Assembly: GCA_020832655.1 (NCBI GenBank)
Contig: JAFIEF010000013.1
Coordinates: 4,316-68,315, forward strand
Direction: 5' to 3'
From: Paracoccaceae bacterium
Lineage (GTDB): Bacteria > Pseudomonadota > Alphaproteobacteria > Rhodobacterales > Rhodobacteraceae
DNA length: 64,000 bases
Below are positions 1 to 64,000 of this stretch, piece by piece. Position numbers and translations under genes: made by a program. Under the pieces are notes generated by a model. It was not told where the DNA came from. It saw only the letters and a program-made list of their open reading frames with translations, and made no database searches. The number at the start of each line of letters is the position of its first letter. Within the stretch, counting starts at the first letter, position 1.

Positions 1-2
1 TG

Positions 3-671
3 GTGGCCGAAGCGCGCGCAATGGTACGCAGCGCGCATGATGTCACCAGGGCCGTGGCCGAGGCTGCGGAAAATGATCTGCCGGCGATCATGGAAGATAT
101 CCGCGAAGCCACAGCCGAGATTCGCGGCGTGGTCACGCTTGTCGGGGCGGATCTGTCGCAGGCTTCTGGCCGCGTGGACGAGGTCGCGGATGCCGGGCTT
201 CACGCGCTGGGGCAGGTGACACGGACATTCGCCAATGCCAATGACACGCTGGATGCGATCAACCGTGCGCTGGCTGTGGGGGAAAACACCCTGCAAGCCG
301 CCGAACGCGCCTTTGACGGGGCCGACCGCGTGATCAACGAGGAAATCGGCCAGATCACCGAGGATTTGCGCGATGTGCTGGGGCGGCTGGGGCGCGCTGT
401 CGATGCGGTTTCGGATGACATCCCGGCAATCTCGGCGGATCTGCGCCGCACTGCCGACAGCGCCGCGCGCGCCTTTGATGATCTGGGCGCGATCATTCGT
501 GACAGCGGTGGACCAGTGCGCGACTTTACCAGCACGGGGCTGCCGCAATTCACCCGTCTGGCACGCGAAACCCGCGGGCTGATTGCCAATCTTGACCGCT
601 TGACGCGCCAGATCGAAAGCAACCCGGCGGGGTTTCTGCTTGACCGCCAGACACCGGAGTTCAGAAGATGA
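3..671 (+). CDS. MCE/MlaD (PqiB-like) family protein, C-terminal helical part; 5' end lies outside the window
   Basis: Open frame from the window edge with long amphipathic helical repeats, ending IESNPAGFLL as Mce-family proteins typically do; overlaps the downstream PqiC-type lipoprotein by 4 nt. Confidence 0.8.
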   Translation: MAEARAMVRSAHDVTRAVAEAAENDLPAIMEDIREATAEIRGVVTLVGADLSQASGRVDEVADAGLHALGQVTRTFANANDTLDAINRALAVGENTLQAAERAFDGADRVINEEIGQITEDLRDVLGRLGRAVDAVSDDIPAISADLRRTADSAARAFDDLGAIIRDSGGPVRDFTSTGLPQFTRLARETRGLIANLDRLTRQIESNPAGFLLDRQTPEFRR

Positions 672-1309
672 GTGTTTCACGTCGGAATTTCGTCACCGCA
701 GGGGCCGCGTTCGGGCTGTTGTCGGGCTGTGGCGCATTAACCGCATTCGGGGATGCGACAACGCCGCTGGACAGCTATGAACTGCGCGCCCCGCGCGAGA
801 TTCCACAAGCCGGGCGGATGCTGTCGCGCAGCCTGAGCGTGGAACTGCCAAGCACATCGGGCGCGCTGGATACGGATCGCATCATGATCCGGCCCAATGC
901 GGTGCAGTCGCTCTACCTGCCCGCTGCACGCTGGGCCGACAAGGCCCCGCATATGATGCAGACGCTGATGTTGCGCGCGTTTGAAGATACTGGCGCGCTG
1001 GCCTATGTCGGGCGCCGTCCGCTGGGCGGGTCGGGTGATTTCGCGCTGGTCAGCGAAATCACCGATTTTCAGGCCGAGCTGGTGCCAGAGGGCCGCGCCG
1101 CCACCACCCGTATCCGCCTGACCGCGCGGATGGTGCGCGAAAGTGATGCGCGGGTGCTGGCGCGGCGCGTATTTTCCGTGCAAGGGCCGGAAGCCCCCAC
1201 GCAAACGCTTGCACTGATCGAAAGCTTCAACGCAGCATCGGATCGCGTTCTGGAAGATGTCGTGCGCTGGGGACTTTCCGTGATCGGGCTGCGCCTGCCC
1301 TCTGCCTGA
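668..1309 (+). CDS. ABC-type transport auxiliary lipoprotein (PqiC-like)
   Basis: Lipobox LLSGC, RWAD motif, position directly after the Mce gene. Confidence 0.85.
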   Translation: MSVSRRNFVTAGAAFGLLSGCGALTAFGDATTPLDSYELRAPREIPQAGRMLSRSLSVELPSTSGALDTDRIMIRPNAVQSLYLPAARWADKAPHMMQTLMLRAFEDTGALAYVGRRPLGGSGDFALVSEITDFQAELVPEGRAATTRIRLTARMVRESDARVLARRVFSVQGPEAPTQTLALIESFNAASDRVLEDVVRWGLSVIGLRLPSA

Positions 1310-1383
1310 CGCAGAAACGCGCTTGTCATTTGCGCGCCTTGCGGGGTGTCTGCCGGGTGTAAGTCATACTTAGAGGATTTGTT

Positions 1384-1962
1384 TTGCTGCGCTCTCTTTA
1401 CGACTGGACATTGTCGCTGGCGCGGCACCCGCATGCGCTTTGGGCCTTGGCCTTTGTGGCGTTTCTGGAAAGCTCTGTCTTTCCGATCCCGCCTGATGTG
1501 CTGATGATCGCGATGATCGTTGCGCAGCCCTCGCGTGCTTTCGTGATCGCGGGCGTGGCGACGCTGGCCTCGGTGGCGGGGGGCATGGCGGGGTATTTCA
1601 TCGGCTATGGCGCGTTTGAAACGCTGGGCCGCCCGGTGCTGGAATTCTACGGCAAGGACGCCTATTTCGCCGAGTTTCAGACGCGCTATAATGAATGGGG
1701 CGCATGGGCGGTGCTGATCGCAGGTGTGACGCCCTTCCCCTACAAGGTCATCACCATCCTGTCAGGTGCCACCGCGCTGTCCTTGCCTGTTTTCATCGCC
1801 GCCTCGATCATCGCGCGCGCGTTGCGGTTTTTCATCGTTGCCGCGCTGTTGTGGAAATTCGGCGCACCAATCCGTGATTTCATAGAGCGCCGTTTGGGCT
1901 TGATGTTCACGCTGTTCATGGCATTGCTGCTGGGTGGGTTTCTGGCTGTGAGGTATCTGTGA
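1384..1962 (+). CDS. YqaA/DedA (SNARE-associated) family membrane protein
   Basis: FLESSVFPIPPD and TPFPYKV motifs; TTG start with GAGGA upstream. Confidence 0.9.
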   Translation: MLRSLYDWTLSLARHPHALWALAFVAFLESSVFPIPPDVLMIAMIVAQPSRAFVIAGVATLASVAGGMAGYFIGYGAFETLGRPVLEFYGKDAYFAEFQTRYNEWGAWAVLIAGVTPFPYKVITILSGATALSLPVFIAASIIARALRFFIVAALLWKFGAPIRDFIERRLGLMFTLFMALLLGGFLAVRYL

Positions 1963-2423
1963 TCAATCGACGATCCGTGCAGTTTCTGGCGCTTGCGGGG
2001 TCAGCGGGGCTGTTGCTGGGGGCGCTGGCGTTTCAGTATATCGGCGGCATGGCGCCTTGTCCGCTTTGCATCTGGCAGCGCTGGCCGCATGTGGTCGCGC
2101 TGGCCGGCGTCGGTGCGTTTTTCCTGCCAGGGCTGATCTGGCCCCTGATCGGGGCGATGGGCGCGTCGGGGTCAGGCGTGTTGGGGGTGTATCACACTGG
2201 CGTTGAACGCGGCTGGTGGGACGGGCCGTCCTCTTGCGCGGCCGGTGGGGATATCAGCGGCATGAGCGCCGAAGAGCTGCTGGCGCAGATCATGGGGGCG
2301 CCGGTGGTGCGCTGTGACGAGGTGCCCTGGGAAATGTTCGGCCTGTCAATGGCAAGCTGGAACGCGGTTTTTTCCTTCGGCATTGCCGGGTTGTGGCTGG
2401 TCAGCCTGAAGCTGCGTCGCTGA
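1959..2423 (+). CDS. dsbB: Disulfide bond formation protein DsbB family
   Basis: PCPLCIWQRWP motif, second Cys pair, transmembrane segments. Confidence 0.88.
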   Translation: MINRRSVQFLALAGSAGLLLGALAFQYIGGMAPCPLCIWQRWPHVVALAGVGAFFLPGLIWPLIGAMGASGSGVLGVYHTGVERGWWDGPSSCAAGGDISGMSAEELLAQIMGAPVVRCDEVPWEMFGLSMASWNAVFSFGIAGLWLVSLKLRR

Positions 2424-2424
2424 A

Positions 2425-2496
2425 GCCCCTGCCCCCCGCGCGGGCTGTGTGCCCACCCACCCACCCTTGCACCCAACCCGCGCGGGGGACAGGGGC
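2425..2496. repeat. Hairpin element A: 20-bp stem (1 mismatch) around a (CCCA)3CCC loop, which reads as a G-quadruplex motif on the minus strand
   Basis: Arms 2425-2444 gcccctgccccccgcgcggg and 2477-2496 cccgcgcgggggacaggggc; core cccacccacccaccc at 2452-2466; lies between convergent dsbB and pepN. Confidence 0.9.
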
Positions 2497-2500
2497 GGCA

Positions 2501-5062
2501 CTACCCCAGCATCCGCGCGACCATCTCGCCCATATCGCGGCTCAGCGCGTCATGGCTTTCGATACGGCGCAATTCTGCCTGCATCAGCGCCTGGCGGTTC
2601 GCATCATAGCGTGTCCAGGTTTCGAACATGGTGGCCGTGCGCGCCGCGGCTTGCGGGTTGACCCCGTCCAGCCGGATCAGCCATTCCGCCGCCAGCCGAT
2701 AGCCTGCCCCGCCAGGGTCGTGGAACCCCGCCGGGTTGGCCCCCAGCGCCCCGATCACCGCGCGGAAGCGGTTGGGGTTGCGCCAGTTGAAATCGGGGTG
2801 TCGGGTCAACTCTGTCGTCAGCGCCACGGCGTGGTCGGGCGCGGCCAGGCTGATCTGCATGGCAAACCATTTATCCATCACCAGCCGGTCGGCTGACCAG
2901 CGCCGATAGAAGGCGCGGGTTTGCGCGGCCCCGTCGCCGATGGTCAGCAGCGCTGCCCATGCGCCCAGTTGTTCGGTCATGTTGTCGGCGCGCGCGAACA
3001 GGGCTGCGGCCTGCGCGCCGCCCTGATGATGGGCCAGCAGCGCCAGCGCCTGAAGCCGCAAGGCGCGCCGCCCGGCTGCTTCGGCATCGGGGCTGAACGG
3101 GCCGGGGGTGTCCATCTGGTCGATGATCTGCCCAAGTTCCGCCGCCAACCCTTCGGCAATGGCGCGGGTGACGCGCGCCCGCGCATGATAGATCGCCACC
3201 GGGTCGGGGGTATGGCCCGCCTCATTCAGGCTGGCGGCAAGGTCATCCTGTGACGGCAGGCGCAGCACCAGCGCGCGAAAGGCCGGGTCCAGCACGTCAT
3301 CGACCAGCACGCGCCCCAGCGCCGCGATATAGGCCGGGTCGGGCGCGGCATCTTGCAAAACTACATCATGCAGCACCGCGCGCGCCAGGGCGCGCCCGGC
3401 CTCGAAGCGGTTGAAGGGGTCCGTGTCATGCGCCAGAGCCAATGCGCGGTCCTGCGCTTTCAACCTGTGTTCCAGGATCACGGGTGCGGAAAAACCGCGC
3501 AGGATCGAGGGTACGGGCCGCGCCGCCAGATTGTCGAAACTGACGCTGAGGCTCGGGCCGTCAAGTTCCAGCACCTGTGTCGGCGCGACTTCCTGCCCGT
3601 CCGGCCCGATCAGCCCCAGCGCCACCGGGATCAGCAGCGGTTCCTTCAGCGGCTGGCCGGGGGTGGGGTCGGTGCGCTGGGTCAGATGCAGCGTATAGCG
3701 CCCCTCGGCCCAGTCTTCGGTGACGGTGACAACCGGGGTTCCGGCTTGTTCATACCAGCGCTTGAACTGCGACAGGTCGCGGCCTGCGGCTTCTTCGAAC
3801 ACGGCAATCCAGTCCTCGATGGTGCAGGCCTGCCCGTCATGGCGCGCGAAATACAGATCCAGCGCCGCGCGATAGCGATCCTCGCCCACCAGAAGATGCA
3901 GCATGCGGATCAGTTCCGCGCCCTTTTCATAGACTGTGGCGGTGTAGAAATTGTTGATCTCGACATAGCTTTCGGGCCGGACCGGATGCGCCAGCGGGCC
4001 GCCATCCTCGCGGAACTGGCGCGCGCGCAGCGTCAGCACATCCTCGATGCGTTTGACCGCATGGCTGCGCATGTCGCCCATGAATTGCTGGTCGCGATAG
4101 ACCGTCAGCCCTTCCTTCAGCGACAGCTGGAACCAGTCGCGGCAGGTGATGCGGTTGCCGGTCCAGTTATGGAAATACTCATGCGCGATGATGCGCTCAA
4201 TGCTGGCATAATCGCCATCGGTCGCGGTTTCGGGCGAGGCCAGCACATAGCGCGCATTGAAGATGTTCAGCCCCTTGTTTTCCATCGCGCCCATGTTGAA
4301 ATCATCGACCGCGACAATGTTGAACACATCCAGATCATAGGCGCGGCCATAGACCTGTTCATCCCACGCCATTGACCGTTTCAGCGCATCCATCGCGAAA
4401 CCGGTCTTGTCCTCATCGCCGTGCCTGACCCAGATATTGAGCGCGACCTCGCGCCCCTCGCAGGTGGTGAAGCGGTCGGTGGTGGCGACCAGATCGCCGG
4501 CGACCAGCGCAAACAGATAGCTGGGCTTGGGGTGTGGGTCGGTCCATTCGGCCCAGCCCGGCCCGCGGCCGGTGGGGTTGCCGTTTGACAAGAGCACCGG
4601 CAGGTCGGATTCGATGCGCACATGAAACGGCACCATCACATCGGGGCGGTCGGGATAGAAGGTGATCTTGCGAAAGCCTTCCGCCTCGCATTGGGTGCAA
4701 TACATCCCCCCCGAGGTGTAAAGCCCTTCCAGAGCCGTGTTGATATCGGGCGCGATCTCGACCTCTGCGCGCCACGCGAACCCGCCCTTGGGCAGATCGG
4801 CAGCCGGGATGGTCAGGCCGGTCGCATCAGGACGGGCAGCAATCGGCTGTCCCTCGATGCTGGCGCTGATCAGGCGCAGCCCCTCGCCATCAAGGCGCAG
4901 ATCATGGCCGGGGGCCGCGTCGGGGTTGGGAATAAAGCGGATTTCCGACAACACCCGAGTGGCACCGGATGACAGCCGGAAGGTCAGGCGCACATCGCTG
5001 ACAAGGAAAGGTGGCGGCTGATAGTCGGCCAGATAGACGGGCAGGGGGGCTGTGTCGCGCAT
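2501..5062 (-). CDS. pepN: Aminopeptidase N (M1 family)
   Basis: GAMENKG and HEYFH zinc motifs, VYEKGAE, C-terminal NPNRFRA; start placed at MRDTAP (5062) rather than the ORF-track start 5182. Confidence 0.97.
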   Translation of the reverse strand: MRDTAPLPVYLADYQPPPFLVSDVRLTFRLSSGATRVLSEIRFIPNPDAAPGHDLRLDGEGLRLISASIEGQPIAARPDATGLTIPAADLPKGGFAWRAEVEIAPDINTALEGLYTSGGMYCTQCEAEGFRKITFYPDRPDVMVPFHVRIESDLPVLLSNGNPTGRGPGWAEWTDPHPKPSYLFALVAGDLVATTDRFTTCEGREVALNIWVRHGDEDKTGFAMDALKRSMAWDEQVYGRAYDLDVFNIVAVDDFNMGAMENKGLNIFNARYVLASPETATDGDYASIERIIAHEYFHNWTGNRITCRDWFQLSLKEGLTVYRDQQFMGDMRSHAVKRIEDVLTLRARQFREDGGPLAHPVRPESYVEINNFYTATVYEKGAELIRMLHLLVGEDRYRAALDLYFARHDGQACTIEDWIAVFEEAAGRDLSQFKRWYEQAGTPVVTVTEDWAEGRYTLHLTQRTDPTPGQPLKEPLLIPVALGLIGPDGQEVAPTQVLELDGPSLSVSFDNLAARPVPSILRGFSAPVILEHRLKAQDRALALAHDTDPFNRFEAGRALARAVLHDVVLQDAAPDPAYIAALGRVLVDDVLDPAFRALVLRLPSQDDLAASLNEAGHTPDPVAIYHARARVTRAIAEGLAAELGQIIDQMDTPGPFSPDAEAAGRRALRLQALALLAHHQGGAQAAALFARADNMTEQLGAWAALLTIGDGAAQTRAFYRRWSADRLVMDKWFAMQISLAAPDHAVALTTELTRHPDFNWRNPNRFRAVIGALGANPAGFHDPGGAGYRLAAEWLIRLDGVNPQAAARTATMFETWTRYDANRQALMQAELRRIESHDALSRDMGEMVARMLG

Positions 5063-5278
5063 GACAATACTTTCAAGACCTGTTTGAGGCCGATGTAGCG
5101 CAGTGCGCGGGCGCGTGCAAATCAGCAGGCTGGAAGATGGGCCTGACACGGTGCAGGGCGGCACAAGCCGCTTGAAAACCATGCTTGCGATGGACAGAGT
5201 CGCACAGAATTGTGCTATCGCGGGCTTGTATCTATACCCGCCCGAGCCGATAGGGCAGGATCAGAAGGCAGGGCTTCC

Positions 5279-6364
5279 ATGTCAACACCAATGCCGATGC
5301 GTGCGCAAATCATCGCCTGGGGGGTCGTTGCCCTTGGGCTTCTGGCGTTGCTATGGGTGATGGGTGACGTGCTGCTGCCCTTCGTGACCGGGGCGGCGAT
5401 TGCCTATTTCCTGAACCCGGTGGTGCTGCGGCTGGCCGGGCTTGGCCTGCCGCGCACGCTGGCAGTGGCGCTGTTGATGGTGGCTGTGCTGGGCGCGGTG
5501 GTGGTGGCGGGGCTTCTGATCATGCCGGTGATCATCGGCCAGCTTGTGCAACTGAGCGAAACCGCCCCGACCTTGCTGCGCGACATGCAGGCCTTCCTGA
5601 CCGAGCGCTTCCCGCGGCTGGAGGGGCTGGAAGAACAATTGACCGCCTCGCTTGCGACATTGGGCGAGACGATCCGCGACCGCGGGGGCGATCTGGCACA
5701 AGGGCTTTTGCGCGGGGTGTCGGGGGTGGTCAGCGTGGTGATCTTTCTGATCGTTGCGCCGGTGGTGGCGTTCTATCTGCTGCTGGACTGGCCGCGCGTC
5801 CTGCAAGGGGCCGATGATCTGCTGCCGCGCCAGCATGCCGCGACATTGCGCGATCTGGCCGGGCAGATCGACCGTTCGATTGCCGGTTTCGTGCGCGGGC
5901 AGGTCACGGTGTGCCTGATTCTGGCGGCCTATTACGCCACCGCGCTGGGGCTGGTGGGGCTGCAATTCGGTCTGGCCATCGGGGTGGTGGCGGGGCTGAT
6001 TTCCTTCATCCCCTATATTGGCGCGATTGTGGGGGGCGTGCTGGCGATCGGGGTCGGGCTGTGGCAGTTCTGGGATGCACCGGGAATGATCGCGCTGGTG
6101 GTTGCCATCTTCGCTGTGGGGCAGGTGCTGGAAGGCAATATTCTGGTGCCGCGCATTGTCGGGCATTCGGTGCGGCTGCACCCGGTCTGGCTGCTGTTTG
6201 CGGTGACGGCTTTTGGCAGCCTGTTCGGCTTTACCGGCATGCTGGTCGCGGTGCCGCTGGCCGCCGCGATCGGGGTGCTGGTGCGCTTTGGGCTGGCGCG
6301 GTATCGCGCCAGCGCCCTTTATGGCGGCTCTGGCGCGCAAGCGCCGCGGCGGCGCGAGGACTGA
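5279..6364 (+). CDS. AI-2E (PerM-like) family transporter
   Basis: Multiple TM helices, FIPYIG and GHSVRLHPVW motifs; sits upstream of hdaA as is common; start at MSTPMP. Confidence 0.9.
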   Translation: MSTPMPMRAQIIAWGVVALGLLALLWVMGDVLLPFVTGAAIAYFLNPVVLRLAGLGLPRTLAVALLMVAVLGAVVVAGLLIMPVIIGQLVQLSETAPTLLRDMQAFLTERFPRLEGLEEQLTASLATLGETIRDRGGDLAQGLLRGVSGVVSVVIFLIVAPVVAFYLLLDWPRVLQGADDLLPRQHAATLRDLAGQIDRSIAGFVRGQVTVCLILAAYYATALGLVGLQFGLAIGVVAGLISFIPYIGAIVGGVLAIGVGLWQFWDAPGMIALVVAIFAVGQVLEGNILVPRIVGHSVRLHPVWLLFAVTAFGSLFGFTGMLVAVPLAAAIGVLVRFGLARYRASALYGGSGAQAPRRRED

Positions 6365-6365
6365 C

Positions 6366-7055
6366 ATGGCCCCTGCTGAGCAGTTCCATTTGCCGCTTTC
6401 ACTGCCCGCTTCGTACCGGCGCGGGGATTTTGTCATCGCGCCCTGCAATGCCACGGCGTTTCAGATGGTCCTGCGCCCGGACTGGCCTGCGGGAAAGCTG
6501 GCCCTGACCGGGCCGGAAGGGTCGGGCAAGACGCATCTGCTGCATATCTGGGCCGAGGCGTGTGACGCGGCGCTGCTGCAAGGGGCAGAGGATCTGCTGG
6601 CGGCGGATCTGCCTGCGCTGGGCCAGCGCGGCGGCGTGGCGCTGGACAACGCCCACAGCGTCGCGGGTGGCCCGCAGGCCGAGGCAGCGCTGTTTCATTT
6701 GCACAACCTGCTGGCCGCGCAGGGCGGCAAGCTTTTGCTGGCCGCGCGCGCGCCGGTGCGCGACTGGGGGGTGCATCTGCCGGATCTGGCCTCGCGGCTG
6801 CTGGCGGCCAGCCATGTGCCGCTTCTGGCCCCCGATGACGCGCTGCTGGAGGCCGTGCTGGCCAAGCTGTTTGCGGATCGCCAGATCAGCATCCCCGATA
6901 CGCTGATCCCCTATCTGCTGGCGCGGATGGAGCGGTCGCTGGCCAGCGCGCAGCATCTGGTTGCGCTGCTGGATGCGCAAGCGCTGGCGCGCAAGAAACC
7001 CGTCACCCGCGCGCTGGCCGCCGAGGTGATGCAAGGGCGTCTTGATCTGGACTAG
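6366..7055 (+). CDS. hdaA: HdaA/DnaA-homologous regulatory inactivator (AAA+)
   Basis: N-terminal EQFHLPL beta-clamp-binding motif, Walker A GPEGSGKT, DLASRL, ERS motif. Confidence 0.9.
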   Translation: MAPAEQFHLPLSLPASYRRGDFVIAPCNATAFQMVLRPDWPAGKLALTGPEGSGKTHLLHIWAEACDAALLQGAEDLLAADLPALGQRGGVALDNAHSVAGGPQAEAALFHLHNLLAAQGGKLLLAARAPVRDWGVHLPDLASRLLAASHVPLLAPDDALLEAVLAKLFADRQISIPDTLIPYLLARMERSLASAQHLVALLDAQALARKKPVTRALAAEVMQGRLDLD

Positions 7056-7080
7056 CCGCGCGCCAGACTTACACGCCAAG

Positions 7081-7130
7081 GCGCCCGCGCGCGGCACCCA
7101 CCCGCCCGCCCCTGCACCGCGCGCGGGCGC
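7081..7130. repeat. Hairpin element B: perfect 14-bp stem around a CCCACCCGCCCGCCCC loop (minus-strand G4 motif)
   Basis: Arms 7081-7094 gcgcccgcgcgcgg and 7117-7130 ccgcgcgcgggcgc; C-tracts at 7097-7112. Confidence 0.9.
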
Positions 7131-7264
7131 GCCTGATGCTGACGCATCAGGCAAGGGTGGCCGCGCAGCCCTGCCAAATCGCCACAAAGCCCGTCTGCGC
7201 CCTTGTGCGTGTCCCCCTTGCTGCATACATTCTGAACATTCCCAGTAGTGGTGTGGAGGCGTTC

Positions 7265-8218
7265 TTGAAAAGGTCATTTCTGCCGGTCGTTCTGGCCCTG
7301 ATTTCGGGATTTATCGCCATGCCTGCTGCCAGCGCTGCCTCTGAATTGCGCCAGATCAGGGCAGAGATCATGGTGCTGGAGCGTATCGCGCTGCCCGATG
7401 ACACGATGATCCTTGCCGAGTTGTCGGATATGAATGACAACCCGGTTGCGTCATTGCGCCGCCCAACCGATGGCGCGCAAAGCCCGTTCGCGGTGTCGCT
7501 GGAAGCACCATCCGGGCAGGATCTGATCCTGCGGGCCGGGCTGCGCGGTCTGGATGATGTGCTTTGGCTGGCCGAGCCCGTGATGCTGCCTGCCGGCGAT
7601 GACGATATCGAGCTTGCCGGTCTGCGCGCCCTGCGCACCGAGCGCATGGGCGCTGCGGCCGTGCTGCAATGTGGCAACCAGTTGCTGGAACTTGGCACCC
7701 TGCCTGATGAGTTGCGCCTGCGCTTCAACGAGCAGACATTGCAGCTGACCCAGTCAGAGGCAGCCTCTGGCACGCTTTATGTGGCCCCCGACAACCCCGC
7801 CACCCAGCTTCACATGAAAGGCGATGAGGGCATCTTGCGCATCGACGGGGCGGAACTTGCGCCCTGCCGCCTGATCGCGCCCGAAATAGCATTAAGCGAC
7901 AGCGTCTGGAACGTGACCTCGATCGATGGCAAGGCCACGATCTTCCCTTCGCGGACAGAGCTTGTCTTTTATCCCGATGGTCGCTTCAGCGCGACAGTGG
8001 GCTGCAACCGGCTTATCGGCAGCTATCGTCGTCATGGCGCAGTGCTTAGTATCGGGCGCATGGCCAGCACCATGATGGCCTGCCCTGACGGGTTGCAGCA
8101 GCAGGAACGCCTGTTCACCGATGCGCTGCAACGGGTCGATGGCTACAAGATCGACGCCGAGGCCGGGCGCGTGGTGCTGATGGCGGGCGGTCAGCCGCTG
8201 ATCAGCGCGCGGAAATAG
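7265..8218 (+). CDS. Exported multidomain protein: YbaY-like + MliC-like + META (HslJ) domains
   Basis: TTG start at 7265 after GGAGG, signal peptide; ERIALP (YbaY-like), C...ASGTLY...KG (MliC-like), GCNRLIGSY...STMMAC (META). Confidence 0.75.
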   Translation: MKRSFLPVVLALISGFIAMPAASAASELRQIRAEIMVLERIALPDDTMILAELSDMNDNPVASLRRPTDGAQSPFAVSLEAPSGQDLILRAGLRGLDDVLWLAEPVMLPAGDDDIELAGLRALRTERMGAAAVLQCGNQLLELGTLPDELRLRFNEQTLQLTQSEAASGTLYVAPDNPATQLHMKGDEGILRIDGAELAPCRLIAPEIALSDSVWNVTSIDGKATIFPSRTELVFYPDGRFSATVGCNRLIGSYRRHGAVLSIGRMASTMMACPDGLQQQERLFTDALQRVDGYKIDAEAGRVVLMAGGQPLISARK

Positions 8219-8286
8219 CATTGCCAGCCAGAATGCCCCGGCTGCGCCGTTACAAGATTGACAGAATTCGCGGATACAAGACCTTC

Positions 8287-10479
8287 ATGAGTGCAACACC
8301 ACAACAGCCCCCCAGCGCGGATTTCCTGAACGCGCCTTTCCCTGCGCCCAAGCATCTGGATGGGTTTGACCCGTCCGGTCCGCAGCGCTTCTTCAATCGC
8401 GAATTGTCATGGCTTGCCTTTAACTGGCGGGTGCTGGAAGAGGCGATGAACCCCCGTGTGCCGCTGCTGGAACGGGTACGTTTCCTGTCGATCTCTGCCA
8501 CCAATCTGGATGAATTCTATACCGTGCGCGTGGCCGGTCTGCGGCAATTGGCGATGGCGGGAAATACCACCCCCTCTGATGACGGGCTGACCCCGGCAGA
8601 GCAGTTGCTGCTGATCAACGAAGATGCGCGCAAGCTGATGGATTACCAGCAAGAGGTCTGGGCGCATCTGCGCCCTGCCTTGCATGCGTCCGGCATCACC
8701 ATCCTGACGCGCGATGACATGACCGATGCGGATCGTGCCGCCGCTTCGGCCTATTTTCTGGAAAACGTGTTTCCGGTGCTGTCCCCGCTTGCGATTGACC
8801 CGGCGCATCCGTTTCCGTTCATTCCCAATGCCGGGTTCTCTCTGGCGATGGAATTGCGCGACCAGCATGGGCGCAAGCTGGATGCGCTGGTTCCGATTCC
8901 CGGCCAGATTGACCGTTTCCTGCGTCTGCCGGGCGATCCCATTCGCATGCTGCCGCTGGAGGAGCTGATCCTGGCAGAAATGGACTGCCTGTTTCCCGGC
9001 TACCGCCTGCTGGGATCATGCACCTTCTCGGTTTTGCGCGACAGCGATCTGGAGGTCGAGGAAGAGGCCGAGGATCTGGTGCGCGAATTCGAGGTGGCGC
9101 TGAAGCGCCGCCGCCGCGGCGAGGTGGTGCGGATGAAGATTTCCGCAAGCGCGCCGCGCGATCTGCGCGAACTGGTGATGGAAGAACTGGGCGTGGCCGA
9201 GGAAGATGTCATCGAGGTGCAGGGCATCATGGGCATCTCGACCCTGAAGGAACTGGTGCTTGACGACCGCGCCGACCTGCTTTGGGCAGGGTTTACCCCG
9301 CGTGTGCCCGAACGTGTGCAGGATCATGGCGGCGACATGTTCGCGGCGATCCGACAGAAGGACATGCTGCTGCACCACCCCTATGAAACCTTCGACATGG
9401 TGGTGCGCTTCCTGCAACAGGCGGCGGGCGACCCCGATGTTCTGGCCATCCGCCAGACGCTTTACCGCACTTCGCGCGACAGCCCGATCGTGGCGGCACT
9501 GTGCGAAGCCGCAGAGGCCGGGAAATCCGTGACCGCATTGGTCGAGTTGAAGGCCCGCTTTGACGAGGCCGCGAATATCCGCCAGTCGCGCAGGCTGGAA
9601 CGCTCTGGCGCGCATGTGGTCTATGGCTTTGTCAATTACAAGACCCATGCCAAGATCAGCACTGTCGTGCGCCGCGAAGGCAACCGGCTGGTCACCTATA
9701 CCCATTGGGGCACAGGCAATTATCACCCGATTACGGCGCGCATCTATACCGATCTGTCGCTCTTTACCTGTGACGCGGCGCTGGGGCGCGATGCGACGCG
9801 GGTGTTCAACTATGTTTCGGGCTATGCCGAACCGGCGGCGCTGGAAAATCTGGCGATCTCGCCGCTGACGCTGAAGCCGCGCCTGCTGGAACTGATCGCG
9901 GCAGAGGCCGCGCATGCCCGCGCCGGGCGGACCGCGCAGATCTGGGGCAAGATGAATTCGATCATCGATTCCGATGTGATCGATGCGCTCTATGAGGCCA
10001 GCCGCGCGGGGGTAGAGATTTCGCTGGTGGTGCGCGGCATTTGCGGGCTGCGCCCCGGCATTGCCGGGTTGTCGGAAAATATCCGCGTGAAATCCATAGT
10101 CGGGCGGTTTCTGGAACATTCGCGCATTGTGTGTTTCGGCAATGGCGCGGGGCTGCCATCTGATCAGGCGCGGGTGTTCTTCAGCTCTGCCGACTGGATG
10201 GGGCGTAATCTGGTGCGCCGGGTGGAAACGCTGGTCGAGGCCGTGAACCCGACCGTCAAGTCACAGATCATGGGTCAGATCATGGCGGCCAATCTGGCCG
10301 ATCAGGCGCAAAGCTGGGTGTTGCAGCCCGATGGCCCGGCGCAGCGTGTCCTGCCATCCGAAGGCGAAGAACGCCGGTTGTTCAACTGTCACCGCTTCTT
10401 CATGGAAAACCCGTCCCTGTCGGGGCGCGGCTCTGCCGGGGCGCAGGATGTGCCCGAATTGATGCATGGGCCGGATTGA
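8287..10479 (+). CDS. ppk: Polyphosphate kinase 1
   Basis: FFNRELSWLAFNWRV, LLHHPYE (phospho-His), ELKARFDE, SADWMGRN. Confidence 0.97.
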   Translation: MSATPQQPPSADFLNAPFPAPKHLDGFDPSGPQRFFNRELSWLAFNWRVLEEAMNPRVPLLERVRFLSISATNLDEFYTVRVAGLRQLAMAGNTTPSDDGLTPAEQLLLINEDARKLMDYQQEVWAHLRPALHASGITILTRDDMTDADRAAASAYFLENVFPVLSPLAIDPAHPFPFIPNAGFSLAMELRDQHGRKLDALVPIPGQIDRFLRLPGDPIRMLPLEELILAEMDCLFPGYRLLGSCTFSVLRDSDLEVEEEAEDLVREFEVALKRRRRGEVVRMKISASAPRDLRELVMEELGVAEEDVIEVQGIMGISTLKELVLDDRADLLWAGFTPRVPERVQDHGGDMFAAIRQKDMLLHHPYETFDMVVRFLQQAAGDPDVLAIRQTLYRTSRDSPIVAALCEAAEAGKSVTALVELKARFDEAANIRQSRRLERSGAHVVYGFVNYKTHAKISTVVRREGNRLVTYTHWGTGNYHPITARIYTDLSLFTCDAALGRDATRVFNYVSGYAEPAALENLAISPLTLKPRLLELIAAEAAHARAGRTAQIWGKMNSIIDSDVIDALYEASRAGVEISLVVRGICGLRPGIAGLSENIRVKSIVGRFLEHSRIVCFGNGAGLPSDQARVFFSSADWMGRNLVRRVETLVEAVNPTVKSQIMGQIMAANLADQAQSWVLQPDGPAQRVLPSEGEERRLFNCHRFFMENPSLSGRGSAGAQDVPELMHGPD

Positions 10480-10564
10480 TCATGATCGCTTGTTGCCAGA
10501 TCGGGGCGTGTGTTGCAGGGTCTGCCTGAGCGGCTGGAGGCAAGGTTGTGCCGGGTGGCGCAAA

Positions 10565-10616
10565 AGCGCCCTCGGGCCGTGCCCACCCACCCACCCCTGC
10601 ACGCCCCGAGGGCGCT
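10565..10616. repeat. Hairpin element C: 12-bp outer plus 5-bp inner stem around a (CCCA)3CCCC loop (minus-strand G4 motif), followed by a second small hairpin
   Basis: Arms 10565-10576 agcgccctcggg and 10605-10616 cccgagggcgct; inner cgtgc/gcacg; adjacent cccgcgcg-tggcc-cgcgcggg at 10618-10638; lies between convergent ppk and rarA. Confidence 0.9.
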
Positions 10617-10667
10617 GCCCGCGCGTGGCCCGCGCGGGCGGGCGGGACGGCTGGCCATCCGCGGTGA

Positions 10668-11993
10668 TCAGCCGGATTTGCCGCTGCGCGTGGCGCGCAG
10701 CTTGGCGAAGAACGCAACCCGCTTGCCCAGTTCGCGTTCAAAGCCGCGTTCAACCGGCTGATACAGCACCGGGCGCTTGACGCCATCGGGGAAGTAGTTC
10801 TGCCCCGAAAATCCTTCTTCGGCGTCATGGTCATAGGCATAGCCTTCGCCATAACCCTGATCCTTCATCAGCTTGGTGGGCGCGTTCAGGATATGCTTGG
10901 GGGGGGGCTGTGATCCGGTCTGTTTGGCCAGCTTCACCGCCGCCTTCCACGCGACATAGCCTGCATTGGATTTCGGCGCGAGCGCCAGATAGATCACCGC
11001 CTGCGCCAGTGCCAGTTCGCCCTCGGGGCTGCCCATGCGTTCATAGGCTTGCCACGCATCCAGACACACGGTCTGCGCCTGCGGGTCGGCCATGCCGATG
11101 TCCTCGATGGCCATGCGCGCAAGCCGCCGCGCCAGATAGCGCGGGTCTTCGCCGCCCGTCATCATCCGTGCCAGCCAGTAAAGGGCTGCATCGGGGTCCG
11201 AGCCGCGCACCGATTTGTGCAGCGCCGAGATCAGGTTGTAATGCGCGTCGCCTGATTTGTCATATTGCGCCGCGCGCCGCGCCAGCCTTGCGCCAAGCGT
11301 GGCGCTGTCCAGCTTGCCTGTGACCTGCCATGCCAATACCTGCTCGATCAGGTTCAGTGCCGCGCGCCCGTCGCCATCGGCCATTTCCAGCAATTGCTCG
11401 CGCGCGGGGCCGTCAAGGGGCAGGGCGCGGCCCAGAAGTTTTTCGGCGCGCTGGGCCAGAAGCTCCAGATGCGCAAGGCTCAGCCGTGTCAGCACGATCA
11501 CCTGCGCGCGCGACATCAACGCGGCATTCAGTTCGAAAGACGGGTTTTCCGTGGTGGCACCCACCAGCGTGATGGTGCCATCTTCCATATGCGGCAGAAA
11601 GCTGTCCTGCTGGGATTTGTTGAAGCGATGGATTTCGTCAACGAATAACAGCGTGCCGCGCCCCTGGCGCTGGCGCAGCCTTGCCTGTTCGAACACCTTG
11701 CGCAGATCGGGCACGCCGGTGAAGATCGCGCTGATCTGGACGAAATGCAGATCGGTTTCATCGGCCAGAAGCCGCGCAATGGTGGTCTTGCCCACCCCCG
11801 GCGGCCCCCACAGGATGATCGAGCCGATCCGCCCTGCCGCCAGCATGCTGCCCAAGGGGCCGTCAGGGCCAAGCGCCTTGTCCTGTCCGATCACCTCTGC
11901 CAGCTTGCACGGGCGCATGCGGTCGGCCAGCGGGCGCGAGGCGCTGTCCGCGTCGCGTTTCGGGTCCGGGGTCTGGTCGAACAGGTCAGGCAT
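10668..11993 (-). CDS. rarA: Replication-associated recombination protein A (MgsA/RarA)
   Basis: PLADRMRP, Walker A GPPGVGKTT, DEIHRFNK, HKSVRGSDPDA, YAYDHD. Confidence 0.97.
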   Translation of the reverse strand: MPDLFDQTPDPKRDADSASRPLADRMRPCKLAEVIGQDKALGPDGPLGSMLAAGRIGSIILWGPPGVGKTTIARLLADETDLHFVQISAIFTGVPDLRKVFEQARLRQRQGRGTLLFVDEIHRFNKSQQDSFLPHMEDGTITLVGATTENPSFELNAALMSRAQVIVLTRLSLAHLELLAQRAEKLLGRALPLDGPAREQLLEMADGDGRAALNLIEQVLAWQVTGKLDSATLGARLARRAAQYDKSGDAHYNLISALHKSVRGSDPDAALYWLARMMTGGEDPRYLARRLARMAIEDIGMADPQAQTVCLDAWQAYERMGSPEGELALAQAVIYLALAPKSNAGYVAWKAAVKLAKQTGSQPPPKHILNAPTKLMKDQGYGEGYAYDHDAEEGFSGQNYFPDGVKRPVLYQPVERGFERELGKRVAFFAKLRATRSGKSG

Positions 11994-12043
11994 GGGCGCA
12001 GATTACGCCGATCTTGCAGCCGGTGAAAGAGCGCAAGCAGCGC

Positions 12044-12688
12044 CTATCGCAAAGCAGGCTTCAGCACGGTTTCACTGCGACACATCCGCGCCAGCATATC
12101 GCCGTCGCAGCCCCGGTAGCGCAGATCATGAGTCAGGCACAGGCGCAGTTCCTGCACCAGCCCGGCGCGGCAGGTGATAATCGCCATGCCATCCTGCAAG
12201 TCGGGATTGGACTGTTGCACGCGGTTCAGCAATTCCTCGGGTCGGGTGGGGCGGCCCTGCGTTGGCGCATCGGGCAGGGCAAGCGCGGCGAAGGCCGCCC
12301 GCGTCCGGTCGAAATAGGTTTCTGCATCCAGCCCGCTGCAAGTGCCATGCTTGCGCCATTGATGCGCTGCCAGCCCGCTTGACCCCATGATGTCACGCAT
12401 CGCTGCGGTCTGGGCGCGGCTGGCGGGCGCATGGTCGGTGTCGCAATATTCGGGCCAGCCGCCGCCTTCATGCTGGGGCCAAAGCCCATGCACCAGCCAG
12501 CCTGCCCCCGACCCGTCGGCGCAGCGCGCATCCCCGCGCGCATCGCCTTCGCCCGCGCACCAGCTTGGCGTCCAGCTGATGGCCAGAATCAGATAGCCCT
12601 CTGGCCCCGGTCGCGCCGTGTCGCGGCCCATCAGGGCAAAGCCCCCCAGCACCGCCACCAGCAGTATTGCCCCGAAAACCATCCGCAT
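12044..12688 (-). CDS. Ribonuclease T2 family protein (exported)
   Basis: Active-site motifs HGLWPQ and HQWRKHGTC, conserved Cys residues, N-terminal hydrophobic signal. Confidence 0.92.
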   Translation of the reverse strand: MRMVFGAILLVAVLGGFALMGRDTARPGPEGYLILAISWTPSWCAGEGDARGDARCADGSGAGWLVHGLWPQHEGGGWPEYCDTDHAPASRAQTAAMRDIMGSSGLAAHQWRKHGTCSGLDAETYFDRTRAAFAALALPDAPTQGRPTRPEELLNRVQQSNPDLQDGMAIITCRAGLVQELRLCLTHDLRYRGCDGDMLARMCRSETVLKPALR

Positions 12689-12834
12689 TTTTGCTTTCCC
12701 TTGCTGACATCTGCCGCTATAAGCCGCTTAATCCCTGAAATCGAGGGTTCGCAGGCCCGGCCTGTAGCCGAATTCCCGGCACGAAGAAGTTATGCGCTTT
12801 GGACAAGCGCGCCATTATGACAGGAGTGGATGTC

Positions 12835-13617
12835 ATGTCGAAACCGCTGATGCCCAAGGCAACCGCCGTCTGGCTGGTGGACAACACCACGCTTAGTTTC
12901 AAGCAGATCGCCGAGTTCTGCGGCCTGCACGAGTTGGAGGTCCAGGGCATTGCGGATGGCGATGTTGCAACTGGCGTCAAGGGGTTCGACCCCATCGCCA
13001 ACAACCAGCTTGACCCGATCGAGATCGAGCGCGCGGAAAAAGACCCCGTCTACAAGCTGAAGCTGAAATACAACCCCGCCGCAGAGGGCGAGGAAAAGCG
13101 CCGTGGGCCGCGCTATACGCCGCTGTCCAAGCGCCAGGATCGCCCCGCCGCGATTCTGTGGCTGGTGAAGTTTCACCCCGAACTGGCAGATGCGCAGATC
13201 CGGCGTCTGGTGGGCACCACCAACAGCACGATTCAGGCGATCCGCGAACGCACGCATTGGAACATCAACAATCTGCAACCCATCGACCCTGTGGCGCTGG
13301 GGCTGTGCAAGCAGTCCGAGCTTGACAAGGAAGTGCAGAAAGCCGCCGCCAAGCGTGCCGAAGAAGGTGCGGTGATGTCTGACGAGGAACGCCGCAAGCT
13401 GGTTTCCACCGAGCAGTCGCTGGAAATGGACCCAGAACCGAAAATGCCTGCAAATATCGCGGGGCTGGAAAACTTCACCCTCAGCGACATGAAATCCGAC
13501 GAGGACACCCCCGCCGCTGCCGATTACAGCGATGCCGACAGCTTCTTCAATCTGCCCGATGACGAAGAAGATGATGACAACGCGGATGACCGCAGCCGCG
13601 ATCCGCGCGACCGCTAG
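12835..13617 (+). CDS. trcR: DUF1013 family protein (TrcR-like cell-cycle transcription factor)
   Basis: MPKATAVWLVDNTTLSF N-terminus, RYTPLSKRQDRP, acidic C-terminal tail. Confidence 0.85.
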   Translation: MSKPLMPKATAVWLVDNTTLSFKQIAEFCGLHELEVQGIADGDVATGVKGFDPIANNQLDPIEIERAEKDPVYKLKLKYNPAAEGEEKRRGPRYTPLSKRQDRPAAILWLVKFHPELADAQIRRLVGTTNSTIQAIRERTHWNINNLQPIDPVALGLCKQSELDKEVQKAAAKRAEEGAVMSDEERRKLVSTEQSLEMDPEPKMPANIAGLENFTLSDMKSDEDTPAAADYSDADSFFNLPDDEEDDDNADDRSRDPRDR

Positions 13618-13672
13618 GCAGGGGCGACCTGAACAGCGTTGCGGCAACAGGGAACGAATTCGGGATAGGCAC

Positions 13673-16093
13673 ATGAAGTTCACACTTGGCTGGTTGAAGG
13701 ACCATCTGGACACACAGGCCACGCTGGATCAGATCGCAGAGGCGCTGACCGATCTGGGGCTGGAGGTCGAGGAAATCATCGACCCCGCCGCCAGCTTGGG
13801 CGTGTTCCGCATTGCCCGCGTGATCGAAGCTGCCCCCCACCCCGATGCCGACCGTCTGCGCCTGTGTCGCGTGGAAACATGGCCCGATGGTCCCGATGGC
13901 GCCCCGCAGGAAGTGCAGGTCGTGTGCGGCGCGCCCAATGCCCGCACCGGCATGCGCGGCGTCTTTGCGCCCGTGGGCACGCATATCCCCGGCACCGGGG
14001 TTGATCTGAAACCCGGTGTCATTCGCGGGCAGGCCAGTAATGGCATGTTGTGTTCGGAACGCGAATTGCTGATCTCGGATGATCATCAGGGCATTATCGA
14101 TCTGCCCGAAGATGCGCCGCTGGGCGCGCGTTTCATCGATTATGCCGGGTTGAATGACCCGGTGATAGAAATCGCCATCACCCCCAACCGCCCCGATGCG
14201 CTGGGCGTGCGCGGCATTGCCCGCGATCTGGCCGCGCGGGGCTTGGGAACGCTCCAGCCGCTGAAAGTGATGCCCGTTGCCGGCAGTTTCGCCAGTCCCA
14301 TCGGGGTTGAGATCGCGCCGGAACTGAAAGACAAGGGCTGCGCGCATTTCACCGGTCGGCTGATCCGTGGGGTCAGGAATGGCCCCTCGCCCGACTGGCT
14401 GCAAAAGCGGCTGCGCGCCATCGGGCTGCGCCCGATCTCGGCGCTGGTGGATATCACCAATTTCTTCACCTTTGATCTGAACCGCCCGCTGCATGTGTTC
14501 GACGGTGACAAGGTGCAGGGAAGTCTGCGCATTCACCCCGCGAAGGGTGGCGAGGAATTGCTGGCGCTCGATGACAAAAGCTACACCATCGCCGCAGGCC
14601 AGATGCTGATCTCGGATGAAACCGGCCCCGAAAGTCTGGCCGGGATCATGGGGGGCGAGCATTCGGGCTGCACCGGCGACACGGTGAATGTGTTCGTGGA
14701 ATCGGCCTATTGGGATCCGATCACCATTGCCGCGACGGGCCGCGCGCTGAAGATAAATTCGGATGCGCGCTACCGCTTTGAACGCGGGGTGGACCCGGCC
14801 TTCACGCTGGATGGGCTGGAACTGGCCACGCAGATGATCCTCGATATCTGTGGCGGCGCGCCATCGCATGTGGTGCAGGATGGCGCGGCGCTGGATACGG
14901 CCCGCAGCTACCCGTTTGACCCCGCCCGCGTGGGCGCGCTGGTGGGCATGGACATCCCCGAAGCGCAGCAGCGCGCCACGCTTCAGGCGCTGGGTTTCAG
15001 CCTTGACGGCAATCAGGCCAGCCCGCCGAGCTGGCGCCCCGACATTCTGGGCGCGGCCGATCTGGTCGAGGAAATCGCGCGCGTGGCCTCGCTCAGCAAG
15101 CTCGAAGGTCAGCCCTTGCCGCGCGCCGATGCTGGCGTGCCGCGCCCGATCCTGACGCCCATGCAGCAGCGCGAACGCGCCGCGCGCCGCATGCTGGCGG
15201 GGCTGGGTTACAATGAATGCGTGACCTACAGCTTCGTTGATCAGGCCGCAGCGGAAGCCTTTGGCGGCGGCACCGATGCGGTGCGGCTGGAAAACCCGAT
15301 TAGTTCGGAAATGACGCATATGCGCCCCGACCTTCTGCCGGGGCTGTTGCAGGCCGCTGCGCGCAATCAGGCGCGCGGCTTCGCCGATCTGGCATTGTTC
15401 GAGGTCGGCCCCGCCTTCAGCGGCGGCGAACCGGGGCAGCAGCATTTGCAGGCCGCGGCGATCCTGGTGGGTGCCAATGCTGCGCGCAATCCGTTCGGCG
15501 CGCGGCGCAATGTGGACCTCTATGACGCCAAGGCCGATGCCGAGGCCGTGCTGAACGCGATCGGGGCACCTGCGAAGGTCCAGATCACGCGCAACCTGCC
15601 GGCCTGGTTCCACCCTGGCCGTGCAGGTGTGATCAGCCTTGGCCCGAAACTGCCAATGGCGATCTTTGGCGAATTGCACCCGCGCGTGATCAGGGGCTTT
15701 GATGTCAAAGGCCCGGTGGTCGGTCTGACCGTGCTGCTGGAAAACCCGCCCATGCCCAGGGCGCGCAAGACCGCGCGGCAGGCGCTTCAGATCAGCCCGC
15801 TTCAGGCGGTGGAGCGTGACTTTGCCTTTGTCACCGACCAGAAGGTCGATGCGCTGGCGCTGGTCAATGCCGCTGCCGGGGCCGACAAGGCGCTGATCAG
15901 CGATGTGCGGGTGTTTGACGAATTCACCGGGGCCAGGGCGGAAGCCCAGCTTGGGCCGGGGCGCAAATCGCTGGCGATCAGCGTGCGGCTGCAACCCACG
16001 GACGCGACCCTGACCGAAGATCAGATCGAGGCGGTCAGCCGCAAGATCATCGAGAAGGTGCAAAAAGCCACAGGTGGCGTGCTGCGCGGATAA
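13673..16093 (+). CDS. pheT: Phenylalanine--tRNA ligase beta subunit
   Basis: MKFTLGWLK start, VVCGAPN, TPNRPD, RFERGVD, B5 DLVEEIAR, C-terminal FDX-ACB domain. Confidence 0.98.
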   Translation: MKFTLGWLKDHLDTQATLDQIAEALTDLGLEVEEIIDPAASLGVFRIARVIEAAPHPDADRLRLCRVETWPDGPDGAPQEVQVVCGAPNARTGMRGVFAPVGTHIPGTGVDLKPGVIRGQASNGMLCSERELLISDDHQGIIDLPEDAPLGARFIDYAGLNDPVIEIAITPNRPDALGVRGIARDLAARGLGTLQPLKVMPVAGSFASPIGVEIAPELKDKGCAHFTGRLIRGVRNGPSPDWLQKRLRAIGLRPISALVDITNFFTFDLNRPLHVFDGDKVQGSLRIHPAKGGEELLALDDKSYTIAAGQMLISDETGPESLAGIMGGEHSGCTGDTVNVFVESAYWDPITIAATGRALKINSDARYRFERGVDPAFTLDGLELATQMILDICGGAPSHVVQDGAALDTARSYPFDPARVGALVGMDIPEAQQRATLQALGFSLDGNQASPPSWRPDILGAADLVEEIARVASLSKLEGQPLPRADAGVPRPILTPMQQRERAARRMLAGLGYNECVTYSFVDQAAAEAFGGGTDAVRLENPISSEMTHMRPDLLPGLLQAAARNQARGFADLALFEVGPAFSGGEPGQQHLQAAAILVGANAARNPFGARRNVDLYDAKADAEAVLNAIGAPAKVQITRNLPAWFHPGRAGVISLGPKLPMAIFGELHPRVIRGFDVKGPVVGLTVLLENPPMPRARKTARQALQISPLQAVERDFAFVTDQKVDALALVNAAAGADKALISDVRVFDEFTGARAEAQLGPGRKSLAISVRLQPTDATLTEDQIEAVSRKIIEKVQKATGGVLRG

Positions 16094-16140
16094 AGCATGC
16101 TGCTCAAAAGCAGTTACCGGTTTTGAGCGACATGCTTTAT
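16090..16140. repeat. REP-like palindromic element / possible bidirectional terminator
   Basis: ataaagcatg...gctcaaaa-loop-ttttgagc...catgctttat between convergent pheT and AraC genes; by eye it resembles the AGCATG...AAAA...ACCGGTTTT...GACATGCT palindromic repeats of alphaproteobacteria. Confidence 0.7.
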
Positions 16141-16196
16141 TGCCCTGATCAGCGCCGCCGCAACAAGCGCGATGGCGGGGCCGCGCGGCCTGATCG

Positions 16197-17027
16197 TCAG
16201 TGAATTGCGCCTTGGCGCAAATGCGCCTTGCGATAGGCCGAAGGTGGCTGGCCAACCTGTTGGGCAAAGGCGCGCGCGAAATACCCCGGCGTCGAAAAGC
16301 CCAGATTGCGCGCGATATCCTGCACCGGAATGCGGGTTTCGGCCAGAAGCTTGCGGGCCTCGAACAGGCGACGTTCCTGCAACAGTGCCATCGCCGTGCG
16401 CCCGCAACTGGCGCGGCAGGCGCGTGTCAGATGGGTCGCGGTGACGCCCAGCGCGGTTGCGTAATCGGTGACATTCAGGTTGGAACCGAACTCGCGTTCC
16501 AGCAATGCGGTGTAGCGCGCGACCAGCCGTTCATTCGCGTTTTGCGGCGCGGCCAGTCGGAAATCATCTGAATTTTCAACGCTGTGGCGTTCCAGCCAGA
16601 CCGCCAGCAAGCCCAGTTGCAGCTTCACGGCGCGATCCGCGAAGGGTTTGTTACTGTCCAGTTCGCGCTGGATTTCGTCCACCATCTGGCTGACTTCGAC
16701 CTGTGATCCGCCATCGCGCAGCCGCAGATGCAGCGGCCGGTCGGGCAGTTCCAGCCCATGCACATCGCCTAAGTGCAACGCCACACCCTGCACGCGGGTC
16801 ATGGCGTGAAAGCTGTGCATGACCCCTGCGGGAATGAAAATGGCGTTGTGCGGATGAAACCCGCGCGTGCTGCCGGCAATGCTGATGCGCCCCTGCCCAT
16901 GCGTGACCCACAAGAACAGCGGCTCGCGCAGCGCGCGCAGCGTTTCAAGCTGCCATTTCGGACCATTGCAGAAGCGCGCCAGAGACTGGGTCTGAAGGCG
17001 AGGTTTGGGCTGTGGTATTGTTGTCAT
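16197..17027 (-). CDS. AraC family transcriptional regulator (cupin + double HTH)
   Basis: C-terminal LGVTATHLTRAC...IARNLGFSTPGYFARAF; start placed at MTTIPQ. Confidence 0.92.
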   Translation of the reverse strand: MTTIPQPKPRLQTQSLARFCNGPKWQLETLRALREPLFLWVTHGQGRISIAGSTRGFHPHNAIFIPAGVMHSFHAMTRVQGVALHLGDVHGLELPDRPLHLRLRDGGSQVEVSQMVDEIQRELDSNKPFADRAVKLQLGLLAVWLERHSVENSDDFRLAAPQNANERLVARYTALLEREFGSNLNVTDYATALGVTATHLTRACRASCGRTAMALLQERRLFEARKLLAETRIPVQDIARNLGFSTPGYFARAFAQQVGQPPSAYRKAHLRQGAIH

Positions 17028-17378
17028 GACTGATCGAATCCCCCCGGATACTGGCCAGAGTAAGGCCACAACCGGGCTTTGAAAGGCACAACCATCACGG
17101 GCATGTGAGTCGCGCCTATGATTTTGGATCAAGCGTGGCAAATCGGTGACTCTGCGCGCGGTGTTCAGCCTTGTGTTCGTCACCCGGCAGAAGATCCCCT
17201 GTGGCGGCTTGAAGCCCGGTTGCCGACGCTTGCGCCATAGCCCCCGCGCGGAAACAAGGCGCGCTGCGTGGCGGGCACAACCCTTGGGGCCGAAGTCGCA
17301 ACACCCAGCCGCGTCACAGGACCGATGACCGCATTGCCGCCTGTCGCGGACAAAACGCCCAGGCGCAGCAAGCTTTCG

Positions 17379-18296
17379 TCAGACGGCGAACACCAGCGAT
17401 GTCCAATCACGGCAGCGGTTGCGAAACCAGCTTCGCTGGCGTTTGGCATATTGCCGAGAGGCAAGTTTCGCGGCCTCGATAGCATGGTGCAACGAGATAT
17501 GGCCCTGAAGATGCGCGATCAGTTCGGGGGCACCGATGGCCCTGGTCCAGGGCGCGCCGGGTTGCCAATGGGGCAGGGCGGCGCGCGCTTCCTCCAGCGC
17601 GCCTGCGGCGATCATGCCATCAAACCGCGAATCGATTCGTGTGTTCAGCCAGTCCCTGGACGGACGCAGCACATAGGCGCTGGCGCGCGACAGCGGCAGG
17701 GCGGGGGGCGGGGTGTTGGCCTGCCAGTCCGCCAGCCCGCGCCCGGTTGCCTGCAACACCTCCCATGCGCGCTGGATGCGGGCGGGGTTGGCGGTGTCGA
17801 TGCGCGCGGCTGTGGCGGGGTCCAGTTCGGCCAGCAGCGCGGCCTGACCGTCGCGCGCCATGCGCTGATCTGCCAGCTTGCGAATTTCGGGCGGGGTCGG
17901 GGGGATTTCGGCCAGCCCTTCGGTCAGGGCCGCGAAATACAGCCCCGTGCCGCCCACCACCACGGCATTGGGGTGCTGATGCAGCAGCGCAGTTACCGCG
18001 CGCAGCCAATGGCCGACCGACCAGTCCTGATCATGCCCGACCGTGCCATACAGCAAATGCGGCACCTGCCCGGTTTCCGCGGCTGAAGGGCGTGCGCTCA
18101 GTATCTGCCACATGGCATAGACCTGCAGCGCATCGGCATTGATGATCACCCGCCCCTGATCTTGTGCCAGCATCAGCGCCAGTGCGGATTTGCCGCTGGC
18201 GGTGGGACCAGCCAGCAGCACGGGCCGCGCCGGGTCGGGTGGCGCGCTTTCCAGCATTTCCCGCGCCTGCCGCAAAGGGTCGGCCATTTCCTGCAT
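17379..18296 (-). CDS. miaA: tRNA dimethylallyltransferase
   Basis: [36 protein letters not shown]. Confidence 0.96.
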
Positions 18297-18415
18297 CCCA
18301 GCCTGCTTTCACATTGAACCCGGCCCCGTTTTCCGACATTTTGCACGCCAATGAAAGTGTCACGCCCGCATGCGCGCCCTGCGCGCGGCTGTTGACCGCA
18401 ACAAGGACCGGACCC

Positions 18416-19135
18416 ATGCAGGACAACCCAACCTACAAGCGCGTGATGCTGAAGATTTCGGGCGAGGCGCTGATGGGGGATCAGGGCTATGGGCTGCACC
18501 CGCCAACGGTCGAGCGCATCGCGCGCGAAGTGAAGTCGGTGCATGATCTTGGGGTCGAGATCTGCATGGTCATCGGGGGTGGCAACATCTTTCGCGGGCT
18601 GGCCGGGTCGGCGCAGGGGATGGAACGCACCACCGCCGATTATATGGGCATGCTGGCCACGGTGATGAATGCGCTGGCAATGCAATCGGCGCTGGAGGGG
18701 CTGGGCGTGTTTACCCGCGTGATCAGCGCCATCCGCATGGACGAGGTCGCCGAACCCTATATCCGCCGCCGCGCCGTGCGCCATCTGGAAAAGAAGCGCG
18801 TGTGCATCTTTGCCGCGGGCACCGGCAACCCGTATTTCACCACCGATACCGCCGCGACGCTGCGCGCCAATGAAATGGCCTGCGAGGCGATCTTCAAGGG
18901 CACCAAGGTCGACGGGGTCTATGACAAGGATCCCAACAAACACGCCGATGCCAAGCGCTATGACGAAATCAGCTTTGATGATGTGCTGGTCAAGCATTTG
19001 CAGGTGATGGATGCCTCTGCCATTGCGCTGGCGCGTGACAATCATCTGCCGATCATCGTCTTTTCGCTGGATGAACCGGGCGGTTTTGCAGGTATCCTGC
19101 GCGGCGAGGGCGTCTATACCCGCGTCAGCGACTGA
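18416..19135 (+). CDS. pyrH: Uridylate kinase
   Basis: [26 protein letters not shown]. Confidence 0.98.
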
Positions 19136-19232
19136 CCCGCGGGCTGCGGGCTTACATCGGACGGGTTTTGCAGGTAGAAGACTGGGGCAGCAGGGTGCAG
19201 ATGCTGACCCGCCAAGGACAGGGAATACCACA

Positions 19233-19796
19233 ATGTCGGAAGAGATGGAAATTGACCTTGACGATCTGACACGCCGCATGGACGGGGCGATTGCGGCGCT
19301 GCGCACGGAATTTGCGTCCTTGCGCACCGGGCGGGCTTCGGCCTCGATGCTGGAGCCGGTGCAGGTCGACGCCTACGGCCAGATGACCCCCATCAATCAG
19401 GTCGGCACGGTCAATGTGCCCGAACCGCGCATGGTGACCATCAATGTCTGGGACAAGTCGCTTGTGGGCAAGGTCGAAAAGGCGATCCGCGAATCCGGGC
19501 TGGGCATCAACCCGCAGCTTAATGGCACCATCATCATGCTGCCGATCCCCGAACTGAACGAGGAACGCCGCCGCGAACTGACCCGTGTGGCCGCGCAATA
19601 TGCCGAACATGCCCGCGTTGCGATCCGCAACCTGCGCCGTGACGGCATGGACCAGATCAAGAAAGCCAAGGCCGCCGGCATGTCCGAGGATGAGCAGAAG
19701 CTGTGGTCCGAAGAGATTCAGGAACTGACCGACAGCTATATCGCCAGGGTCGATCAGGCGCTGGAAGACAAGCAGGGCGAGATCATGACGGTCTGA
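19233..19796 (+). CDS. frr: Ribosome recycling factor
   Basis: [25 protein letters not shown]. Confidence 0.98.
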
Positions 19797-19845
19797 CGCC
19801 GTCGCCTTCTTTGCCGTCACAAGTTCTGTTTCATTGGGTATAGCC

Positions 19846-20595
19846 ATGATGTTTGACAATGCAGCCAAGCCGCAGCCGGAGCGATCCGGGCCGGGTGCCG
19901 GACTGCATGTCGCGGTGATCATGGATGGCAATGGGCGCTGGGCCGCCAATCGGGGCTGGCCGCGTCTGGTCGGGCATCGCAAGGGCGGGGAACGCGTGCG
20001 CGAACTGGTGGAAGCCTGCCCGCGGCTGGGCATCCGCTACCTGACGCTCTATGCCTTTTCGACCGAAAACTGGAAGCGCTCGAACGAAGAGGTGCTGGGG
20101 CTGATGTCGCTTCTGTCGCGCTACATCCGGGCCGAGGCCAAGCGGCTGAAGCGCGAAGGTGTGCGGCTGCGCTTCATCGGTGACCGCACCCGGCTGGCCC
20201 CCGACCTGCAGGAACTGATGGGCTGGATCGAGGCCGAAACCGACGCCAATGACCTGCTGCATCTGTCGGTTGCCATCAATTACGGGGGGCGCGATGAAAT
20301 CACCCGCGCCAGCCGGGCGCTGGCGCGCGATGTCGCAACGGGCAAGCTGGACCCTGACGCCATGACGCAGGACACCATCAGCCGCTATCTGGACACGCAT
20401 TTCCTGCCTGACCCCGATCTTGTGGTGCGCACATCGGGCGAAACGCGGGTGTCGAATTTCCTGCTGTGGCAGGCGGCCTATTCCGAGTATGTCTTCAGCC
20501 CGGTGCTGTGGCCGGATTTCACGCCGCAGGTGATGGCCGATATTCTGACCGCTTTCGGGCAGCGCGAACGCCGCTTTGGCGGGGTCTCGTCGTGA
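19846..20595 (+). CDS. uppS: Undecaprenyl diphosphate synthase
   Basis: IMDGNGRWA, FSTENWKRS, RTSGETRVSNFLLWQ. Confidence 0.97.
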   Translation: MMFDNAAKPQPERSGPGAGLHVAVIMDGNGRWAANRGWPRLVGHRKGGERVRELVEACPRLGIRYLTLYAFSTENWKRSNEEVLGLMSLLSRYIRAEAKRLKREGVRLRFIGDRTRLAPDLQELMGWIEAETDANDLLHLSVAINYGGRDEITRASRALARDVATGKLDPDAMTQDTISRYLDTHFLPDPDLVVRTSGETRVSNFLLWQAAYSEYVFSPVLWPDFTPQVMADILTAFGQRERRFGGVSS

Positions 20596-21404
20596 CGGGG
20601 CCGGACGGCAAATTCGGCGATCTTGGCGCGCGGGTGATGTCGGGCGCGGCAATGGCGCTGGTCGGCATCGCGGCAGTCTGGGCGGGCGGGATGGTCTTTG
20701 TCATTCTGGTCTGTGCGTTGTGTGGCGCGATGGTGTGGGAATATGCGTGCATGATCGACCCCGCAGCAACGCCGCGCAAGCCTGTGCTGATGGGGGCAGG
20801 GGGCGGGCTTGTGGTATTCGTGCTGGCGCTTTTGGGCGCGCTGTCGCAGATGGGGGCGGCAGGCGTTTTTGCAACGCTCGGCCTTGTGCTGGCGGGCGGG
20901 GTGCTGCTGTCGCAGCTTCTGCCCAGGGATCGCGGCATTTCTGGCCCCTATCTGGCGTTGATCCTGTTTGCCGGGCTTGGCCTGATCCTGCTTCGGGAAG
21001 ATTTCGGCCTGGCTTGGGTGTTGTGGCTGGTTCTGCTTGTCATCGGCTCTGATGTGGCAGGCTATTTTGCCGGTCGCATGATCGGCGGGCCGAAGCTTTG
21101 GCCGCGCGTCAGCCCCAAGAAGACATGGTCGGGCACTGTGGCGGGCTGGGTTCTGGCCGCGCTTGTTGGATGGGCCTTTGGCGGGCTTCTGGGGGCAGGG
21201 GCGGGGCTGGTTTTCCTGTCAGTGCTGATTGCAATGGCCGGACAGGCCGGGGACATCGCTGAAAGCGCCATCAAGCGCCATGTGGGGGTCAAGGACAGTT
21301 CGAACCTGATCCCCGGACATGGCGGCGTGCTTGATCGCTTCGACGCCATGATTTCAGCCGCGCTGATGGTGTTGATCCTTGCATTGCTGGGCGCGCTGGG
21401 ATGA
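20592..21404 (+). CDS. cdsA: Phosphatidate cytidylyltransferase
   Basis: SPKKTWSG, KDSSNLIPGHGGVLDRFD; GTG start overlaps the uppS stop. Confidence 0.95.
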   Translation: MTGPDGKFGDLGARVMSGAAMALVGIAAVWAGGMVFVILVCALCGAMVWEYACMIDPAATPRKPVLMGAGGGLVVFVLALLGALSQMGAAGVFATLGLVLAGGVLLSQLLPRDRGISGPYLALILFAGLGLILLREDFGLAWVLWLVLLVIGSDVAGYFAGRMIGGPKLWPRVSPKKTWSGTVAGWVLAALVGWAFGGLLGAGAGLVFLSVLIAMAGQAGDIAESAIKRHVGVKDSSNLIPGHGGVLDRFDAMISAALMVLILALLGALG

Positions 21405-21414
21405 CGGGGCGTTG

Positions 21415-22590
21415 ATGCGGGTTTCGGTCTTCGGGGCAACAGGGTCGATAGGCGAAAGCACATTCGATCTGCTGTCGCGCCGCTCTGATATCCGCGTGGT
21501 CGCGCTGACCGGCGGGCGCAATGTCGCGCGGCTGGCAGAGCAGGCGCGGGCCTTGCGCGCCGAACTGGCCGTGAGCGCGCATGACGATTGTTACCTTGCC
21601 CTGAAGGAGGCGCTTGCCGGAACCGGCACAGAGGTCGGCGCAGGAACCGATGCGCTGATCGAGGCCGCGGCGCGCCCCGCTGACTGGGTCATGTCGGCGA
21701 TTGTCGGGGCCGCAGGTCTGGAACCGGGGTTTCGCGCGCTGGCGCAAGGTGCGACACTGGCGCTGGCCAACAAGGAATCGCTGGTCACGGCTGGCCCGCT
21801 GCTGATGGCAGAGGCCGCGCGCCACCGCGCGCGCATCCTGCCGGTGGACAGCGAACATTCGGCGGTGTTTCAGGCGCTGGTGGGCGAAGACATCGCCACG
21901 GTCGAGCGTGTGATCATCACCGCCTCTGGCGGGCCGTTTCGCAACTGGGACAGCGATGCGCTGGAACAGGTCACGCTGGCGCAGGCACAGACCCATCCGA
22001 ACTGGTCGATGGGCCAGCGCATCACCATCGATTCGGCCTCGATGTTCAACAAGGCGCTGGAACTGATCGAGACGCGCGAATATTTCGGCCTGTATCCCGA
22101 CCAGATCGACACGATTGTCCATCCGCAATCGATCATCCATGCGCTGGTGGGGTTTCGCGACGGGGCGATGATGGCGCATATGGGTGCGCCCGATATGCGC
22201 CACGCCATCGGTTATGCGTTGAACTGGCCCGAACGTGCTGAATTGCCGGTGCAGCGGCTGGATCTGGCGGCCTTGGCGCGGCTGGATTTCGAAGCCCCGG
22301 ATCCCGCACGCTTCCCCGCGCTGCGCCTTGCGCGGCAGGTGATGGAATTGCGCGGCCATTCCGGCGCGGCCTTCAACGCCGCCAAGGAAGTCGCGCTCGA
22401 TGCCTTCATCGCCGGACAGATCGGCTTCATGGACATGGCGCGGCTGGTGGAACGCACAATTGATCGGCTCTTGCCCGATTCTGGCCTGACTGCGCCGGTA
22501 GAAGCGCTTGAAAGCGTGGTGCATATGGATCAAATGGCCAGACAGATCGCCATCCGGCAGATCGCGGCCATCAACAGACGCGCGGGCTGA
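21415..22590 (+). CDS. dxr: 1-deoxy-D-xylulose-5-phosphate reductoisomerase
   Basis: GATGSIG, LANKES, PVDSEH, ITIDSASMFNK. Confidence 0.98.
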   Translation: MRVSVFGATGSIGESTFDLLSRRSDIRVVALTGGRNVARLAEQARALRAELAVSAHDDCYLALKEALAGTGTEVGAGTDALIEAAARPADWVMSAIVGAAGLEPGFRALAQGATLALANKESLVTAGPLLMAEAARHRARILPVDSEHSAVFQALVGEDIATVERVIITASGGPFRNWDSDALEQVTLAQAQTHPNWSMGQRITIDSASMFNKALELIETREYFGLYPDQIDTIVHPQSIIHALVGFRDGAMMAHMGAPDMRHAIGYALNWPERAELPVQRLDLAALARLDFEAPDPARFPALRLARQVMELRGHSGAAFNAAKEVALDAFIAGQIGFMDMARLVERTIDRLLPDSGLTAPVEALESVVHMDQMARQIAIRQIAAINRRAG

Positions 22591-22626
22591 TCGGCCACAA
22601 TCGCGGCCTGTGCAAAGGGGATAGAC

Positions 22627-23961
22627 TTGGATTTCATCGGGATTCTGCCCAGCTTCGGCAATTTCTTCTACACCATCGCGGCTTTCGTGGTGGTGCTGTC
22701 GATCATCGTCGCGGTGCATGAATATGGCCATTACATTGTCGGGCGCTGGTCGGGCATTCATGCGGATGTGTTTTCGATCGGCTTTGGCCCGGTCCTGACC
22801 AGCAGGCGCGACAAGCGCGGCACGGTCTGGCAGGTGGCGGCGATACCCCTGGGCGGATATGTGAAATTCGCAGGCGATTCCGATGCCGCATCGGGCAAGG
22901 ATGGCGACGCGATGGCGCAGATGAGCGCGCAGCAGCGCCGCCGAACCATGCATGGCGCACCCCTTTGGGCGCGCACCGTCACTGTCGCTGCCGGGCCGGT
23001 CTTCAACTTCATCTTTGCGTTTGTCGTCTTTGCGGCCCTGCTGATATGGGACGGGGTGGCGGTCGATGAACCCATCGTCGGCGAGATCACGCCCCTGCCC
23101 GCACAACCTTTCGAGCTAAGCCCCGGCGACCATATCCTGGCCGTTGAAGGGATCGAGACCGAAACCCTGGCCGATTTCATGGGCGCCGCCGATGATCTGC
23201 CGCGCGAACCGGTTCTGACCTATACCGTCGAACGCGACGGGCGGGTGATGCAGGTCAGCGGGCCGCACCCGCAGCCGCCGCTGGCGGGGTCGGTGGCGAT
23301 GCAATCCGCCGCGCGCGAAGCACAGATGCAGCGCGGTGATGTCATCACCCATATCGGTGATACTCCGGTCGCAACCTTTGGTGAATTGCGCGATCTGGTG
23401 GCAGCATCGGAAGGCCGGGCGCTGGATCTGACGGTCTGGCGCGATGGCGACATCGTCAATCTGACCCTGGTGCCGCGTAGCACTGATCTGCCGCTGCCCG
23501 AAGGCGGGTTTGAAACGCGCTACCTGATCGGGCTGACATCGGGCGCGGTGTTCGAATACAGCACCCGCACACCGGGCCTGCTGGAAGCATCGGGAATGGC
23601 GCTGGGCCAGATCTGGCGCGTGCTGCGCACCTCGGTCGAGGGGCTTTACTATATGGTCGCGGGCCATATCAGCACCTGCAACCTGTCCAGCCCCATCGGC
23701 ATTGCCGAAGCCTCGGCGGCGACGGCCAGTGACGGGCTGATGGAATTCATCTGGTTCATTGCCGTGTTGTCGGTGGCCATCGGGCTTCTGAACCTGTTTC
23801 CGATTCCGCCGCTGGATGGCGGGCATCTGGTGTTTTACGCCTATGAGGCGGTCATGCGCCGCCCTGTCGGGGATCAGGCGCTGCGCATCCTGATGATCAT
23901 CGGGCTGTCCATTGTGCTGACCTTGTTTGCCTTCGCATTGTTCACGGATCTGACCTGCTGA
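22627..23961 (+). CDS. rseP: RIP metalloprotease RseP (two PDZ domains)
   Basis: HEYGH zinc motif, NLFPIPPLDGG; TTG start. Confidence 0.96.
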   Translation: MDFIGILPSFGNFFYTIAAFVVVLSIIVAVHEYGHYIVGRWSGIHADVFSIGFGPVLTSRRDKRGTVWQVAAIPLGGYVKFAGDSDAASGKDGDAMAQMSAQQRRRTMHGAPLWARTVTVAAGPVFNFIFAFVVFAALLIWDGVAVDEPIVGEITPLPAQPFELSPGDHILAVEGIETETLADFMGAADDLPREPVLTYTVERDGRVMQVSGPHPQPPLAGSVAMQSAAREAQMQRGDVITHIGDTPVATFGELRDLVAASEGRALDLTVWRDGDIVNLTLVPRSTDLPLPEGGFETRYLIGLTSGAVFEYSTRTPGLLEASGMALGQIWRVLRTSVEGLYYMVAGHISTCNLSSPIGIAEASAATASDGLMEFIWFIAVLSVAIGLLNLFPIPPLDGGHLVFYAYEAVMRRPVGDQALRILMIIGLSIVLTLFAFALFTDLTC

Positions 23962-24033
23962 TCGCGACAATGCCGCCTTCACGCCACATTCCCGCCGCAA
24001 AGCGCGGCAAATGTGGATGTGAAGGAGGCTGCT

Positions 24034-24195
24034 ATGGCTTACATTGATCTTGAACTGCAAAATGCCCGCATCATCTGGCGCAATATCGCGGACCGGGTGC
24101 TGGTGATCGCGTTGATCCTTGCGGCGATGGGCGTGGCGAGTCTGGTCTCGGCCTATCTGGGCTATGCCCCGCAAGAAATGATGCCGATGCGCTGA
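24034..24195 (+). CDS. Small single-TM hypothetical protein (53 aa)
   Basis: Strong Shine-Dalgarno AAGGAGG at 24022-24028 before ATG 24034; one hydrophobic segment VLVIALILAAMGVASLVSAYLGY. Confidence 0.65.
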   Translation: MAYIDLELQNARIIWRNIADRVLVIALILAAMGVASLVSAYLGYAPQEMMPMR

Positions 24196-24471
24196 GCGCG
24201 CCAAACCTTGCGGATCTGACGGGCGCAGCGAAGACGTTGCGCCCCTTTCCATGTCGGATGCCATTATTCACACGAATCCAACACGCCCGCGCACAGCCCT
24301 GCCCGTACGCGCCGCCGGACCGCGCCCCAACTGCCACAGCTTGTCAGCGCGCCTCTGCGATTGCTTTGACTCCGCCGCAACAACTCGCTAGGCAGTGAGT
24401 AACAAAAATGCGGAAATACGGGGCCCGATATGCGCGGAATCTTTGCGATGCTGCCGTCGCGCAGAGGGGGT

Positions 24472-26829
24472 ATGGGCATTTGCCCGCACTTCTTTGCTGC
24501 GGCACTATTTTGTCTGATTTCATTGACAAGTTTCGCTTTTGTCGGACCTGCCTCTGCGCAGGATTTCCGCTTTGGCACAATCCAGATCGACGGCAATCAG
24601 CGTGTAGATGACAGCACCATTATCGGGCTGGCGGGAATCAGGCGGGGTCAGACGGTCAGCGCGGGCCAGCTTAGCGCGGCTGTGGGGCAGCTTTCCGGCT
24701 CTGGCCTGTTCGAAGAGGTTGATCTGGAACCGCGTGGCAATACGCTGGTGATCCGCGTCAAGGAATACCCGATCATCGGCATCGTGAATTTCGAAGGCAA
24801 TCGCCGCATCGATGATGATGACATCGCCGAAGTGGTGCAGACCACCTCTGGCCGTGTGTTGTCGCCTTCGGTGGTCGAAGCCGATGCGCGCGCAATTGCC
24901 GAGCTTTACAACCGTCGCGGGCGCACCGCGGCAGAGGTCACGCCGAAAATCCTGCCGCGCGGCGATAACCGCGTCGATCTGGCCTTCGAAATCCGCGAGG
25001 GCAATGTCGTCGAGATAGAGCGCGTCTCTTTCGTCGGCAATCGTGCCTTTTCCAACTATCGGCTGCGCCAGGTGCTCAGCACCAAGCAGGCGGGTGTGCT
25101 GCGCTGGATCATCCAGAGTGACACCTTCATCGCCGAACGCATCGCGCTGGATCGCCAGCTTCTGACCGATTTCTACCTGTCGCGCGGCTATGTCGATTTC
25201 CAGATCCTGTCGGTGACACCGGAAATGGCGCGCGAGCGTGACCGCTTCTTCCTGACCTTCAATATCCGCGAAGGGCAGCAATACCGCTTTGGTGATATCT
25301 CTGTCACCAGCGAGGTTGAAGGGCTGGATGCTGCCGCCTATCAAACCGAACTGCGCGTGCGTCCGGGCAATCTGTTCACGCCCACAACACTGGACCAGAG
25401 CATCGCGCGGCTGGAACAGCGCGCAGAGCGTGAAGGCCGCCGCTTCATCCGCGCCGAACCGCGCTTTACCCGCAACAACCGCACCCAGACCATCGATGTC
25501 GAATTTGCAATGGTGCGCGGCGAGCGTATCTTCGTCGAACGCATCGACATTCAGGGCAACACCACGACCCAGGACCGCGTGATTCGCCGGCAGTTCATCA
25601 AGGCTGAAGGCGACCCGCTGAACCCGCGCGAAATTCGCGAGGCGGCGGAACGTATCCGCGCGCTGGAATATTTTTCTGACGTTTCGGTGGAACCACGCGC
25701 CGGGTCAGCCCCCGATCAGGCCGTTATCGATGTCGAGGTGGAAGAGACAACGACCGGCTCGCTTGGCTTTTCGGTCAGCTATGCCCGCACGGAAGGCGTG
25801 GGTTTCGGCATCAGTTTTTCCGAGCTGAACTTCCTTGGTCGCGGCCAGCAATTGGGGGTCAACTTCAATGTCATCAAAGGTTCGCGCGATATCTCGCTGA
25901 TGTTCACCGAACCGGCGATGTTTGACCGTGACCTGTCCTATTCGTTTGGCATTGGATACCGCGAAACCAGCCAGCTCAATTCCAATTTTGACACCAGAAA
26001 TGCCTTCCTGAGCAACGCCATCGGCTTTCCGGTCAGCGAATTCGGTCGGCTGCAACTGCGTCAGGGGCTGGTGCTGGACCGGATGCGTGGCCTGAACAAC
26101 CTAGCTCTGCCGGGATTTGTCCCGGCGGATCCTGTCGCATCGAACCGGCTGGCCGATGATCAGGCAGCAGGAACAGCGATTACCGGTTCGCTGGGCTATA
26201 CCTACAGTTTCGATACGCGCGAAAAGGGGATCGACCCGTCACAGGGCATGGTCTTCAGCCTGTCGCAGGATTTCGCTGTCGGCAACAACAGCCGTCGTTA
26301 CGTCAAGACCGAAGCCCGCGCGGGCTATGAAATGGCGTTCTTCGGCGAAGACCTGAAGCTGATGGGCGATCTGCGTGGCGGGGCGTTGCACATGGTCAAT
26401 GGCAGATCGCGCTATTCGGAACGCTTCCAGCTTGCCGATGTCATGCGCGGCTTCCGCCACGGGGCATCAGGACCGCGTGACTTCGGCGCGACCAATAACG
26501 ATGTTCTGGGCGGCAACCGCTATGTCGTGGCTTCGGCAGAGGCGCGCTTTCCGCTGGGCACCCCCGAAGAATACGGGCTGTCGGGTGGCGTGTTTGCAGA
26601 TGTCGGCTCGGTCTGGGGCGTCGATAGTATCGGCGGCCTTGCAGGAACGGGTATGGTCAGCCCATTGGGTGAAAATTCCAACAAGATGCATCTGCGCGCC
26701 ACAGTCGGTGTGTCGATGTTCTGGGACAGCCCGCTGGGTGTTCTGCGCTTTGACTTCTCGCGCGCGGTGCGCAAGCGCCCCTATGACCGGACCCAGAATT
26801 TCGACTTCTCGATCGTGTCGCAATTCTGA
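24472..26829 (+). CDS. bamA: Outer membrane protein assembly factor BamA
   Basis: POTRA repeats, VLGGN, C-terminal aromatic residue; start placed at ATG 24472 after GAGGGG (ORF track begins 24430). Confidence 0.96.
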   Translation: MGICPHFFAAALFCLISLTSFAFVGPASAQDFRFGTIQIDGNQRVDDSTIIGLAGIRRGQTVSAGQLSAAVGQLSGSGLFEEVDLEPRGNTLVIRVKEYPIIGIVNFEGNRRIDDDDIAEVVQTTSGRVLSPSVVEADARAIAELYNRRGRTAAEVTPKILPRGDNRVDLAFEIREGNVVEIERVSFVGNRAFSNYRLRQVLSTKQAGVLRWIIQSDTFIAERIALDRQLLTDFYLSRGYVDFQILSVTPEMARERDRFFLTFNIREGQQYRFGDISVTSEVEGLDAAAYQTELRVRPGNLFTPTTLDQSIARLEQRAEREGRRFIRAEPRFTRNNRTQTIDVEFAMVRGERIFVERIDIQGNTTTQDRVIRRQFIKAEGDPLNPREIREAAERIRALEYFSDVSVEPRAGSAPDQAVIDVEVEETTTGSLGFSVSYARTEGVGFGISFSELNFLGRGQQLGVNFNVIKGSRDISLMFTEPAMFDRDLSYSFGIGYRETSQLNSNFDTRNAFLSNAIGFPVSEFGRLQLRQGLVLDRMRGLNNLALPGFVPADPVASNRLADDQAAGTAITGSLGYTYSFDTREKGIDPSQGMVFSLSQDFAVGNNSRRYVKTEARAGYEMAFFGEDLKLMGDLRGGALHMVNGRSRYSERFQLADVMRGFRHGASGPRDFGATNNDVLGGNRYVVASAEARFPLGTPEEYGLSGGVFADVGSVWGVDSIGGLAGTGMVSPLGENSNKMHLRATVGVSMFWDSPLGVLRFDFSRAVRKRPYDRTQNFDFSIVSQF

Positions 26830-27437
26830 TGCGTCAGCCCGTTCTGGCGGGATTGCTTTTCGGGGCGGCGGCTTTCATGCCTGCCGCCCCAGGCCATGCC
26901 CAGGGTCTGCCGGGGTTTTCGCTGGGCCAGCCTGTCCATGCCGATCTGGCCGATCCCCGGCTGCAATTGCGCACGCTGGATGAAGAGCGGCTGTTTCGCA
27001 ACTCGGCCTTCGGCCTGCGGGTCGAGGCAGAGATAGAAACCGCCTCGCGCGCATTGGAGGCCGAAAATGACGCGCTGCTGGAGCAGTTGACCGCGCGCGA
27101 GATGGAACTGACCGAAGCGCGCCCGCAGATGGACCCGGCCGAATTTCGCGCCGAGGCGGATCGCTTCGACCAGCGGGCACAGGAAATCCGCCGCGCCCAG
27201 GCGGAAAAGCGCATCCGGCTGGGACAGTATGAAGAAAACGAACAGCGCCGCTTCTTCCGTCTTGCCCTGCCAGTGTTGCGCGATGTGCTGGAAGAATCCG
27301 GCGCACAAATCCTGATCGACGGGCGCGCGGTCATCATCGGCGTGGCCGGGATGGACATGACCGATGACGCGATCAGCGCGCTGGATGAGGTTCTGGGCGA
27401 TGGCGGCCCCTCGCCCACTCCGTTGACCCTGCCATAG
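26829..27437 (+). CDS. skp: OmpH/Skp family periplasmic chaperone
   Basis: Signal peptide, coiled coil, DMTDDAI tail; lies between bamA and fabZ. Confidence 0.85.
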   Translation: MRQPVLAGLLFGAAAFMPAAPGHAQGLPGFSLGQPVHADLADPRLQLRTLDEERLFRNSAFGLRVEAEIETASRALEAENDALLEQLTAREMELTEARPQMDPAEFRAEADRFDQRAQEIRRAQAEKRIRLGQYEENEQRRFFRLALPVLRDVLEESGAQILIDGRAVIIGVAGMDMTDDAISALDEVLGDGGPSPTPLTLP

Positions 27438-27540
27438 GGCGCATATGCTTGTCAGCTTCCTGCGCGCTTGCTAGAGCAGTCTCGACATAGGGGCGTGCGT
27501 GCACTGCCCGCCATTCTGACCCGCCAAAGGACGTTTTCGC

Positions 27541-28032
27541 ATGACCGATTCTGCCGCCAGCCCTGACCTGACCGTGCCTTCCGAGGCGGATCTGGCCACC
27601 ATCATGAAGATCATCCCGCATCGCTATCCCTTCCTGCTGGTGGACAAGGTGCGCGACATCACGGCGCGGCAATCGGCGGTGGGCATCAAGAATGTCACCT
27701 TCAATGAACCGCATTTTCAGGGGCATTTCCCCGGTGCGCCGATCATGCCCGGTGTCACCATCATCGAGGCGATGGCCCAGACCGCAGCCGTGCTGGTGGG
27801 CATGTCGGTAGGTTTTGGCGACAAGGCGCCGCTGGTCTATTTCATGTCCATCGACAAGGCCAAGTTCCGCCGCAAGGTGGTGCCGGGCGATGTGCTGGAA
27901 CTGCATGTGCAGGTCAAGCGCGGCTCGACCAGGATCTGGAAATTCGAAGGTGTTGCCAAGGTCGATGGCGAGGTCGCAGCCGAGGCCGAATTTGCTGCCA
28001 TGATTGATGTCAATGCGAGTGTGTCGGCGTGA
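27541..28032 (+). CDS. fabZ: 3-hydroxyacyl-ACP dehydratase
   Basis: [21 protein letters not shown]. Confidence 0.98.
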
Positions 28033-28835
28033 ATTCCAGTCTGATTGACCCGAGCGCCCGGATTCACCCTTCGGCGATTGTCGAAGACGGCGCGCAGATC
28101 GGCGCGGGCAGCGTGATCGGTCCCTTCGCGATTATCGGGCCAGAGGTGGTTCTGGGCGACAATGTCACGGTCAAGCCGCACGCGCTTGTCACTGGCTGGA
28201 CCGAGATCGGCGCGGGCTGCACGATCTTTTCCTTCGCCTCGGTCGGCGAAGTGCCGCAGGATCTGAAATATGCAGGCGAACGCACAAGGTTGATCGTAGG
28301 CCGCAATTGCCGCATCCGCGAAAACGCCACGGTGCATCTGGGCACCGAAGGCGGGGGCGGGGTAACGCGCGTGGGCGATAACTGCCTGATCATGGCGGGC
28401 GCGCATGTCGGCCATGACGCGCAGATCGGCAATAATGTGATTCTGGCCAATTATGCCGGTGTCGCAGGTCATGTCATCATCGAACAGAATGTGATTGTGG
28501 GTGCCTCGGCAGGGTTGCACCAGTTCATTCGCGTCGGCGAAGGCGCGATGATCGGCGCGCTGACACGGGTGACGCATGATGTCATGCCCTTCGGGCTGGT
28601 TTCCGGCCCCGATGGGGAATTGCACGGGCTGAACCTGATCGGGCTGAAGCGGCGCGGCATGTCGCGCGATGATATCGCAGCTTTGCGCGCGGCCTATAAG
28701 CGGCTGGCCACGGAAGAAGGCGCATTGGGGGATCTGGCCGCCGCGTTGATGGTTGATGCCGGCGCAGAGGTCGTGCAACAGGTCGCGCGGTTTTTCACGC
28801 AGGATGCAGGCCGCAACTTCCTGCGCCCGAAATGA
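28029..28835 (+). CDS. lpxA: UDP-N-acetylglucosamine O-acyltransferase
   Basis: Hexapeptide repeats, PQDLKY, HVGHD, LHQF. Confidence 0.97.
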
Positions 28836-29659
28836 CCCGGATCGCGCTGATTGCAGGCAAGGGGCGCTTGCCCCGGATTCTGGCCCGGCGCTTGCGCGAT
28901 CAGGGCCAGACCCCGCTTCTGGCGCAGATGGAGGGGTTTGAAAGCCCTGTTGCGGGCGATGGCGATGTCATCCGCTTCCGGCTGGAACGGCTGGTGCCGT
29001 TTCTGGACAGCTTGCACGATCAGGGTGTTGCGCGCGCGGTATTTGCAGGCGCGGTGCATCGCCCGAGGCTGGACCCCGCGCTGATCGACCCCGCCACCAT
29101 GCAGCTTCTGCCGCGCATCATGGCTGCAATGCAGCAAGGCGATGACGGCACTTTGCGAGAAGTCATCGCGCTGATGGGCGAATGGGGGATAGAGGTGCTG
29201 GGCGCGCAGGATATCTGCCCGGATCTGGTCGCCACAGCCGGGGTGCTGGGGCAGGCGGCACCCAAGGGGCCGGACAAGCAGGACGCCGCGCGCGGCGGCG
29301 ATATATTGCGCGCGATGGGCGCAGCCGATGTGGGGCAGGGCTGCGTCGTCGCGCGCGGGCAATGTCTGGCGCTGGAAGCGCTGCCCGGCACCGATGACAT
29401 GCTGGCGCATCTGGCCGATCTGCGCGCGCGCCGCGATGATCTGCCCAGGGGCGGGGTGTTCTGCAAGGCACCGAAACCGGGGCAGGACAGGCGCATCGAC
29501 CTGCCCGCGCTGGGGCCGGAAACCGTGGCTGCGATTGCCCGCGCAGGGCTGAACGGCATTGCCTTTCAGGCGGGCGGGGTGCTGCTGATTGACCGCGCGG
29601 AAATGATCGCCGAGGCCGATGCGCAGGGGGTGTTCCTGTGGGCAACCGATCTGGCCTGA
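28832..29659 (+). CDS. lpxI: UDP-2,3-diacylglucosamine diphosphatase LpxI
   Basis: [26 protein letters not shown]; position between lpxA and lpxB. Confidence 0.93.
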
Positions 29660-30840
29660 GCATCTTTGTGATCGCGGGCGAGCCGTCGGGCGACAAGCTG
29701 GGGGCTGCGCTGATGGCGGGATTGCACGCGCTGGTGCCGGATGTCCGCTTTGACGGGGTTGGCGGTGAAGGCATGGCCGCGCAGGGGCTGGCCTCGCGCT
29801 TTGCAATGTCCGATCTGTCGGTGATGGGGCTGGCGGAAGTGCTGCCGCGCATCCGCCTGCTGCGCCGCCGTATCCGCGAAACCGCAGCCGCGATAGCGGA
29901 TACAAGGCCCGATCTTGTCGTCACCATCGACAGCCCGGATTTCTGCCTGCGGGTGCTGAAGCAGGCCCGCGCCGCGCGACCAGATCTGCCCGTGGTGCAT
30001 TACGTCGCGCCCTCGGTCTGGGCGTGGCGGCCGGGGCGGGCGGCCAGGATGGCCCCGCTGGTCGATCATGTGCTGGCGCTGCTGCCGTTCGAGCCGCCCT
30101 ATATGCAGGCGGCGGGCATGTCGTGTGATTTCGTGGGCCATCCGGTGGTGGCCGAACCGCGCGCCACACAGGCCGAGATCGCGGATTTCAAGGTGCGGTT
30201 TCCGGGGCCGTTGATTCTGGCTCTGCCCGGGTCGCGCAAGGGCGAGATCACGCGCCACGCGCCGCGCTTCGGGCAGGTTCTGGGGCAGGTTGCCCCGTCA
30301 GGCGCGCAGATCATCGTGCCGACAGTCGCGGCGCAGGCTGATCTGATGCGCGCGGCGGTGGCCGATTGGCCGGTTGCGGCGCATGTGATCGACGCCGCGC
30401 AGGACAAGCGCGCAGCCTTTGGCGCGGCAGATGTGGCGCTGGCGGCGTCGGGCACGGTGTCGCTGGAACTGGCGGCCAATGGCGTGCCGATGGTGATTGC
30501 CTATGATCTGAACCCGCTGACCCGCGCGCTGGCGCAAAGGCTGATCCGGCTGGACACGGTGACGCTGGTCAATCTGGTCTCGGAGATACGCGCGGTGCCG
30601 GAATTTCTGGGCCGCAACTGCACGCCCGCGCTGATCGCGCCCGCGCTTGCGCAGCTGATGAACGACCCGGACGCCCGCGCCCGGCAGCGCGCGGCGATGG
30701 CGATCACGATGGAACGGCTGGGGCAGGGGGGCGAGGCACCGGGCTTGCGCGCCGCGCGCTCGGTGCTGCGCTTCATGCAGCGCCCGCCTGTGCCCCGCCC
30801 AATCGGCAGCGCCCCACCCGCCCGCCCGCGCGCCGATTGA
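29656..30840 (+). CDS. lpxB: Lipid-A-disaccharide synthase; start uncertain (CTG 29656 or GTG 29638)
   Basis: IAGEPSGD, IDSPDF, APSVWAWRPGR, LPGSRKGE, ASGTVSLE. Confidence 0.95.
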   Translation: MSIFVIAGEPSGDKLGAALMAGLHALVPDVRFDGVGGEGMAAQGLASRFAMSDLSVMGLAEVLPRIRLLRRRIRETAAAIADTRPDLVVTIDSPDFCLRVLKQARAARPDLPVVHYVAPSVWAWRPGRAARMAPLVDHVLALLPFEPPYMQAAGMSCDFVGHPVVAEPRATQAEIADFKVRFPGPLILALPGSRKGEITRHAPRFGQVLGQVAPSGAQIIVPTVAAQADLMRAAVADWPVAAHVIDAAQDKRAAFGAADVALAASGTVSLELAANGVPMVIAYDLNPLTRALAQRLIRLDTVTLVNLVSEIRAVPEFLGRNCTPALIAPALAQLMNDPDARARQRAAMAITMERLGQGGEAPGLRAARSVLRFMQRPPVPRPIGSAPPARPRAD

Positions 30841-30856
30841 CCGGGGCACAGGCGGG
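30783..30856. repeat. Hairpin element D: 15+8+4-bp stem around a CCCCACCCGCCCGCCC loop (minus-strand G4 motif), overlapping the lpxB 3' end
   Basis: Outer arms 30783-30797 cccgcctgtgccccg and 30842-30856 cggggcacaggcggg; inner caatcggc/gccgattg; C-tracts at 30812-30827. Confidence 0.9.
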
Positions 30857-30870
30857 CTGCGGGCGCTTGG

Positions 30871-31806
30871 TCAGGGCTTGGCCAGCGGATGATGATCCAG
30901 CACCAGCGCCTTGAGCCGTTCTTCCAGCACATGGGTATAAATCTCTGTGGTGGACAGATCGGCATGCCCCAGCAGCGTCTGGATCGCGCGCAGATCGGCC
31001 CCGCCCGCCAGCAGATGAGTGGCAAAGGCATGGCGCAGCACATGCGGGCTTATGCCGTTCGGGTTCAGCCCCGCCTTCAGCGCGATTTCCTTGACCACCA
31101 GATAGAAGCCCACACGGCCAAGATGCCCCGATTTCGCGCTCGATGGGAACAGATGGCGCGGCTCTGGCTTGCGCTTCGCGCGAAGCTCGGCGGCGCGGGC
31201 ATCCCATTCGGCCAGCCATGCGCTCAGCGCATCGCGCGCCGGTTGCGACAGTGGCACCATGCGCTCGCGCCCGCCCTTGCCGCGCACAAGGATCATGCGC
31301 GGATCACCCCGCACCGCCGCCACGGGCAGGCTGACGAGTTCAGTGACGCGCAGCCCGGTGGCGTAAAGCAGTTCCATCAGACAGGTATTGCGCAGCTTTT
31401 CGCTGCGATTGCGCCCGGTTTTGCGCGCAGCTTCAAGCAGGGCCGAGACATCTTCGACCGATAATGTCATTGGCAGTTTCTTGCTCTTGCCGGGGCCGCG
31501 GATGCGGCTGGCGGGGTCATCGCTGCGCCAGCCTTCGGCATAGGCAAAGCGGAACAAGCCCTTGATCGAGGAAAGCCGCCTTGCCCGCGTGCTTTGCGCC
31601 AGCCCCTGCCTGTCGCAATCGACCAGATAGGCTTCGATATCTTCGCGCGACAGCGATGCAAGGGATGTTCCCTTCTGGCCCACCCAGCCCGCGAAATCGC
31701 GCAGATCGCGGGCATAGGCGGTCTGGGTGTTCTGTGCCGCCCCCGCCTCGGCGGCAGTGGCATCGATGAAAGCCGAAATCCAGCGCTGAGCCTCTGGCGC
31801 AAGCAC
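30871..31806 (-). CDS. xerD: Site-specific tyrosine recombinase XerD
   Basis: YATGLRVTEL, GKGGRER, SPHVLRHAFATH, LGHADLSTTEIY; housekeeping context next to aroKB. Confidence 0.9.
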   Translation of the reverse strand: MLAPEAQRWISAFIDATAAEAGAAQNTQTAYARDLRDFAGWVGQKGTSLASLSREDIEAYLVDCDRQGLAQSTRARRLSSIKGLFRFAYAEGWRSDDPASRIRGPGKSKKLPMTLSVEDVSALLEAARKTGRNRSEKLRNTCLMELLYATGLRVTELVSLPVAAVRGDPRMILVRGKGGRERMVPLSQPARDALSAWLAEWDARAAELRAKRKPEPRHLFPSSAKSGHLGRVGFYLVVKEIALKAGLNPNGISPHVLRHAFATHLLAGGADLRAIQTLLGHADLSTTEIYTHVLEERLKALVLDHHPLAKP

Positions 31807-31809
31807 GGC

Positions 31810-33384
31810 CTAGCCCCGACGTTCCAACAGCAGCAATTCAATGGCGATCTGGCGCGCGGTGCTGTCCAGCCCCAGCGCGCGCAATGCGGCCAGCCCGTTG
31901 CGCGCCGCGCGCGCATCGCCGGCTGCGGCCAGGGCGATATCGTTCAGCGCGTCCAGCATCAGCGCCCCGCTGGGGCGTTCAGGCAGCGCATCGGTGGTGG
32001 CATTATCGGGTGCCGCCGCTTCATCGAAGGCATCGCGGATCGCCTGTGCCATCGTGTTGCTGTTCAACTCCGCCGGCGCATCGCCAGCGGCCAGCGCCAT
32101 CACCAGCCGCGCCGTATCACTGTCCGGCTGGATTTCGGTGGCGCGGTCCAGCCGCGTCCGGGTCAGCAGCAGCAGTTTCCAGCGGATGCGCTGTGCCTCG
32201 GCATCATCGTCAAGCGCGATATCGGCCAGCCTTTCGGCGAAAATCTCGGCAAAGGCCATTTCCAGCTCGACCCGCTCGAACAAGGGCCAGGCCGCGGTCA
32301 GGGCGCTGGCCACGCGCGCAGGGTCGCGGTGTTGCAGCGCCTGATCCAGGTGCTGGACCGCGCGCACCCGTTCCCACACCCCGCCAGAGGCCGCTGGACG
32401 CCGCGCCGCATAAAGCCCCAGCAGCCGGTTGGCGGGCATCACGCCTGCGCGCGTCAGCCGTTCGGCGGCGTCAAGCTGCGCGCGCCAGCCGCTGGTGCCG
32501 CGCAGATCGGCATGGGCATAGGCCACTGGCAGGCTGGATGTCGGCACCGGATCGCCCAGCGCTTCCAGAATACGCCAGCCCAGCGGCGTCAGTTCGGCAG
32601 GCGGGGCGGGCAGGAACTCTGCTTCTTCCTCTTCCAGAAAGCGGCGCAGCAACTGCGCCTCGCTTGGTTCCAGCAGGCCCAGCGACATTGCCACATCCAG
32701 CGTAGTATGCGCCGCCTGCCACGCGCCCTGCCGGGCCAGACAGAAGATTTGCAACGCATGACCGAATTCAGCCGAGATCATGCCCTGCATCTGCGCGCAG
32801 GCGCGATGCTCTTCGCCCAGCAGCAGCGCGATATCAAACGCACGGCTGTTCAGCGCGCCGGTCTGCACCGGGGCGGCATCAAGCAGTTGTGTGGCGGTTT
32901 CCAGCGCGCCCATCGCAATCAGCTTGTCGATGCGTGCGGTCAGGATGGTGCCGCGGGTTTCGGGCGGCATCTGTTCGGGCGGGTCGAATTCGGCCAGCAG
33001 CAGCCGGTAGCCCAGTTGCAGCGCGGCGGGCATGGTGTCGGTGGGCAAGGCGGCCAGGCCCGAAATCAGCTCTGCCACCGGCATGCCCGACCACAGATCG
33101 CGGTTTAGCCCGATCCGGCTGGCGGCAAACAGCCCGACCTGGTCAAGCTGCGGGGCCGATAGCGGTGCCACCGTGATGGCGGGTTCCTGCGCCGCGTCTT
33201 CCTCTGGCGGCAGCAGGCCCGGCATGAGCAGATCATCGCCCAGCTCGTGCTGCAACGGGAAGGCCAGCGCCTCTTCCAGCCAGCCCACCGCGCTTTGCGG
33301 GCGGGCTGCATCCTGCGCCGCCAGCGGCATGGCGCTGCATGCAAGCAGCGCCGCCGCAACGCCATATCGCGCCGAAGCGATCAA
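31810..33384 (-). CDS. Conserved exported helical hypothetical protein
   Basis: 524-aa ORF with signal peptide (…AMPLAA) and helical repeats; TTG start coupled to the upstream small ORF. Confidence 0.75.
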   Translation of the reverse strand: MIASARYGVAAALLACSAMPLAAQDAARPQSAVGWLEEALAFPLQHELGDDLLMPGLLPPEEDAAQEPAITVAPLSAPQLDQVGLFAASRIGLNRDLWSGMPVAELISGLAALPTDTMPAALQLGYRLLLAEFDPPEQMPPETRGTILTARIDKLIAMGALETATQLLDAAPVQTGALNSRAFDIALLLGEEHRACAQMQGMISAEFGHALQIFCLARQGAWQAAHTTLDVAMSLGLLEPSEAQLLRRFLEEEEAEFLPAPPAELTPLGWRILEALGDPVPTSSLPVAYAHADLRGTSGWRAQLDAAERLTRAGVMPANRLLGLYAARRPAASGGVWERVRAVQHLDQALQHRDPARVASALTAAWPLFERVELEMAFAEIFAERLADIALDDDAEAQRIRWKLLLLTRTRLDRATEIQPDSDTARLVMALAAGDAPAELNSNTMAQAIRDAFDEAAAPDNATTDALPERPSGALMLDALNDIALAAAGDARAARNGLAALRALGLDSTARQIAIELLLLERRG

Positions 33385-33515
33385 TTCACATCCAGCGTGA
33401 CAGGGGTTTCATGTCGCTGCTGATCGGCAGACATGTCGCCGAAATAGGCGTATGCCACCACGGCAATCGCCGCCAGCACCACCAGCATCACAATCAAACG
33501 CACCAGATATCGCAT
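33381..33515 (-). CDS. Small membrane protein (44 aa, below ORF-track cutoff)
   Basis: Translated by hand: MRYLVRLIVMLVVLAAIAVVAYAYFGDMSADQQRHETPVTLDVN*; its TGA overlaps the TTG start of the next gene. Confidence 0.75.
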   Translation of the reverse strand: MRYLVRLIVMLVVLAAIAVVAYAYFGDMSADQQRHETPVTLDVN

Positions 33516-33670
33516 TCAGCCTGCCCTTTGCTGCACTTCTTTGCCCTGTAATACGCTTCTGCCCGTAACGAAAGGATTGCAGGGGTTTTACTTTTCTTTG
33601 CGCCGCAATATCACGACAGGCATGGGGGCCGCCATGAAAACTTGTTGAACTGGCGGGTGAAGGGCGCGTG

Positions 33671-34222
33671 ATGGGCATGAAGCTGCACAAGACCGTTGTC
33701 ATGGTCGGCATGATGGGCGCAGGCAAGACTGCGGTCGGGCGCGAAGTGGCGCGGATGCTGAATGTGCCGTTTCGCGACTCGGATGAGGAAATCGTCGCCG
33801 CCGCGCAGATGAGCATTCCCGAAATCTTTGAACGCGACGGCGAGGAATTCTTCCGCGCCCGCGAGGCAGAGGTGATTGCCCGCCTGATGAAGGGCACGCC
33901 AGCCATCCTGTCGGTGGGGGGCGGCGCATTCCTGCATGAAGGCACGCGCGCACTGATTTCCGAACTGGGCGCGTCGGTCTGGCTGAAGGCCGATCTGGAT
34001 TTGCTGTGGTCGCGGGTGCGCCACAAGAATACCCGCCCGCTTTTGCGTACCGCAGATCCGCGCACCACGCTGGCCGAATTGCTGGACCGGCGCAGCCCGC
34101 ATTATGCCAAGGCCGATCTGGTGGTCGAGGCCAATGCGCGCTATTCGATTGCAGAGATGGCGCAGGCAGTGCTGCGCGAACTGGCGACCCGCCCCGATAT
34201 CCTGGAAGGAGAGGTTCCGTGA
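33671..34222 (+). CDS. aroK: Shikimate kinase
   Basis: GMMGAGKT, DSDEEI, SVGGG, RPLL. Confidence 0.96.
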   Translation: MGMKLHKTVVMVGMMGAGKTAVGREVARMLNVPFRDSDEEIVAAAQMSIPEIFERDGEEFFRAREAEVIARLMKGTPAILSVGGGAFLHEGTRALISELGASVWLKADLDLLWSRVRHKNTRPLLRTADPRTTLAELLDRRSPHYAKADLVVEANARYSIAEMAQAVLRELATRPDILEGEVP

Positions 34223-35337
34223 CGATCGAGCATGTGCATGTTCCGCTGGGCGGGCGGGCCTATGATGTGGTCATCGGGCAGGGTTTGCTGGCCCAATCGG
34301 GCGCGCTTCTGGCACCGCTTCTGCACCGCAAGCGCGCCGCCATCGTGACAGAGGCGCGGGTGGGCCGCCTGCATCTGGCGGGGTTGCAGGCAGGGCTGGC
34401 GGCCCAGCGAATTGACAGCACCGCCCATGCGCTGGAACCGGGCGAGGGCACCAAAAGCTGGGCGGGGTTGCAAGAAGCGGTGGAATGGCTGCTCGATCAG
34501 CGGGTCGAACGGCGCGATATCGTGATTGCGCTGGGCGGGGGCGTGATCGGCGATCTGGGCGGCTTTGCGGCTGCGGTGCTGCGCCGGGGCGTGCGTTTCG
34601 TGCAGGTGCCGACCTCGCTTCTGGCGCAGGTCGACAGCTCGGTGGGCGGCAAGACCGGCATCAATACCCGGCACGGCAAGAATCTGGTTGGCGCGTTCCA
34701 CCAGCCCAGCCTTGTGCTGGCCGATATCGACCTGCTGGACAGCCTGCCTGCGCGCGATTTTCTGGCGGGCTATGGCGAGGTGGTGAAATACGGGCTGCTG
34801 GGGGATGCTGCTTTCTTTGACTGGCTGGAAACCAACGGCCCCGCGCTGGCGATGGGCGACAAGGCGCTTCGGCAATATGCGGTGCGCCGCTCGGTTCAGA
34901 TGAAGGCCGGCATCGTCGTGCGTGATGAAACCGAACAGGGCGAACGCGCGCTTTTGAATCTGGGCCACACGTTCTGTCACGCGCTGGAATCGGCCACGGG
35001 CTACAGCGACCGGCTGCTGCATGGCGAAGGGGTGGCAATTGGCTGCGCGCTGGCGTTTGAACTGTCAGCCCGGATGGGGCTGTGTGCGCAGGAAACCCCC
35101 AGCCGGGTGCGCGCGCATCTGCGGGCAATGGGCATGGCGACCGATCTGGCCGATATCTCTGGCCCGCTGCCCGATGCAGACGCGCTGATTGCGCTGATGG
35201 CGCAGGACAAGAAGGTGCAGGACGGGCGCTTGCGCTTTATCCTTGCGCGCGGAATTGGCGCGGCATTCGTTTGCGATGATGTGCCCCATGAAGTGCTGCA
35301 CAAGCTGTTATGCGACGCGCTTGACGCGCGTCGCTGA
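34219..35337 (+). CDS. aroB: 3-dehydroquinate synthase
   Basis: GEGTKS, LGGGVIGD, QVDSSVGGKTG, LNLGHTFCHA; GTG start. Confidence 0.97.
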   Translation: MTIEHVHVPLGGRAYDVVIGQGLLAQSGALLAPLLHRKRAAIVTEARVGRLHLAGLQAGLAAQRIDSTAHALEPGEGTKSWAGLQEAVEWLLDQRVERRDIVIALGGGVIGDLGGFAAAVLRRGVRFVQVPTSLLAQVDSSVGGKTGINTRHGKNLVGAFHQPSLVLADIDLLDSLPARDFLAGYGEVVKYGLLGDAAFFDWLETNGPALAMGDKALRQYAVRRSVQMKAGIVVRDETEQGERALLNLGHTFCHALESATGYSDRLLHGEGVAIGCALAFELSARMGLCAQETPSRVRAHLRAMGMATDLADISGPLPDADALIALMAQDKKVQDGRLRFILARGIGAAFVCDDVPHEVLHKLLCDALDARR

Positions 35338-35365
35338 GGATTGCCCGAACCCATCAGGATGCAGT

Positions 35366-35995
35366 TCAGGCTGCGCCCTTGATGTCTTGATCTGCCCTGT
35401 TCTGGTCTGCCGCGCGCGCGGCCATCGTGGCGCGGGTCCACCAGTCCAGCTCGTCCAGCATTGCATCGGCTGACCCGCCGATGGTGCCTTCGATGGCGTT
35501 GATCGGTTTTGGATCCCCGCCCAGCGGATGGACCGTAAAGAAATCCGCCCCCGCGATATGAACGGCAGATCGCGTCGCGGCCATCTGCAATTCGATCCCG
35601 ATGGTGCGCAGATGCTCTGCCGCGCGCGCCCCGCCGAGCGCGCCATAGCTGACAATGCCGAACGCCTTTCGGTTCCATTCGACATAGGCCTGATCCAGCG
35701 CGTTCTTCAGCGCGCCAGAGATCGAGCGGTTATACTCCGGTGTCACGAAGATATAGCCGTCATACTGGCCGATTCTGTCCTGCCAGGCACGGGCTTTCGG
35801 GTCTTCGCTCTGGGCCCAAGCATTCGAGGCCACCTCGTCAAACATCGGCAGATCGAATTCCTGCAAATCCAGCAGGTCAACCTGCCAGTCCTTGTGGGCT
35901 TTGGCACGCGCAGTAATCCATTCTGCGGGCTTTGCGCCAAACCGCGCCTTGCGTGTGCTGCCAAGAATGACGGCGATTTTCGGGGTCTGTGACAT
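35366..35995 (-). CDS. NADPH-dependent FMN reductase family protein
   Basis: GSTRKARFG, TPEYNRSISGALKNALD, SYGALGGARA. Confidence 0.92.
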   Translation of the reverse strand: MSQTPKIAVILGSTRKARFGAKPAEWITARAKAHKDWQVDLLDLQEFDLPMFDEVASNAWAQSEDPKARAWQDRIGQYDGYIFVTPEYNRSISGALKNALDQAYVEWNRKAFGIVSYGALGGARAAEHLRTIGIELQMAATRSAVHIAGADFFTVHPLGGDPKPINAIEGTIGGSADAMLDELDWWTRATMAARAADQNRADQDIKGAA

Positions 35996-36237
35996 AAGGC
36001 ACCTTCCATTTCAGATTTCACAGACCACAGATAAGTCTTTGGCACAGCGTCGAAATGCAAATCTGCGCACAGCGCCTGTGCGCGGGATGCGGGGCGGCTG
36101 CCGGGCAAAATGCCCTGATCGAAGATTGTTTCCGAATTCGACGAAATCGGCGCGTTTGGACAAGATTTTTCCCAAATTCGGCCAGATTGCGAGGGCAGTT
36201 TCAGCGCCATGTTCTGATCCCTGGAAGGATAGTGCCA

Positions 36238-37158
36238 ATGCTGCGCCCAGCAATGACCGCCGTGATGCTTGTGATGGCCCTTGCGGCTTGTGATGATGGC
36301 GGCGGCGGCCTTGCGGCTGGCGGGCCACTTGCGGCAGGTGGTGTCGCGGGGGTCGCGGCCAACACATTGCCGCAATCGGGGCAGGGCAATTCGGGCGGCG
36401 TTCTGGCGGTTTCAGGCAGTGCGCCTGCCGCCGGGGTAGAGGCCACCATGTCCTACAACGCCGCAGGCCGCGGCAGCGGTGCAAATGTCATCTTCCATAA
36501 CGGCCCGATGGCAGAGGTCAGCATTACCTGCACGCAGGCCGGTGGCGGGGCTGGCGTTCCTGAATGCGATGTCAGCAATGCTGGCAGCGCTTATCTGGTC
36601 AGTGAACTTAGCGGCGTGCATTCCTATACCGGCGCCTTTGCGGTCAATGGCTATGGTGCGGGGGAAGGGCAGGACGGGTTCGCTTCCATCCATGCCAGCC
36701 CTGAAGGCCGCGGTTTCGTGCAGCTTCCCGGTGAAGCCGTGGGTTATACCGGCCAGTTCCAGTCGGGCGGCAGCCTGCGCACGGGCGGCAAACGTTTTTC
36801 AGGCCGCGCGACCGGCAGTGTCGTGATGGAGGCCGATTTTGCCTCTGGCGCCATCTCGGCCCAGTTCTCCGGCACCTTGCGCGATGACGCAACCAGCCTT
36901 ACAACCCCGCTTGCCGCAGGGTTCGAGGGCGCGGTGATCGACCCCAATGGGCGCTTCTTCAACACCGAAGACACCAGCTTCGCCTATGGCGGACAGCAAG
37001 CCTGGGGCGAGCTGGACGGGGCGTTTTACGGCCCCAATGCCGAAGAGGCCGCGGGCACATTCGGCTTTGGCAATGATCTGGGCGGCATGAGCGGTGTCAT
37101 GATCGGCTGTTCGGAATACAACCCCGTCAATTGCGTCGCGCCCTCGCCGCGGTTTTGA
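36238..37158 (+). CDS. Lipoprotein with a C-terminal TbpB/fHbp-like beta-barrel (transferrin-binding-protein-like)
   Basis: Lipobox LAAC followed by a Gly-rich linker; ADFASGAISAQF...GAFYGPNAEEAAGTF barrel signature. Confidence 0.7.
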   Translation: MLRPAMTAVMLVMALAACDDGGGGLAAGGPLAAGGVAGVAANTLPQSGQGNSGGVLAVSGSAPAAGVEATMSYNAAGRGSGANVIFHNGPMAEVSITCTQAGGGAGVPECDVSNAGSAYLVSELSGVHSYTGAFAVNGYGAGEGQDGFASIHASPEGRGFVQLPGEAVGYTGQFQSGGSLRTGGKRFSGRATGSVVMEADFASGAISAQFSGTLRDDATSLTTPLAAGFEGAVIDPNGRFFNTEDTSFAYGGQQAWGELDGAFYGPNAEEAAGTFGFGNDLGGMSGVMIGCSEYNPVNCVAPSPRF

Positions 37159-37244
37159 CCCGCGCGTGGCCTCGCGCCTGCTTTCTTTTCGTCGGGGCAT
37201 GGGCTATCTGTTGCGCTAAGATGTCCTGAAAGCAAGGCGCGCGC

Positions 37245-39116
37245 ATGACCCGCAGCGACAACCCCGCCGACCCGTTCAAGAAAGCGCTGTCCGAAGCCGC
37301 GCGCACAATGGCCGATGCGCGCGAGATGACAGTCACCTATTCGGTGGATCCGCCGGGGCTTAGCGGTGACACCATGCGCCTGCCGCAAGTCACCCGCCGC
37401 ATGACCCCCGACGAAGTGCTGCTGGCGCGCGGCACGGCCGACACGCTGGCGCTGCGCCACCGCTTTCATGACACTGCAACCCATGCGCGCTATCTGCCCC
37501 AGGGCCAGATGGCGCGGGATCTGTATCAGGCGATGGAAGAGGCCCGCTGCGAAGCCATCGGCGCGCGCCACATGCCCGGAACATCGCGCAATATCGATGC
37601 GCGCATCGGGCATGACGCCAAGCGCAAGGGCTATGCCCAGATCCGCGACCGGCAGGATGCGCCCTTGCCGGTGGCGGCGTCCTACATGATCCGCCAGTTG
37701 GCCACCGACCGGCCCTTGCCGGAAGGGGCCGATCATGTGCTGGATCTGTGGCGCGGCTTTATCGAGGAACGCGCGGGCGGCACGCTGGAAGGGCTGGAAG
37801 ATGTGCTGGCCGATCAGACCGGATTTGCCCGTTTCGCGCGCCAGATGATCGCTGATCTGGGCTATGGCGACCAGCTTGGCGATGACCCCGATGATCAGGG
37901 CGATGATCAGGATGACGGCAGCGAGGACGAAAGCGAAGAGCAGCAGGAAGACCCCGAAAACCCCGACAGCCAGGGCGAGGATGAGCAATCCGACGAAGAC
38001 AGCGACGAGGACAGCCAGTCCCAGGACAGCGCGCAGGCTGATGTCGCGCTTGATGATGACACCGATCAGGAGATGGCAGAGGAAACCGAGATGCCCGAAG
38101 GCGAGGCACCTCTGGACCCGCCCCCACCCCCGCCGCATTCAGAGGCAAACCCGGATTACAAGGTTTTCATCACCCAGTTCGACGAAGAAATCGGCGCCGA
38201 GGATCTGGCCGACCCCGCCGAACTGGAACGCCTGCGCGCCTATCTCGATCAGCAGCTTGACCCGCTGAAAGGCGCGGTGGGGCGGCTGGCCAACAAGCTG
38301 CAACGCCGCCTTCAGGCGCAGCAGAACCGGTCCTGGCTGTTCGATCTGGATGAGGGCATTCTGGATGCGGGCCGCCTGGCGCGGGTGGTGGCCAACCCCA
38401 CCACGCCGCTTAGCTTCAAGCAGGAAAAGGATACCGAGTTTCGCGATACGGTGGTGACGCTGCTTCTGGACAATTCAGGCTCGATGCGCGGGCGCCCGAT
38501 CAGCATTGCCGCGATCTGCGCCGATGTGCTGGCGCGCACGCTTGAACGCTGCAGCGTCAAGGTCGAGATACTGGGCTTCACCACCCGCGCCTGGAAAGGC
38601 GGGCAATCGCGTGAACGCTGGCTGGCTGAAGGGCGCGCGCCGCAGCCGGGGCGGCTGAATGATCTGCGCCATATCATCTACAAGCAGGCCGATGCCCCGT
38701 GGCGGCGCGCGCGCGCCAATCTGGGGCTGATGATGAAGGAAGGCTTGCTGAAGGAAAACATCGATGGCGAGGCGCTGGAATGGGCGCATCGCCGCATGCT
38801 GATGCGCCCCGAGGCGCGCAAGATATTGATGGTGATTTCCGATGGCGCGCCGGTCGATGATTCGACCCTGTCGGTCAATGCCGCGAATTATCTGGAAAAG
38901 CATCTGCGCGATGTCATCGCGATGGTCGAACGCCGCCGCGCGGTGGAGTTGCTTGCCATCGGCATTGGCCATGATGTCACGCGCTATTATGCGCGCGCGG
39001 TCACCATCACCGATGTCGAACAGCTTGCCGGCGCCATGACCGAACAGCTTGCGGCGCTGTTTGACAAGGATCCGCGCGCAAGGGCGCGCTTCAAGGGGAT
39101 CAAGGCGGCAGGTTAA
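37245..39116 (+). CDS. cobT: Cobaltochelatase subunit CobT
   Basis: Acidic linker; VWA domain [32 protein letters not shown]. Confidence 0.95.
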
Positions 39117-39817
39117 GGGCGCGCCGTCGCGGACAGGATGTCCTCAACCCAGCCGGGCACGATCCGGCTGGCGGGGCCAAGCCGGGTTTCGTCAAACAGC
39201 CCCGCATTGGCAGAGGCGTCCAGGTTAAGCTCCAGCGTGCGCGCGCCCGCCAGCGCGGCTTCCTGCACAAAGCCCGCCGCCGGGTAGACATTGCCCGATG
39301 TGCCGATGGCCACGAACAGATCGGCCCGCGCCAGCGCCTGATCTATGCGGTCCATCTGATAGGGAAACTCGCCGAACCAGACGATATCGGGGCGGGTTGC
39401 GGCGCGCGCGCAGGCGGGGCAGGGGGCGTGGGGCTGCATCACCCGCGGGGCGTCCCAGCGATGCCCGCAAGCGGCACAAAGCGCGCGCATCAACTGCCCA
39501 TGCATATGGATCACATCGCCCGCGCCCGCGCGTTCCAGCAGATCATCGACATTCTGCGTGACCAGCGTCACCTGCCCCGGCATGGCGGCCTGCAAGCGTG
39601 CCAGCGCGGCATGGGCGGGGTTGGGGCTGGCCTGCAGGCAGTTTTCACGCCGCGCATTGTAGAATTCATGCACCAGAACGGGATTGGCGGCAAAACCTTG
39701 CGGGGTGGCGACGTCTTCAAGATCATATTTCGTCCATAATCCGCCCTTGTCGCGAAATGTGCCCAGCCCGCTTTCGGCAGACAGCCCGGCCCCGGTCAGA
39801 ATGACGATGCGCTGCAT
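39113..39817 (-). CDS. cobB: NAD-dependent protein deacylase (sirtuin, class III)
   Basis: [15 protein letters not shown] (Tyr/Arg acyl pocket), TQNVD, HMHG, CxxC pairs, GTSGNVYP. Confidence 0.93.
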
Positions 39818-39823
39818 GGGCGG

Positions 39824-49777: not shown

Positions 49778-51337
49778 TCAGAAATCGGTCGGTGCGCCCC
49801 CTTCGGATTTGCGCCGCGCCACGAAATCCATGAGCGCCGCGCGCCGGTCATCGGGCATGGGGGGCGGGATGAAATTATCGACAATCTGGCGATAGATGCC
49901 ATGCGCGCGGGTGATGGTGTCGATGGCGCCATCCCTCTCCCATGCTTCATAATTGCGCCAATCCGACACGAAAGGCGCGTAAAACGCGGTTTCATAACGC
50001 GCCTGCGTATGGCCCACGCCAAAGAAATGCCCGCCCGCGCCGACCTCGGCAATGGCATCCAGCGCCAGCGCATCGGGCGATGTGTCGGTCAGCACCGGGT
50101 CGCAGTAACGCTGGATCATCTGCAAGACCTCGCAATCCATGACGAATTTTTCGGGGCTTGCGATCAGCCCGCCTTCCAGCCAGCCGGCCGCGTGATAGAC
50201 AAGGTTCGACCCTGACTGCACCGCCGCCCACAGGCTGTTGCAGGTCTCCCACATGGCTTGCGCATCGGGGATATTGGCGGTGCAGACACCTGACGACCGC
50301 AGGGGCAGCCCGTAGCGGCGCGCAAGCTGGCCGGTCATCTGCGTCGCGCGCATATATTCGGGCGTGCCAAAGGCCGGCGCGCCCGAGCGCATATCGACAT
50401 TCGAGGTGAAAGTCCCAATCGCCACCGGCGCGCCGGGGGCGGCATATTGCAGCAGCGCAATCGCGCAGAGCGATTCCGCGATGGATTGCGCCACGGCACC
50501 GGCCAGCGTCACCGGGGCCATGGCACCGGCCAGCGTAAACGGCGTCACCACCACCGGCTGGCCCCGCCGCGCCATGCGCAGCGCGCCATCGATCATGGGG
50601 AAGTCATGGCGCAGCGGCGAGACCGAGTTGATATTGGTATACATGCGCGGGGCGGCGTCGAATTCGGCGTGGGTCAGCCCCGCTGCCAGCCGCACCATCT
50701 CCATCGCATCCTCGACCCGTTCGCGTCCAAGGCAATAGCAATGCACCACCTTGTCGGTCAGGATCAGCTTTTCGGCAATGCAATCGAGATGGCGGATGCC
50801 GGGATGAACATCCACCGGCTCCACCGGATAGCCGCCCGCGACATGGATGCAGTTGAACGCCTGCGTCAGCATCATGAATTCGCGGAAGGTGGCGAAATCG
50901 CCCGTCCGCTTGCCGCGGATCATGTCCCAGCTGGAGGGCGGCGAGGAGACATTGACAAAGGCGAGAGAGTTGCCGCCGACAGGCACCGCGCGCGCGGGGT
51001 TGCGCGGGGTGATGGTGAAGGGGCCGGGGGCGCGGGCGAGCATCGCCTCGACGAAATCGCCATCCATGCGCACATTCTGGCCAGTGACGATGCAGCCCGC
51101 CTGCCTGAACAGCGCGAGCGCGTCATCATGCAGGAATTCGACCCCGATTTCGGCCAGGATATGCAGCGCGGCCCTGTGAATGGCCTCGACCCCTTCGGGG
51201 GGCAGGGGTTCGGTGGGGCGGTCGGGGTTGCGGGGCACCTGCCAGTGCATCTGGTCCAGCCGGAAGCTTTCGGTACGCCGCGCATTGCCGCCCCGCCCGC
51301 CAGAGCGCCGCCGCCGCGCTTGGGTGTCACCTGCCAT
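49778..51337 (-). CDS. Trimethylamine methyltransferase (MttB) family, non-pyrrolysine type
   Basis: NSVSPL, PFTLAGAMAP, HAAGWLEGG, GGHFFG; no in-frame amber codon. Confidence 0.92.
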   Translation of the reverse strand: MAGDTQARRRRSGGRGGNARRTESFRLDQMHWQVPRNPDRPTEPLPPEGVEAIHRAALHILAEIGVEFLHDDALALFRQAGCIVTGQNVRMDGDFVEAMLARAPGPFTITPRNPARAVPVGGNSLAFVNVSSPPSSWDMIRGKRTGDFATFREFMMLTQAFNCIHVAGGYPVEPVDVHPGIRHLDCIAEKLILTDKVVHCYCLGRERVEDAMEMVRLAAGLTHAEFDAAPRMYTNINSVSPLRHDFPMIDGALRMARRGQPVVVTPFTLAGAMAPVTLAGAVAQSIAESLCAIALLQYAAPGAPVAIGTFTSNVDMRSGAPAFGTPEYMRATQMTGQLARRYGLPLRSSGVCTANIPDAQAMWETCNSLWAAVQSGSNLVYHAAGWLEGGLIASPEKFVMDCEVLQMIQRYCDPVLTDTSPDALALDAIAEVGAGGHFFGVGHTQARYETAFYAPFVSDWRNYEAWERDGAIDTITRAHGIYRQIVDNFIPPPMPDDRRAALMDFVARRKSEGGAPTDF

Positions 51338-51618
51338 GCCGGCCCTCCATGCCTCTGTCCGCGCGGGGTCGAGGCTAGAGGGCTCAGGGGGCCGCCGACA
51401 AGCGGAGTGTTGTCAGCAGGGATGTGGTGTTGGGGGAACGGGGGGAAGGGGACGATAGAGCCCACAGCGGACGGACGAGCTAAGCTCGCATTGACGGCGG
51501 CGACAGGCCATCAATTGTACCCATAGGAGGAGTGTTTTCCGAAGTTTCCTTGAAACCAATCGCGAAAAAACTGCCCTTCGAAAACGTAACTTTACGCTTT
51601 GACAGATGCGAGTGAGCA

Positions 51619-52056
51619 CTATCTGACAACAAATTGGAGTTTGCGAAGACAGGCTGCGGTTTCTTGAGTAAGATTGATAATTTCCCTGTCGCCACGTTCC
51701 CGTTCCAAGAGGTCTTCAAACAGAAATGTGCGGTGCATGGAAAACCGAACCAAATCCGTAATAAGATCACTGGAAGGGTTGCTGCTATGTGATAACAGAT
51801 CAGTTTCATGTAATACGTGGCGCGCGACTTCCCCGTTAAGCACACGCACCTCATCAATCATGCCCGGAGCGGCATTTGTTACTCGACCACCAAAACGATC
51901 GACAGCGCGAATATATTGGTTAAACCAACCAAGGCATTGAACATACTCCATATAGGAGAGAGATTGAGCGTTTGACGCAGTCGACGTGGAAATCGTCAGG
52001 CAGATAGCCCAGAGTGTGCGCAATAATGCCTTATCCACCACTGCCTCACTTAACAA
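51619..52056 (-). CDS. Hypothetical exported protein (two Cys); start may be GTG 52038
   Basis: Signal-peptide-like LLRTLWAICLTISTSTASNA|Q; GAGG just upstream of GTG 52038. Confidence 0.55.
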   Translation of the reverse strand: MLSEAVVDKALLRTLWAICLTISTSTASNAQSLSYMEYVQCLGWFNQYIRAVDRFGGRVTNAAPGMIDEVRVLNGEVARHVLHETDLLSHSSNPSSDLITDLVRFSMHRTFLFEDLLERERGDREIINLTQETAACLRKLQFVVR

Positions 52057-52071
52057 TATTTCAAATTGTGA

Positions 52072-52311
52072 TCAACGTGGCGCGAGATCGGGTTCACCGT
52101 GGAATATCCATGCCGGGCATGAGGAATATGGAGACCTTGCATCAATAAGCTCCACTGGACTGGCTGCTGGCTGAGTTCCTTTAGGTGCCTTGCAGCGTGC
52201 CCTCTGCTGCACAATGATTCGAAAAAAACCATCCGGGTAACGTCTATCGGACCAGCGCCAAGTCGCGTACTGGCAGTTCCGGCAACTGGAAGGAGGATAC
52301 TTCGACGCCAT
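52072..52311 (-). CDS. Small Cys4 hypothetical protein (79 aa)
   Basis: CRNC...C...CPAW; AGGA upstream of the ATG; tandem with the exported ORF. Confidence 0.45.
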   Translation of the reverse strand: MASKYPPSSCRNCQYATWRWSDRRYPDGFFRIIVQQRARCKAPKGTQPAASPVELIDARSPYSSCPAWIFHGEPDLAPR

Positions 52312-52490
52312 TTTGAATTTATCCTAAATTTCGCTCTCGCACCGAACAATTCATGCGGATTACATAAGTGACGTCCCTTAACAAGGCTGGTGGCCATGAT
52401 TACTGAAATCCCCGATGTGGATCAAGTACTGGTTTTCCCACGCCAAGGCTGACTGTCCGCAAGGTCCCGCAAAGCCGCCACGCGCGCCCC

Positions 52491-53327
52491 TCACCCCGCC
52501 CTTAACCCCCTGACCCACTCCGCCGCCTCATGGGCGTGGACCTCTGCCGCGCGGATATGGCCGTCAAAGCCCTGGGCCAGGTCGCGGATCAGGGGTTTGG
52601 CGCGGATCAGCAGATAGACCTCGCCCGCATAGACCGCCGCGCGGGTATAGCCAAACAGCGTCATCGGCGGGGCAAAACGCTTGCGCCCGTCGAACAGATA
52701 CATGCGAAAGGCGGGGTAAAGCTCGTCCACCATCTGCGCGATATGGTCGATCTGGCGCTGGCGCGCCGCCGCCCCCAGCCCCGCCCAATGCCCCGCGCCT
52801 TGGGCAAAGACCTGAAAGCTTTGCAGCGGCATGCACATTTCGATATCGGCCTCTGGTGCGCGCGACACTTGCAACCGCGCGCGCGTCTGGGCCTGCAGCC
52901 GCCGCCTTTCCTGATCGGAGCTTTGCGCCTGAAAGGCAATGATTTCGGGCGTGCGCATCAGATCGGGCAGCAAAGCGGGCACATAGCGGATTTTCTGCCC
53001 CGTGGCCTCTGCATGCCAGCGTTCCATCGCGGTGCGGCTGTGTTCATCGAGCGCGGCCTCGGTCTCTACCGCGTCGAGTGTCTGGGTAACGGTGCCTGCA
53101 TCCTCTGACAGCCCCAGCAGCCAATCGACCGAGACCTGAAACTGCGCCGCTATCGCCAGCAGGGTTTCGGCGCGCGGCAGGCGCGGGTCGGGGCCGGTCA
53201 GCAATTGCGACAGCGCCGAGCGGTCGATCGAGATCGCTGCCGCAAAGGCCGATTGCGTCTTGCCCGATTGCGCCAGCACCTGCGCCAGCCGCGCCCGAAA
53301 CAGCGCCGAGGCTTCGCGTTTGTTCAT
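52491..53327 (-). CDS. XRE-family HTH transcriptional regulator with a large C-terminal domain
   Basis: N-terminal QSAFAAAISIDRSALSQLL...VSVDWLLGL HTH; divergent from the desaturase operon. Confidence 0.88.
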   Translation of the reverse strand: MNKREASALFRARLAQVLAQSGKTQSAFAAAISIDRSALSQLLTGPDPRLPRAETLLAIAAQFQVSVDWLLGLSEDAGTVTQTLDAVETEAALDEHSRTAMERWHAEATGQKIRYVPALLPDLMRTPEIIAFQAQSSDQERRRLQAQTRARLQVSRAPEADIEMCMPLQSFQVFAQGAGHWAGLGAAARQRQIDHIAQMVDELYPAFRMYLFDGRKRFAPPMTLFGYTRAAVYAGEVYLLIRAKPLIRDLAQGFDGHIRAAEVHAHEAAEWVRGLRAG

Positions 53328-53446
53328 CGCCCTGTCCCTGCATACATGTTTCCTGAAGTAAGCATATTTTACCAAAGCCTGCAAATGTTATGAATACTGG
53401 GTAGAACACTCGCATTGCCCGAGCACGGGGTTGGCGGCACTCTTGG

Positions 53447-54430
53447 GTGCATGGGAACAGGGGGGCCGCATTGACGCGCATCGAATGGCCGACATTGGCG
53501 CTGATCATCGCCTGCTATGGTGTGTGGGGCGCGGCAGGGTTGTGGCTGTGGCCCATGCTGCCGGCGCTGGCGCTGGGGGGGATGGCGCTGGCCGCAGCGC
53601 TGCATTCCTCGCTGGTGCATGAATGCCTGCATGGCCACCCGACGCGCCATCGCCGCATCAATGAAGCGCTGGTCGCGCTGCCCTTGTCGCTGATCTATCC
53701 TTACCGGCGCTACCGCGCCACGCATCTGGCCCATCACCATGATGCACGGCTGACCGACCCCATCGAAGACCCCGAAAGCTATTACAAGGCGCGCTGGGCG
53801 CATGCGCGCATGCCGCGCTGGCTGCAAAAGCTGCTGGTGGTCAATAACAGCATGATCGGGCGGGTGGTGCTGGGTCCGGTTCTGGGCGCTGCGGGGTTTC
53901 TGGCGCAGGAGGGGCGGTTGCTTCGCGCAGATGCGCGCGGTGTGCGCCGGGCCTGGGCGTTGCATCTGGCGGGGGTGGGGCCGGTCATCGCGCTGCTCTG
54001 GGCATGGGGGATACCGCTGTGGCTTTATGTGCTGGCCGTGGTCTGGCCCGCGCTGGCGCTGATTTCGATCCGCACTTTCGCCGAGCATCGCTGGCATGAC
54101 GCGCCAGAGGGGCGCACCATCATTGTCGAGCGCTCGCCCCTGTCCTGGCTGTTTCTTCACAACAACCTGCATATCGTGCATCACCAGATGCCGGGGGTGC
54201 CCTGGTATGATCTGCCCCGCCTTTATGCCGGGAAACGCGAGTACTGGCGGGCGCTCAATCACGGCTATGTCTATCGCAATTACTGGCAGCTTTTCCGCGC
54301 CCATGCGCTGCGCCCCAAGGAGCCGGTGGTCCATCCGGTGCTGCACAACATGCCATCACCTGGCGACACCCGGCCGCCAGACACCCCTTGCGATCCGCCC
54401 CCCGCCCCCGTCAACAGGCAGCCAGCATGA
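53447..54430 (+). CDS. Fatty acid desaturase-family di-iron membrane protein
   Basis: His boxes HECLHGH, HLAHHH, EH and HIVHH; TM segments. Confidence 0.9.
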   Translation: MHGNRGAALTRIEWPTLALIIACYGVWGAAGLWLWPMLPALALGGMALAAALHSSLVHECLHGHPTRHRRINEALVALPLSLIYPYRRYRATHLAHHHDARLTDPIEDPESYYKARWAHARMPRWLQKLLVVNNSMIGRVVLGPVLGAAGFLAQEGRLLRADARGVRRAWALHLAGVGPVIALLWAWGIPLWLYVLAVVWPALALISIRTFAEHRWHDAPEGRTIIVERSPLSWLFLHNNLHIVHHQMPGVPWYDLPRLYAGKREYWRALNHGYVYRNYWQLFRAHALRPKEPVVHPVLHNMPSPGDTRPPDTPCDPPPAPVNRQPA

Positions 54431-55137
54431 GCGCGCTTGCGACATTGCCAATGTATGACTGGCCCGAGGCGCGCGCGCCCCTTGCCGCCTTTTACGCAAA
54501 ACTGCGCGCGCTGGTGCCCGAACTGCCCCGCCACCTGACCCGCCCCGAAACCGAGGCAGGGCTGCACGCGCTCTGGCGCGACCCGGCGTTGCTGCTGGGG
54601 CAAGCCTGCTGGGGGCCGATGCAGGCCGGGCTTGCGGCCCGTGTCCATGTTCTGGCCCAGCCGCTCTATGATGATGTGCCGGGGGGGTGCGGCATCCATT
54701 ACCGCTCTGCGCTAGTCATGCGCGATGGCACGCCCTGCCCTGTGCCCGACCATGAAGGGGCCGCGCTGCCTGACGCGCTGGCGGGGCTGCGCGTGGCGAT
54801 CAACGCGCCTGTCTCGATGTCGGGCAGCCTCGCTTTGGCGCAGGATAAGGGCGCGGGCATAGTCGCGCCGCTGATCACCGGCAGTCACCGCGCCTCGATC
54901 CGTGCCGTGGCCGAAGGGCGTGCAGATCTGGCCGCGATTGACTGCCGGTCCTGGGCGCTGGCGCTGGCGCATGAACCCGCCGCGCGCGCCCTTCGCGTTG
55001 TGGGCTGGACCGCGCGCCGCATTGGCCTGCCCTATATCACTGCGCGCAGCACGCCGGTTGCGCTGCGGCGCAAACTTGCCGCTGCGCTGGCGCGGCTTGG
55101 CGCGCAGCCCCACCCAGAATTGCAGGAGATCCCATGA
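54427..55137 (+). CDS. PhnD/SsuA-fold binding protein lacking a signal peptide
   Basis: LPMYD, YRSALV, SMSG, TGSHRAS, ADLAAID, PYIT motifs; 4-nt overlaps on both sides. Confidence 0.75.
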   Translation: MSALATLPMYDWPEARAPLAAFYAKLRALVPELPRHLTRPETEAGLHALWRDPALLLGQACWGPMQAGLAARVHVLAQPLYDDVPGGCGIHYRSALVMRDGTPCPVPDHEGAALPDALAGLRVAINAPVSMSGSLALAQDKGAGIVAPLITGSHRASIRAVAEGRADLAAIDCRSWALALAHEPAARALRVVGWTARRIGLPYITARSTPVALRRKLAAALARLGAQPHPELQEIP

Positions 55138-57680
55138 CCCAGACCTATCGCGCCATTGTCATCGGCGGCGGCGTTGTCGGCTGTTCGGTGCTCTATCATC
55201 TGGCCAAGGCCGGCTGGAGCGATGTGTTGCTGATCGAACGCTCTGAACTCACCTCCGGTTCCACCTGGCACGCGGCGGGCGGGTTTCACACCCTCAATGG
55301 CGACCCGAATGTGGCGCGGCTGCAAGCCTATACAATCTCGCTTTACGAAGAACTCGAACAGATGACCGGCCAGTCCTGCGGGCTGCATCTGGTGGGCGGC
55401 GTGCAGATGGCCGACAGCCCCGAGCGGCTGGATTTCCTGCGCATGGCCCATGCGCGCGGGCGCTACCTGGGCATGGAGACAGAGATCATCACCCCCCTGG
55501 AGGCCAAGGCCATGTTCCCGCTGATGGACGCATCGCATTTCGTCGGCGCGCTGTGGGATCCGGTTGAAGGCCATCTTGACCCGTCGGGCACAACCCACGC
55601 CTATGCCAAGGCCGCGCGTATGCTGGGCGCAAAGATCGAATTGCGCAACCCGGTGAAGGAACTGACGCAAGACGCGGATGGCACATGGAATGTCATCACC
55701 GAAAACGGCACCTACCGGGCCGAACATGTGGTCAATGCCGCGGGGCTTTGGGCGCGCGAAGTCGGGCGCATGGTCGGGCTGGAACTGCCGGTTCTGGCGA
55801 TGGAGCATATGTATCTTCTGACCGAAGCAATGCCCGAGGTGATCGACTTCAACGAAAGCATGGGGCGCGAGCTGATCCATGTGATCGACTTCAAGGGAGA
55901 GATCTATACAAGGCAGGAAGGCAAGGGCATCCTGCTGGGCACTTATGAAAAAGCCTGCAAGCCCTGGTCGCCCGTCACCACGCCCTGGGATTTCGGCCAT
56001 GAATTGTTGCAGCCAGATATCGACCGCCTTGCGCCCTCGCTGGAAGTGGGGTTTCGCCATTTCCCGCCCTATGAGAACGCGGGCATCAAGCAGATCATCA
56101 ATGGCCCCTTCACCTTTGCGCCTGACGGCAACCCGCTGGTCGGCCCGGTGCAGGGCTTGACGAATTACTGGTCGGCCTGCGCGGTGATGGCGGGGTTCAG
56201 CCAGGGCGGCGGGGTCGGGCTGGTGCTCGCGAACTGGATGACTACGGGCGATCCCGGCCATGATGTGTTCGGCATGGATGTGGCGCGCTATGGCGACTGG
56301 GCCAGCTTGCGCTATACCAACGCGAAAGTGCGCGAAAACTATTCGCGCCGCTTCTCCATCCGATTCCCGAACGAAGAACTCCCTGCCGCGCGCCCGCATC
56401 TGACAACGCCGCTTTATGATGTGATGACGCGCGACAATCATGCCGTGATGGGCGATAGCTGGGGGCTGGAGACACCCTTGTGGTTTGCCCCCTCGGCGGA
56501 TGCGGCGCATGACGTTCTGTCCTTCCACCGCTCGAATGATTTCGAACATGTCGGCGCTGAAGTGCGCGCCGTGCGCGACAGCGTGGGCGTGACCGAAATC
56601 GCCAATTTCGCGAAATATGAAGTCACAGGGCCGGGCGCGGAAGCCTTCCTTGATAGGCTGATGACCAACAAGCTGCCGAAACTCGGGCGCATCGTGCTGA
56701 CACCCATGCTCAACCCGAAAGGCAAGCTCATCGGCGATTTCACCATCGCCCGCGCCGGGCTTGATCGCTTCATGATCTGGGGGTCACTGGCGGCGACGAA
56801 ATACCATATGCGCTGGTTTGGAAAACACCTGCCGCAAGATGGCAGCGCCCAGATGCGCGCGGTGGGGCTGGGGCTGGTGGGCCTGTCCATTGCAGGCCCG
56901 AAATCGCGCGAAACCCTTGCCGCGCTGGTCGATGAGGATGTCTCGAATGCGGCCTTCCGCTTCATGGATTTCCGCGAAATGGATGTCGCGGGCGCGCCCT
57001 GTATGGTCAACCGCATCACCTATACCGGCGATCTGGGCTATGAAATCTGGATGTCCCCCGAATACCAGCGCCGCGTCTATGCCGCGATCAAACAGGCCGG
57101 GGCCGCGCATGACATCCGCGATTTCGGCATGCGCGCGCTTCTGTCGATGCGGTTTGAAAAGAACTTCCCCACATGGTTTGCCGAGCTGCGCCCCATCTAT
57201 GGCCCGATGGAAGGGGCGATGGAACGCTTTGTCGCCTATGACAAGCCCGGCTTCATTGGCCGCGAGGCTGCGCTGGCCGAACGCGACACCGGCCCCCGCC
57301 TGCGCCGGGTGTCGCTGATCATCGAGGCAGGCACCGCCGATGCCATCGCCGATGAACCGATCTGGGCGCGCATCCGCGATGATCATGGCACCATCACAGC
57401 GCCCCACAGCTATGGCCCCGCGCGGTTTGATGCGCAGGGTAATGCGCTTGCCACCCCGCACCCCTCAATAGATGGCGCGTGGCGGGTTGTGGGCTGGGTC
57501 ACATCGGGCGGCTATGGCCATCATGTCGGCCTGTCACTGGCGCAGGGCTATATTCCCGCCGCCCTGGCCACCCGCCCCGACACGGATCTGTTTGAGGTCG
57601 AGATCATGGGCAAACGCCTGCCCGCGCGCATCGCGACAGATCCTCCTTTTGACCCGCAAGGGGCGCGCATGCGAAGCTGA
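55134..57680 (+). CDS. Dimethylglycine dehydrogenase-like FAD oxidoreductase (GcvT family)
   Basis: GGGVVGCS, GSTWHAAG, NGPFTFAPDG, GFSQGGG, folate-binding GcvT domain. Confidence 0.9.
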   Translation: MTQTYRAIVIGGGVVGCSVLYHLAKAGWSDVLLIERSELTSGSTWHAAGGFHTLNGDPNVARLQAYTISLYEELEQMTGQSCGLHLVGGVQMADSPERLDFLRMAHARGRYLGMETEIITPLEAKAMFPLMDASHFVGALWDPVEGHLDPSGTTHAYAKAARMLGAKIELRNPVKELTQDADGTWNVITENGTYRAEHVVNAAGLWAREVGRMVGLELPVLAMEHMYLLTEAMPEVIDFNESMGRELIHVIDFKGEIYTRQEGKGILLGTYEKACKPWSPVTTPWDFGHELLQPDIDRLAPSLEVGFRHFPPYENAGIKQIINGPFTFAPDGNPLVGPVQGLTNYWSACAVMAGFSQGGGVGLVLANWMTTGDPGHDVFGMDVARYGDWASLRYTNAKVRENYSRRFSIRFPNEELPAARPHLTTPLYDVMTRDNHAVMGDSWGLETPLWFAPSADAAHDVLSFHRSNDFEHVGAEVRAVRDSVGVTEIANFAKYEVTGPGAEAFLDRLMTNKLPKLGRIVLTPMLNPKGKLIGDFTIARAGLDRFMIWGSLAATKYHMRWFGKHLPQDGSAQMRAVGLGLVGLSIAGPKSRETLAALVDEDVSNAAFRFMDFREMDVAGAPCMVNRITYTGDLGYEIWMSPEYQRRVYAAIKQAGAAHDIRDFGMRALLSMRFEKNFPTWFAELRPIYGPMEGAMERFVAYDKPGFIGREAALAERDTGPRLRRVSLIIEAGTADAIADEPIWARIRDDHGTITAPHSYGPARFDAQGNALATPHPSIDGAWRVVGWVTSGGYGHHVGLSLAQGYIPAALATRPDTDLFEVEIMGKRLPARIATDPPFDPQGARMRS

Positions 57681-57749
57681 TTTCATCTTGCAAGAAATAC
57701 TCTCGCCGAAGGCAGTGGGCCGCAAGGCCCGCCACCCCATCAGATGAAG
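57681..57749. repeat. Possible degenerate REP-like intergenic element
   Basis: ttcatct...agatgaa inverted ends and an internal TCATCTTGCAAGAAATACTCTCGCCGAAGGCA segment resembling by eye the Rhodobacteraceae intergenic repeats. Confidence 0.35.
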
Positions 57750-57758
57750 GGCCACCCG

Positions 57759-58853
57759 ATGAAGGCAGCACTCTGCACCCGCTTCAACGCCCCGCTTGAA
57801 ATCGCCGAACTTACGCTCGCCCCGCCGCGCGCGGGCGAGGTCGAGGTCACGCTGGCGGCCTGCGCGATCTGCCATTCGGATCTGCATTTCATCGAAGGCG
57901 CATGGGGCGGCGATCTGCCTGCCGTTTATGGCCATGAGGCCGCGGGCCATGTCACCGCCCTTGGCGATGGGGTCAGCGCTTACGCGCTGGGCCAGCGCGT
58001 GCTGGTCACGCTGATCCGCGCCTGCGGCACTTGCCAGTGCTGCACCGATGGGCGGCCTGTGATCTGCGAGGATGCGGGCGACAGTTCCACCCCCCTTGCC
58101 CTGCCAAATGGCACGCCGGTCACCCAGGGCATGAAAACCGGGGCGTTTGCCGAAAAGGTGGTGGTCGATGCCAGCCAGCTTGCCCCGCTGCCGGGTGACA
58201 TGCCGCTGGATGTGGCCTGTTTGCTGGCCTGCGGGGTGATTACCGGTGTCGGCGCGGTGTTCAACACTGCCGCCATGCCCGCCGGGGCCAGCGCGGTGGT
58301 GATCGGCACCGGGGGGGTGGGGCTGAACGCCATTCAGGGCGCGCGGATTGCAGGCGCGCGGCGCATCATCGCGCTGGATGTCGCGCCGGAAAAGCTGGAT
58401 GCCGCGCGCGAGTTTGGCGCAACCGACACCGTGCTGGCCAGCGACCGGGACGCGCGCAAACAGGTGCGGCGGCTGACCGAGGGGCGCGGCGCGGATTACG
58501 TCTTTGTCACCGTGGGGGCGGTTGCGGCCTATGAACAGGCGCTGGGGCTGTGCGCGCCGGGAGGAGCCATCATCATGGCGGGAATGACCGGCAATGATGA
58601 GTATATGCGCCTCAACCCGATGATGGCGGCCTATCAGGAACAGCGCCTGATCGGCTCAAAAATGGGCGGCACCGTTCTGCGCCGCGACATCCCCCGCCTG
58701 ATCGAGCTTTACCGCCAAGGACGCCTGAAGCTCGATGAGCTGATCTCGAACCGCTATCCGTTGGAACGGATCAACGAGGCCATTGCCGACACCGCCAGGG
58801 GCGGCACAAGGCGCAATGTGATCCTGTTCGATGCCTATGAGGACCGCCCATGA
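57759..58853 (+). CDS. Zn-dependent alcohol dehydrogenase (MDR family)
   Basis: CHSD, GHEAAG, structural Cys cluster, GTGGVG. Confidence 0.92.
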   Translation: MKAALCTRFNAPLEIAELTLAPPRAGEVEVTLAACAICHSDLHFIEGAWGGDLPAVYGHEAAGHVTALGDGVSAYALGQRVLVTLIRACGTCQCCTDGRPVICEDAGDSSTPLALPNGTPVTQGMKTGAFAEKVVVDASQLAPLPGDMPLDVACLLACGVITGVGAVFNTAAMPAGASAVVIGTGGVGLNAIQGARIAGARRIIALDVAPEKLDAAREFGATDTVLASDRDARKQVRRLTEGRGADYVFVTVGAVAAYEQALGLCAPGGAIIMAGMTGNDEYMRLNPMMAAYQEQRLIGSKMGGTVLRRDIPRLIELYRQGRLKLDELISNRYPLERINEAIADTARGGTRRNVILFDAYEDRP

Positions 58854-60082
58854 AGCTGGAGGGGCTGGAGATATTCACCATCGCCACCCCGCCGCCGGGC
58901 TGGGGCGGGCGCTACTGGATCATCGTCAAGCTGACCACCGAGTGTGGGCTGACAGGCTATGGAGAGGTCTATGCCGCCGCGGTCGGCCCGCAGGCGATGC
59001 GCGCGGTGATCGACGATGTGTTCACCCGCCACTGCCAAGGCGAAAACCCCGAAAACGTGGAAATGATGTTTCGCCGCGCCTATTCCTCGGGCTTCACCCA
59101 GCGCCCCGACCCGACGGTGATGGGGGCGTTTTCGGGGCTGGAAATGGCCGCTTGGGACATTCTGGGCAAGGCCCGCGACCGACCGGTCTGGGCGCTGCTG
59201 GGCGGGATGATGAACCCGCGATTGCGCGCCTATACCTATCTTTACCCGCTGCCGCATCATGACAAGGCGGCGTTCTGGACCAGCCCGGAAATGAACGCCG
59301 AAAGCGCGGCTGCGGCGGTCGGTCAGGGTTTTACCGCGATCAAGCTTGACCCCGCTGGCCCTTATACGCTGCGCGGCGGGCATCAGCCGGGGATGCGCGA
59401 TATTGATCTCTGCGACCGGATGCTGGGGGCTGTGCGCGCGGCCATCGGCAATCGCGCCGATATATTGCTGGGCACGCATGGGCAGTTCACGCCCGCAGGC
59501 GCAATCCGGCTGGGCGCGGCGCTGGAACGCCACCAACCAATGTGGTTCGAAGAACCCGTGCCGCCAGATGACATCGCGGGCATGGCCGAAGTGGCGCGCG
59601 CTGTGCGCATCCCCGTGGCCACGGGCGAGCGGCTTTGCACCAAGGCAGAGTTTGGCGCCGTGCTGCGTGCGGGCGCGGCCAGCATCCTGCAACCCGCGCT
59701 GGGGCGCGCGGGCGGGATATGGGAAGTGAAGAAGATCGCCGCCCTGGCAGAGGGCTTCGGCGCGCAGCTTGCCCCGCATCTTTATGCCGGGCCGGTGGAA
59801 TGGGCAGCGAATATTCATCTGGCAGCATCGATCCCCAACCTGCTGATGATCGAATGTATCGGGCAGGGGGGCGATTTCCACCTGCCGCTGATCGGCCACG
59901 CCCTGCGGGTCGAGGATGGCTTTGTCACCCCGCCCGACATCCCCGGCCTGGGGATTTTCTTTGACGAAAGTATTGCGCGGGCGCATCCTTACACGGGCGC
60001 AGAACTGCATCTTCAGATGCAGCAAGACCCTTGCGACTATGTTCATGGCAACAGTTTTGAAGGAGGGGCGCCCAGAGATTGA
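58850..60082 (+). CDS. Mandelate racemase/muconate lactonizing enzyme (enolase superfamily) protein
   Basis: WDILGKA, KLDP, GTHGQF, EEP, GERL, APHLYAGP. Confidence 0.9.
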   Translation: MKLEGLEIFTIATPPPGWGGRYWIIVKLTTECGLTGYGEVYAAAVGPQAMRAVIDDVFTRHCQGENPENVEMMFRRAYSSGFTQRPDPTVMGAFSGLEMAAWDILGKARDRPVWALLGGMMNPRLRAYTYLYPLPHHDKAAFWTSPEMNAESAAAAVGQGFTAIKLDPAGPYTLRGGHQPGMRDIDLCDRMLGAVRAAIGNRADILLGTHGQFTPAGAIRLGAALERHQPMWFEEPVPPDDIAGMAEVARAVRIPVATGERLCTKAEFGAVLRAGAASILQPALGRAGGIWEVKKIAALAEGFGAQLAPHLYAGPVEWAANIHLAASIPNLLMIECIGQGGDFHLPLIGHALRVEDGFVTPPDIPGLGIFFDESIARAHPYTGAELHLQMQQDPCDYVHGNSFEGGAPRD

Positions 60083-60111
60083 CAGCTATCGTGACACAAA
60101 TGCAGGGTTGA

Positions 60112-60133
60112 AAAACGACACGATGTCGCTTTT
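60112..60133. promoter_or_regulatory. Palindromic operator-like site upstream of the ABC substrate-binding gene
   Basis: aaaaCGACA-cga-TGTCGctttt. Confidence 0.45.
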
Positions 60134-60235
60134 GATCGATTTAGTGACGTCAGATGCCCGCGCCGTGACGCATTTATGCGAAGATCACCGACATAATCCG
60201 GCCAGAAAGGCTGATACCAACAGGGAGACGAACAG

Positions 60236-61873
60236 ATGACCCACCGCAAGCGCAAGGCAACCGAAATACACCCCGCTGCCGAACTCTATGCGCGCGAATG
60301 CCGCGCAGGGCAGCTCAGCCGCCGCGAATTCATGACCCGCGCCACCGCGCTGGGCGTGGCCGCGCCCGCCGCCTATGGCCTGCTGGGGCTTGCCGCACCC
60401 GAAGCGAAAGCGCAAACCCCGCAAATGGGCGGCACGCTGCGCATCCAGATGGATATCAAGGCCCAGCGCGACCCGCGTACATGGGACTGGTCGGAACTTT
60501 CGAATGTCTGCCGCGGCTGGCTGGAATATCTGGTCAGCTATGAACGCGACGGCTCGGTCCAGCCGGTGCTGCTGGAAAGCTGGGAAGCCAATGACGACGC
60601 CACGGTCTACACGCTGAATGTGCGCCCCGGCGTGAAATGGAACAATGGCGATGATTTCACCGCCGAACATGTCGCCCACAATATCGAACGCTGGTGCGAT
60701 GCCGCGGTCGAGGGCAATTCGATGGCCGGGCGGATGAGCGCGATTTCCGAGGATGGCAAGCTGCGCGAGGGCGCCATCGAAATCGTCGATGACCTGACCC
60801 TGCGGCTGCATTTGTCCAGCCCCGATATCGCGATCATCGTCAACATGACCGATTATCCGGCGGCTGTGGTGCATCCCTCCTTCACCGGCGATGACCCGGT
60901 CGCCAACCCCATCGGAACCGGCCCCTATCGCCCGGTCAGCCATGACACCGGCATCGGCGCGGTGATCGAACGCAACCCCGACCATACATGGTGGAACGAA
61001 GGCAATGGTGCGTATCTGGACCGGATCGAATTTCTGGATCTGGGCACCGACCCGGCGGCCTGGATGGCCGCAGCCGAAGGCGGCGAGATCGACATGACCT
61101 ATCAGACCACGGGTGATTTCGTCGATCTGTTCGAGATGATCGGCATGCCCGCGACCGAGGCCATCACTGCCGCGACGCTGGCTGTGCGCTTCAATCAGGA
61201 CAATGCGCCTTATGACAATGTCAATGTCCGCCGCGCGCTGCAAATGGCAGTGGACAACCAGATCGTGCTGGAACTGGGCTATAATGACCGCGGCACCGTG
61301 GCCGAAAACCACCATGTCTGCCCGATCCACCCCGAATATGCCGATATCGGTGCCACGCCCTTCGATCCGGCAGAGGCAAAGGCCATGATCGAGGCCGAAG
61401 GTCTGGGCGATCATGAATTCGAGCTGATCTCGATCGATGATGACTGGCAGGCGGCAACCTGCGACAGCGTCGCCGCGCAGATCCGTGCCGCCGGCATCAA
61501 TATCCGCCGCACCATCCTGCCCGGCGCGACCTTCTGGAATGACTGGCTGAACTATCCCTTTTCCTCGACCGAATGGAACATGCGGCCCCTGGGCGTGCAG
61601 GTGCTGAACCTGGCCTATCGTTCGGGTGTGGCGTGGAACGAGGCAGGCTTTGCCAATGCCGAGTTTGACGCGCTTCTGGATCGGGCCAATGGCATACCGG
61701 ATGCCGATGAACGCCGCGAGGTGATGGCGCAAATCCAGCAGATCATGCTGGATGAAGGCGTGCTGATCCAGCCCTATTGGCGCTCGCTCTATCGCAATGC
61801 GCGCCCCAATGTCCTGAATGCGGAAATGCACCCGACATTCGAAGTGCGCTATCAAAGCTACGCGCTGTCGTGA
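60236..61873 (+). CDS. ABC transporter substrate-binding protein, family 5 (Dpp/Opp/Nik), Tat-type signal
   Basis: SRREF twin-arginine motif, [19 protein letters not shown]. Confidence 0.93.
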
Positions 61874-61886
61874 TCGTGCAGCCTGT

Positions 61887-61908
61887 GCGGCGGGGCTGAC
61901 CCCGCCGC
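61887..61908 (+). terminator. GC-rich intercistronic hairpin after the binding-protein gene
   Basis: gcggcgggg-ctga-ccccgccgc, a perfect 9-bp stem. Confidence 0.55.
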
Positions 61909-61972
61909 GCCACCCCGCTTTTGCCCCGCAAGCCAACGCGCCGCCTTGGTGCCCCAGCAGACAGGAGGCAGG

Positions 61973-63064
61973 ATGTTCCTTTTCCTTGCCCGCCGCATAG
62001 GCGTGATGCTGGTCACGGCCCTGTGCCTGACCTTTGTCGTCTTCTACCTGACCAATCTGCCCGCCAAGCTGGAAACGCTGGCCAAGACACAGGCCGGATC
62101 GCGCATTTCCGATGCCGAGGTCGCAAGCTGGCTGGACCGCAACGGCTATAACCAGCCCATGCTGACGCGCTATGGCGAATGGCTGGGGGTGGCACGCGGC
62201 TGGACGCTGGCTGTCGATGACGGCGCCATGACGGGGCGCTGCTACCGTGCCTACGGGGTTTCGGAACCCGGCGCCGCGCCTTCACGCTGCGGGTTGTTGC
62301 AGGGTTATTGGGGCCATTCCACCCGCTTTCGTGCCGCCATCTCTGATGTCATCCCGCCACGGCTGGGGGCGACGGGGCTGTTGATGATGTGGGCGCTGAT
62401 CGTCATGGTGCCGATGGCGCTGCTGGTGGGCGTGCTGGCGGGCATGCGCGAAGGCTCGCGCACCGACAGGTCGCTTTCGACCTTCGCCATCGCCTCGACC
62501 GCGACACCGGAATATGTTTCCGGCGTGGTGTTCATCGCACTTCTGGCCTCCTCCACAGTGGGGCTGTCGCCGCTTCTGGTGCAATGGGGCTGGATCGACG
62601 GGCCGGTCCTGTTTCAGGGCAATGCGCGCTCGGCGCTGGAAAAGATCACATTCTGGAATTTCACCCTGCCGGTGATGACCATCGCGCTTTACGGCATGGG
62701 CTATGTCGCGCGAATCACCCGTGCGTCCATGACCGAAGTGATGACCCAGCAATATATCCGCACCGCGCGGCTGAAAGGCGTCAGCTTTGCCAATATCGTG
62801 CTGCGCCACGCGCTCAGGAATGCGCTGATCGCGCCCTTCACGGTGATCATGCTGCAAATCCCCTGGCTTCTGACCGGGGTCGTGATTGTCGAGGTGCTGT
62901 TCAGCTATCCGGGCTTCGGCTGGACCCTGTTCGAGGCCGCGGTGAACAATGATATCGAACTCCTGCTGGCCGCTTCGGTGGTGGCGGTGATCGTGGTGCT
63001 GCTGACGCAGCTGATCTCGGATATCGGCTATGTCTATCTCAACCCGCGCATCCGCGTAACATGA
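61973..63064 (+). CDS. ABC transporter permease (DppB-like)
   Basis: EAA region TQQYIRTARLKG, RHALRNAL, YVYLNPRIR; GGAGG SD. Confidence 0.93.
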   Translation: MFLFLARRIGVMLVTALCLTFVVFYLTNLPAKLETLAKTQAGSRISDAEVASWLDRNGYNQPMLTRYGEWLGVARGWTLAVDDGAMTGRCYRAYGVSEPGAAPSRCGLLQGYWGHSTRFRAAISDVIPPRLGATGLLMMWALIVMVPMALLVGVLAGMREGSRTDRSLSTFAIASTATPEYVSGVVFIALLASSTVGLSPLLVQWGWIDGPVLFQGNARSALEKITFWNFTLPVMTIALYGMGYVARITRASMTEVMTQQYIRTARLKGVSFANIVLRHALRNALIAPFTVIMLQIPWLLTGVVIVEVLFSYPGFGWTLFEAAVNNDIELLLAASVVAVIVVLLTQLISDIGYVYLNPRIRVT

Positions 63065-63077
63065 AGGGGGGCGCGTG

Positions 63078-64000
63078 ATGGAGCTGTTAAGCTGGCCCGA
63101 AATCCTTGGTCGTCTGTTCATCCAGCTTGCCCCGATATGGGCCGCGCTGGTGGCACTGTTTGCGGTTTCGATCCTCTACAAGCGCCGCCTTGGGCTGTAT
63201 GGCAAGCTGTTTGATTCGGCTGTCGGCATGGTCGGCTTTGCGCTGGTGATGTTCTGGGTATTTGCCGCGCTCTTTGCCGACATGATCATCACCCATGACC
63301 CGCTGGGGCAGTTTTCGGGCATGCGCAACGCCGCCCCCGGCAGCGCGCTGCGCAATCCGGGCGACAATTACGACTATTTCCTGCTTGGTGGGGATGCGCT
63401 GGCGCGCGATGTGTTCTCGCGCATGGTGATGGGCGCGCGCGAGGTGCTGCGCATCGCGCCTTTCGCGGCGATGATTTCCTTCATGATCGGCATCTCGCTT
63501 GGCCTGCCTGCGGGCTATATCGGCGGGCGGCTGGATACGGGGCTGACCTTCATCGCCAATCTGGTGCTGGCCTTTCCGGTGATCTTGCTGTTCTTTCTGC
63601 TGGTCGCGCCTGAAATCCAGGCAACCGCGATCCCGCGCGTCATGGCAGGGGTGCTGTTCATCGTGCCGGTGCTGTTCTTCACCGTGCTTCTGAATGCGCG
63701 CTTCTTCACCCAGCCCGTGAAACGCAACCTCTATGTCGGCGCGGTGGCGCTGGTGGGGCTTTGGGCCTATTCGGGGCTTGCCTTCAATGCCGACCCGCTG
63801 GGCGTGTGGGGCATGTCGCCCAATCTGCTGAATGTCTTTGTCGCGGTGGTGTTCGTCAACGCGCCCACGGTGTTTCGCATCGTGCGCGGCATCACGCTGG
63901 ATATCAAGACCCGTGACTATGTCGCCGCCGCCCAGACGCGGGGTGAAGGGCCGTGGTATATCATGCTTTGGGAAATCCTGCCCAATGCGCGCGGCCCGCT
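63078..64000 (+). CDS. ABC transporter permease (DppC-like), truncated by the window end
   Basis: ATG 63078; LLGGDALARDVFSR, DYVAAAQTRGE, WEILPNARGP; no stop before the window edge. Confidence 0.9.
   Translation, partial: MELLSWPEILGRLFIQLAPIWAALVALFAVSILYKRRLGLYGKLFDSAVGMVGFALVMFWVFAALFADMIITHDPLGQFSGMRNAAPGSALRNPGDNYDYFLLGGDALARDVFSRMVMGAREVLRIAPFAAMISFMIGISLGLPAGYIGGRLDTGLTFIANLVLAFPVILLFFLLVAPEIQATAIPRVMAGVLFIVPVLFFTVLLNARFFTQPVKRNLYVGAVALVGLWAYSGLAFNADPLGVWGMSPNLLNVFVAVVFVNAPTVFRIVRGITLDIKTRDYVAAAQTRGEGPWYIMLWEILPNARGP

Follow-up and report, generated by a model that had tools for sequence, protein, structure and literature searches.

A REP-like family of gene-end hairpins with conserved C-rich loops in a Rhodobacteraceae genome

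Four Hairpin Copies in the Window

The window, a stretch of 64,000 nucleotides from the Paracoccaceae bacterium assembly GCA_020832655.1, contains four matches to CCCRCCCRCCCRCCC, all on the plus strand (at 2452, 7097, 10582, and 30813), where shuffled sequences are expected to yield 0.01. Folding places each of the four motifs at the apex of a strong hairpin. The hairpins, copies A to D, lie at the coordinates given for them in the earlier note (Table 1), and the cores of copies A and C, gtgcccacccacccaccc[t/c]tgcac, are 23/24 identical, as was stated there. Gene calls and Pfam matches likewise bear out that three of the four copies are between convergent genes, as follows: copy A between dsbB and pepN, copy C between ppk1 and rarA, and copy D between lpxB and an xerC-like gene. 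Copy B is flanked by co-directional genes. The description of the copies as intergenic needs correction for copy D only, since its 5′ arm and loop form the last 20 codons of the lpxB frame.

Copies B and C each have a second hairpin directly following the C-loop hairpin. The genome contains 12 hairpins of the type of copy B hairpin 2, ten of them adjoining a C-loop hairpin.

Table 1. Coordinates of the four hairpin copies and of the adjoining genes in the window.
Feature	Position	Strand	Description
dsbB stop codon	2421-2423		copy A starts 1 nt past it
Copy A hairpin	2425-2496	+	-54.7 kcal/mol, z -5.4; stem of 24 pairs including three mismatches (A.C/C.A/T.C)
Copy A loop	2452-2469	+	contains CCCACCCACCCACCC
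pepN stop	2501	-	copy A ends 4 nt before it
Hypothetical gene	6321-7055		copy B is 25 nt downstream of its stop
Copy B hairpin 1	7081-7130	+	type 1, first half of a two-hairpin composite; stem GCGCCCGCGCGCGG/CCGCGCGCGGGCGC
Copy B motif	7097-7111	+	loop with CCCACCCGCCCGCCC
Copy B hairpin 2	7131-7152	+	GCCTGATGC-tgac-GCATCAGGC
ppk1	8233-10479		copy C is 3′ of it
Copy C hairpin 1	10565-10616	+	type 1; A-tract (AAAAGCGCCC...) in front; conserved C.C mismatch 5 bp from the loop
Copy C motif	10582-10596	+	
Copy C hairpin 2	10617-10643	+	GCCCGCGCG-tggcc-CGCGCGGGC
rarA/mgsA gene	end at 10668		convergent, beside copy C
Copy D hairpin	about 30780-30857	+	-65.8 kcal/mol, z -6.6; 24-26 pairs; insert encodes the last 20 LpxB residues
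Copy D motif	30813-30827	+	
lpxB stop codon	30838-30840		
xerC-like gene	30871-31806	-	convergent with lpxB; the copy D insertion separates the two

The Family in the Host Genome

The host genome, a soda-lake-type Rhodobacteraceae MAG that is 100% complete, contains 36 perfect, non-homopolymer (CCCD)3CCC loci plus about nine degenerate copies. Thirty-three of the 36 loci are outside called genes, and the other three overlap the 3′ ends of ORFs. At all 36, the complement of the C-run reads (GGGY)3GGG, a G-quadruplex (G4) motif. In a gapless-stem test, 30 of the 36 loci exceed the 99.9th percentile of 2000 random positions, and for most of the other six RNAfold draws longer hairpins with bulges or branches. 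One eight-tract locus, C75:1442, has no convincing enclosure by either the gapless-stem test or RNAfold. Thus, enclosure of G4 motifs by inverted repeats is above chance in this genome, contrary to the outcome that the earlier note had named as refuting its proposal.

The stems are GC-rich and 12–29 bp long, and the loops are 15–22 nt. Stem sequences vary among copies, the only parts in common being the loop and an outer GCGCC/GGCGC. Among 28 copies from three genomes and two genera, compensatory changes, on both sides of the stem, are found at 11 of 17 stem pairs. Pairing across these stems is 84.9%, compared with 31–57% in slid controls, and none of 500 shuffles reached the observed values. 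The stems therefore drift yet stay paired, in agreement with the earlier suggestion that the structure is under selection. The loop is kept at exactly four tracts: intergenic runs of three, four, and eight CCC tracts number 14, 32, and 1, with none of five to seven, and coding sequences contain 46 runs of three tracts and three of four.

Gene-End Position and Replication Polarity

The C-run is on the sense strand of the nearest upstream gene at 34 of the 36 loci. For copies in co-directional spacers, the C-rich strand is the genes’ sense strand in 19 of 21 (19 vs. 2, p = 2e-4), and in two other genera the upstream gene has the same sense at 25 of 26 loci. It follows that the upstream gene’s mRNA would carry the C-rich loop and that the G4-capable strand is the template. 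The copies are distributed among 22 tandem, 14 convergent, and 0 divergent spacers, where spacer length predicts 20.6, 6.0, and 9.4, respectively; that is, convergent spacers are enriched 2.3-fold, and none of the 36 copies is in a divergent, promoter-only spacer. In 11 of 25 cases, no more than 10 nt separate the base of the hairpin from the stop codon (median 22 nt), and the median distance to the next gene start on the same strand is 105 nt. The codon bias of the upstream genes gives no sign of high expression (p = 0.15).

A second orientation rule concerns replication. In the host genome, the C-run is on the G>C strand in 27 of 30 elements, whereas genes are co-oriented with the skew at only 61% (p = 5e-4). 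The same holds for 11 of 12 elements in convergent spacers. The C-rich strand is thus the replication leading strand, and the G-run is on the leading-strand template. Matches are on one strand per contig in genome G149 (37/37) and largely so in G085 (about 33/37), and in four other genomes the sequence flanking the elements has a positive GC skew on the strand of the C-run (z 3.6–17.6).

Comparison with Known Repeats and RNAs

The family is most like the REP/BIME/REPIN elements of gamma-proteobacteria, which are mobilised by RAYT. Both are short, GC-rich extragenic palindromes in tens to hundreds of copies, are often two-hairpin composites, are found after genes and transcribed, and are lineage-specific with gain and loss of copies. 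REPs of E. coli stabilise the upstream mRNA and, within about 15 nt of a stop codon, affect translation termination. The REP-like trait of many extragenic palindromic copies at gene ends is present here. In contrast to REPs, the stem is variable, the loop is conserved and large (15–22 nt), and the copies keep a strict orientation relative to transcription as well as replication. The RAYT domain Y1_Tnp (PF01797) is absent from the host genome and from nine of ten high-copy genomes, under conditions in which positive controls matched, and a REP/REPIN-RAYT system is rejected on this basis. Inspection of the type-1 copies, which begin AAGCGCC, found no GTAG or CGTC head. The earlier view that this is not an ordinary REP is therefore upheld, and its suggestion of a target for an HUH transposase is not, as no cognate enzyme was found.

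Intrinsic terminators also share features with the family, namely a GC-rich hairpin directly after the stop codon, enrichment in convergent spacers, and absence from promoter-only spacers. Hairpin-only terminators without a U-tract are known in high-GC bacteria, and Mycobacterium tuberculosis has a repeated TRIT hairpin. Here, however, the copies share descent and are gained or lost from species to species, the loop has a conserved sequence, and a sense-direction U-tract is found in only about 7–11% of copies. A T-tract of at least three follows five of 76 hairpins overall and five of 44 type-1 copies; with loops of 15–22 nt rather than 3–8 nt, a canonical intrinsic terminator in the sense direction is rejected. 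A consensus terminator scan of the window gave 17 sites, where 15.6 are expected, none of them at an element.

The Quadrupia survey reported an excess of bacterial G4 motifs on the template strand shortly beyond the ends of genes (PMC12581993), the arrangement found here. That trend is a statistical one, without a hairpin-loop architecture, a repeat family, or replication polarity, and the main text of the survey does not mention Rhodobacteraceae (PMC12581993). The alphaproteobacterial Rhizobiales-2 RNA motif (Rfam RF01723), of 16 members, all in Rhizobiales, and of unknown function (Weinberg et al. 2010, PMC2864571), likewise has a C-rich-loop hairpin (CCCAUCCACCCC) with a second GC-rich hairpin directly behind it, but its loop is not (C3N)3C3. 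Membership is rejected: copy C scores 21.1 bits and the best site in the genome 27.1 against a gathering threshold of 40 bits, control genomes match similarly, and the resemblance is at chance level. No Rfam family is above threshold at any of the four copies, the sole match in the window being an unrelated cis52 sRNA. Integron attC sites were set aside on arrangement, as the copies are dispersed after housekeeping genes and form no cassette array. The family appears to be undescribed so far.

A Proposed Role as Gene-End Hairpins with a Recognised Loop

We tentatively favour, at somewhat less than an even chance, the proposal that these elements are a REP-like but RAYT-less family of gene-end hairpins that form or protect transcript 3′ ends, with the G4 suppressed. 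The copies are dispersed palindromic repeats, each a GC-rich hairpin of 12–29 bp with an apical (CCCR)3CCC loop, that lodge directly after stop codons and would, on transcription, become the 3′ hairpin of the upstream mRNA, in which the C-rich loop is exposed. By analogy with the REPs of E. coli, the hairpin may act as an RNA-level barrier that forms or protects the 3′ end. The invariant C-rich loop could be the recognition site of a C-binding factor, with Rho, the best-known such factor in bacteria, as a candidate. The strict orientation would then result from loss of copies whose G-rich strand would come to lie on a displaced single strand, whether as the non-template strand during transcription or as the lagging-strand template during replication, so that the G4 would be a suppressed liability rather than a working part. 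The gene-end role that the earlier note had raised is plausible. A role at the RNA level only does not predict the replication polarity. Metatranscriptomes are nearly without reads from the host organism or its relatives (about 15 reads on 10 kb in sets from the same study), and coverage is likewise low in a run for a relative of G149.

Turnover and Mobility

The family is patchy in Rhodobacteraceae. Congeners have from 0 to 145 copies, and three other genera carry 37, 46, and 124. Copy D is an insertion of ~105 nt without a counterpart in three congeners, flanked by an imperfect target duplication of ~13 nt (GCTGCGCTTCATG vs. GCTGCGGGCGCTTGGTCAG); it is the sole clean filled-versus-empty site, the others being too diverged. 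MITEs are defined by conserved terminal inverted repeats with a target-site duplication on either side, and copy D is the one site clean enough for that comparison. Several sites are filled in genome G001 where the host genome site is empty, copies that are 90–100% identical are found in species whose genes are only about 80% identical, and one orthologous hairpin has an inverted loop. Copies are thus gained and lost between species. The motif is in none of 80 orthologous loci of other Rhodobacteraceae genera and in none of 29 congeneric loci at the site of copy A. A search of metagenome contigs with a META-domain protein returned relatives of at most 44% identity and no orthologous loci, and a plasmid BLAST gave no matches. 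Neither loop flipping nor presence/absence variation was seen in the source population, as contigs of four source runs spanning copies A and B are identical. As a separate observation, the elements mark synteny breakpoints, and contig C13 of the MAG ends where a relative has a copy.

Such turnover would be expected of a selfish mobile element that is structure-specific and moves in single-stranded form at the replication fork, a reading that we consider rather unlikely. A putative non-Y1 enzyme would take as its substrate the C-rich strand, folded on the lagging-strand template. Host effects would be incidental, and the copies would be found at gene ends and in sense orientation only because insertions are tolerated there. 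The replichore-level polarity, which resembles that of IS200/IS605-type single-strand transposition, fits this reading, as do the presence and absence of copies at orthologous sites, the duplication at copy D, the patchy spread over genera with bursts of up to 145 copies, and the near-identical copies in diverged species. The conserved loop and the stem mismatches, which recur 4–8 bp from the loop, would also suit strand- and structure-specific recognition. Against mobility, Y1_Tnp is absent from the host genome and from nine of ten high-copy genomes, no candidate enzyme was found, only a single insertion boundary is clean and its duplication is imperfect, and a functionless element would hardly be expected to show selection on pairing and on an exact four-tract loop across genera. 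Moreover, replication polarity alone predicts ~61% gene-sense agreement, compared with the 19/21 and 25/26 seen.

It is tempting to go further and consider a polar genome device, or a new kind of mobile DNA, whose hairpin is recognised through the (CCCR)3CCC loop and whose orientation is set jointly by fork direction and transcription. Either a non-Y1 single-strand enzyme would copy it at the fork, or a cruciform with a template-strand G4 would end transcription in genomes poor in U-tracts. We regard this as unlikely.

The G-Quadruplex Question

In the earlier note, a functional switch between hairpin and G4 was considered. A related and improbable reading is a working DNA device in which supercoiling extrudes a cruciform and the G-rich loop of the template strand folds, so that the G4 blocks RNA polymerase at gene ends or marks the DNA for a G4-binding protein. 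Intracellular cation levels are probably high in soda-lake bacteria, which counts for such a device, as does the exact number of tracts. The hairpin of the G-rich strand is also the more stable one, with G.T wobbles replacing A.C mismatches. A (GGGY)3GGG run, its loops being 1 nt long, forms one of the most stable parallel G4s (PMC4880955, PMC3592437), an isolated G3T oligonucleotide folds as a G4 (PMC4880955), and bacteria in general tend to have G-runs on the template strand just past their gene ends (PMC12581993).

The orientation data point the other way. The G-run is on the template strand of transcription (19/21 and 34/36) and of leading-strand synthesis (27/30), in each case the strand that is single-stranded least often, and a functional switch is not borne out. 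Because the G-run is on the template strand, an RNA G4 is excluded for the upstream gene. In E. coli, (G3T)n is 270–354 times less stable when the G-rich strand is the non-template, and in the orientation found here, with the G-run on the template strand, it forms no G4 during transcription (PMC7023247). In addition, a GC stem of 12–29 bp competes strongly with opening, and runs of at least five tracts would fold equally well, yet no locus has five to seven and the sole longer run has eight. These orientation data argue against frequent G4 folding in vivo, and the fixed orientation suggests avoidance, with the G4 tolerated rather than used.

Strand Signals and Antisense Transcription

Two structural signals favour the G-rich strand and stand against the preferred explanation, a transcript-end hairpin of the sense mRNA. 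First, 24 of 44 type-1 copies have an A-tract in front of the hairpin, equivalent on the G strand to a hairpin with a U-tract behind it; sense T-tracts behind the hairpin are far fewer (5/44, p = 4e-4). Second, mismatches on the C strand are A.C in 16 cases, C.C in 15, and G.T in one, and the A.C mismatches read as G.T wobbles on the G strand; this count is restricted to gapless stems, as unconstrained MFE folds, which give G.U counts of 111 vs. 103, run past the true stem. The G strand folds more stably in 58 elements and the C strand in 23.

These signals would suit terminators for incoming antisense or convergent transcription that shield the 3′ end of the upstream gene. The functional RNA would then be that of the G-rich strand, namely hairpin 2′, hairpin 1′ with a G-rich loop, and a U-tract, with G.U wobbles at 16 to 1; at copy C, the rarA transcript would end in a hairpin followed by UUUUG, and the enrichment in convergent spacers also agrees. 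We consider this reading improbable. In co-directional spacers, which contain 22 of the 36 copies, the G strand is not read by any annotated gene. The hairpin directly adjoins the stop codon of the sense gene and not the one of the convergent gene, A-tracts are missing from the simple hairpins of G149 and G085, and the A-tract may alternatively reflect a target preference or a role in the sense RNA.

Significance

The family is a natural, multi-genome test of the conditions under which a bacterial chromosome tolerates a G4 motif of very high stability: dozens of independent copies follow two orientation rules, and these match the orientation dependence measured in E. coli. It also defines a class of gene-end hairpins in which the loop is conserved across genera and the stems drift with compensation, and this combination points to a putative factor that binds C-rich loops. 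The hairpins are possibly a route by which transcripts are ended or protected in high-GC genomes, where U-tract terminators are rare, and the strand on which an element is found could mark replichores in draft Rhodobacteraceae genomes.

The C-Loop Hairpins of the Window and the Host Genome

C-loop hairpins are dispersed, GC-rich hairpins whose apical loop carries four CCC tracts on one strand (the C strand) and a G-quadruplex (G4) motif on the other (the G strand). The window contains four copies of CCCRCCCRCCCRCCC, all on the + strand, where shuffles that preserve dinucleotides predict 0.01. A re-reading bore out the four copies, A to D, with the positions and sequences given in the earlier note, and the 23/24 identity between the cores of copies A and C. 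In all four, RNA folding gave a strong hairpin with the motif in its apical loop, and gene calls (a codon-statistics caller plus Pfam) agree that three of the four lie between convergent genes.

Copies of the hairpin in the window, and other features of the host genome (C-numbers are host contigs). Energies for copies B and C are those of the longer segments indicated, the hairpins not being folded alone.
Feature	Position	Folding energy (kcal/mol)	z	Second hairpin	Neighbouring genes
Copy A	2425-2496	-54.7	-5.4	none	dsbB (+), pepN (-); convergent
Copy B	7081-7130	-51.5 (7076-7160)	-3.8	7131-7152	hypothetical gene (+), META-domain gene (+)
Copy C	10565-10616	-67.5 (10545-10645)	-3.3	10617-10643	ppk1 (+), rarA/mgsA (-); convergent
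Copy D	about 30780-30857	-65.8	-6.6	none	lpxB (+), xerC/D-like recombinase gene (-); convergent
cis52 sRNA match	62641-62819 (-)
Poly-C/poly-G runs, examples	C3:1-47, C13:1-49, C119:2618-2671, C111:49434-49510
Neighbouring hairpin pair	C34:27333-27470
Second dispersed repeat/recurrent hairpin, examples	C21:15641, C19:54196, C76:44298, C111:98924

The host assembly (3.24 Mb, 62.8% GC, 121 contigs, of which C37 is the window) is regarded as a MAG because 99% of its sampled words are present in four bioreactor metagenome runs. Its closest named PepN relatives, from Roseinatronobacter, Natronohydrobacter and Roseibaca (73-78% amino-acid identity), place it among the soda-lake Rhodobacteraceae. The window also has a full-length match to Ruegeria cis52 sRNA (Rfam RF02647; 111.5 bits against a threshold of 56), a sequence match that supports a place in the roseobacter/Rhodobacteraceae group.

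The host genome has 36 (CCC[AGT])3CCC loci, a count that leaves out homopolymer artefacts at contig ends, and about nine degenerate members beyond these. Enclosure of the G4 motif by inverted repeats, as the earlier note had claimed, holds genome-wide: a gapless-stem test put 30 of the 36 above the 99.9th percentile of 2000 random positions. RNAfold draws most of the other six as bulged or branched hairpins; for an eight-tract locus, C75:1442, enclosure is not convincing. One element of the congener G001 has flanks that map to the ends of host contigs C13 and C44. Thus, at least one host contig break falls where a relative has a copy, and the copy number may be underestimated.

Other repeats are present in this genome. 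Long poly-C or poly-G runs, probably sequencing or assembly artefacts, stand at the ends of or inside many contigs. Two neighbouring hairpins on C34, with loops CTCCTCCTCCCT and CCTTCTCCTCCCT, resemble alphaproteobacterial small RNAs of the CcsR/cuckoo type, which have a CCUCCUCCC loop. Many contigs also carry a second dispersed repeat, GCGCAAGATGAA-(about 20 nt, GTCGGGGCGCGGATGATGGGT)-TTCATCTGGCGC, and a recurrent hairpin, TTAAAGCATT-GAAGGCGATTCAACGAAAAGCCGA-AATGCTTTAA, lies mostly close to the ends of contigs; neither is related to the C-loop family.

Variable Stems and a Fixed Loop

The host elements fall largely into two types. Type 1 (about 16 copies, B and C among them) consists of an A-rich tract, AAGCGCCC-variable-loop-variable-GGGCGCTK and a second hairpin, often GCCYGATGC-N-GCATCRGGC. 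Hairpins of this last form number 12 in the host genome, 10 of them adjoining a C-loop hairpin. Type 2, to which about 15 copies belong (A and D among them), has just one long hairpin of up to 29 bp, with stem sequences that are unique or common to only a few copies.

The covariation of stems proposed in the earlier note was recovered when 28 type-1 hairpins from three genomes and two genera were aligned: 11 of 17 pairs had changed on both sides. Paired cells make up 84.9%, as against 31-57% after a shift of the partners by one to three columns, and none of 500 shuffles matched the pairing and covariation values. The tract number is sharply fixed at four in intergenic loops: intergenic and coding runs number 14 and 46 with three tracts, 32 and 3 with four, none of either with five to seven, and 1 and 0 with eight. 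Counts in coding sequence decay as chance predicts. The 50 loci retrieved from G001, G100 and G149 (those of G085 were left out) likewise all have four-tract loops.

Motif counts in 24 congeners range from 0 to 145, the highest being those of G020 (145), G001 and G017 (52 each) and G018 (41). Sixteen genomes from other families have 0 or 1 each, and 200 other genera of the family, one genome each, mostly 0-3. Expansions outside the genus occur in G100 (124), G149 (46), G085 (37), G190 (20) and G212 (17). The loci of G001, G100, G149 and G085 are built alike, with closing bases and stems that are particular to each genus; on sequence comparison, the loop is the only universal part of the hairpin.

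Gain, Loss and Rearrangement

Copy D is the clearest case of turnover. In three congeners (G008, G023 and G013), lpxB and the xerC-like gene directly overlap at their 3′ ends (...GCTGCGCTTCATGGCTTCG...). At this junction the host has about 105 extra bases containing the hairpin, with GCTGCGCTTCATG at the left border and GCTGCGGGCGCTTGGTCAG at the right, an imperfect target duplication. The element supplies the last 20 codons of lpxB (window 30781-30840), and so a 20-residue C-terminal tail of LpxB, QRPPVPRPIGSAPPARPRAD, and its stop. At the orthologous junction (window ~30780-30860) in G004 (contig C164, locus L253) there is an unrelated hairpin, CCGGGCAGGGTGGGT-gaa-ACCCACCCTGCCCGG; this tail-to-tail junction has therefore acquired different palindromes independently.

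Several G001 elements correspond to shorter host spacers without the motif, and comparison of locus L196 with host contig C33 finds a 64-nt first hairpin cleanly missing. G001 and the host have an orthologous hairpin 3′ of tRNA-Asp; its stem is almost identical in the two species and its loop is inverted between them. The dsbB/pepN adjacency around copy A (2424-2500) was found in none of 40 congeners searched, and the ppk1/rarA adjacency around copy C (10480-10667) in none of 12; in those congeners the flanking partners are separated by 33-212 kb or are on different contigs. Copies A and C thus sit at lineage-specific rearrangement junctions. Matches to copy C in G018 and G020 are 90-100% identical, as against only about 80% for the flanking genes. 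Source-run contigs spanning copies A and B showed no within-population variation.

A RAYT partner, which the earlier note had thought worth seeking, did not appear: Pfam Y1_Tnp is absent from the host and from nine of ten high-copy genomes, in a search whose positive controls gave matches. A REP/RAYT system is rejected on this ground. With the borders of copy D on one side and this absence on the other, a single-strand mobile element with a putative enzyme is a less likely account of the family.

Two Rules of Orientation

The C strand is the sense strand of the immediately upstream gene at 34 of 36 host loci and, in co-directional spacers, is sense in 19 cases and antisense in 2 (p = 2e-4). 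Compared with expectations computed from spacer length, tandem spacers hold 22 elements (20.6 expected), convergent 14 (6.0) and divergent none (9.4). From stop codon to hairpin base the median is 22 nt, with 11 of 25 measurable cases at 10 nt or less, and from hairpin to the next same-strand gene start it is 105 nt. In G100 and G149, 25 of the 26 loci whose upstream gene could be recognised keep the sense rule; a hairpin start 1-3 nt past TGA is frequent in G149 and G085. It follows that the upstream mRNA has the C-rich loop, with the G-run on the template strand, and an RNA G4 cannot form in that mRNA.

A second rule concerns replication. Where local skew is informative (30 host elements), the C-run lies on the G>C strand in 27; genes follow the skew in only 61% of cases (p = 5e-4). 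Convergent spacers provide the cleanest test, since the sense rule leaves orientation free in them; the C-run is on the sense strand of the leading-strand gene in 11 of 12. In G149, the 26 matches on that genome's contigs C1 and C7 all lie on the + strand and the 11 on its C8-C10 all on the - strand; in G085, the one-strand counts are 8/9, then, after a switch within that genome's contig C2, 15/16 and 6/7. Flanks of the C-run strand have positive GC skew in G001, G100, G149 and G085 (z 3.6 to 17.6), local skew being partly confounded with gene orientation, unlike the contig-scale strand pattern. Both rules act, because neither by itself would account for the other as strongly as observed.

The motif GGGTGGGTGGGTGGG forms an exceptionally stable parallel G4 (PMC4880955; PMC3592437). 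In E. coli, (G3T)n is 270-354 times more mutable with the G-rich strand as non-template, and the opposite orientation behaved as if without G4 formation (PMC7023247). By analogy, the family's orientation would suppress G4 folding as genes are transcribed. The lagging-strand template is usually viewed as the more exposed strand in replication; the orientation would therefore suppress G4 there too. The hairpin/cruciform-G4 switch of the earlier note thus keeps its hairpin enclosure and its G4 chemistry, but the orientation speaks against it. A true template-strand G4/cruciform roadblock is distinctly unlikely.

Strand Asymmetries

Mismatches in C-strand stems comprise 16 A.C or C.A, 15 C.C and only one G.T. 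Many A.C mismatches lie 4-8 bp from the loop in unrelated stems and, read on the G strand, are G.T wobbles; known deamination biases predict the opposite pattern. A type-1 C.C mismatch is conserved in two genera. The G strand has the more stable fold in 58 elements and the C strand in 23; for copy A the energies are -64.0 and -54.7 kcal/mol, respectively. Either the exposed C strand is kept from folding as stably, or the G strand itself has a function.

An A-rich tract (at least three A) stands 5′ of type-1 hairpin 1 in 24 of 44 cases, as against a T-rich tract 3′ of it in only 5 of 44 (p = 4e-4). Read on the G strand, tract and hairpin become a hairpin followed by a U-tract, as an antisense terminator would have; this is very unlikely to explain the family.

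Comparison with Known Systems and Interpretation

None of the four copies matched an Rfam family at threshold, the cis52 sRNA being the window's only match. The nearest family, Rhizobiales-2 (16 members, no known function), shares the C-rich-loop hairpin and a second hairpin; it was rejected, with 21-27 bits against a 40-bit threshold and similar scores in control genomes. A canonical intrinsic terminator was likewise rejected, a sense-direction U-tract being present in only 7-11% of copies, with loops of 15-22 nt. A full-text search of the literature on the motif, on G4 and terminators, on REPs and on Rhodobacteraceae found no description of the family. These are gene-end palindromic repeats, unusual in their conserved loop, variable stems and double polarity.

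We tentatively propose a REP-like, RAYT-less gene-end hairpin, a reading favoured because the family's orientation matches the G4-suppressing one in the E. coli work. The working form would be the transcribed hairpin with its C-rich loop, which may form or protect transcript 3′ ends, possibly via Rho or another C-binding factor; the G4 would then be a liability that is tolerated. According to a tree-of-life survey, G4 motifs in bacteria are enriched on the template strand immediately beyond the ends of genes (PMC12581993), and the C-loop family is a concrete, extreme instance of this trend.

Follow-up and report, generated by a model that had tools for sequence, protein, structure and literature searches.

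Related systems

In the NasS-NasT and AmiC-AmiR systems the partners of the binding proteins are ANTAR RNA-binding antiterminators, and the binding proteins have folds of the NrtA and LivJ groups. The membrane enzymes AlkB, XylM, MocD, CrtW/CrtR and GntB are desaturase-fold oxygenases whose substrates are not lipids; they are di-iron proteins with three His boxes, encoded in catabolic operons under local regulation. MocD and AlkB are precedents for desaturase-fold enzymes that act on small polar substrates. To our knowledge, a soluble binding-protein partner is found in none of these enzyme systems.

PhnD, PtxB and HtxB are periplasmic phosphonate or phosphite binders of ABC importers, belong to Pfam family PF12974 and have a Ser-x-Ser-Gly plus His oxyanion site. 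AioX, ArxX and ArrX (PDB 6esk, 6eu7, 8ed5, 6x6b) are sensors of arsenic oxyanions that are not linked to a transporter. AioX is periplasmic, with a leader of roughly 45 residues that has an SRR motif. Its pocket residues include C106, Y131, S161, S163, H192 and D210 (PMC5908839).

Organization of the locus

The window analysed here is a 64,000-nucleotide stretch of DNA from a Paracoccaceae bacterium. An XRE-family regulator is encoded on the minus strand (52491-53327; 278 aa from a conserved ATG at 53327; HTH_3, 1.3e-9); the longest form of this reading frame, 52491-53384, reaches a TTG at 53384. On the plus strand follow the genes for a membrane protein of the FA_desaturase fold (53447-54430, 327 aa), a PhnD-fold binding protein (54427-55137, 236 aa) and an enzyme of the dimethylglycine/sarcosine-dehydrogenase type, DMGDH (55134-57680, 848 aa; DAO, FAO_M, GCV_T and GCV_T_C domains). 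Two ATGA overlaps join the last three: the desaturase stop and binder start share 54427-54430, and the binder stop and DMGDH start share 55134-55137. The four genes and both links were as the original prediction had placed them.

Downstream on the same strand are a Zn alcohol dehydrogenase gene (57744-58853), whose product is a relative of class III or formaldehyde dehydrogenases scoring under the curated cut-offs, and a gene for an enolase-superfamily MR/MLE protein (58850-60082) that overlaps it by 4 nt. An SBP_bac_5 ABC system starts at 60236. No terminator-like site above chance was found in 53447-60082. On the other side of the regulator the minus strand encodes an MttB-superfamily methyltransferase (49778-51337) and sarcosine oxidase beta (48474-49778) and alpha (45286-48288). 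A low-GC insert (51480-52440) lies between the MttB and XRE genes.

The binding protein

The binding protein is cytoplasmic. As predicted, there is no signal peptide; the hydropathy profile showed no hydrophobic core at the N-terminus, and the protein starts at its first β-strand, which begins at residue 4 of the AF2 model, unlike AioX with its leader. Many relatives have an in-frame stop 3-10 codons 5' of the start. For almost every one of the 150 best family representatives the alignment begins at residue 1-12 of the representative itself. The lack of a cognate permease, also claimed earlier, held in the window and in every locus examined, with no PhnC/PhnE-type permease adjacent to the binder; the sole nearby ABC system, from 60236, carries its own SBP_bac_5 binding protein.

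The protein matches PF12974 (4e-13) and no NCBIfam model. Its AF2 model (pLDDT 94.5) has a two-lobe fold whose top Foldseek matches are AioX, ArrX, PtxB and PhnD, with TM about 0.7; a PhnD-fold sterol transporter (7t1m) and, more weakly, the PBP-fold enzyme MqnD are also listed. The alignment to AioX by hhalign gave 99.1% and E 1.3e-18. Thus the assignment to the PhnD fold stands, but the protein is closer to the AioX/ArrX type than to the PhnD/SsuA transporter proteins, so that a sensor role competes seriously with the role of substrate carrier.

Residues Y10, Q59, C61, S130, G133, H154, S157, D172 and P202 are invariant across the family. C61, Y92, S130, S132, H154 and D172 correspond to the AioX residues C106, Y131, S161, S163, H192 and D210, so that the Cys, Tyr, Ser, Ser, His and Asp of the pocket and the CGYP Cys motif are common to both groups; C61 is homologous to the Cys that bonds arsenite, As(OH)3. 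Throughout the family, six of the seven residues of the AioX pocket vary little or not at all, and in the model all pocket residues sit in strand-end and helix-start loops. AioX Tyr88 has no aligned equivalent, and an N-terminal LPMYD(W)PE motif sets the family apart from the AioX group. The Ser-x-Ser-Gly plus His site is shared with PhnD, PtxB and HtxB, but the PhnD Gly65 position is Cys and the amino-group binders Glu177 and Asp205 of PhnD are replaced by Arg/Val174 and Pro202. Since the oxyanion residue set is retained, a small phospho-, sulfo- or carboxylate-type ligand is plausible, close to the phospho-, sulfo- or betaine-type substrate proposed earlier. The subfamily of Rhodobacteraceae and Mesorhizobium-type genomes has in addition Trp12, Trp62, Trp194, Arg174 and Arg198. 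There are no ars, aio or arr genes in any binder context, and in contrast to AioX and ArrX no sensor kinase or response regulator lies beside the binder, its partners being the XRE protein and the membrane enzyme.

The desaturase-fold enzyme

Judged by its sequence, the desaturase-fold protein belongs to the fatty-acid-desaturase superfamily and is a membrane di-iron oxygenase. It matches PF00487 over the full length (3.3e-34; model positions 3-251 of 253) and has three His boxes, HECLH, HLAHHH and HNNLHIVHH, and two long hydrophobic hairpins in the hydropathy profile. Only two NCBIfam models touched it, CrtR with 33 bits and GntB with 28 bits, both weak and far below the cut-offs of 475 and 380 bits, and a PDB search found no sequence relative. 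Unlike in the AlkB, XylM, MocD, CrtW/CrtR and GntB group, the gene lacks a conserved rubredoxin, Rieske or ferredoxin partner; a ferredoxin reductase is nearby in one locus only.

Conservation of the gene pair

The pairing of desaturase and binder is conserved in other genomes, as the neighbourhood check showed. The two genes adjoin in 75 of 80 close loci, the five exceptions being four contig ends and one phage-integrase insertion. Among 44 sampled alphaproteobacterial genomes with both genes, 29 have them within 1.7 kb of each other. The two are linked in 6/7 metagenome or genome contexts of the broad binder family, and Erwinia and Pantoea plasmids carry the pair as well. The distribution is patchy (54/401 genomes). 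The desaturase/binder overlap is found in 32 related loci and the binder/DMGDH overlap in 24 of 30 loci with a same-strand DMGDH gene; 4-nt overlaps being common in operons, it is their conservation that carries weight.

The order seen in the window is not general. The binder gene was expected behind the desaturase, but most families place it 3' of the regulator: it is on the regulator's side in 20 of the 29 linked genomes, and the XRE gene lies between the two in 8 of 11 such loci examined. XRE-to-binder overlaps of 4 nt occur in three loci, and in three others the binder gene directly follows a LysR gene; these positions fit a sensor better than an oxygenase partner. On the other hand, the binder follows the oxygenase rather than the regulator. 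Ten loci have desaturase and binder without this XRE family, and where the trio is split the XRE gene stays with the desaturase, the unlinked binder copies in those genomes having no adjacent XRE gene. The predicted module therefore holds for its desaturase/binder pair, but its core consists of regulator, desaturase and binder, and DMGDH is not part of it.

Genomic setting

In the window genome the module is wired into a glycine-betaine breakdown island. Of the 80 close loci, 71 have a DMGDH homologue with 72-92% identity in their 6-kb flanks; in Mesorhizobium it is encoded on the other strand. MttB adjoins the XRE gene in most related Rhodobacteraceae loci, and most also keep the Zn alcohol dehydrogenase and MR/MLE genes downstream of DMGDH. 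The predicted connection to N-methyl catabolism is thus borne out in this lineage but is lineage-specific: the DMGDH/MttB link is restricted to Rhodobacteraceae and Mesorhizobium-type genomes, and no flanking family was enriched among 20 diverse alphaproteobacterial loci. More widely, the setting is catabolic rather than housekeeping. The genes are found on plasmids, chromids and catabolic islands, near LLM monooxygenases, TauD, Rieske oxygenase, DAO, amidase, BKACE/carnitine dehydrogenase, MttB and EamA/DMT transporters.

Proposed function and alternatives

The original prediction described the pairing as one with no assigned function; it is real and widely conserved, and the literature search found no paper on a desaturase paired with an AioX-like binder. 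It is possible, though short of probable, that the binder recognises the ligand as the soluble partner of a membrane di-iron oxygenase, whose substrate would be a small polar oxyanion or zwitterion. The conserved unit would comprise the oxygenase, the cytoplasmic binder and a local repressor of the XRE type that has an effector domain of its own. The binder would hold an oxyanion-bearing compound in its Tyr/Cys/Ser/Ser/His/Asp pocket and serve the oxygenase in substrate recognition (or product capture), and the reaction of the oxygenase would be the hydroxylation of this compound, not the desaturation of a lipid. In the presence of the compound, the XRE protein would turn on the module. In Rhodobacteraceae and Mesorhizobium-type genomes, a distinct binder subfamily may have joined the betaine demethylation island, which has MttB or BHMT, DMGDH and sarcosine oxidase; with the binder translationally coupled to DMGDH, the ligand there is probably a quaternary-ammonium/oxyanion zwitterion, which would be broken down into the demethylation route. 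Several observations count against such a partnership. Some genomes have the XRE and desaturase genes without an adjacent binder, nine have a binder homologue without the desaturase, and in one desaturase-free genome a binder of the subfamily with the additional Trp residues is encoded beside a PHO4 phosphate transporter. The lack of a consistently linked downstream catabolic enzyme is odd if a hydroxylated small molecule needs further processing, and the window genome already encodes BetA and BKACE, leaving no obvious gap in betaine metabolism to be filled.

Alternatively, the binder could be a cytoplasmic ligand sensor paired with a transcription regulator as a split one-component system, with the oxygenase as the regulated output. 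This is rather unlikely, although the nearest relatives in sequence and structure, AioX and ArrX, serve signalling and not transport, and the regulator-side positions and the XRE and LysR adjacencies favour it. Its analogues would be AioX-AioS-AioR in the periplasm and, as precedents in the cytoplasm, NasS-NasT and AmiC-AmiR, where a signal-less binding-protein homologue is likewise encoded beside a regulator gene, often with translational coupling. Here, however, the partner would be a DNA-binding XRE or LysR protein, the binder fold is of the AioX/PhnD group, and the linkage of the binder to the oxygenase exceeds that to the regulator. That one sensor family docks on two unrelated regulator families is unlikely; the pair persists where this XRE family is missing, XRE keeps with the desaturase when the trio splits and has a putative effector domain of its own, and the binder gene of the window sits between two enzyme genes. 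Quite unlikely is a true membrane-lipid desaturase or hydroxylase, with the binder recognising the head group (phosphate plus amine or choline) to give specificity or to extract the lipid. The match to PF00487 over the full length, the canonical His boxes, the self-contained core trio, which lacks a consistent transporter or downstream enzyme, the sterol transporter among the Foldseek matches and a pocket that suits a phosphate-plus-ammonium head group agree with it; against it are the location mostly on accessory replicons and in catabolic islands with effector-type local regulators, the recurrent small-molecule transporters and amine or sulfonate oxygenases nearby, the small, polar pocket on the AioX template and the patchy distribution.

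About as unlikely is that the binder captures a reactive by-product of oxidative dealkylation instead of the substrate and is a buffer or a PBP-fold enzyme working after the oxygenase. The by-product could be formaldehyde, bound to the invariant Cys as a thiohemiacetal, or a pyramidal oxyanion, for example sulfite. The homology of Cys61 to the arsenite-bonding Cys and the match to MqnD are in line with this, as are GFA-domain (glutathione-dependent formaldehyde-activating) genes directly 5' of the binder in three loci, a GST gene after it in another, the class-III-like alcohol dehydrogenase of the window operon, and neighbours that release aldehyde or sulfite (DMGDH, sarcosine oxidase, DAO, Rieske, LLM/TauD). 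The support is purely contextual, however; the GFA linkage occurs in two families only, several contexts (aromatic amino-acid lyase, amidase) yield neither formaldehyde nor sulfite, and it is left unexplained why the binder is so tightly linked to the desaturase-fold enzyme.

Regulator and intergenic elements

The XRE protein consists of the N-terminal HTH_3 domain and a conserved C-terminal alpha/beta domain of roughly 190 aa, for which Pfam gave no match. The alignment has 32 invariant columns and the AF2 model a pLDDT of 87.7; the C-terminal domain weakly resembles a TrmBL2/PLD-like fold (E about 2e-3, TM 0.34). The gene and that of the desaturase diverge at 72 of the 80 close loci and at 13 of 20 diverse ones, and we infer that its product represses the module. 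A candidate operator at 53346-53365, an imperfect 9-2-9 inverted repeat ATGTTTCCT GA AGTAAGCAT, lies 19-38 nt 5' of the XRE start, just 3' of a minus-strand promoter-like site; its block AGTAAACAT is kept in an alignment of 33 Rhodobacteraceae intergenic regions. On the plus strand, a conserved box GAACACTCGCATTG (53404-53417) is 30-43 nt 5' of the desaturase start. It has one exact copy in the window, near-matches elsewhere being at chance level, and relatives of the form TGCGCATTGTCGC are found in Mesorhizobium and other families.

Organization of the module

The module consists of a divergently transcribed regulator and a plus-strand run of three genes. The XRE-type regulator (XRE; 52491-53327, minus strand) lies in an ORF that is open to 53384, and homologues set the ATG at 53327 as its start. 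The run on the other strand encodes a fatty-acid-desaturase-superfamily protein (DES; 53447-54430; PF00487, 3.3e-34), a 236-residue PhnD-like protein (the binder; 54427-55137; PF12974, 4e-13) and an 848-residue enzyme (DMGDH; 55134-57680). The last has the complete architecture of the dimethylglycine/sarcosine dehydrogenase family: a DAO FAD domain, FAO_M, a folate-binding GcvT domain and the GcvT C-terminal barrel (DAO+FAO_M+GCV_T+GCV_T_C, E 4e-66 to 5e-12). This four-gene anatomy, as originally predicted, was upheld by ORF listing, Pfam and NCBIfam scans and the raw sequence, and the ATGA start/stop overlaps were seen at 54427-54430 and 55134-55137.

DES has the His boxes HECLH, HLAHHH and HNNLHIVHH, which fit the three-box pattern HX3-4H, HX2-3HH, HX2-3HH, and two hydrophobic hairpins (hydrophobic segments 16-57 and 169-213); it scores 119 bits against PF00487. 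No curated equivalog matched it in the NCBIfam scan. As for a missing choline oxidase or carnitine-pathway enzyme, no pathway gap that DES might fill was evident; its own genome encodes BetA, above the cut-off, and BKACE elsewhere.

Downstream of DMGDH are a Zn-dependent alcohol dehydrogenase gene and an enolase-superfamily MR/MLE gene (57744-60082), overlapping by 4 nt, followed by a peptide/opine-type ABC importer of the SBP_bac_5 system (60236-63064). The nearest models to the dehydrogenase are NDMA-, mycothiol- and glutathione-dependent formaldehyde dehydrogenases, each below cut-off. Most Rhodobacteraceae loci keep this set 3' of DMGDH. Between 53447 and 60082, from DES through the MR/MLE gene, the run is broken by no terminator-like site above chance; a search for RNA runs covering the stretch, as operon evidence, returned metagenome DNA runs only. 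On the far side of XRE comes an MttB-superfamily gene, followed by the genes for sarcosine oxidase beta and alpha. XRE and MttB are parted by a stretch of low GC (51480-52440; about 0.50 as against 0.63-0.68 in the surroundings) with two minus-strand ORFs that have no Pfam match; in Rhodobacteraceae relatives such as loci L001 and L004 about 200 nt lie between the two genes. The genome comes from a bioreactor metagenome and is kin to soda-lake Rhodobacteraceae.

Conservation of the regulator, desaturase and binder

Conservation was analyzed in a close set and a broad set. The close set comprises 80 genome loci with relatives at 42-72% identity, from Rhodobacteraceae, Mesorhizobium and allies, and one member of the Puniceispirillaceae. 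DES adjoins the binder in 75 of these; the five exceptions are four contig ends and one locus (L051) with a phage-type integrase inserted at the site. Within the 6-kb flanks XRE is present in 72 loci; homologues of DMGDH and MttB are present in 71 and 43, respectively. The 4-nt overlap between DES and binder is found in 32 close loci, and that between binder and DMGDH in 24 of the 30 loci with a same-strand DMGDH.

For the broad set, 401 alphaproteobacterial genomes were sampled evenly. A full-length signal-less binder homologue (32-48% identity) is present in 54 of them, about 13%. With the window's own genome left out, 44 of 53 such genomes also encode a DES homologue, and in 29 of the 44 the two genes are no more than 1.7 kb apart. 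The predicted conservation of the pair is thus borne out in both sets, and the possibility that the two genes are not conserved together is ruled out. Nine of the 29 linked genomes have the layout of the window, in which the binder follows DES and XRE is divergent. In the other 20 the binder lies on the regulator's side of the divergent XRE-DES pair, beyond a gap of about 1.1 kb; 11 such loci were fetched, and XRE occupies the gap in 8 of them. XRE and binder overlap by 4 nt in L083, L088 and L096. The divergent XRE-DES pair stays whole where the binder homologue sits elsewhere in the genome. The conserved unit is a trio that includes XRE rather than a pair.

The DES/binder pair persists without the XRE family in at least 10 loci. 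It also occurs on Erwinia and Pantoea plasmids, and in 6 of 7 further contexts of the broad family. The binder family as a whole comprises 589 representative clusters (50% identity) at E <= 1e-30 and 1777 at E <= 1e-10. Its longer members P0247, P0321 and P0141 have no second Pfam domain that would indicate a fusion of the Rosetta-stone type.

A cytoplasmic binding protein with an AioX-type pocket

The binder is a cytoplasmic protein, with no hydrophobic core in its N-terminus (MSALATLPMYDWPE...). In the AlphaFold model (pLDDT 94.5) the first strand of the fold begins at residue 4. Many related loci have an in-frame stop 3-10 codons 5' of the start, and when 1.84 billion representatives were searched, almost every one of the 150 best hits began to align at its own residue 1-12. 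The absence of a signal peptide or lipobox, as originally proposed, is supported by all four observations, which together exclude an upstream signal-encoding start; the upstream stops and the family alignment rule it out directly. The claim that there is no cognate permease also held: inspection of the window and of more than 100 loci showed no adjacent PhnC ATPase or PhnE permease.

The two-lobe class II binding-protein fold is indicated by the PF12974 match and by Foldseek similarity to PhnD and PtxB (TM 0.66-0.70). A profile search of PDB sequences and Foldseek agree in ranking AioX and ArrX first, followed by PtxB, HtxB and PhnD. In the AioXSR system AioX senses arsenite. Full-length AioX from strain NT-26 aligned to the binder family profile with 99.1% hhalign probability (E 1.3e-18). 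The AioX pocket is formed by Tyr88, Cys106, Tyr131, Ser161, Ser163, His192 and Asp210 (PMC5908839). Six of the seven align to binder residues C61, Y92, S130, S132, H154 and D172, all invariant or near-invariant throughout the family, while Tyr88 has no aligned counterpart in the hhalign alignment. The sequence around the Cys, ICGYP in AioX, is matched by QTCGYP in the broad binder family.

AioX has an export leader of about 45 residues, whereas the binder family has none. The genetic settings also differ: AioX, ArxX and ArrX are found with a sensor histidine kinase and response regulator beside arsenic redox enzymes, the binder with XRE or LysR regulators and oxygenases. An arsenic function finds no support in the contexts examined, none of which has ars, aio, arr or arx genes. 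The binder also departs from PhnD, whose aminoalkylphosphonate pocket consists of two Tyr, a Ser-Thr-Ser motif and His together with Glu177 and Asp205. The binder keeps Ser, Ser, His and Tyr, but the Thr is replaced by Met, Leu or Gln, Gly65 by Cys61, and the Glu177/Asp205 pair that holds the amino group by Arg/Val174 and Pro202. A PhnD-type periplasmic importer protein would fit the fold but fails on signal, PhnC/PhnE and amine-binding pocket alike. The aligned AioX-type pocket and the absent leader point to a cytoplasmic branch of AioX-type oxyanion binders and not to a transporter component.

Public databases annotate the family uniformly as phosphate/phosphonate ABC transporter substrate-binding protein. 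This annotation is contradicted, because the binder is cytoplasmic, lacks a permease and has an AioX-type pocket. No curated NCBIfam model for the binder was found.

The betaine-island subfamily of binders is marked by W12, CWGP (W62), Q78, D140, R174, E183, W194 and R198. By secondary-structure position in the AlphaFold model, these residues lie in the strand-end loops that line the cleft. The additional Trp and Arg residues would be suited to a zwitterion combining a quaternary ammonium and an oxyanion. In L100, from a genome that lacks DES, one binder of this subfamily adjoins a PHO4 phosphate transporter. Mesorhizobium PhnD-like proteins have an insertion of about 28 residues following the first helix.

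Genomic neighbors and the link to N-methyl catabolism

The originally proposed link to N-methyl catabolism held in the lineages nearest the window, where the betaine theme is evident, but not across 20 diverse loci. The link is lineage-specific. Rhodobacteraceae carry MttB-soxBDAG on one side of the module and DMGDH on the other, and the Puniceispirillaceae locus has an OpuAC-type betaine ABC importer upstream. A Pfam tally of 125 neighbor proteins in the 20 diverse loci gave no enriched flanking family; the top count, 3, was shared by GFA, EamA, GNAT, FkbM methyltransferase and NUDIX. Immediate operon partners vary among these loci: DAO plus amidase, aromatic amino-acid lyase, LLM monooxygenase, EamA or a second desaturase. 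What recurs is the breakdown of small polar N- or S-containing compounds by oxygenases or flavoproteins encoded on accessory replicons, with no single pathway.

In Mesorhizobium one flank of the module has a homocysteine S-methyltransferase-family (BHMT-like) gene and a DUF1989 protein, and the other a creatinase/prolidase-like M24 protein, a PMT_2 glycosyltransferase-like protein, DMGDH and MttB, as exemplified by L044 (Mesorhizobium hawassense; 2015-3741 and 6796-8304). A Roseobacter-type variant (L112, L104, L105) has XRE divergent from a DUF2061-desaturase-DMT transporter run without an adjacent PhnD-like gene. On the Phaeobacter sp. G2 plasmid (L112) this variant lies beside carnitine 3-dehydrogenase/BKACE, and about 7 kb off is a gene of the MttB family.

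Two alphaproteobacterial families have GFA-domain genes (glutathione-dependent formaldehyde-activating enzyme family) directly 5' of the PhnD-like gene (L081:7379-8287, a tandem duplicate; L090:7327-7767; L098:7595-8020), overlapping its start in L090 and L098. A GST gene lies 3' of it in L083.

In three of the further contexts of the broad family (L117, L118 and L121) a LysR regulator immediately precedes the binder, and a Rieske-oxygenase/PLP/FAD operon lies beside them. The LysR/PhnD-like pair of L118 and L121 is divergent from the operon, which comprises Rieske oxygenase, Cys_Met_Meta_PP and FAD-oxidoreductase genes; between the PhnD-like gene and the divergent DES-XRE pair are IS elements in L118 and a ferredoxin-reductase-type gene in L121. 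On the Rhizobium leguminosarum plasmid pRL4b5 (L101) a more distant PhnD-like member ends a same-strand run of flavin reductase, LLM monooxygenase, aldehyde dehydrogenase, NIPSNAP, ABC importer and succinate-semialdehyde dehydrogenase genes. A sister plasmid (NZ_CP050111.1) has a desaturase homologue about 23 kb away.

Possible functions of the pair

The reading tentatively favored, at somewhat less than an even chance, is that the binder acts as a partner of a small-molecule oxygenase, binding its substrate or product. A pure sensor of the NasS-NasT or AmiC-AmiR kind is improbable, though several features suit it: the nearest relatives of the binder are signaling proteins, its gene is on the regulator's side in most families (20 of the 29 linked genomes), often tightly coupled to XRE, and it stands behind LysR genes in three contexts. 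NasT and AmiR are ANTAR antiterminators; the candidate partners of the binder are HTH_3 (XRE) or LysR DNA-binding proteins. The layout in which the binder follows the regulator is not that of the window. The linkage of DES and binder outlives the XRE family, and where the trio is split the regulator remains with the oxygenase; both observations favor a binder-oxygenase partnership over a pure sensor. Should the binder be a sensor, the principle of cytoplasmic binding-protein sensing would be extended to XRE-type DNA-binding regulators.

A further reading, possible but rather unlikely, is an undescribed two-component membrane oxygenase. The AioX-type cytoplasmic binder would catch, through its invariant Cys-Tyr-Ser-Ser-His-Asp pocket, a small oxyanionic or zwitterionic metabolite for the desaturase-fold di-iron enzyme, or the reactive C1 or oxyanion fragment which that enzyme releases, with a dedicated XRE bearing a new effector domain in control. 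The chance is slim that DES instead has a lipid role. Its location on accessory replicons and in catabolic islands, together with a local regulator of the effector type, argues against a housekeeping desaturase. No better a chance is given to by-product capture or a PBP-fold enzyme, in which the pocket may trap formaldehyde or a pyramidal oxyanion, e.g. sulfite, freed by oxidative dealkylation; the invariant pocket Cys, the GFA and GST neighbors and the class-III-like alcohol dehydrogenase speak for it.

That the pairing has no assigned function, as originally stated, agrees with full-text literature searches, including a search on DUF2061, in which no description of it was found; a paper on betaine (PMC13381886) does not mention it. 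The DES/binder pair rates as a variant on AioX/PhnD-fold binders, desaturase-fold oxygenases and cytoplasmic binding-protein sensors. Should the pairing prove functional, no earlier case of a soluble recognition subunit of a desaturase-fold membrane enzyme is known to us. Betaines and related osmolytes serve bacteria of marine, soda-lake and rhizosphere habitats as major currencies of carbon, nitrogen and methyl groups, and a functional pairing could expose a missing oxygen-dependent reaction in their turnover. A two-component oxygenase would amount to an unrecognized oxygen-dependent step in quaternary-amine catabolism of betaine-degrading Rhodobacteraceae and Mesorhizobium.

The regulator and its candidate operator

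The XRE family has 32 invariant columns at 34-85% identity. Its C-terminal alpha/beta domain has no Pfam match, and the model (pLDDT 87.7) shows a weak likeness to the TrmBL2 effector and PLD-like fold, too weak to name a ligand. A candidate operator, the imperfect 9-2-9 inverted repeat ATGTTTCCT GA AGTAAGCAT (53346-53365), lies just 5' of the XRE start, and a second box, GAACACTCGCATTG (53404-53417), precedes the DES gene. Alignment of 33 Rhodobacteraceae XRE/desaturase intergenic regions showed that both blocks are conserved. Other matches to either motif in the window, e.g. before MttB, are at chance level, and there is therefore no evidence for XRE control of MttB or the sox genes. A related box, TGCGCATTGTCGC, is present in Mesorhizobium and other families.
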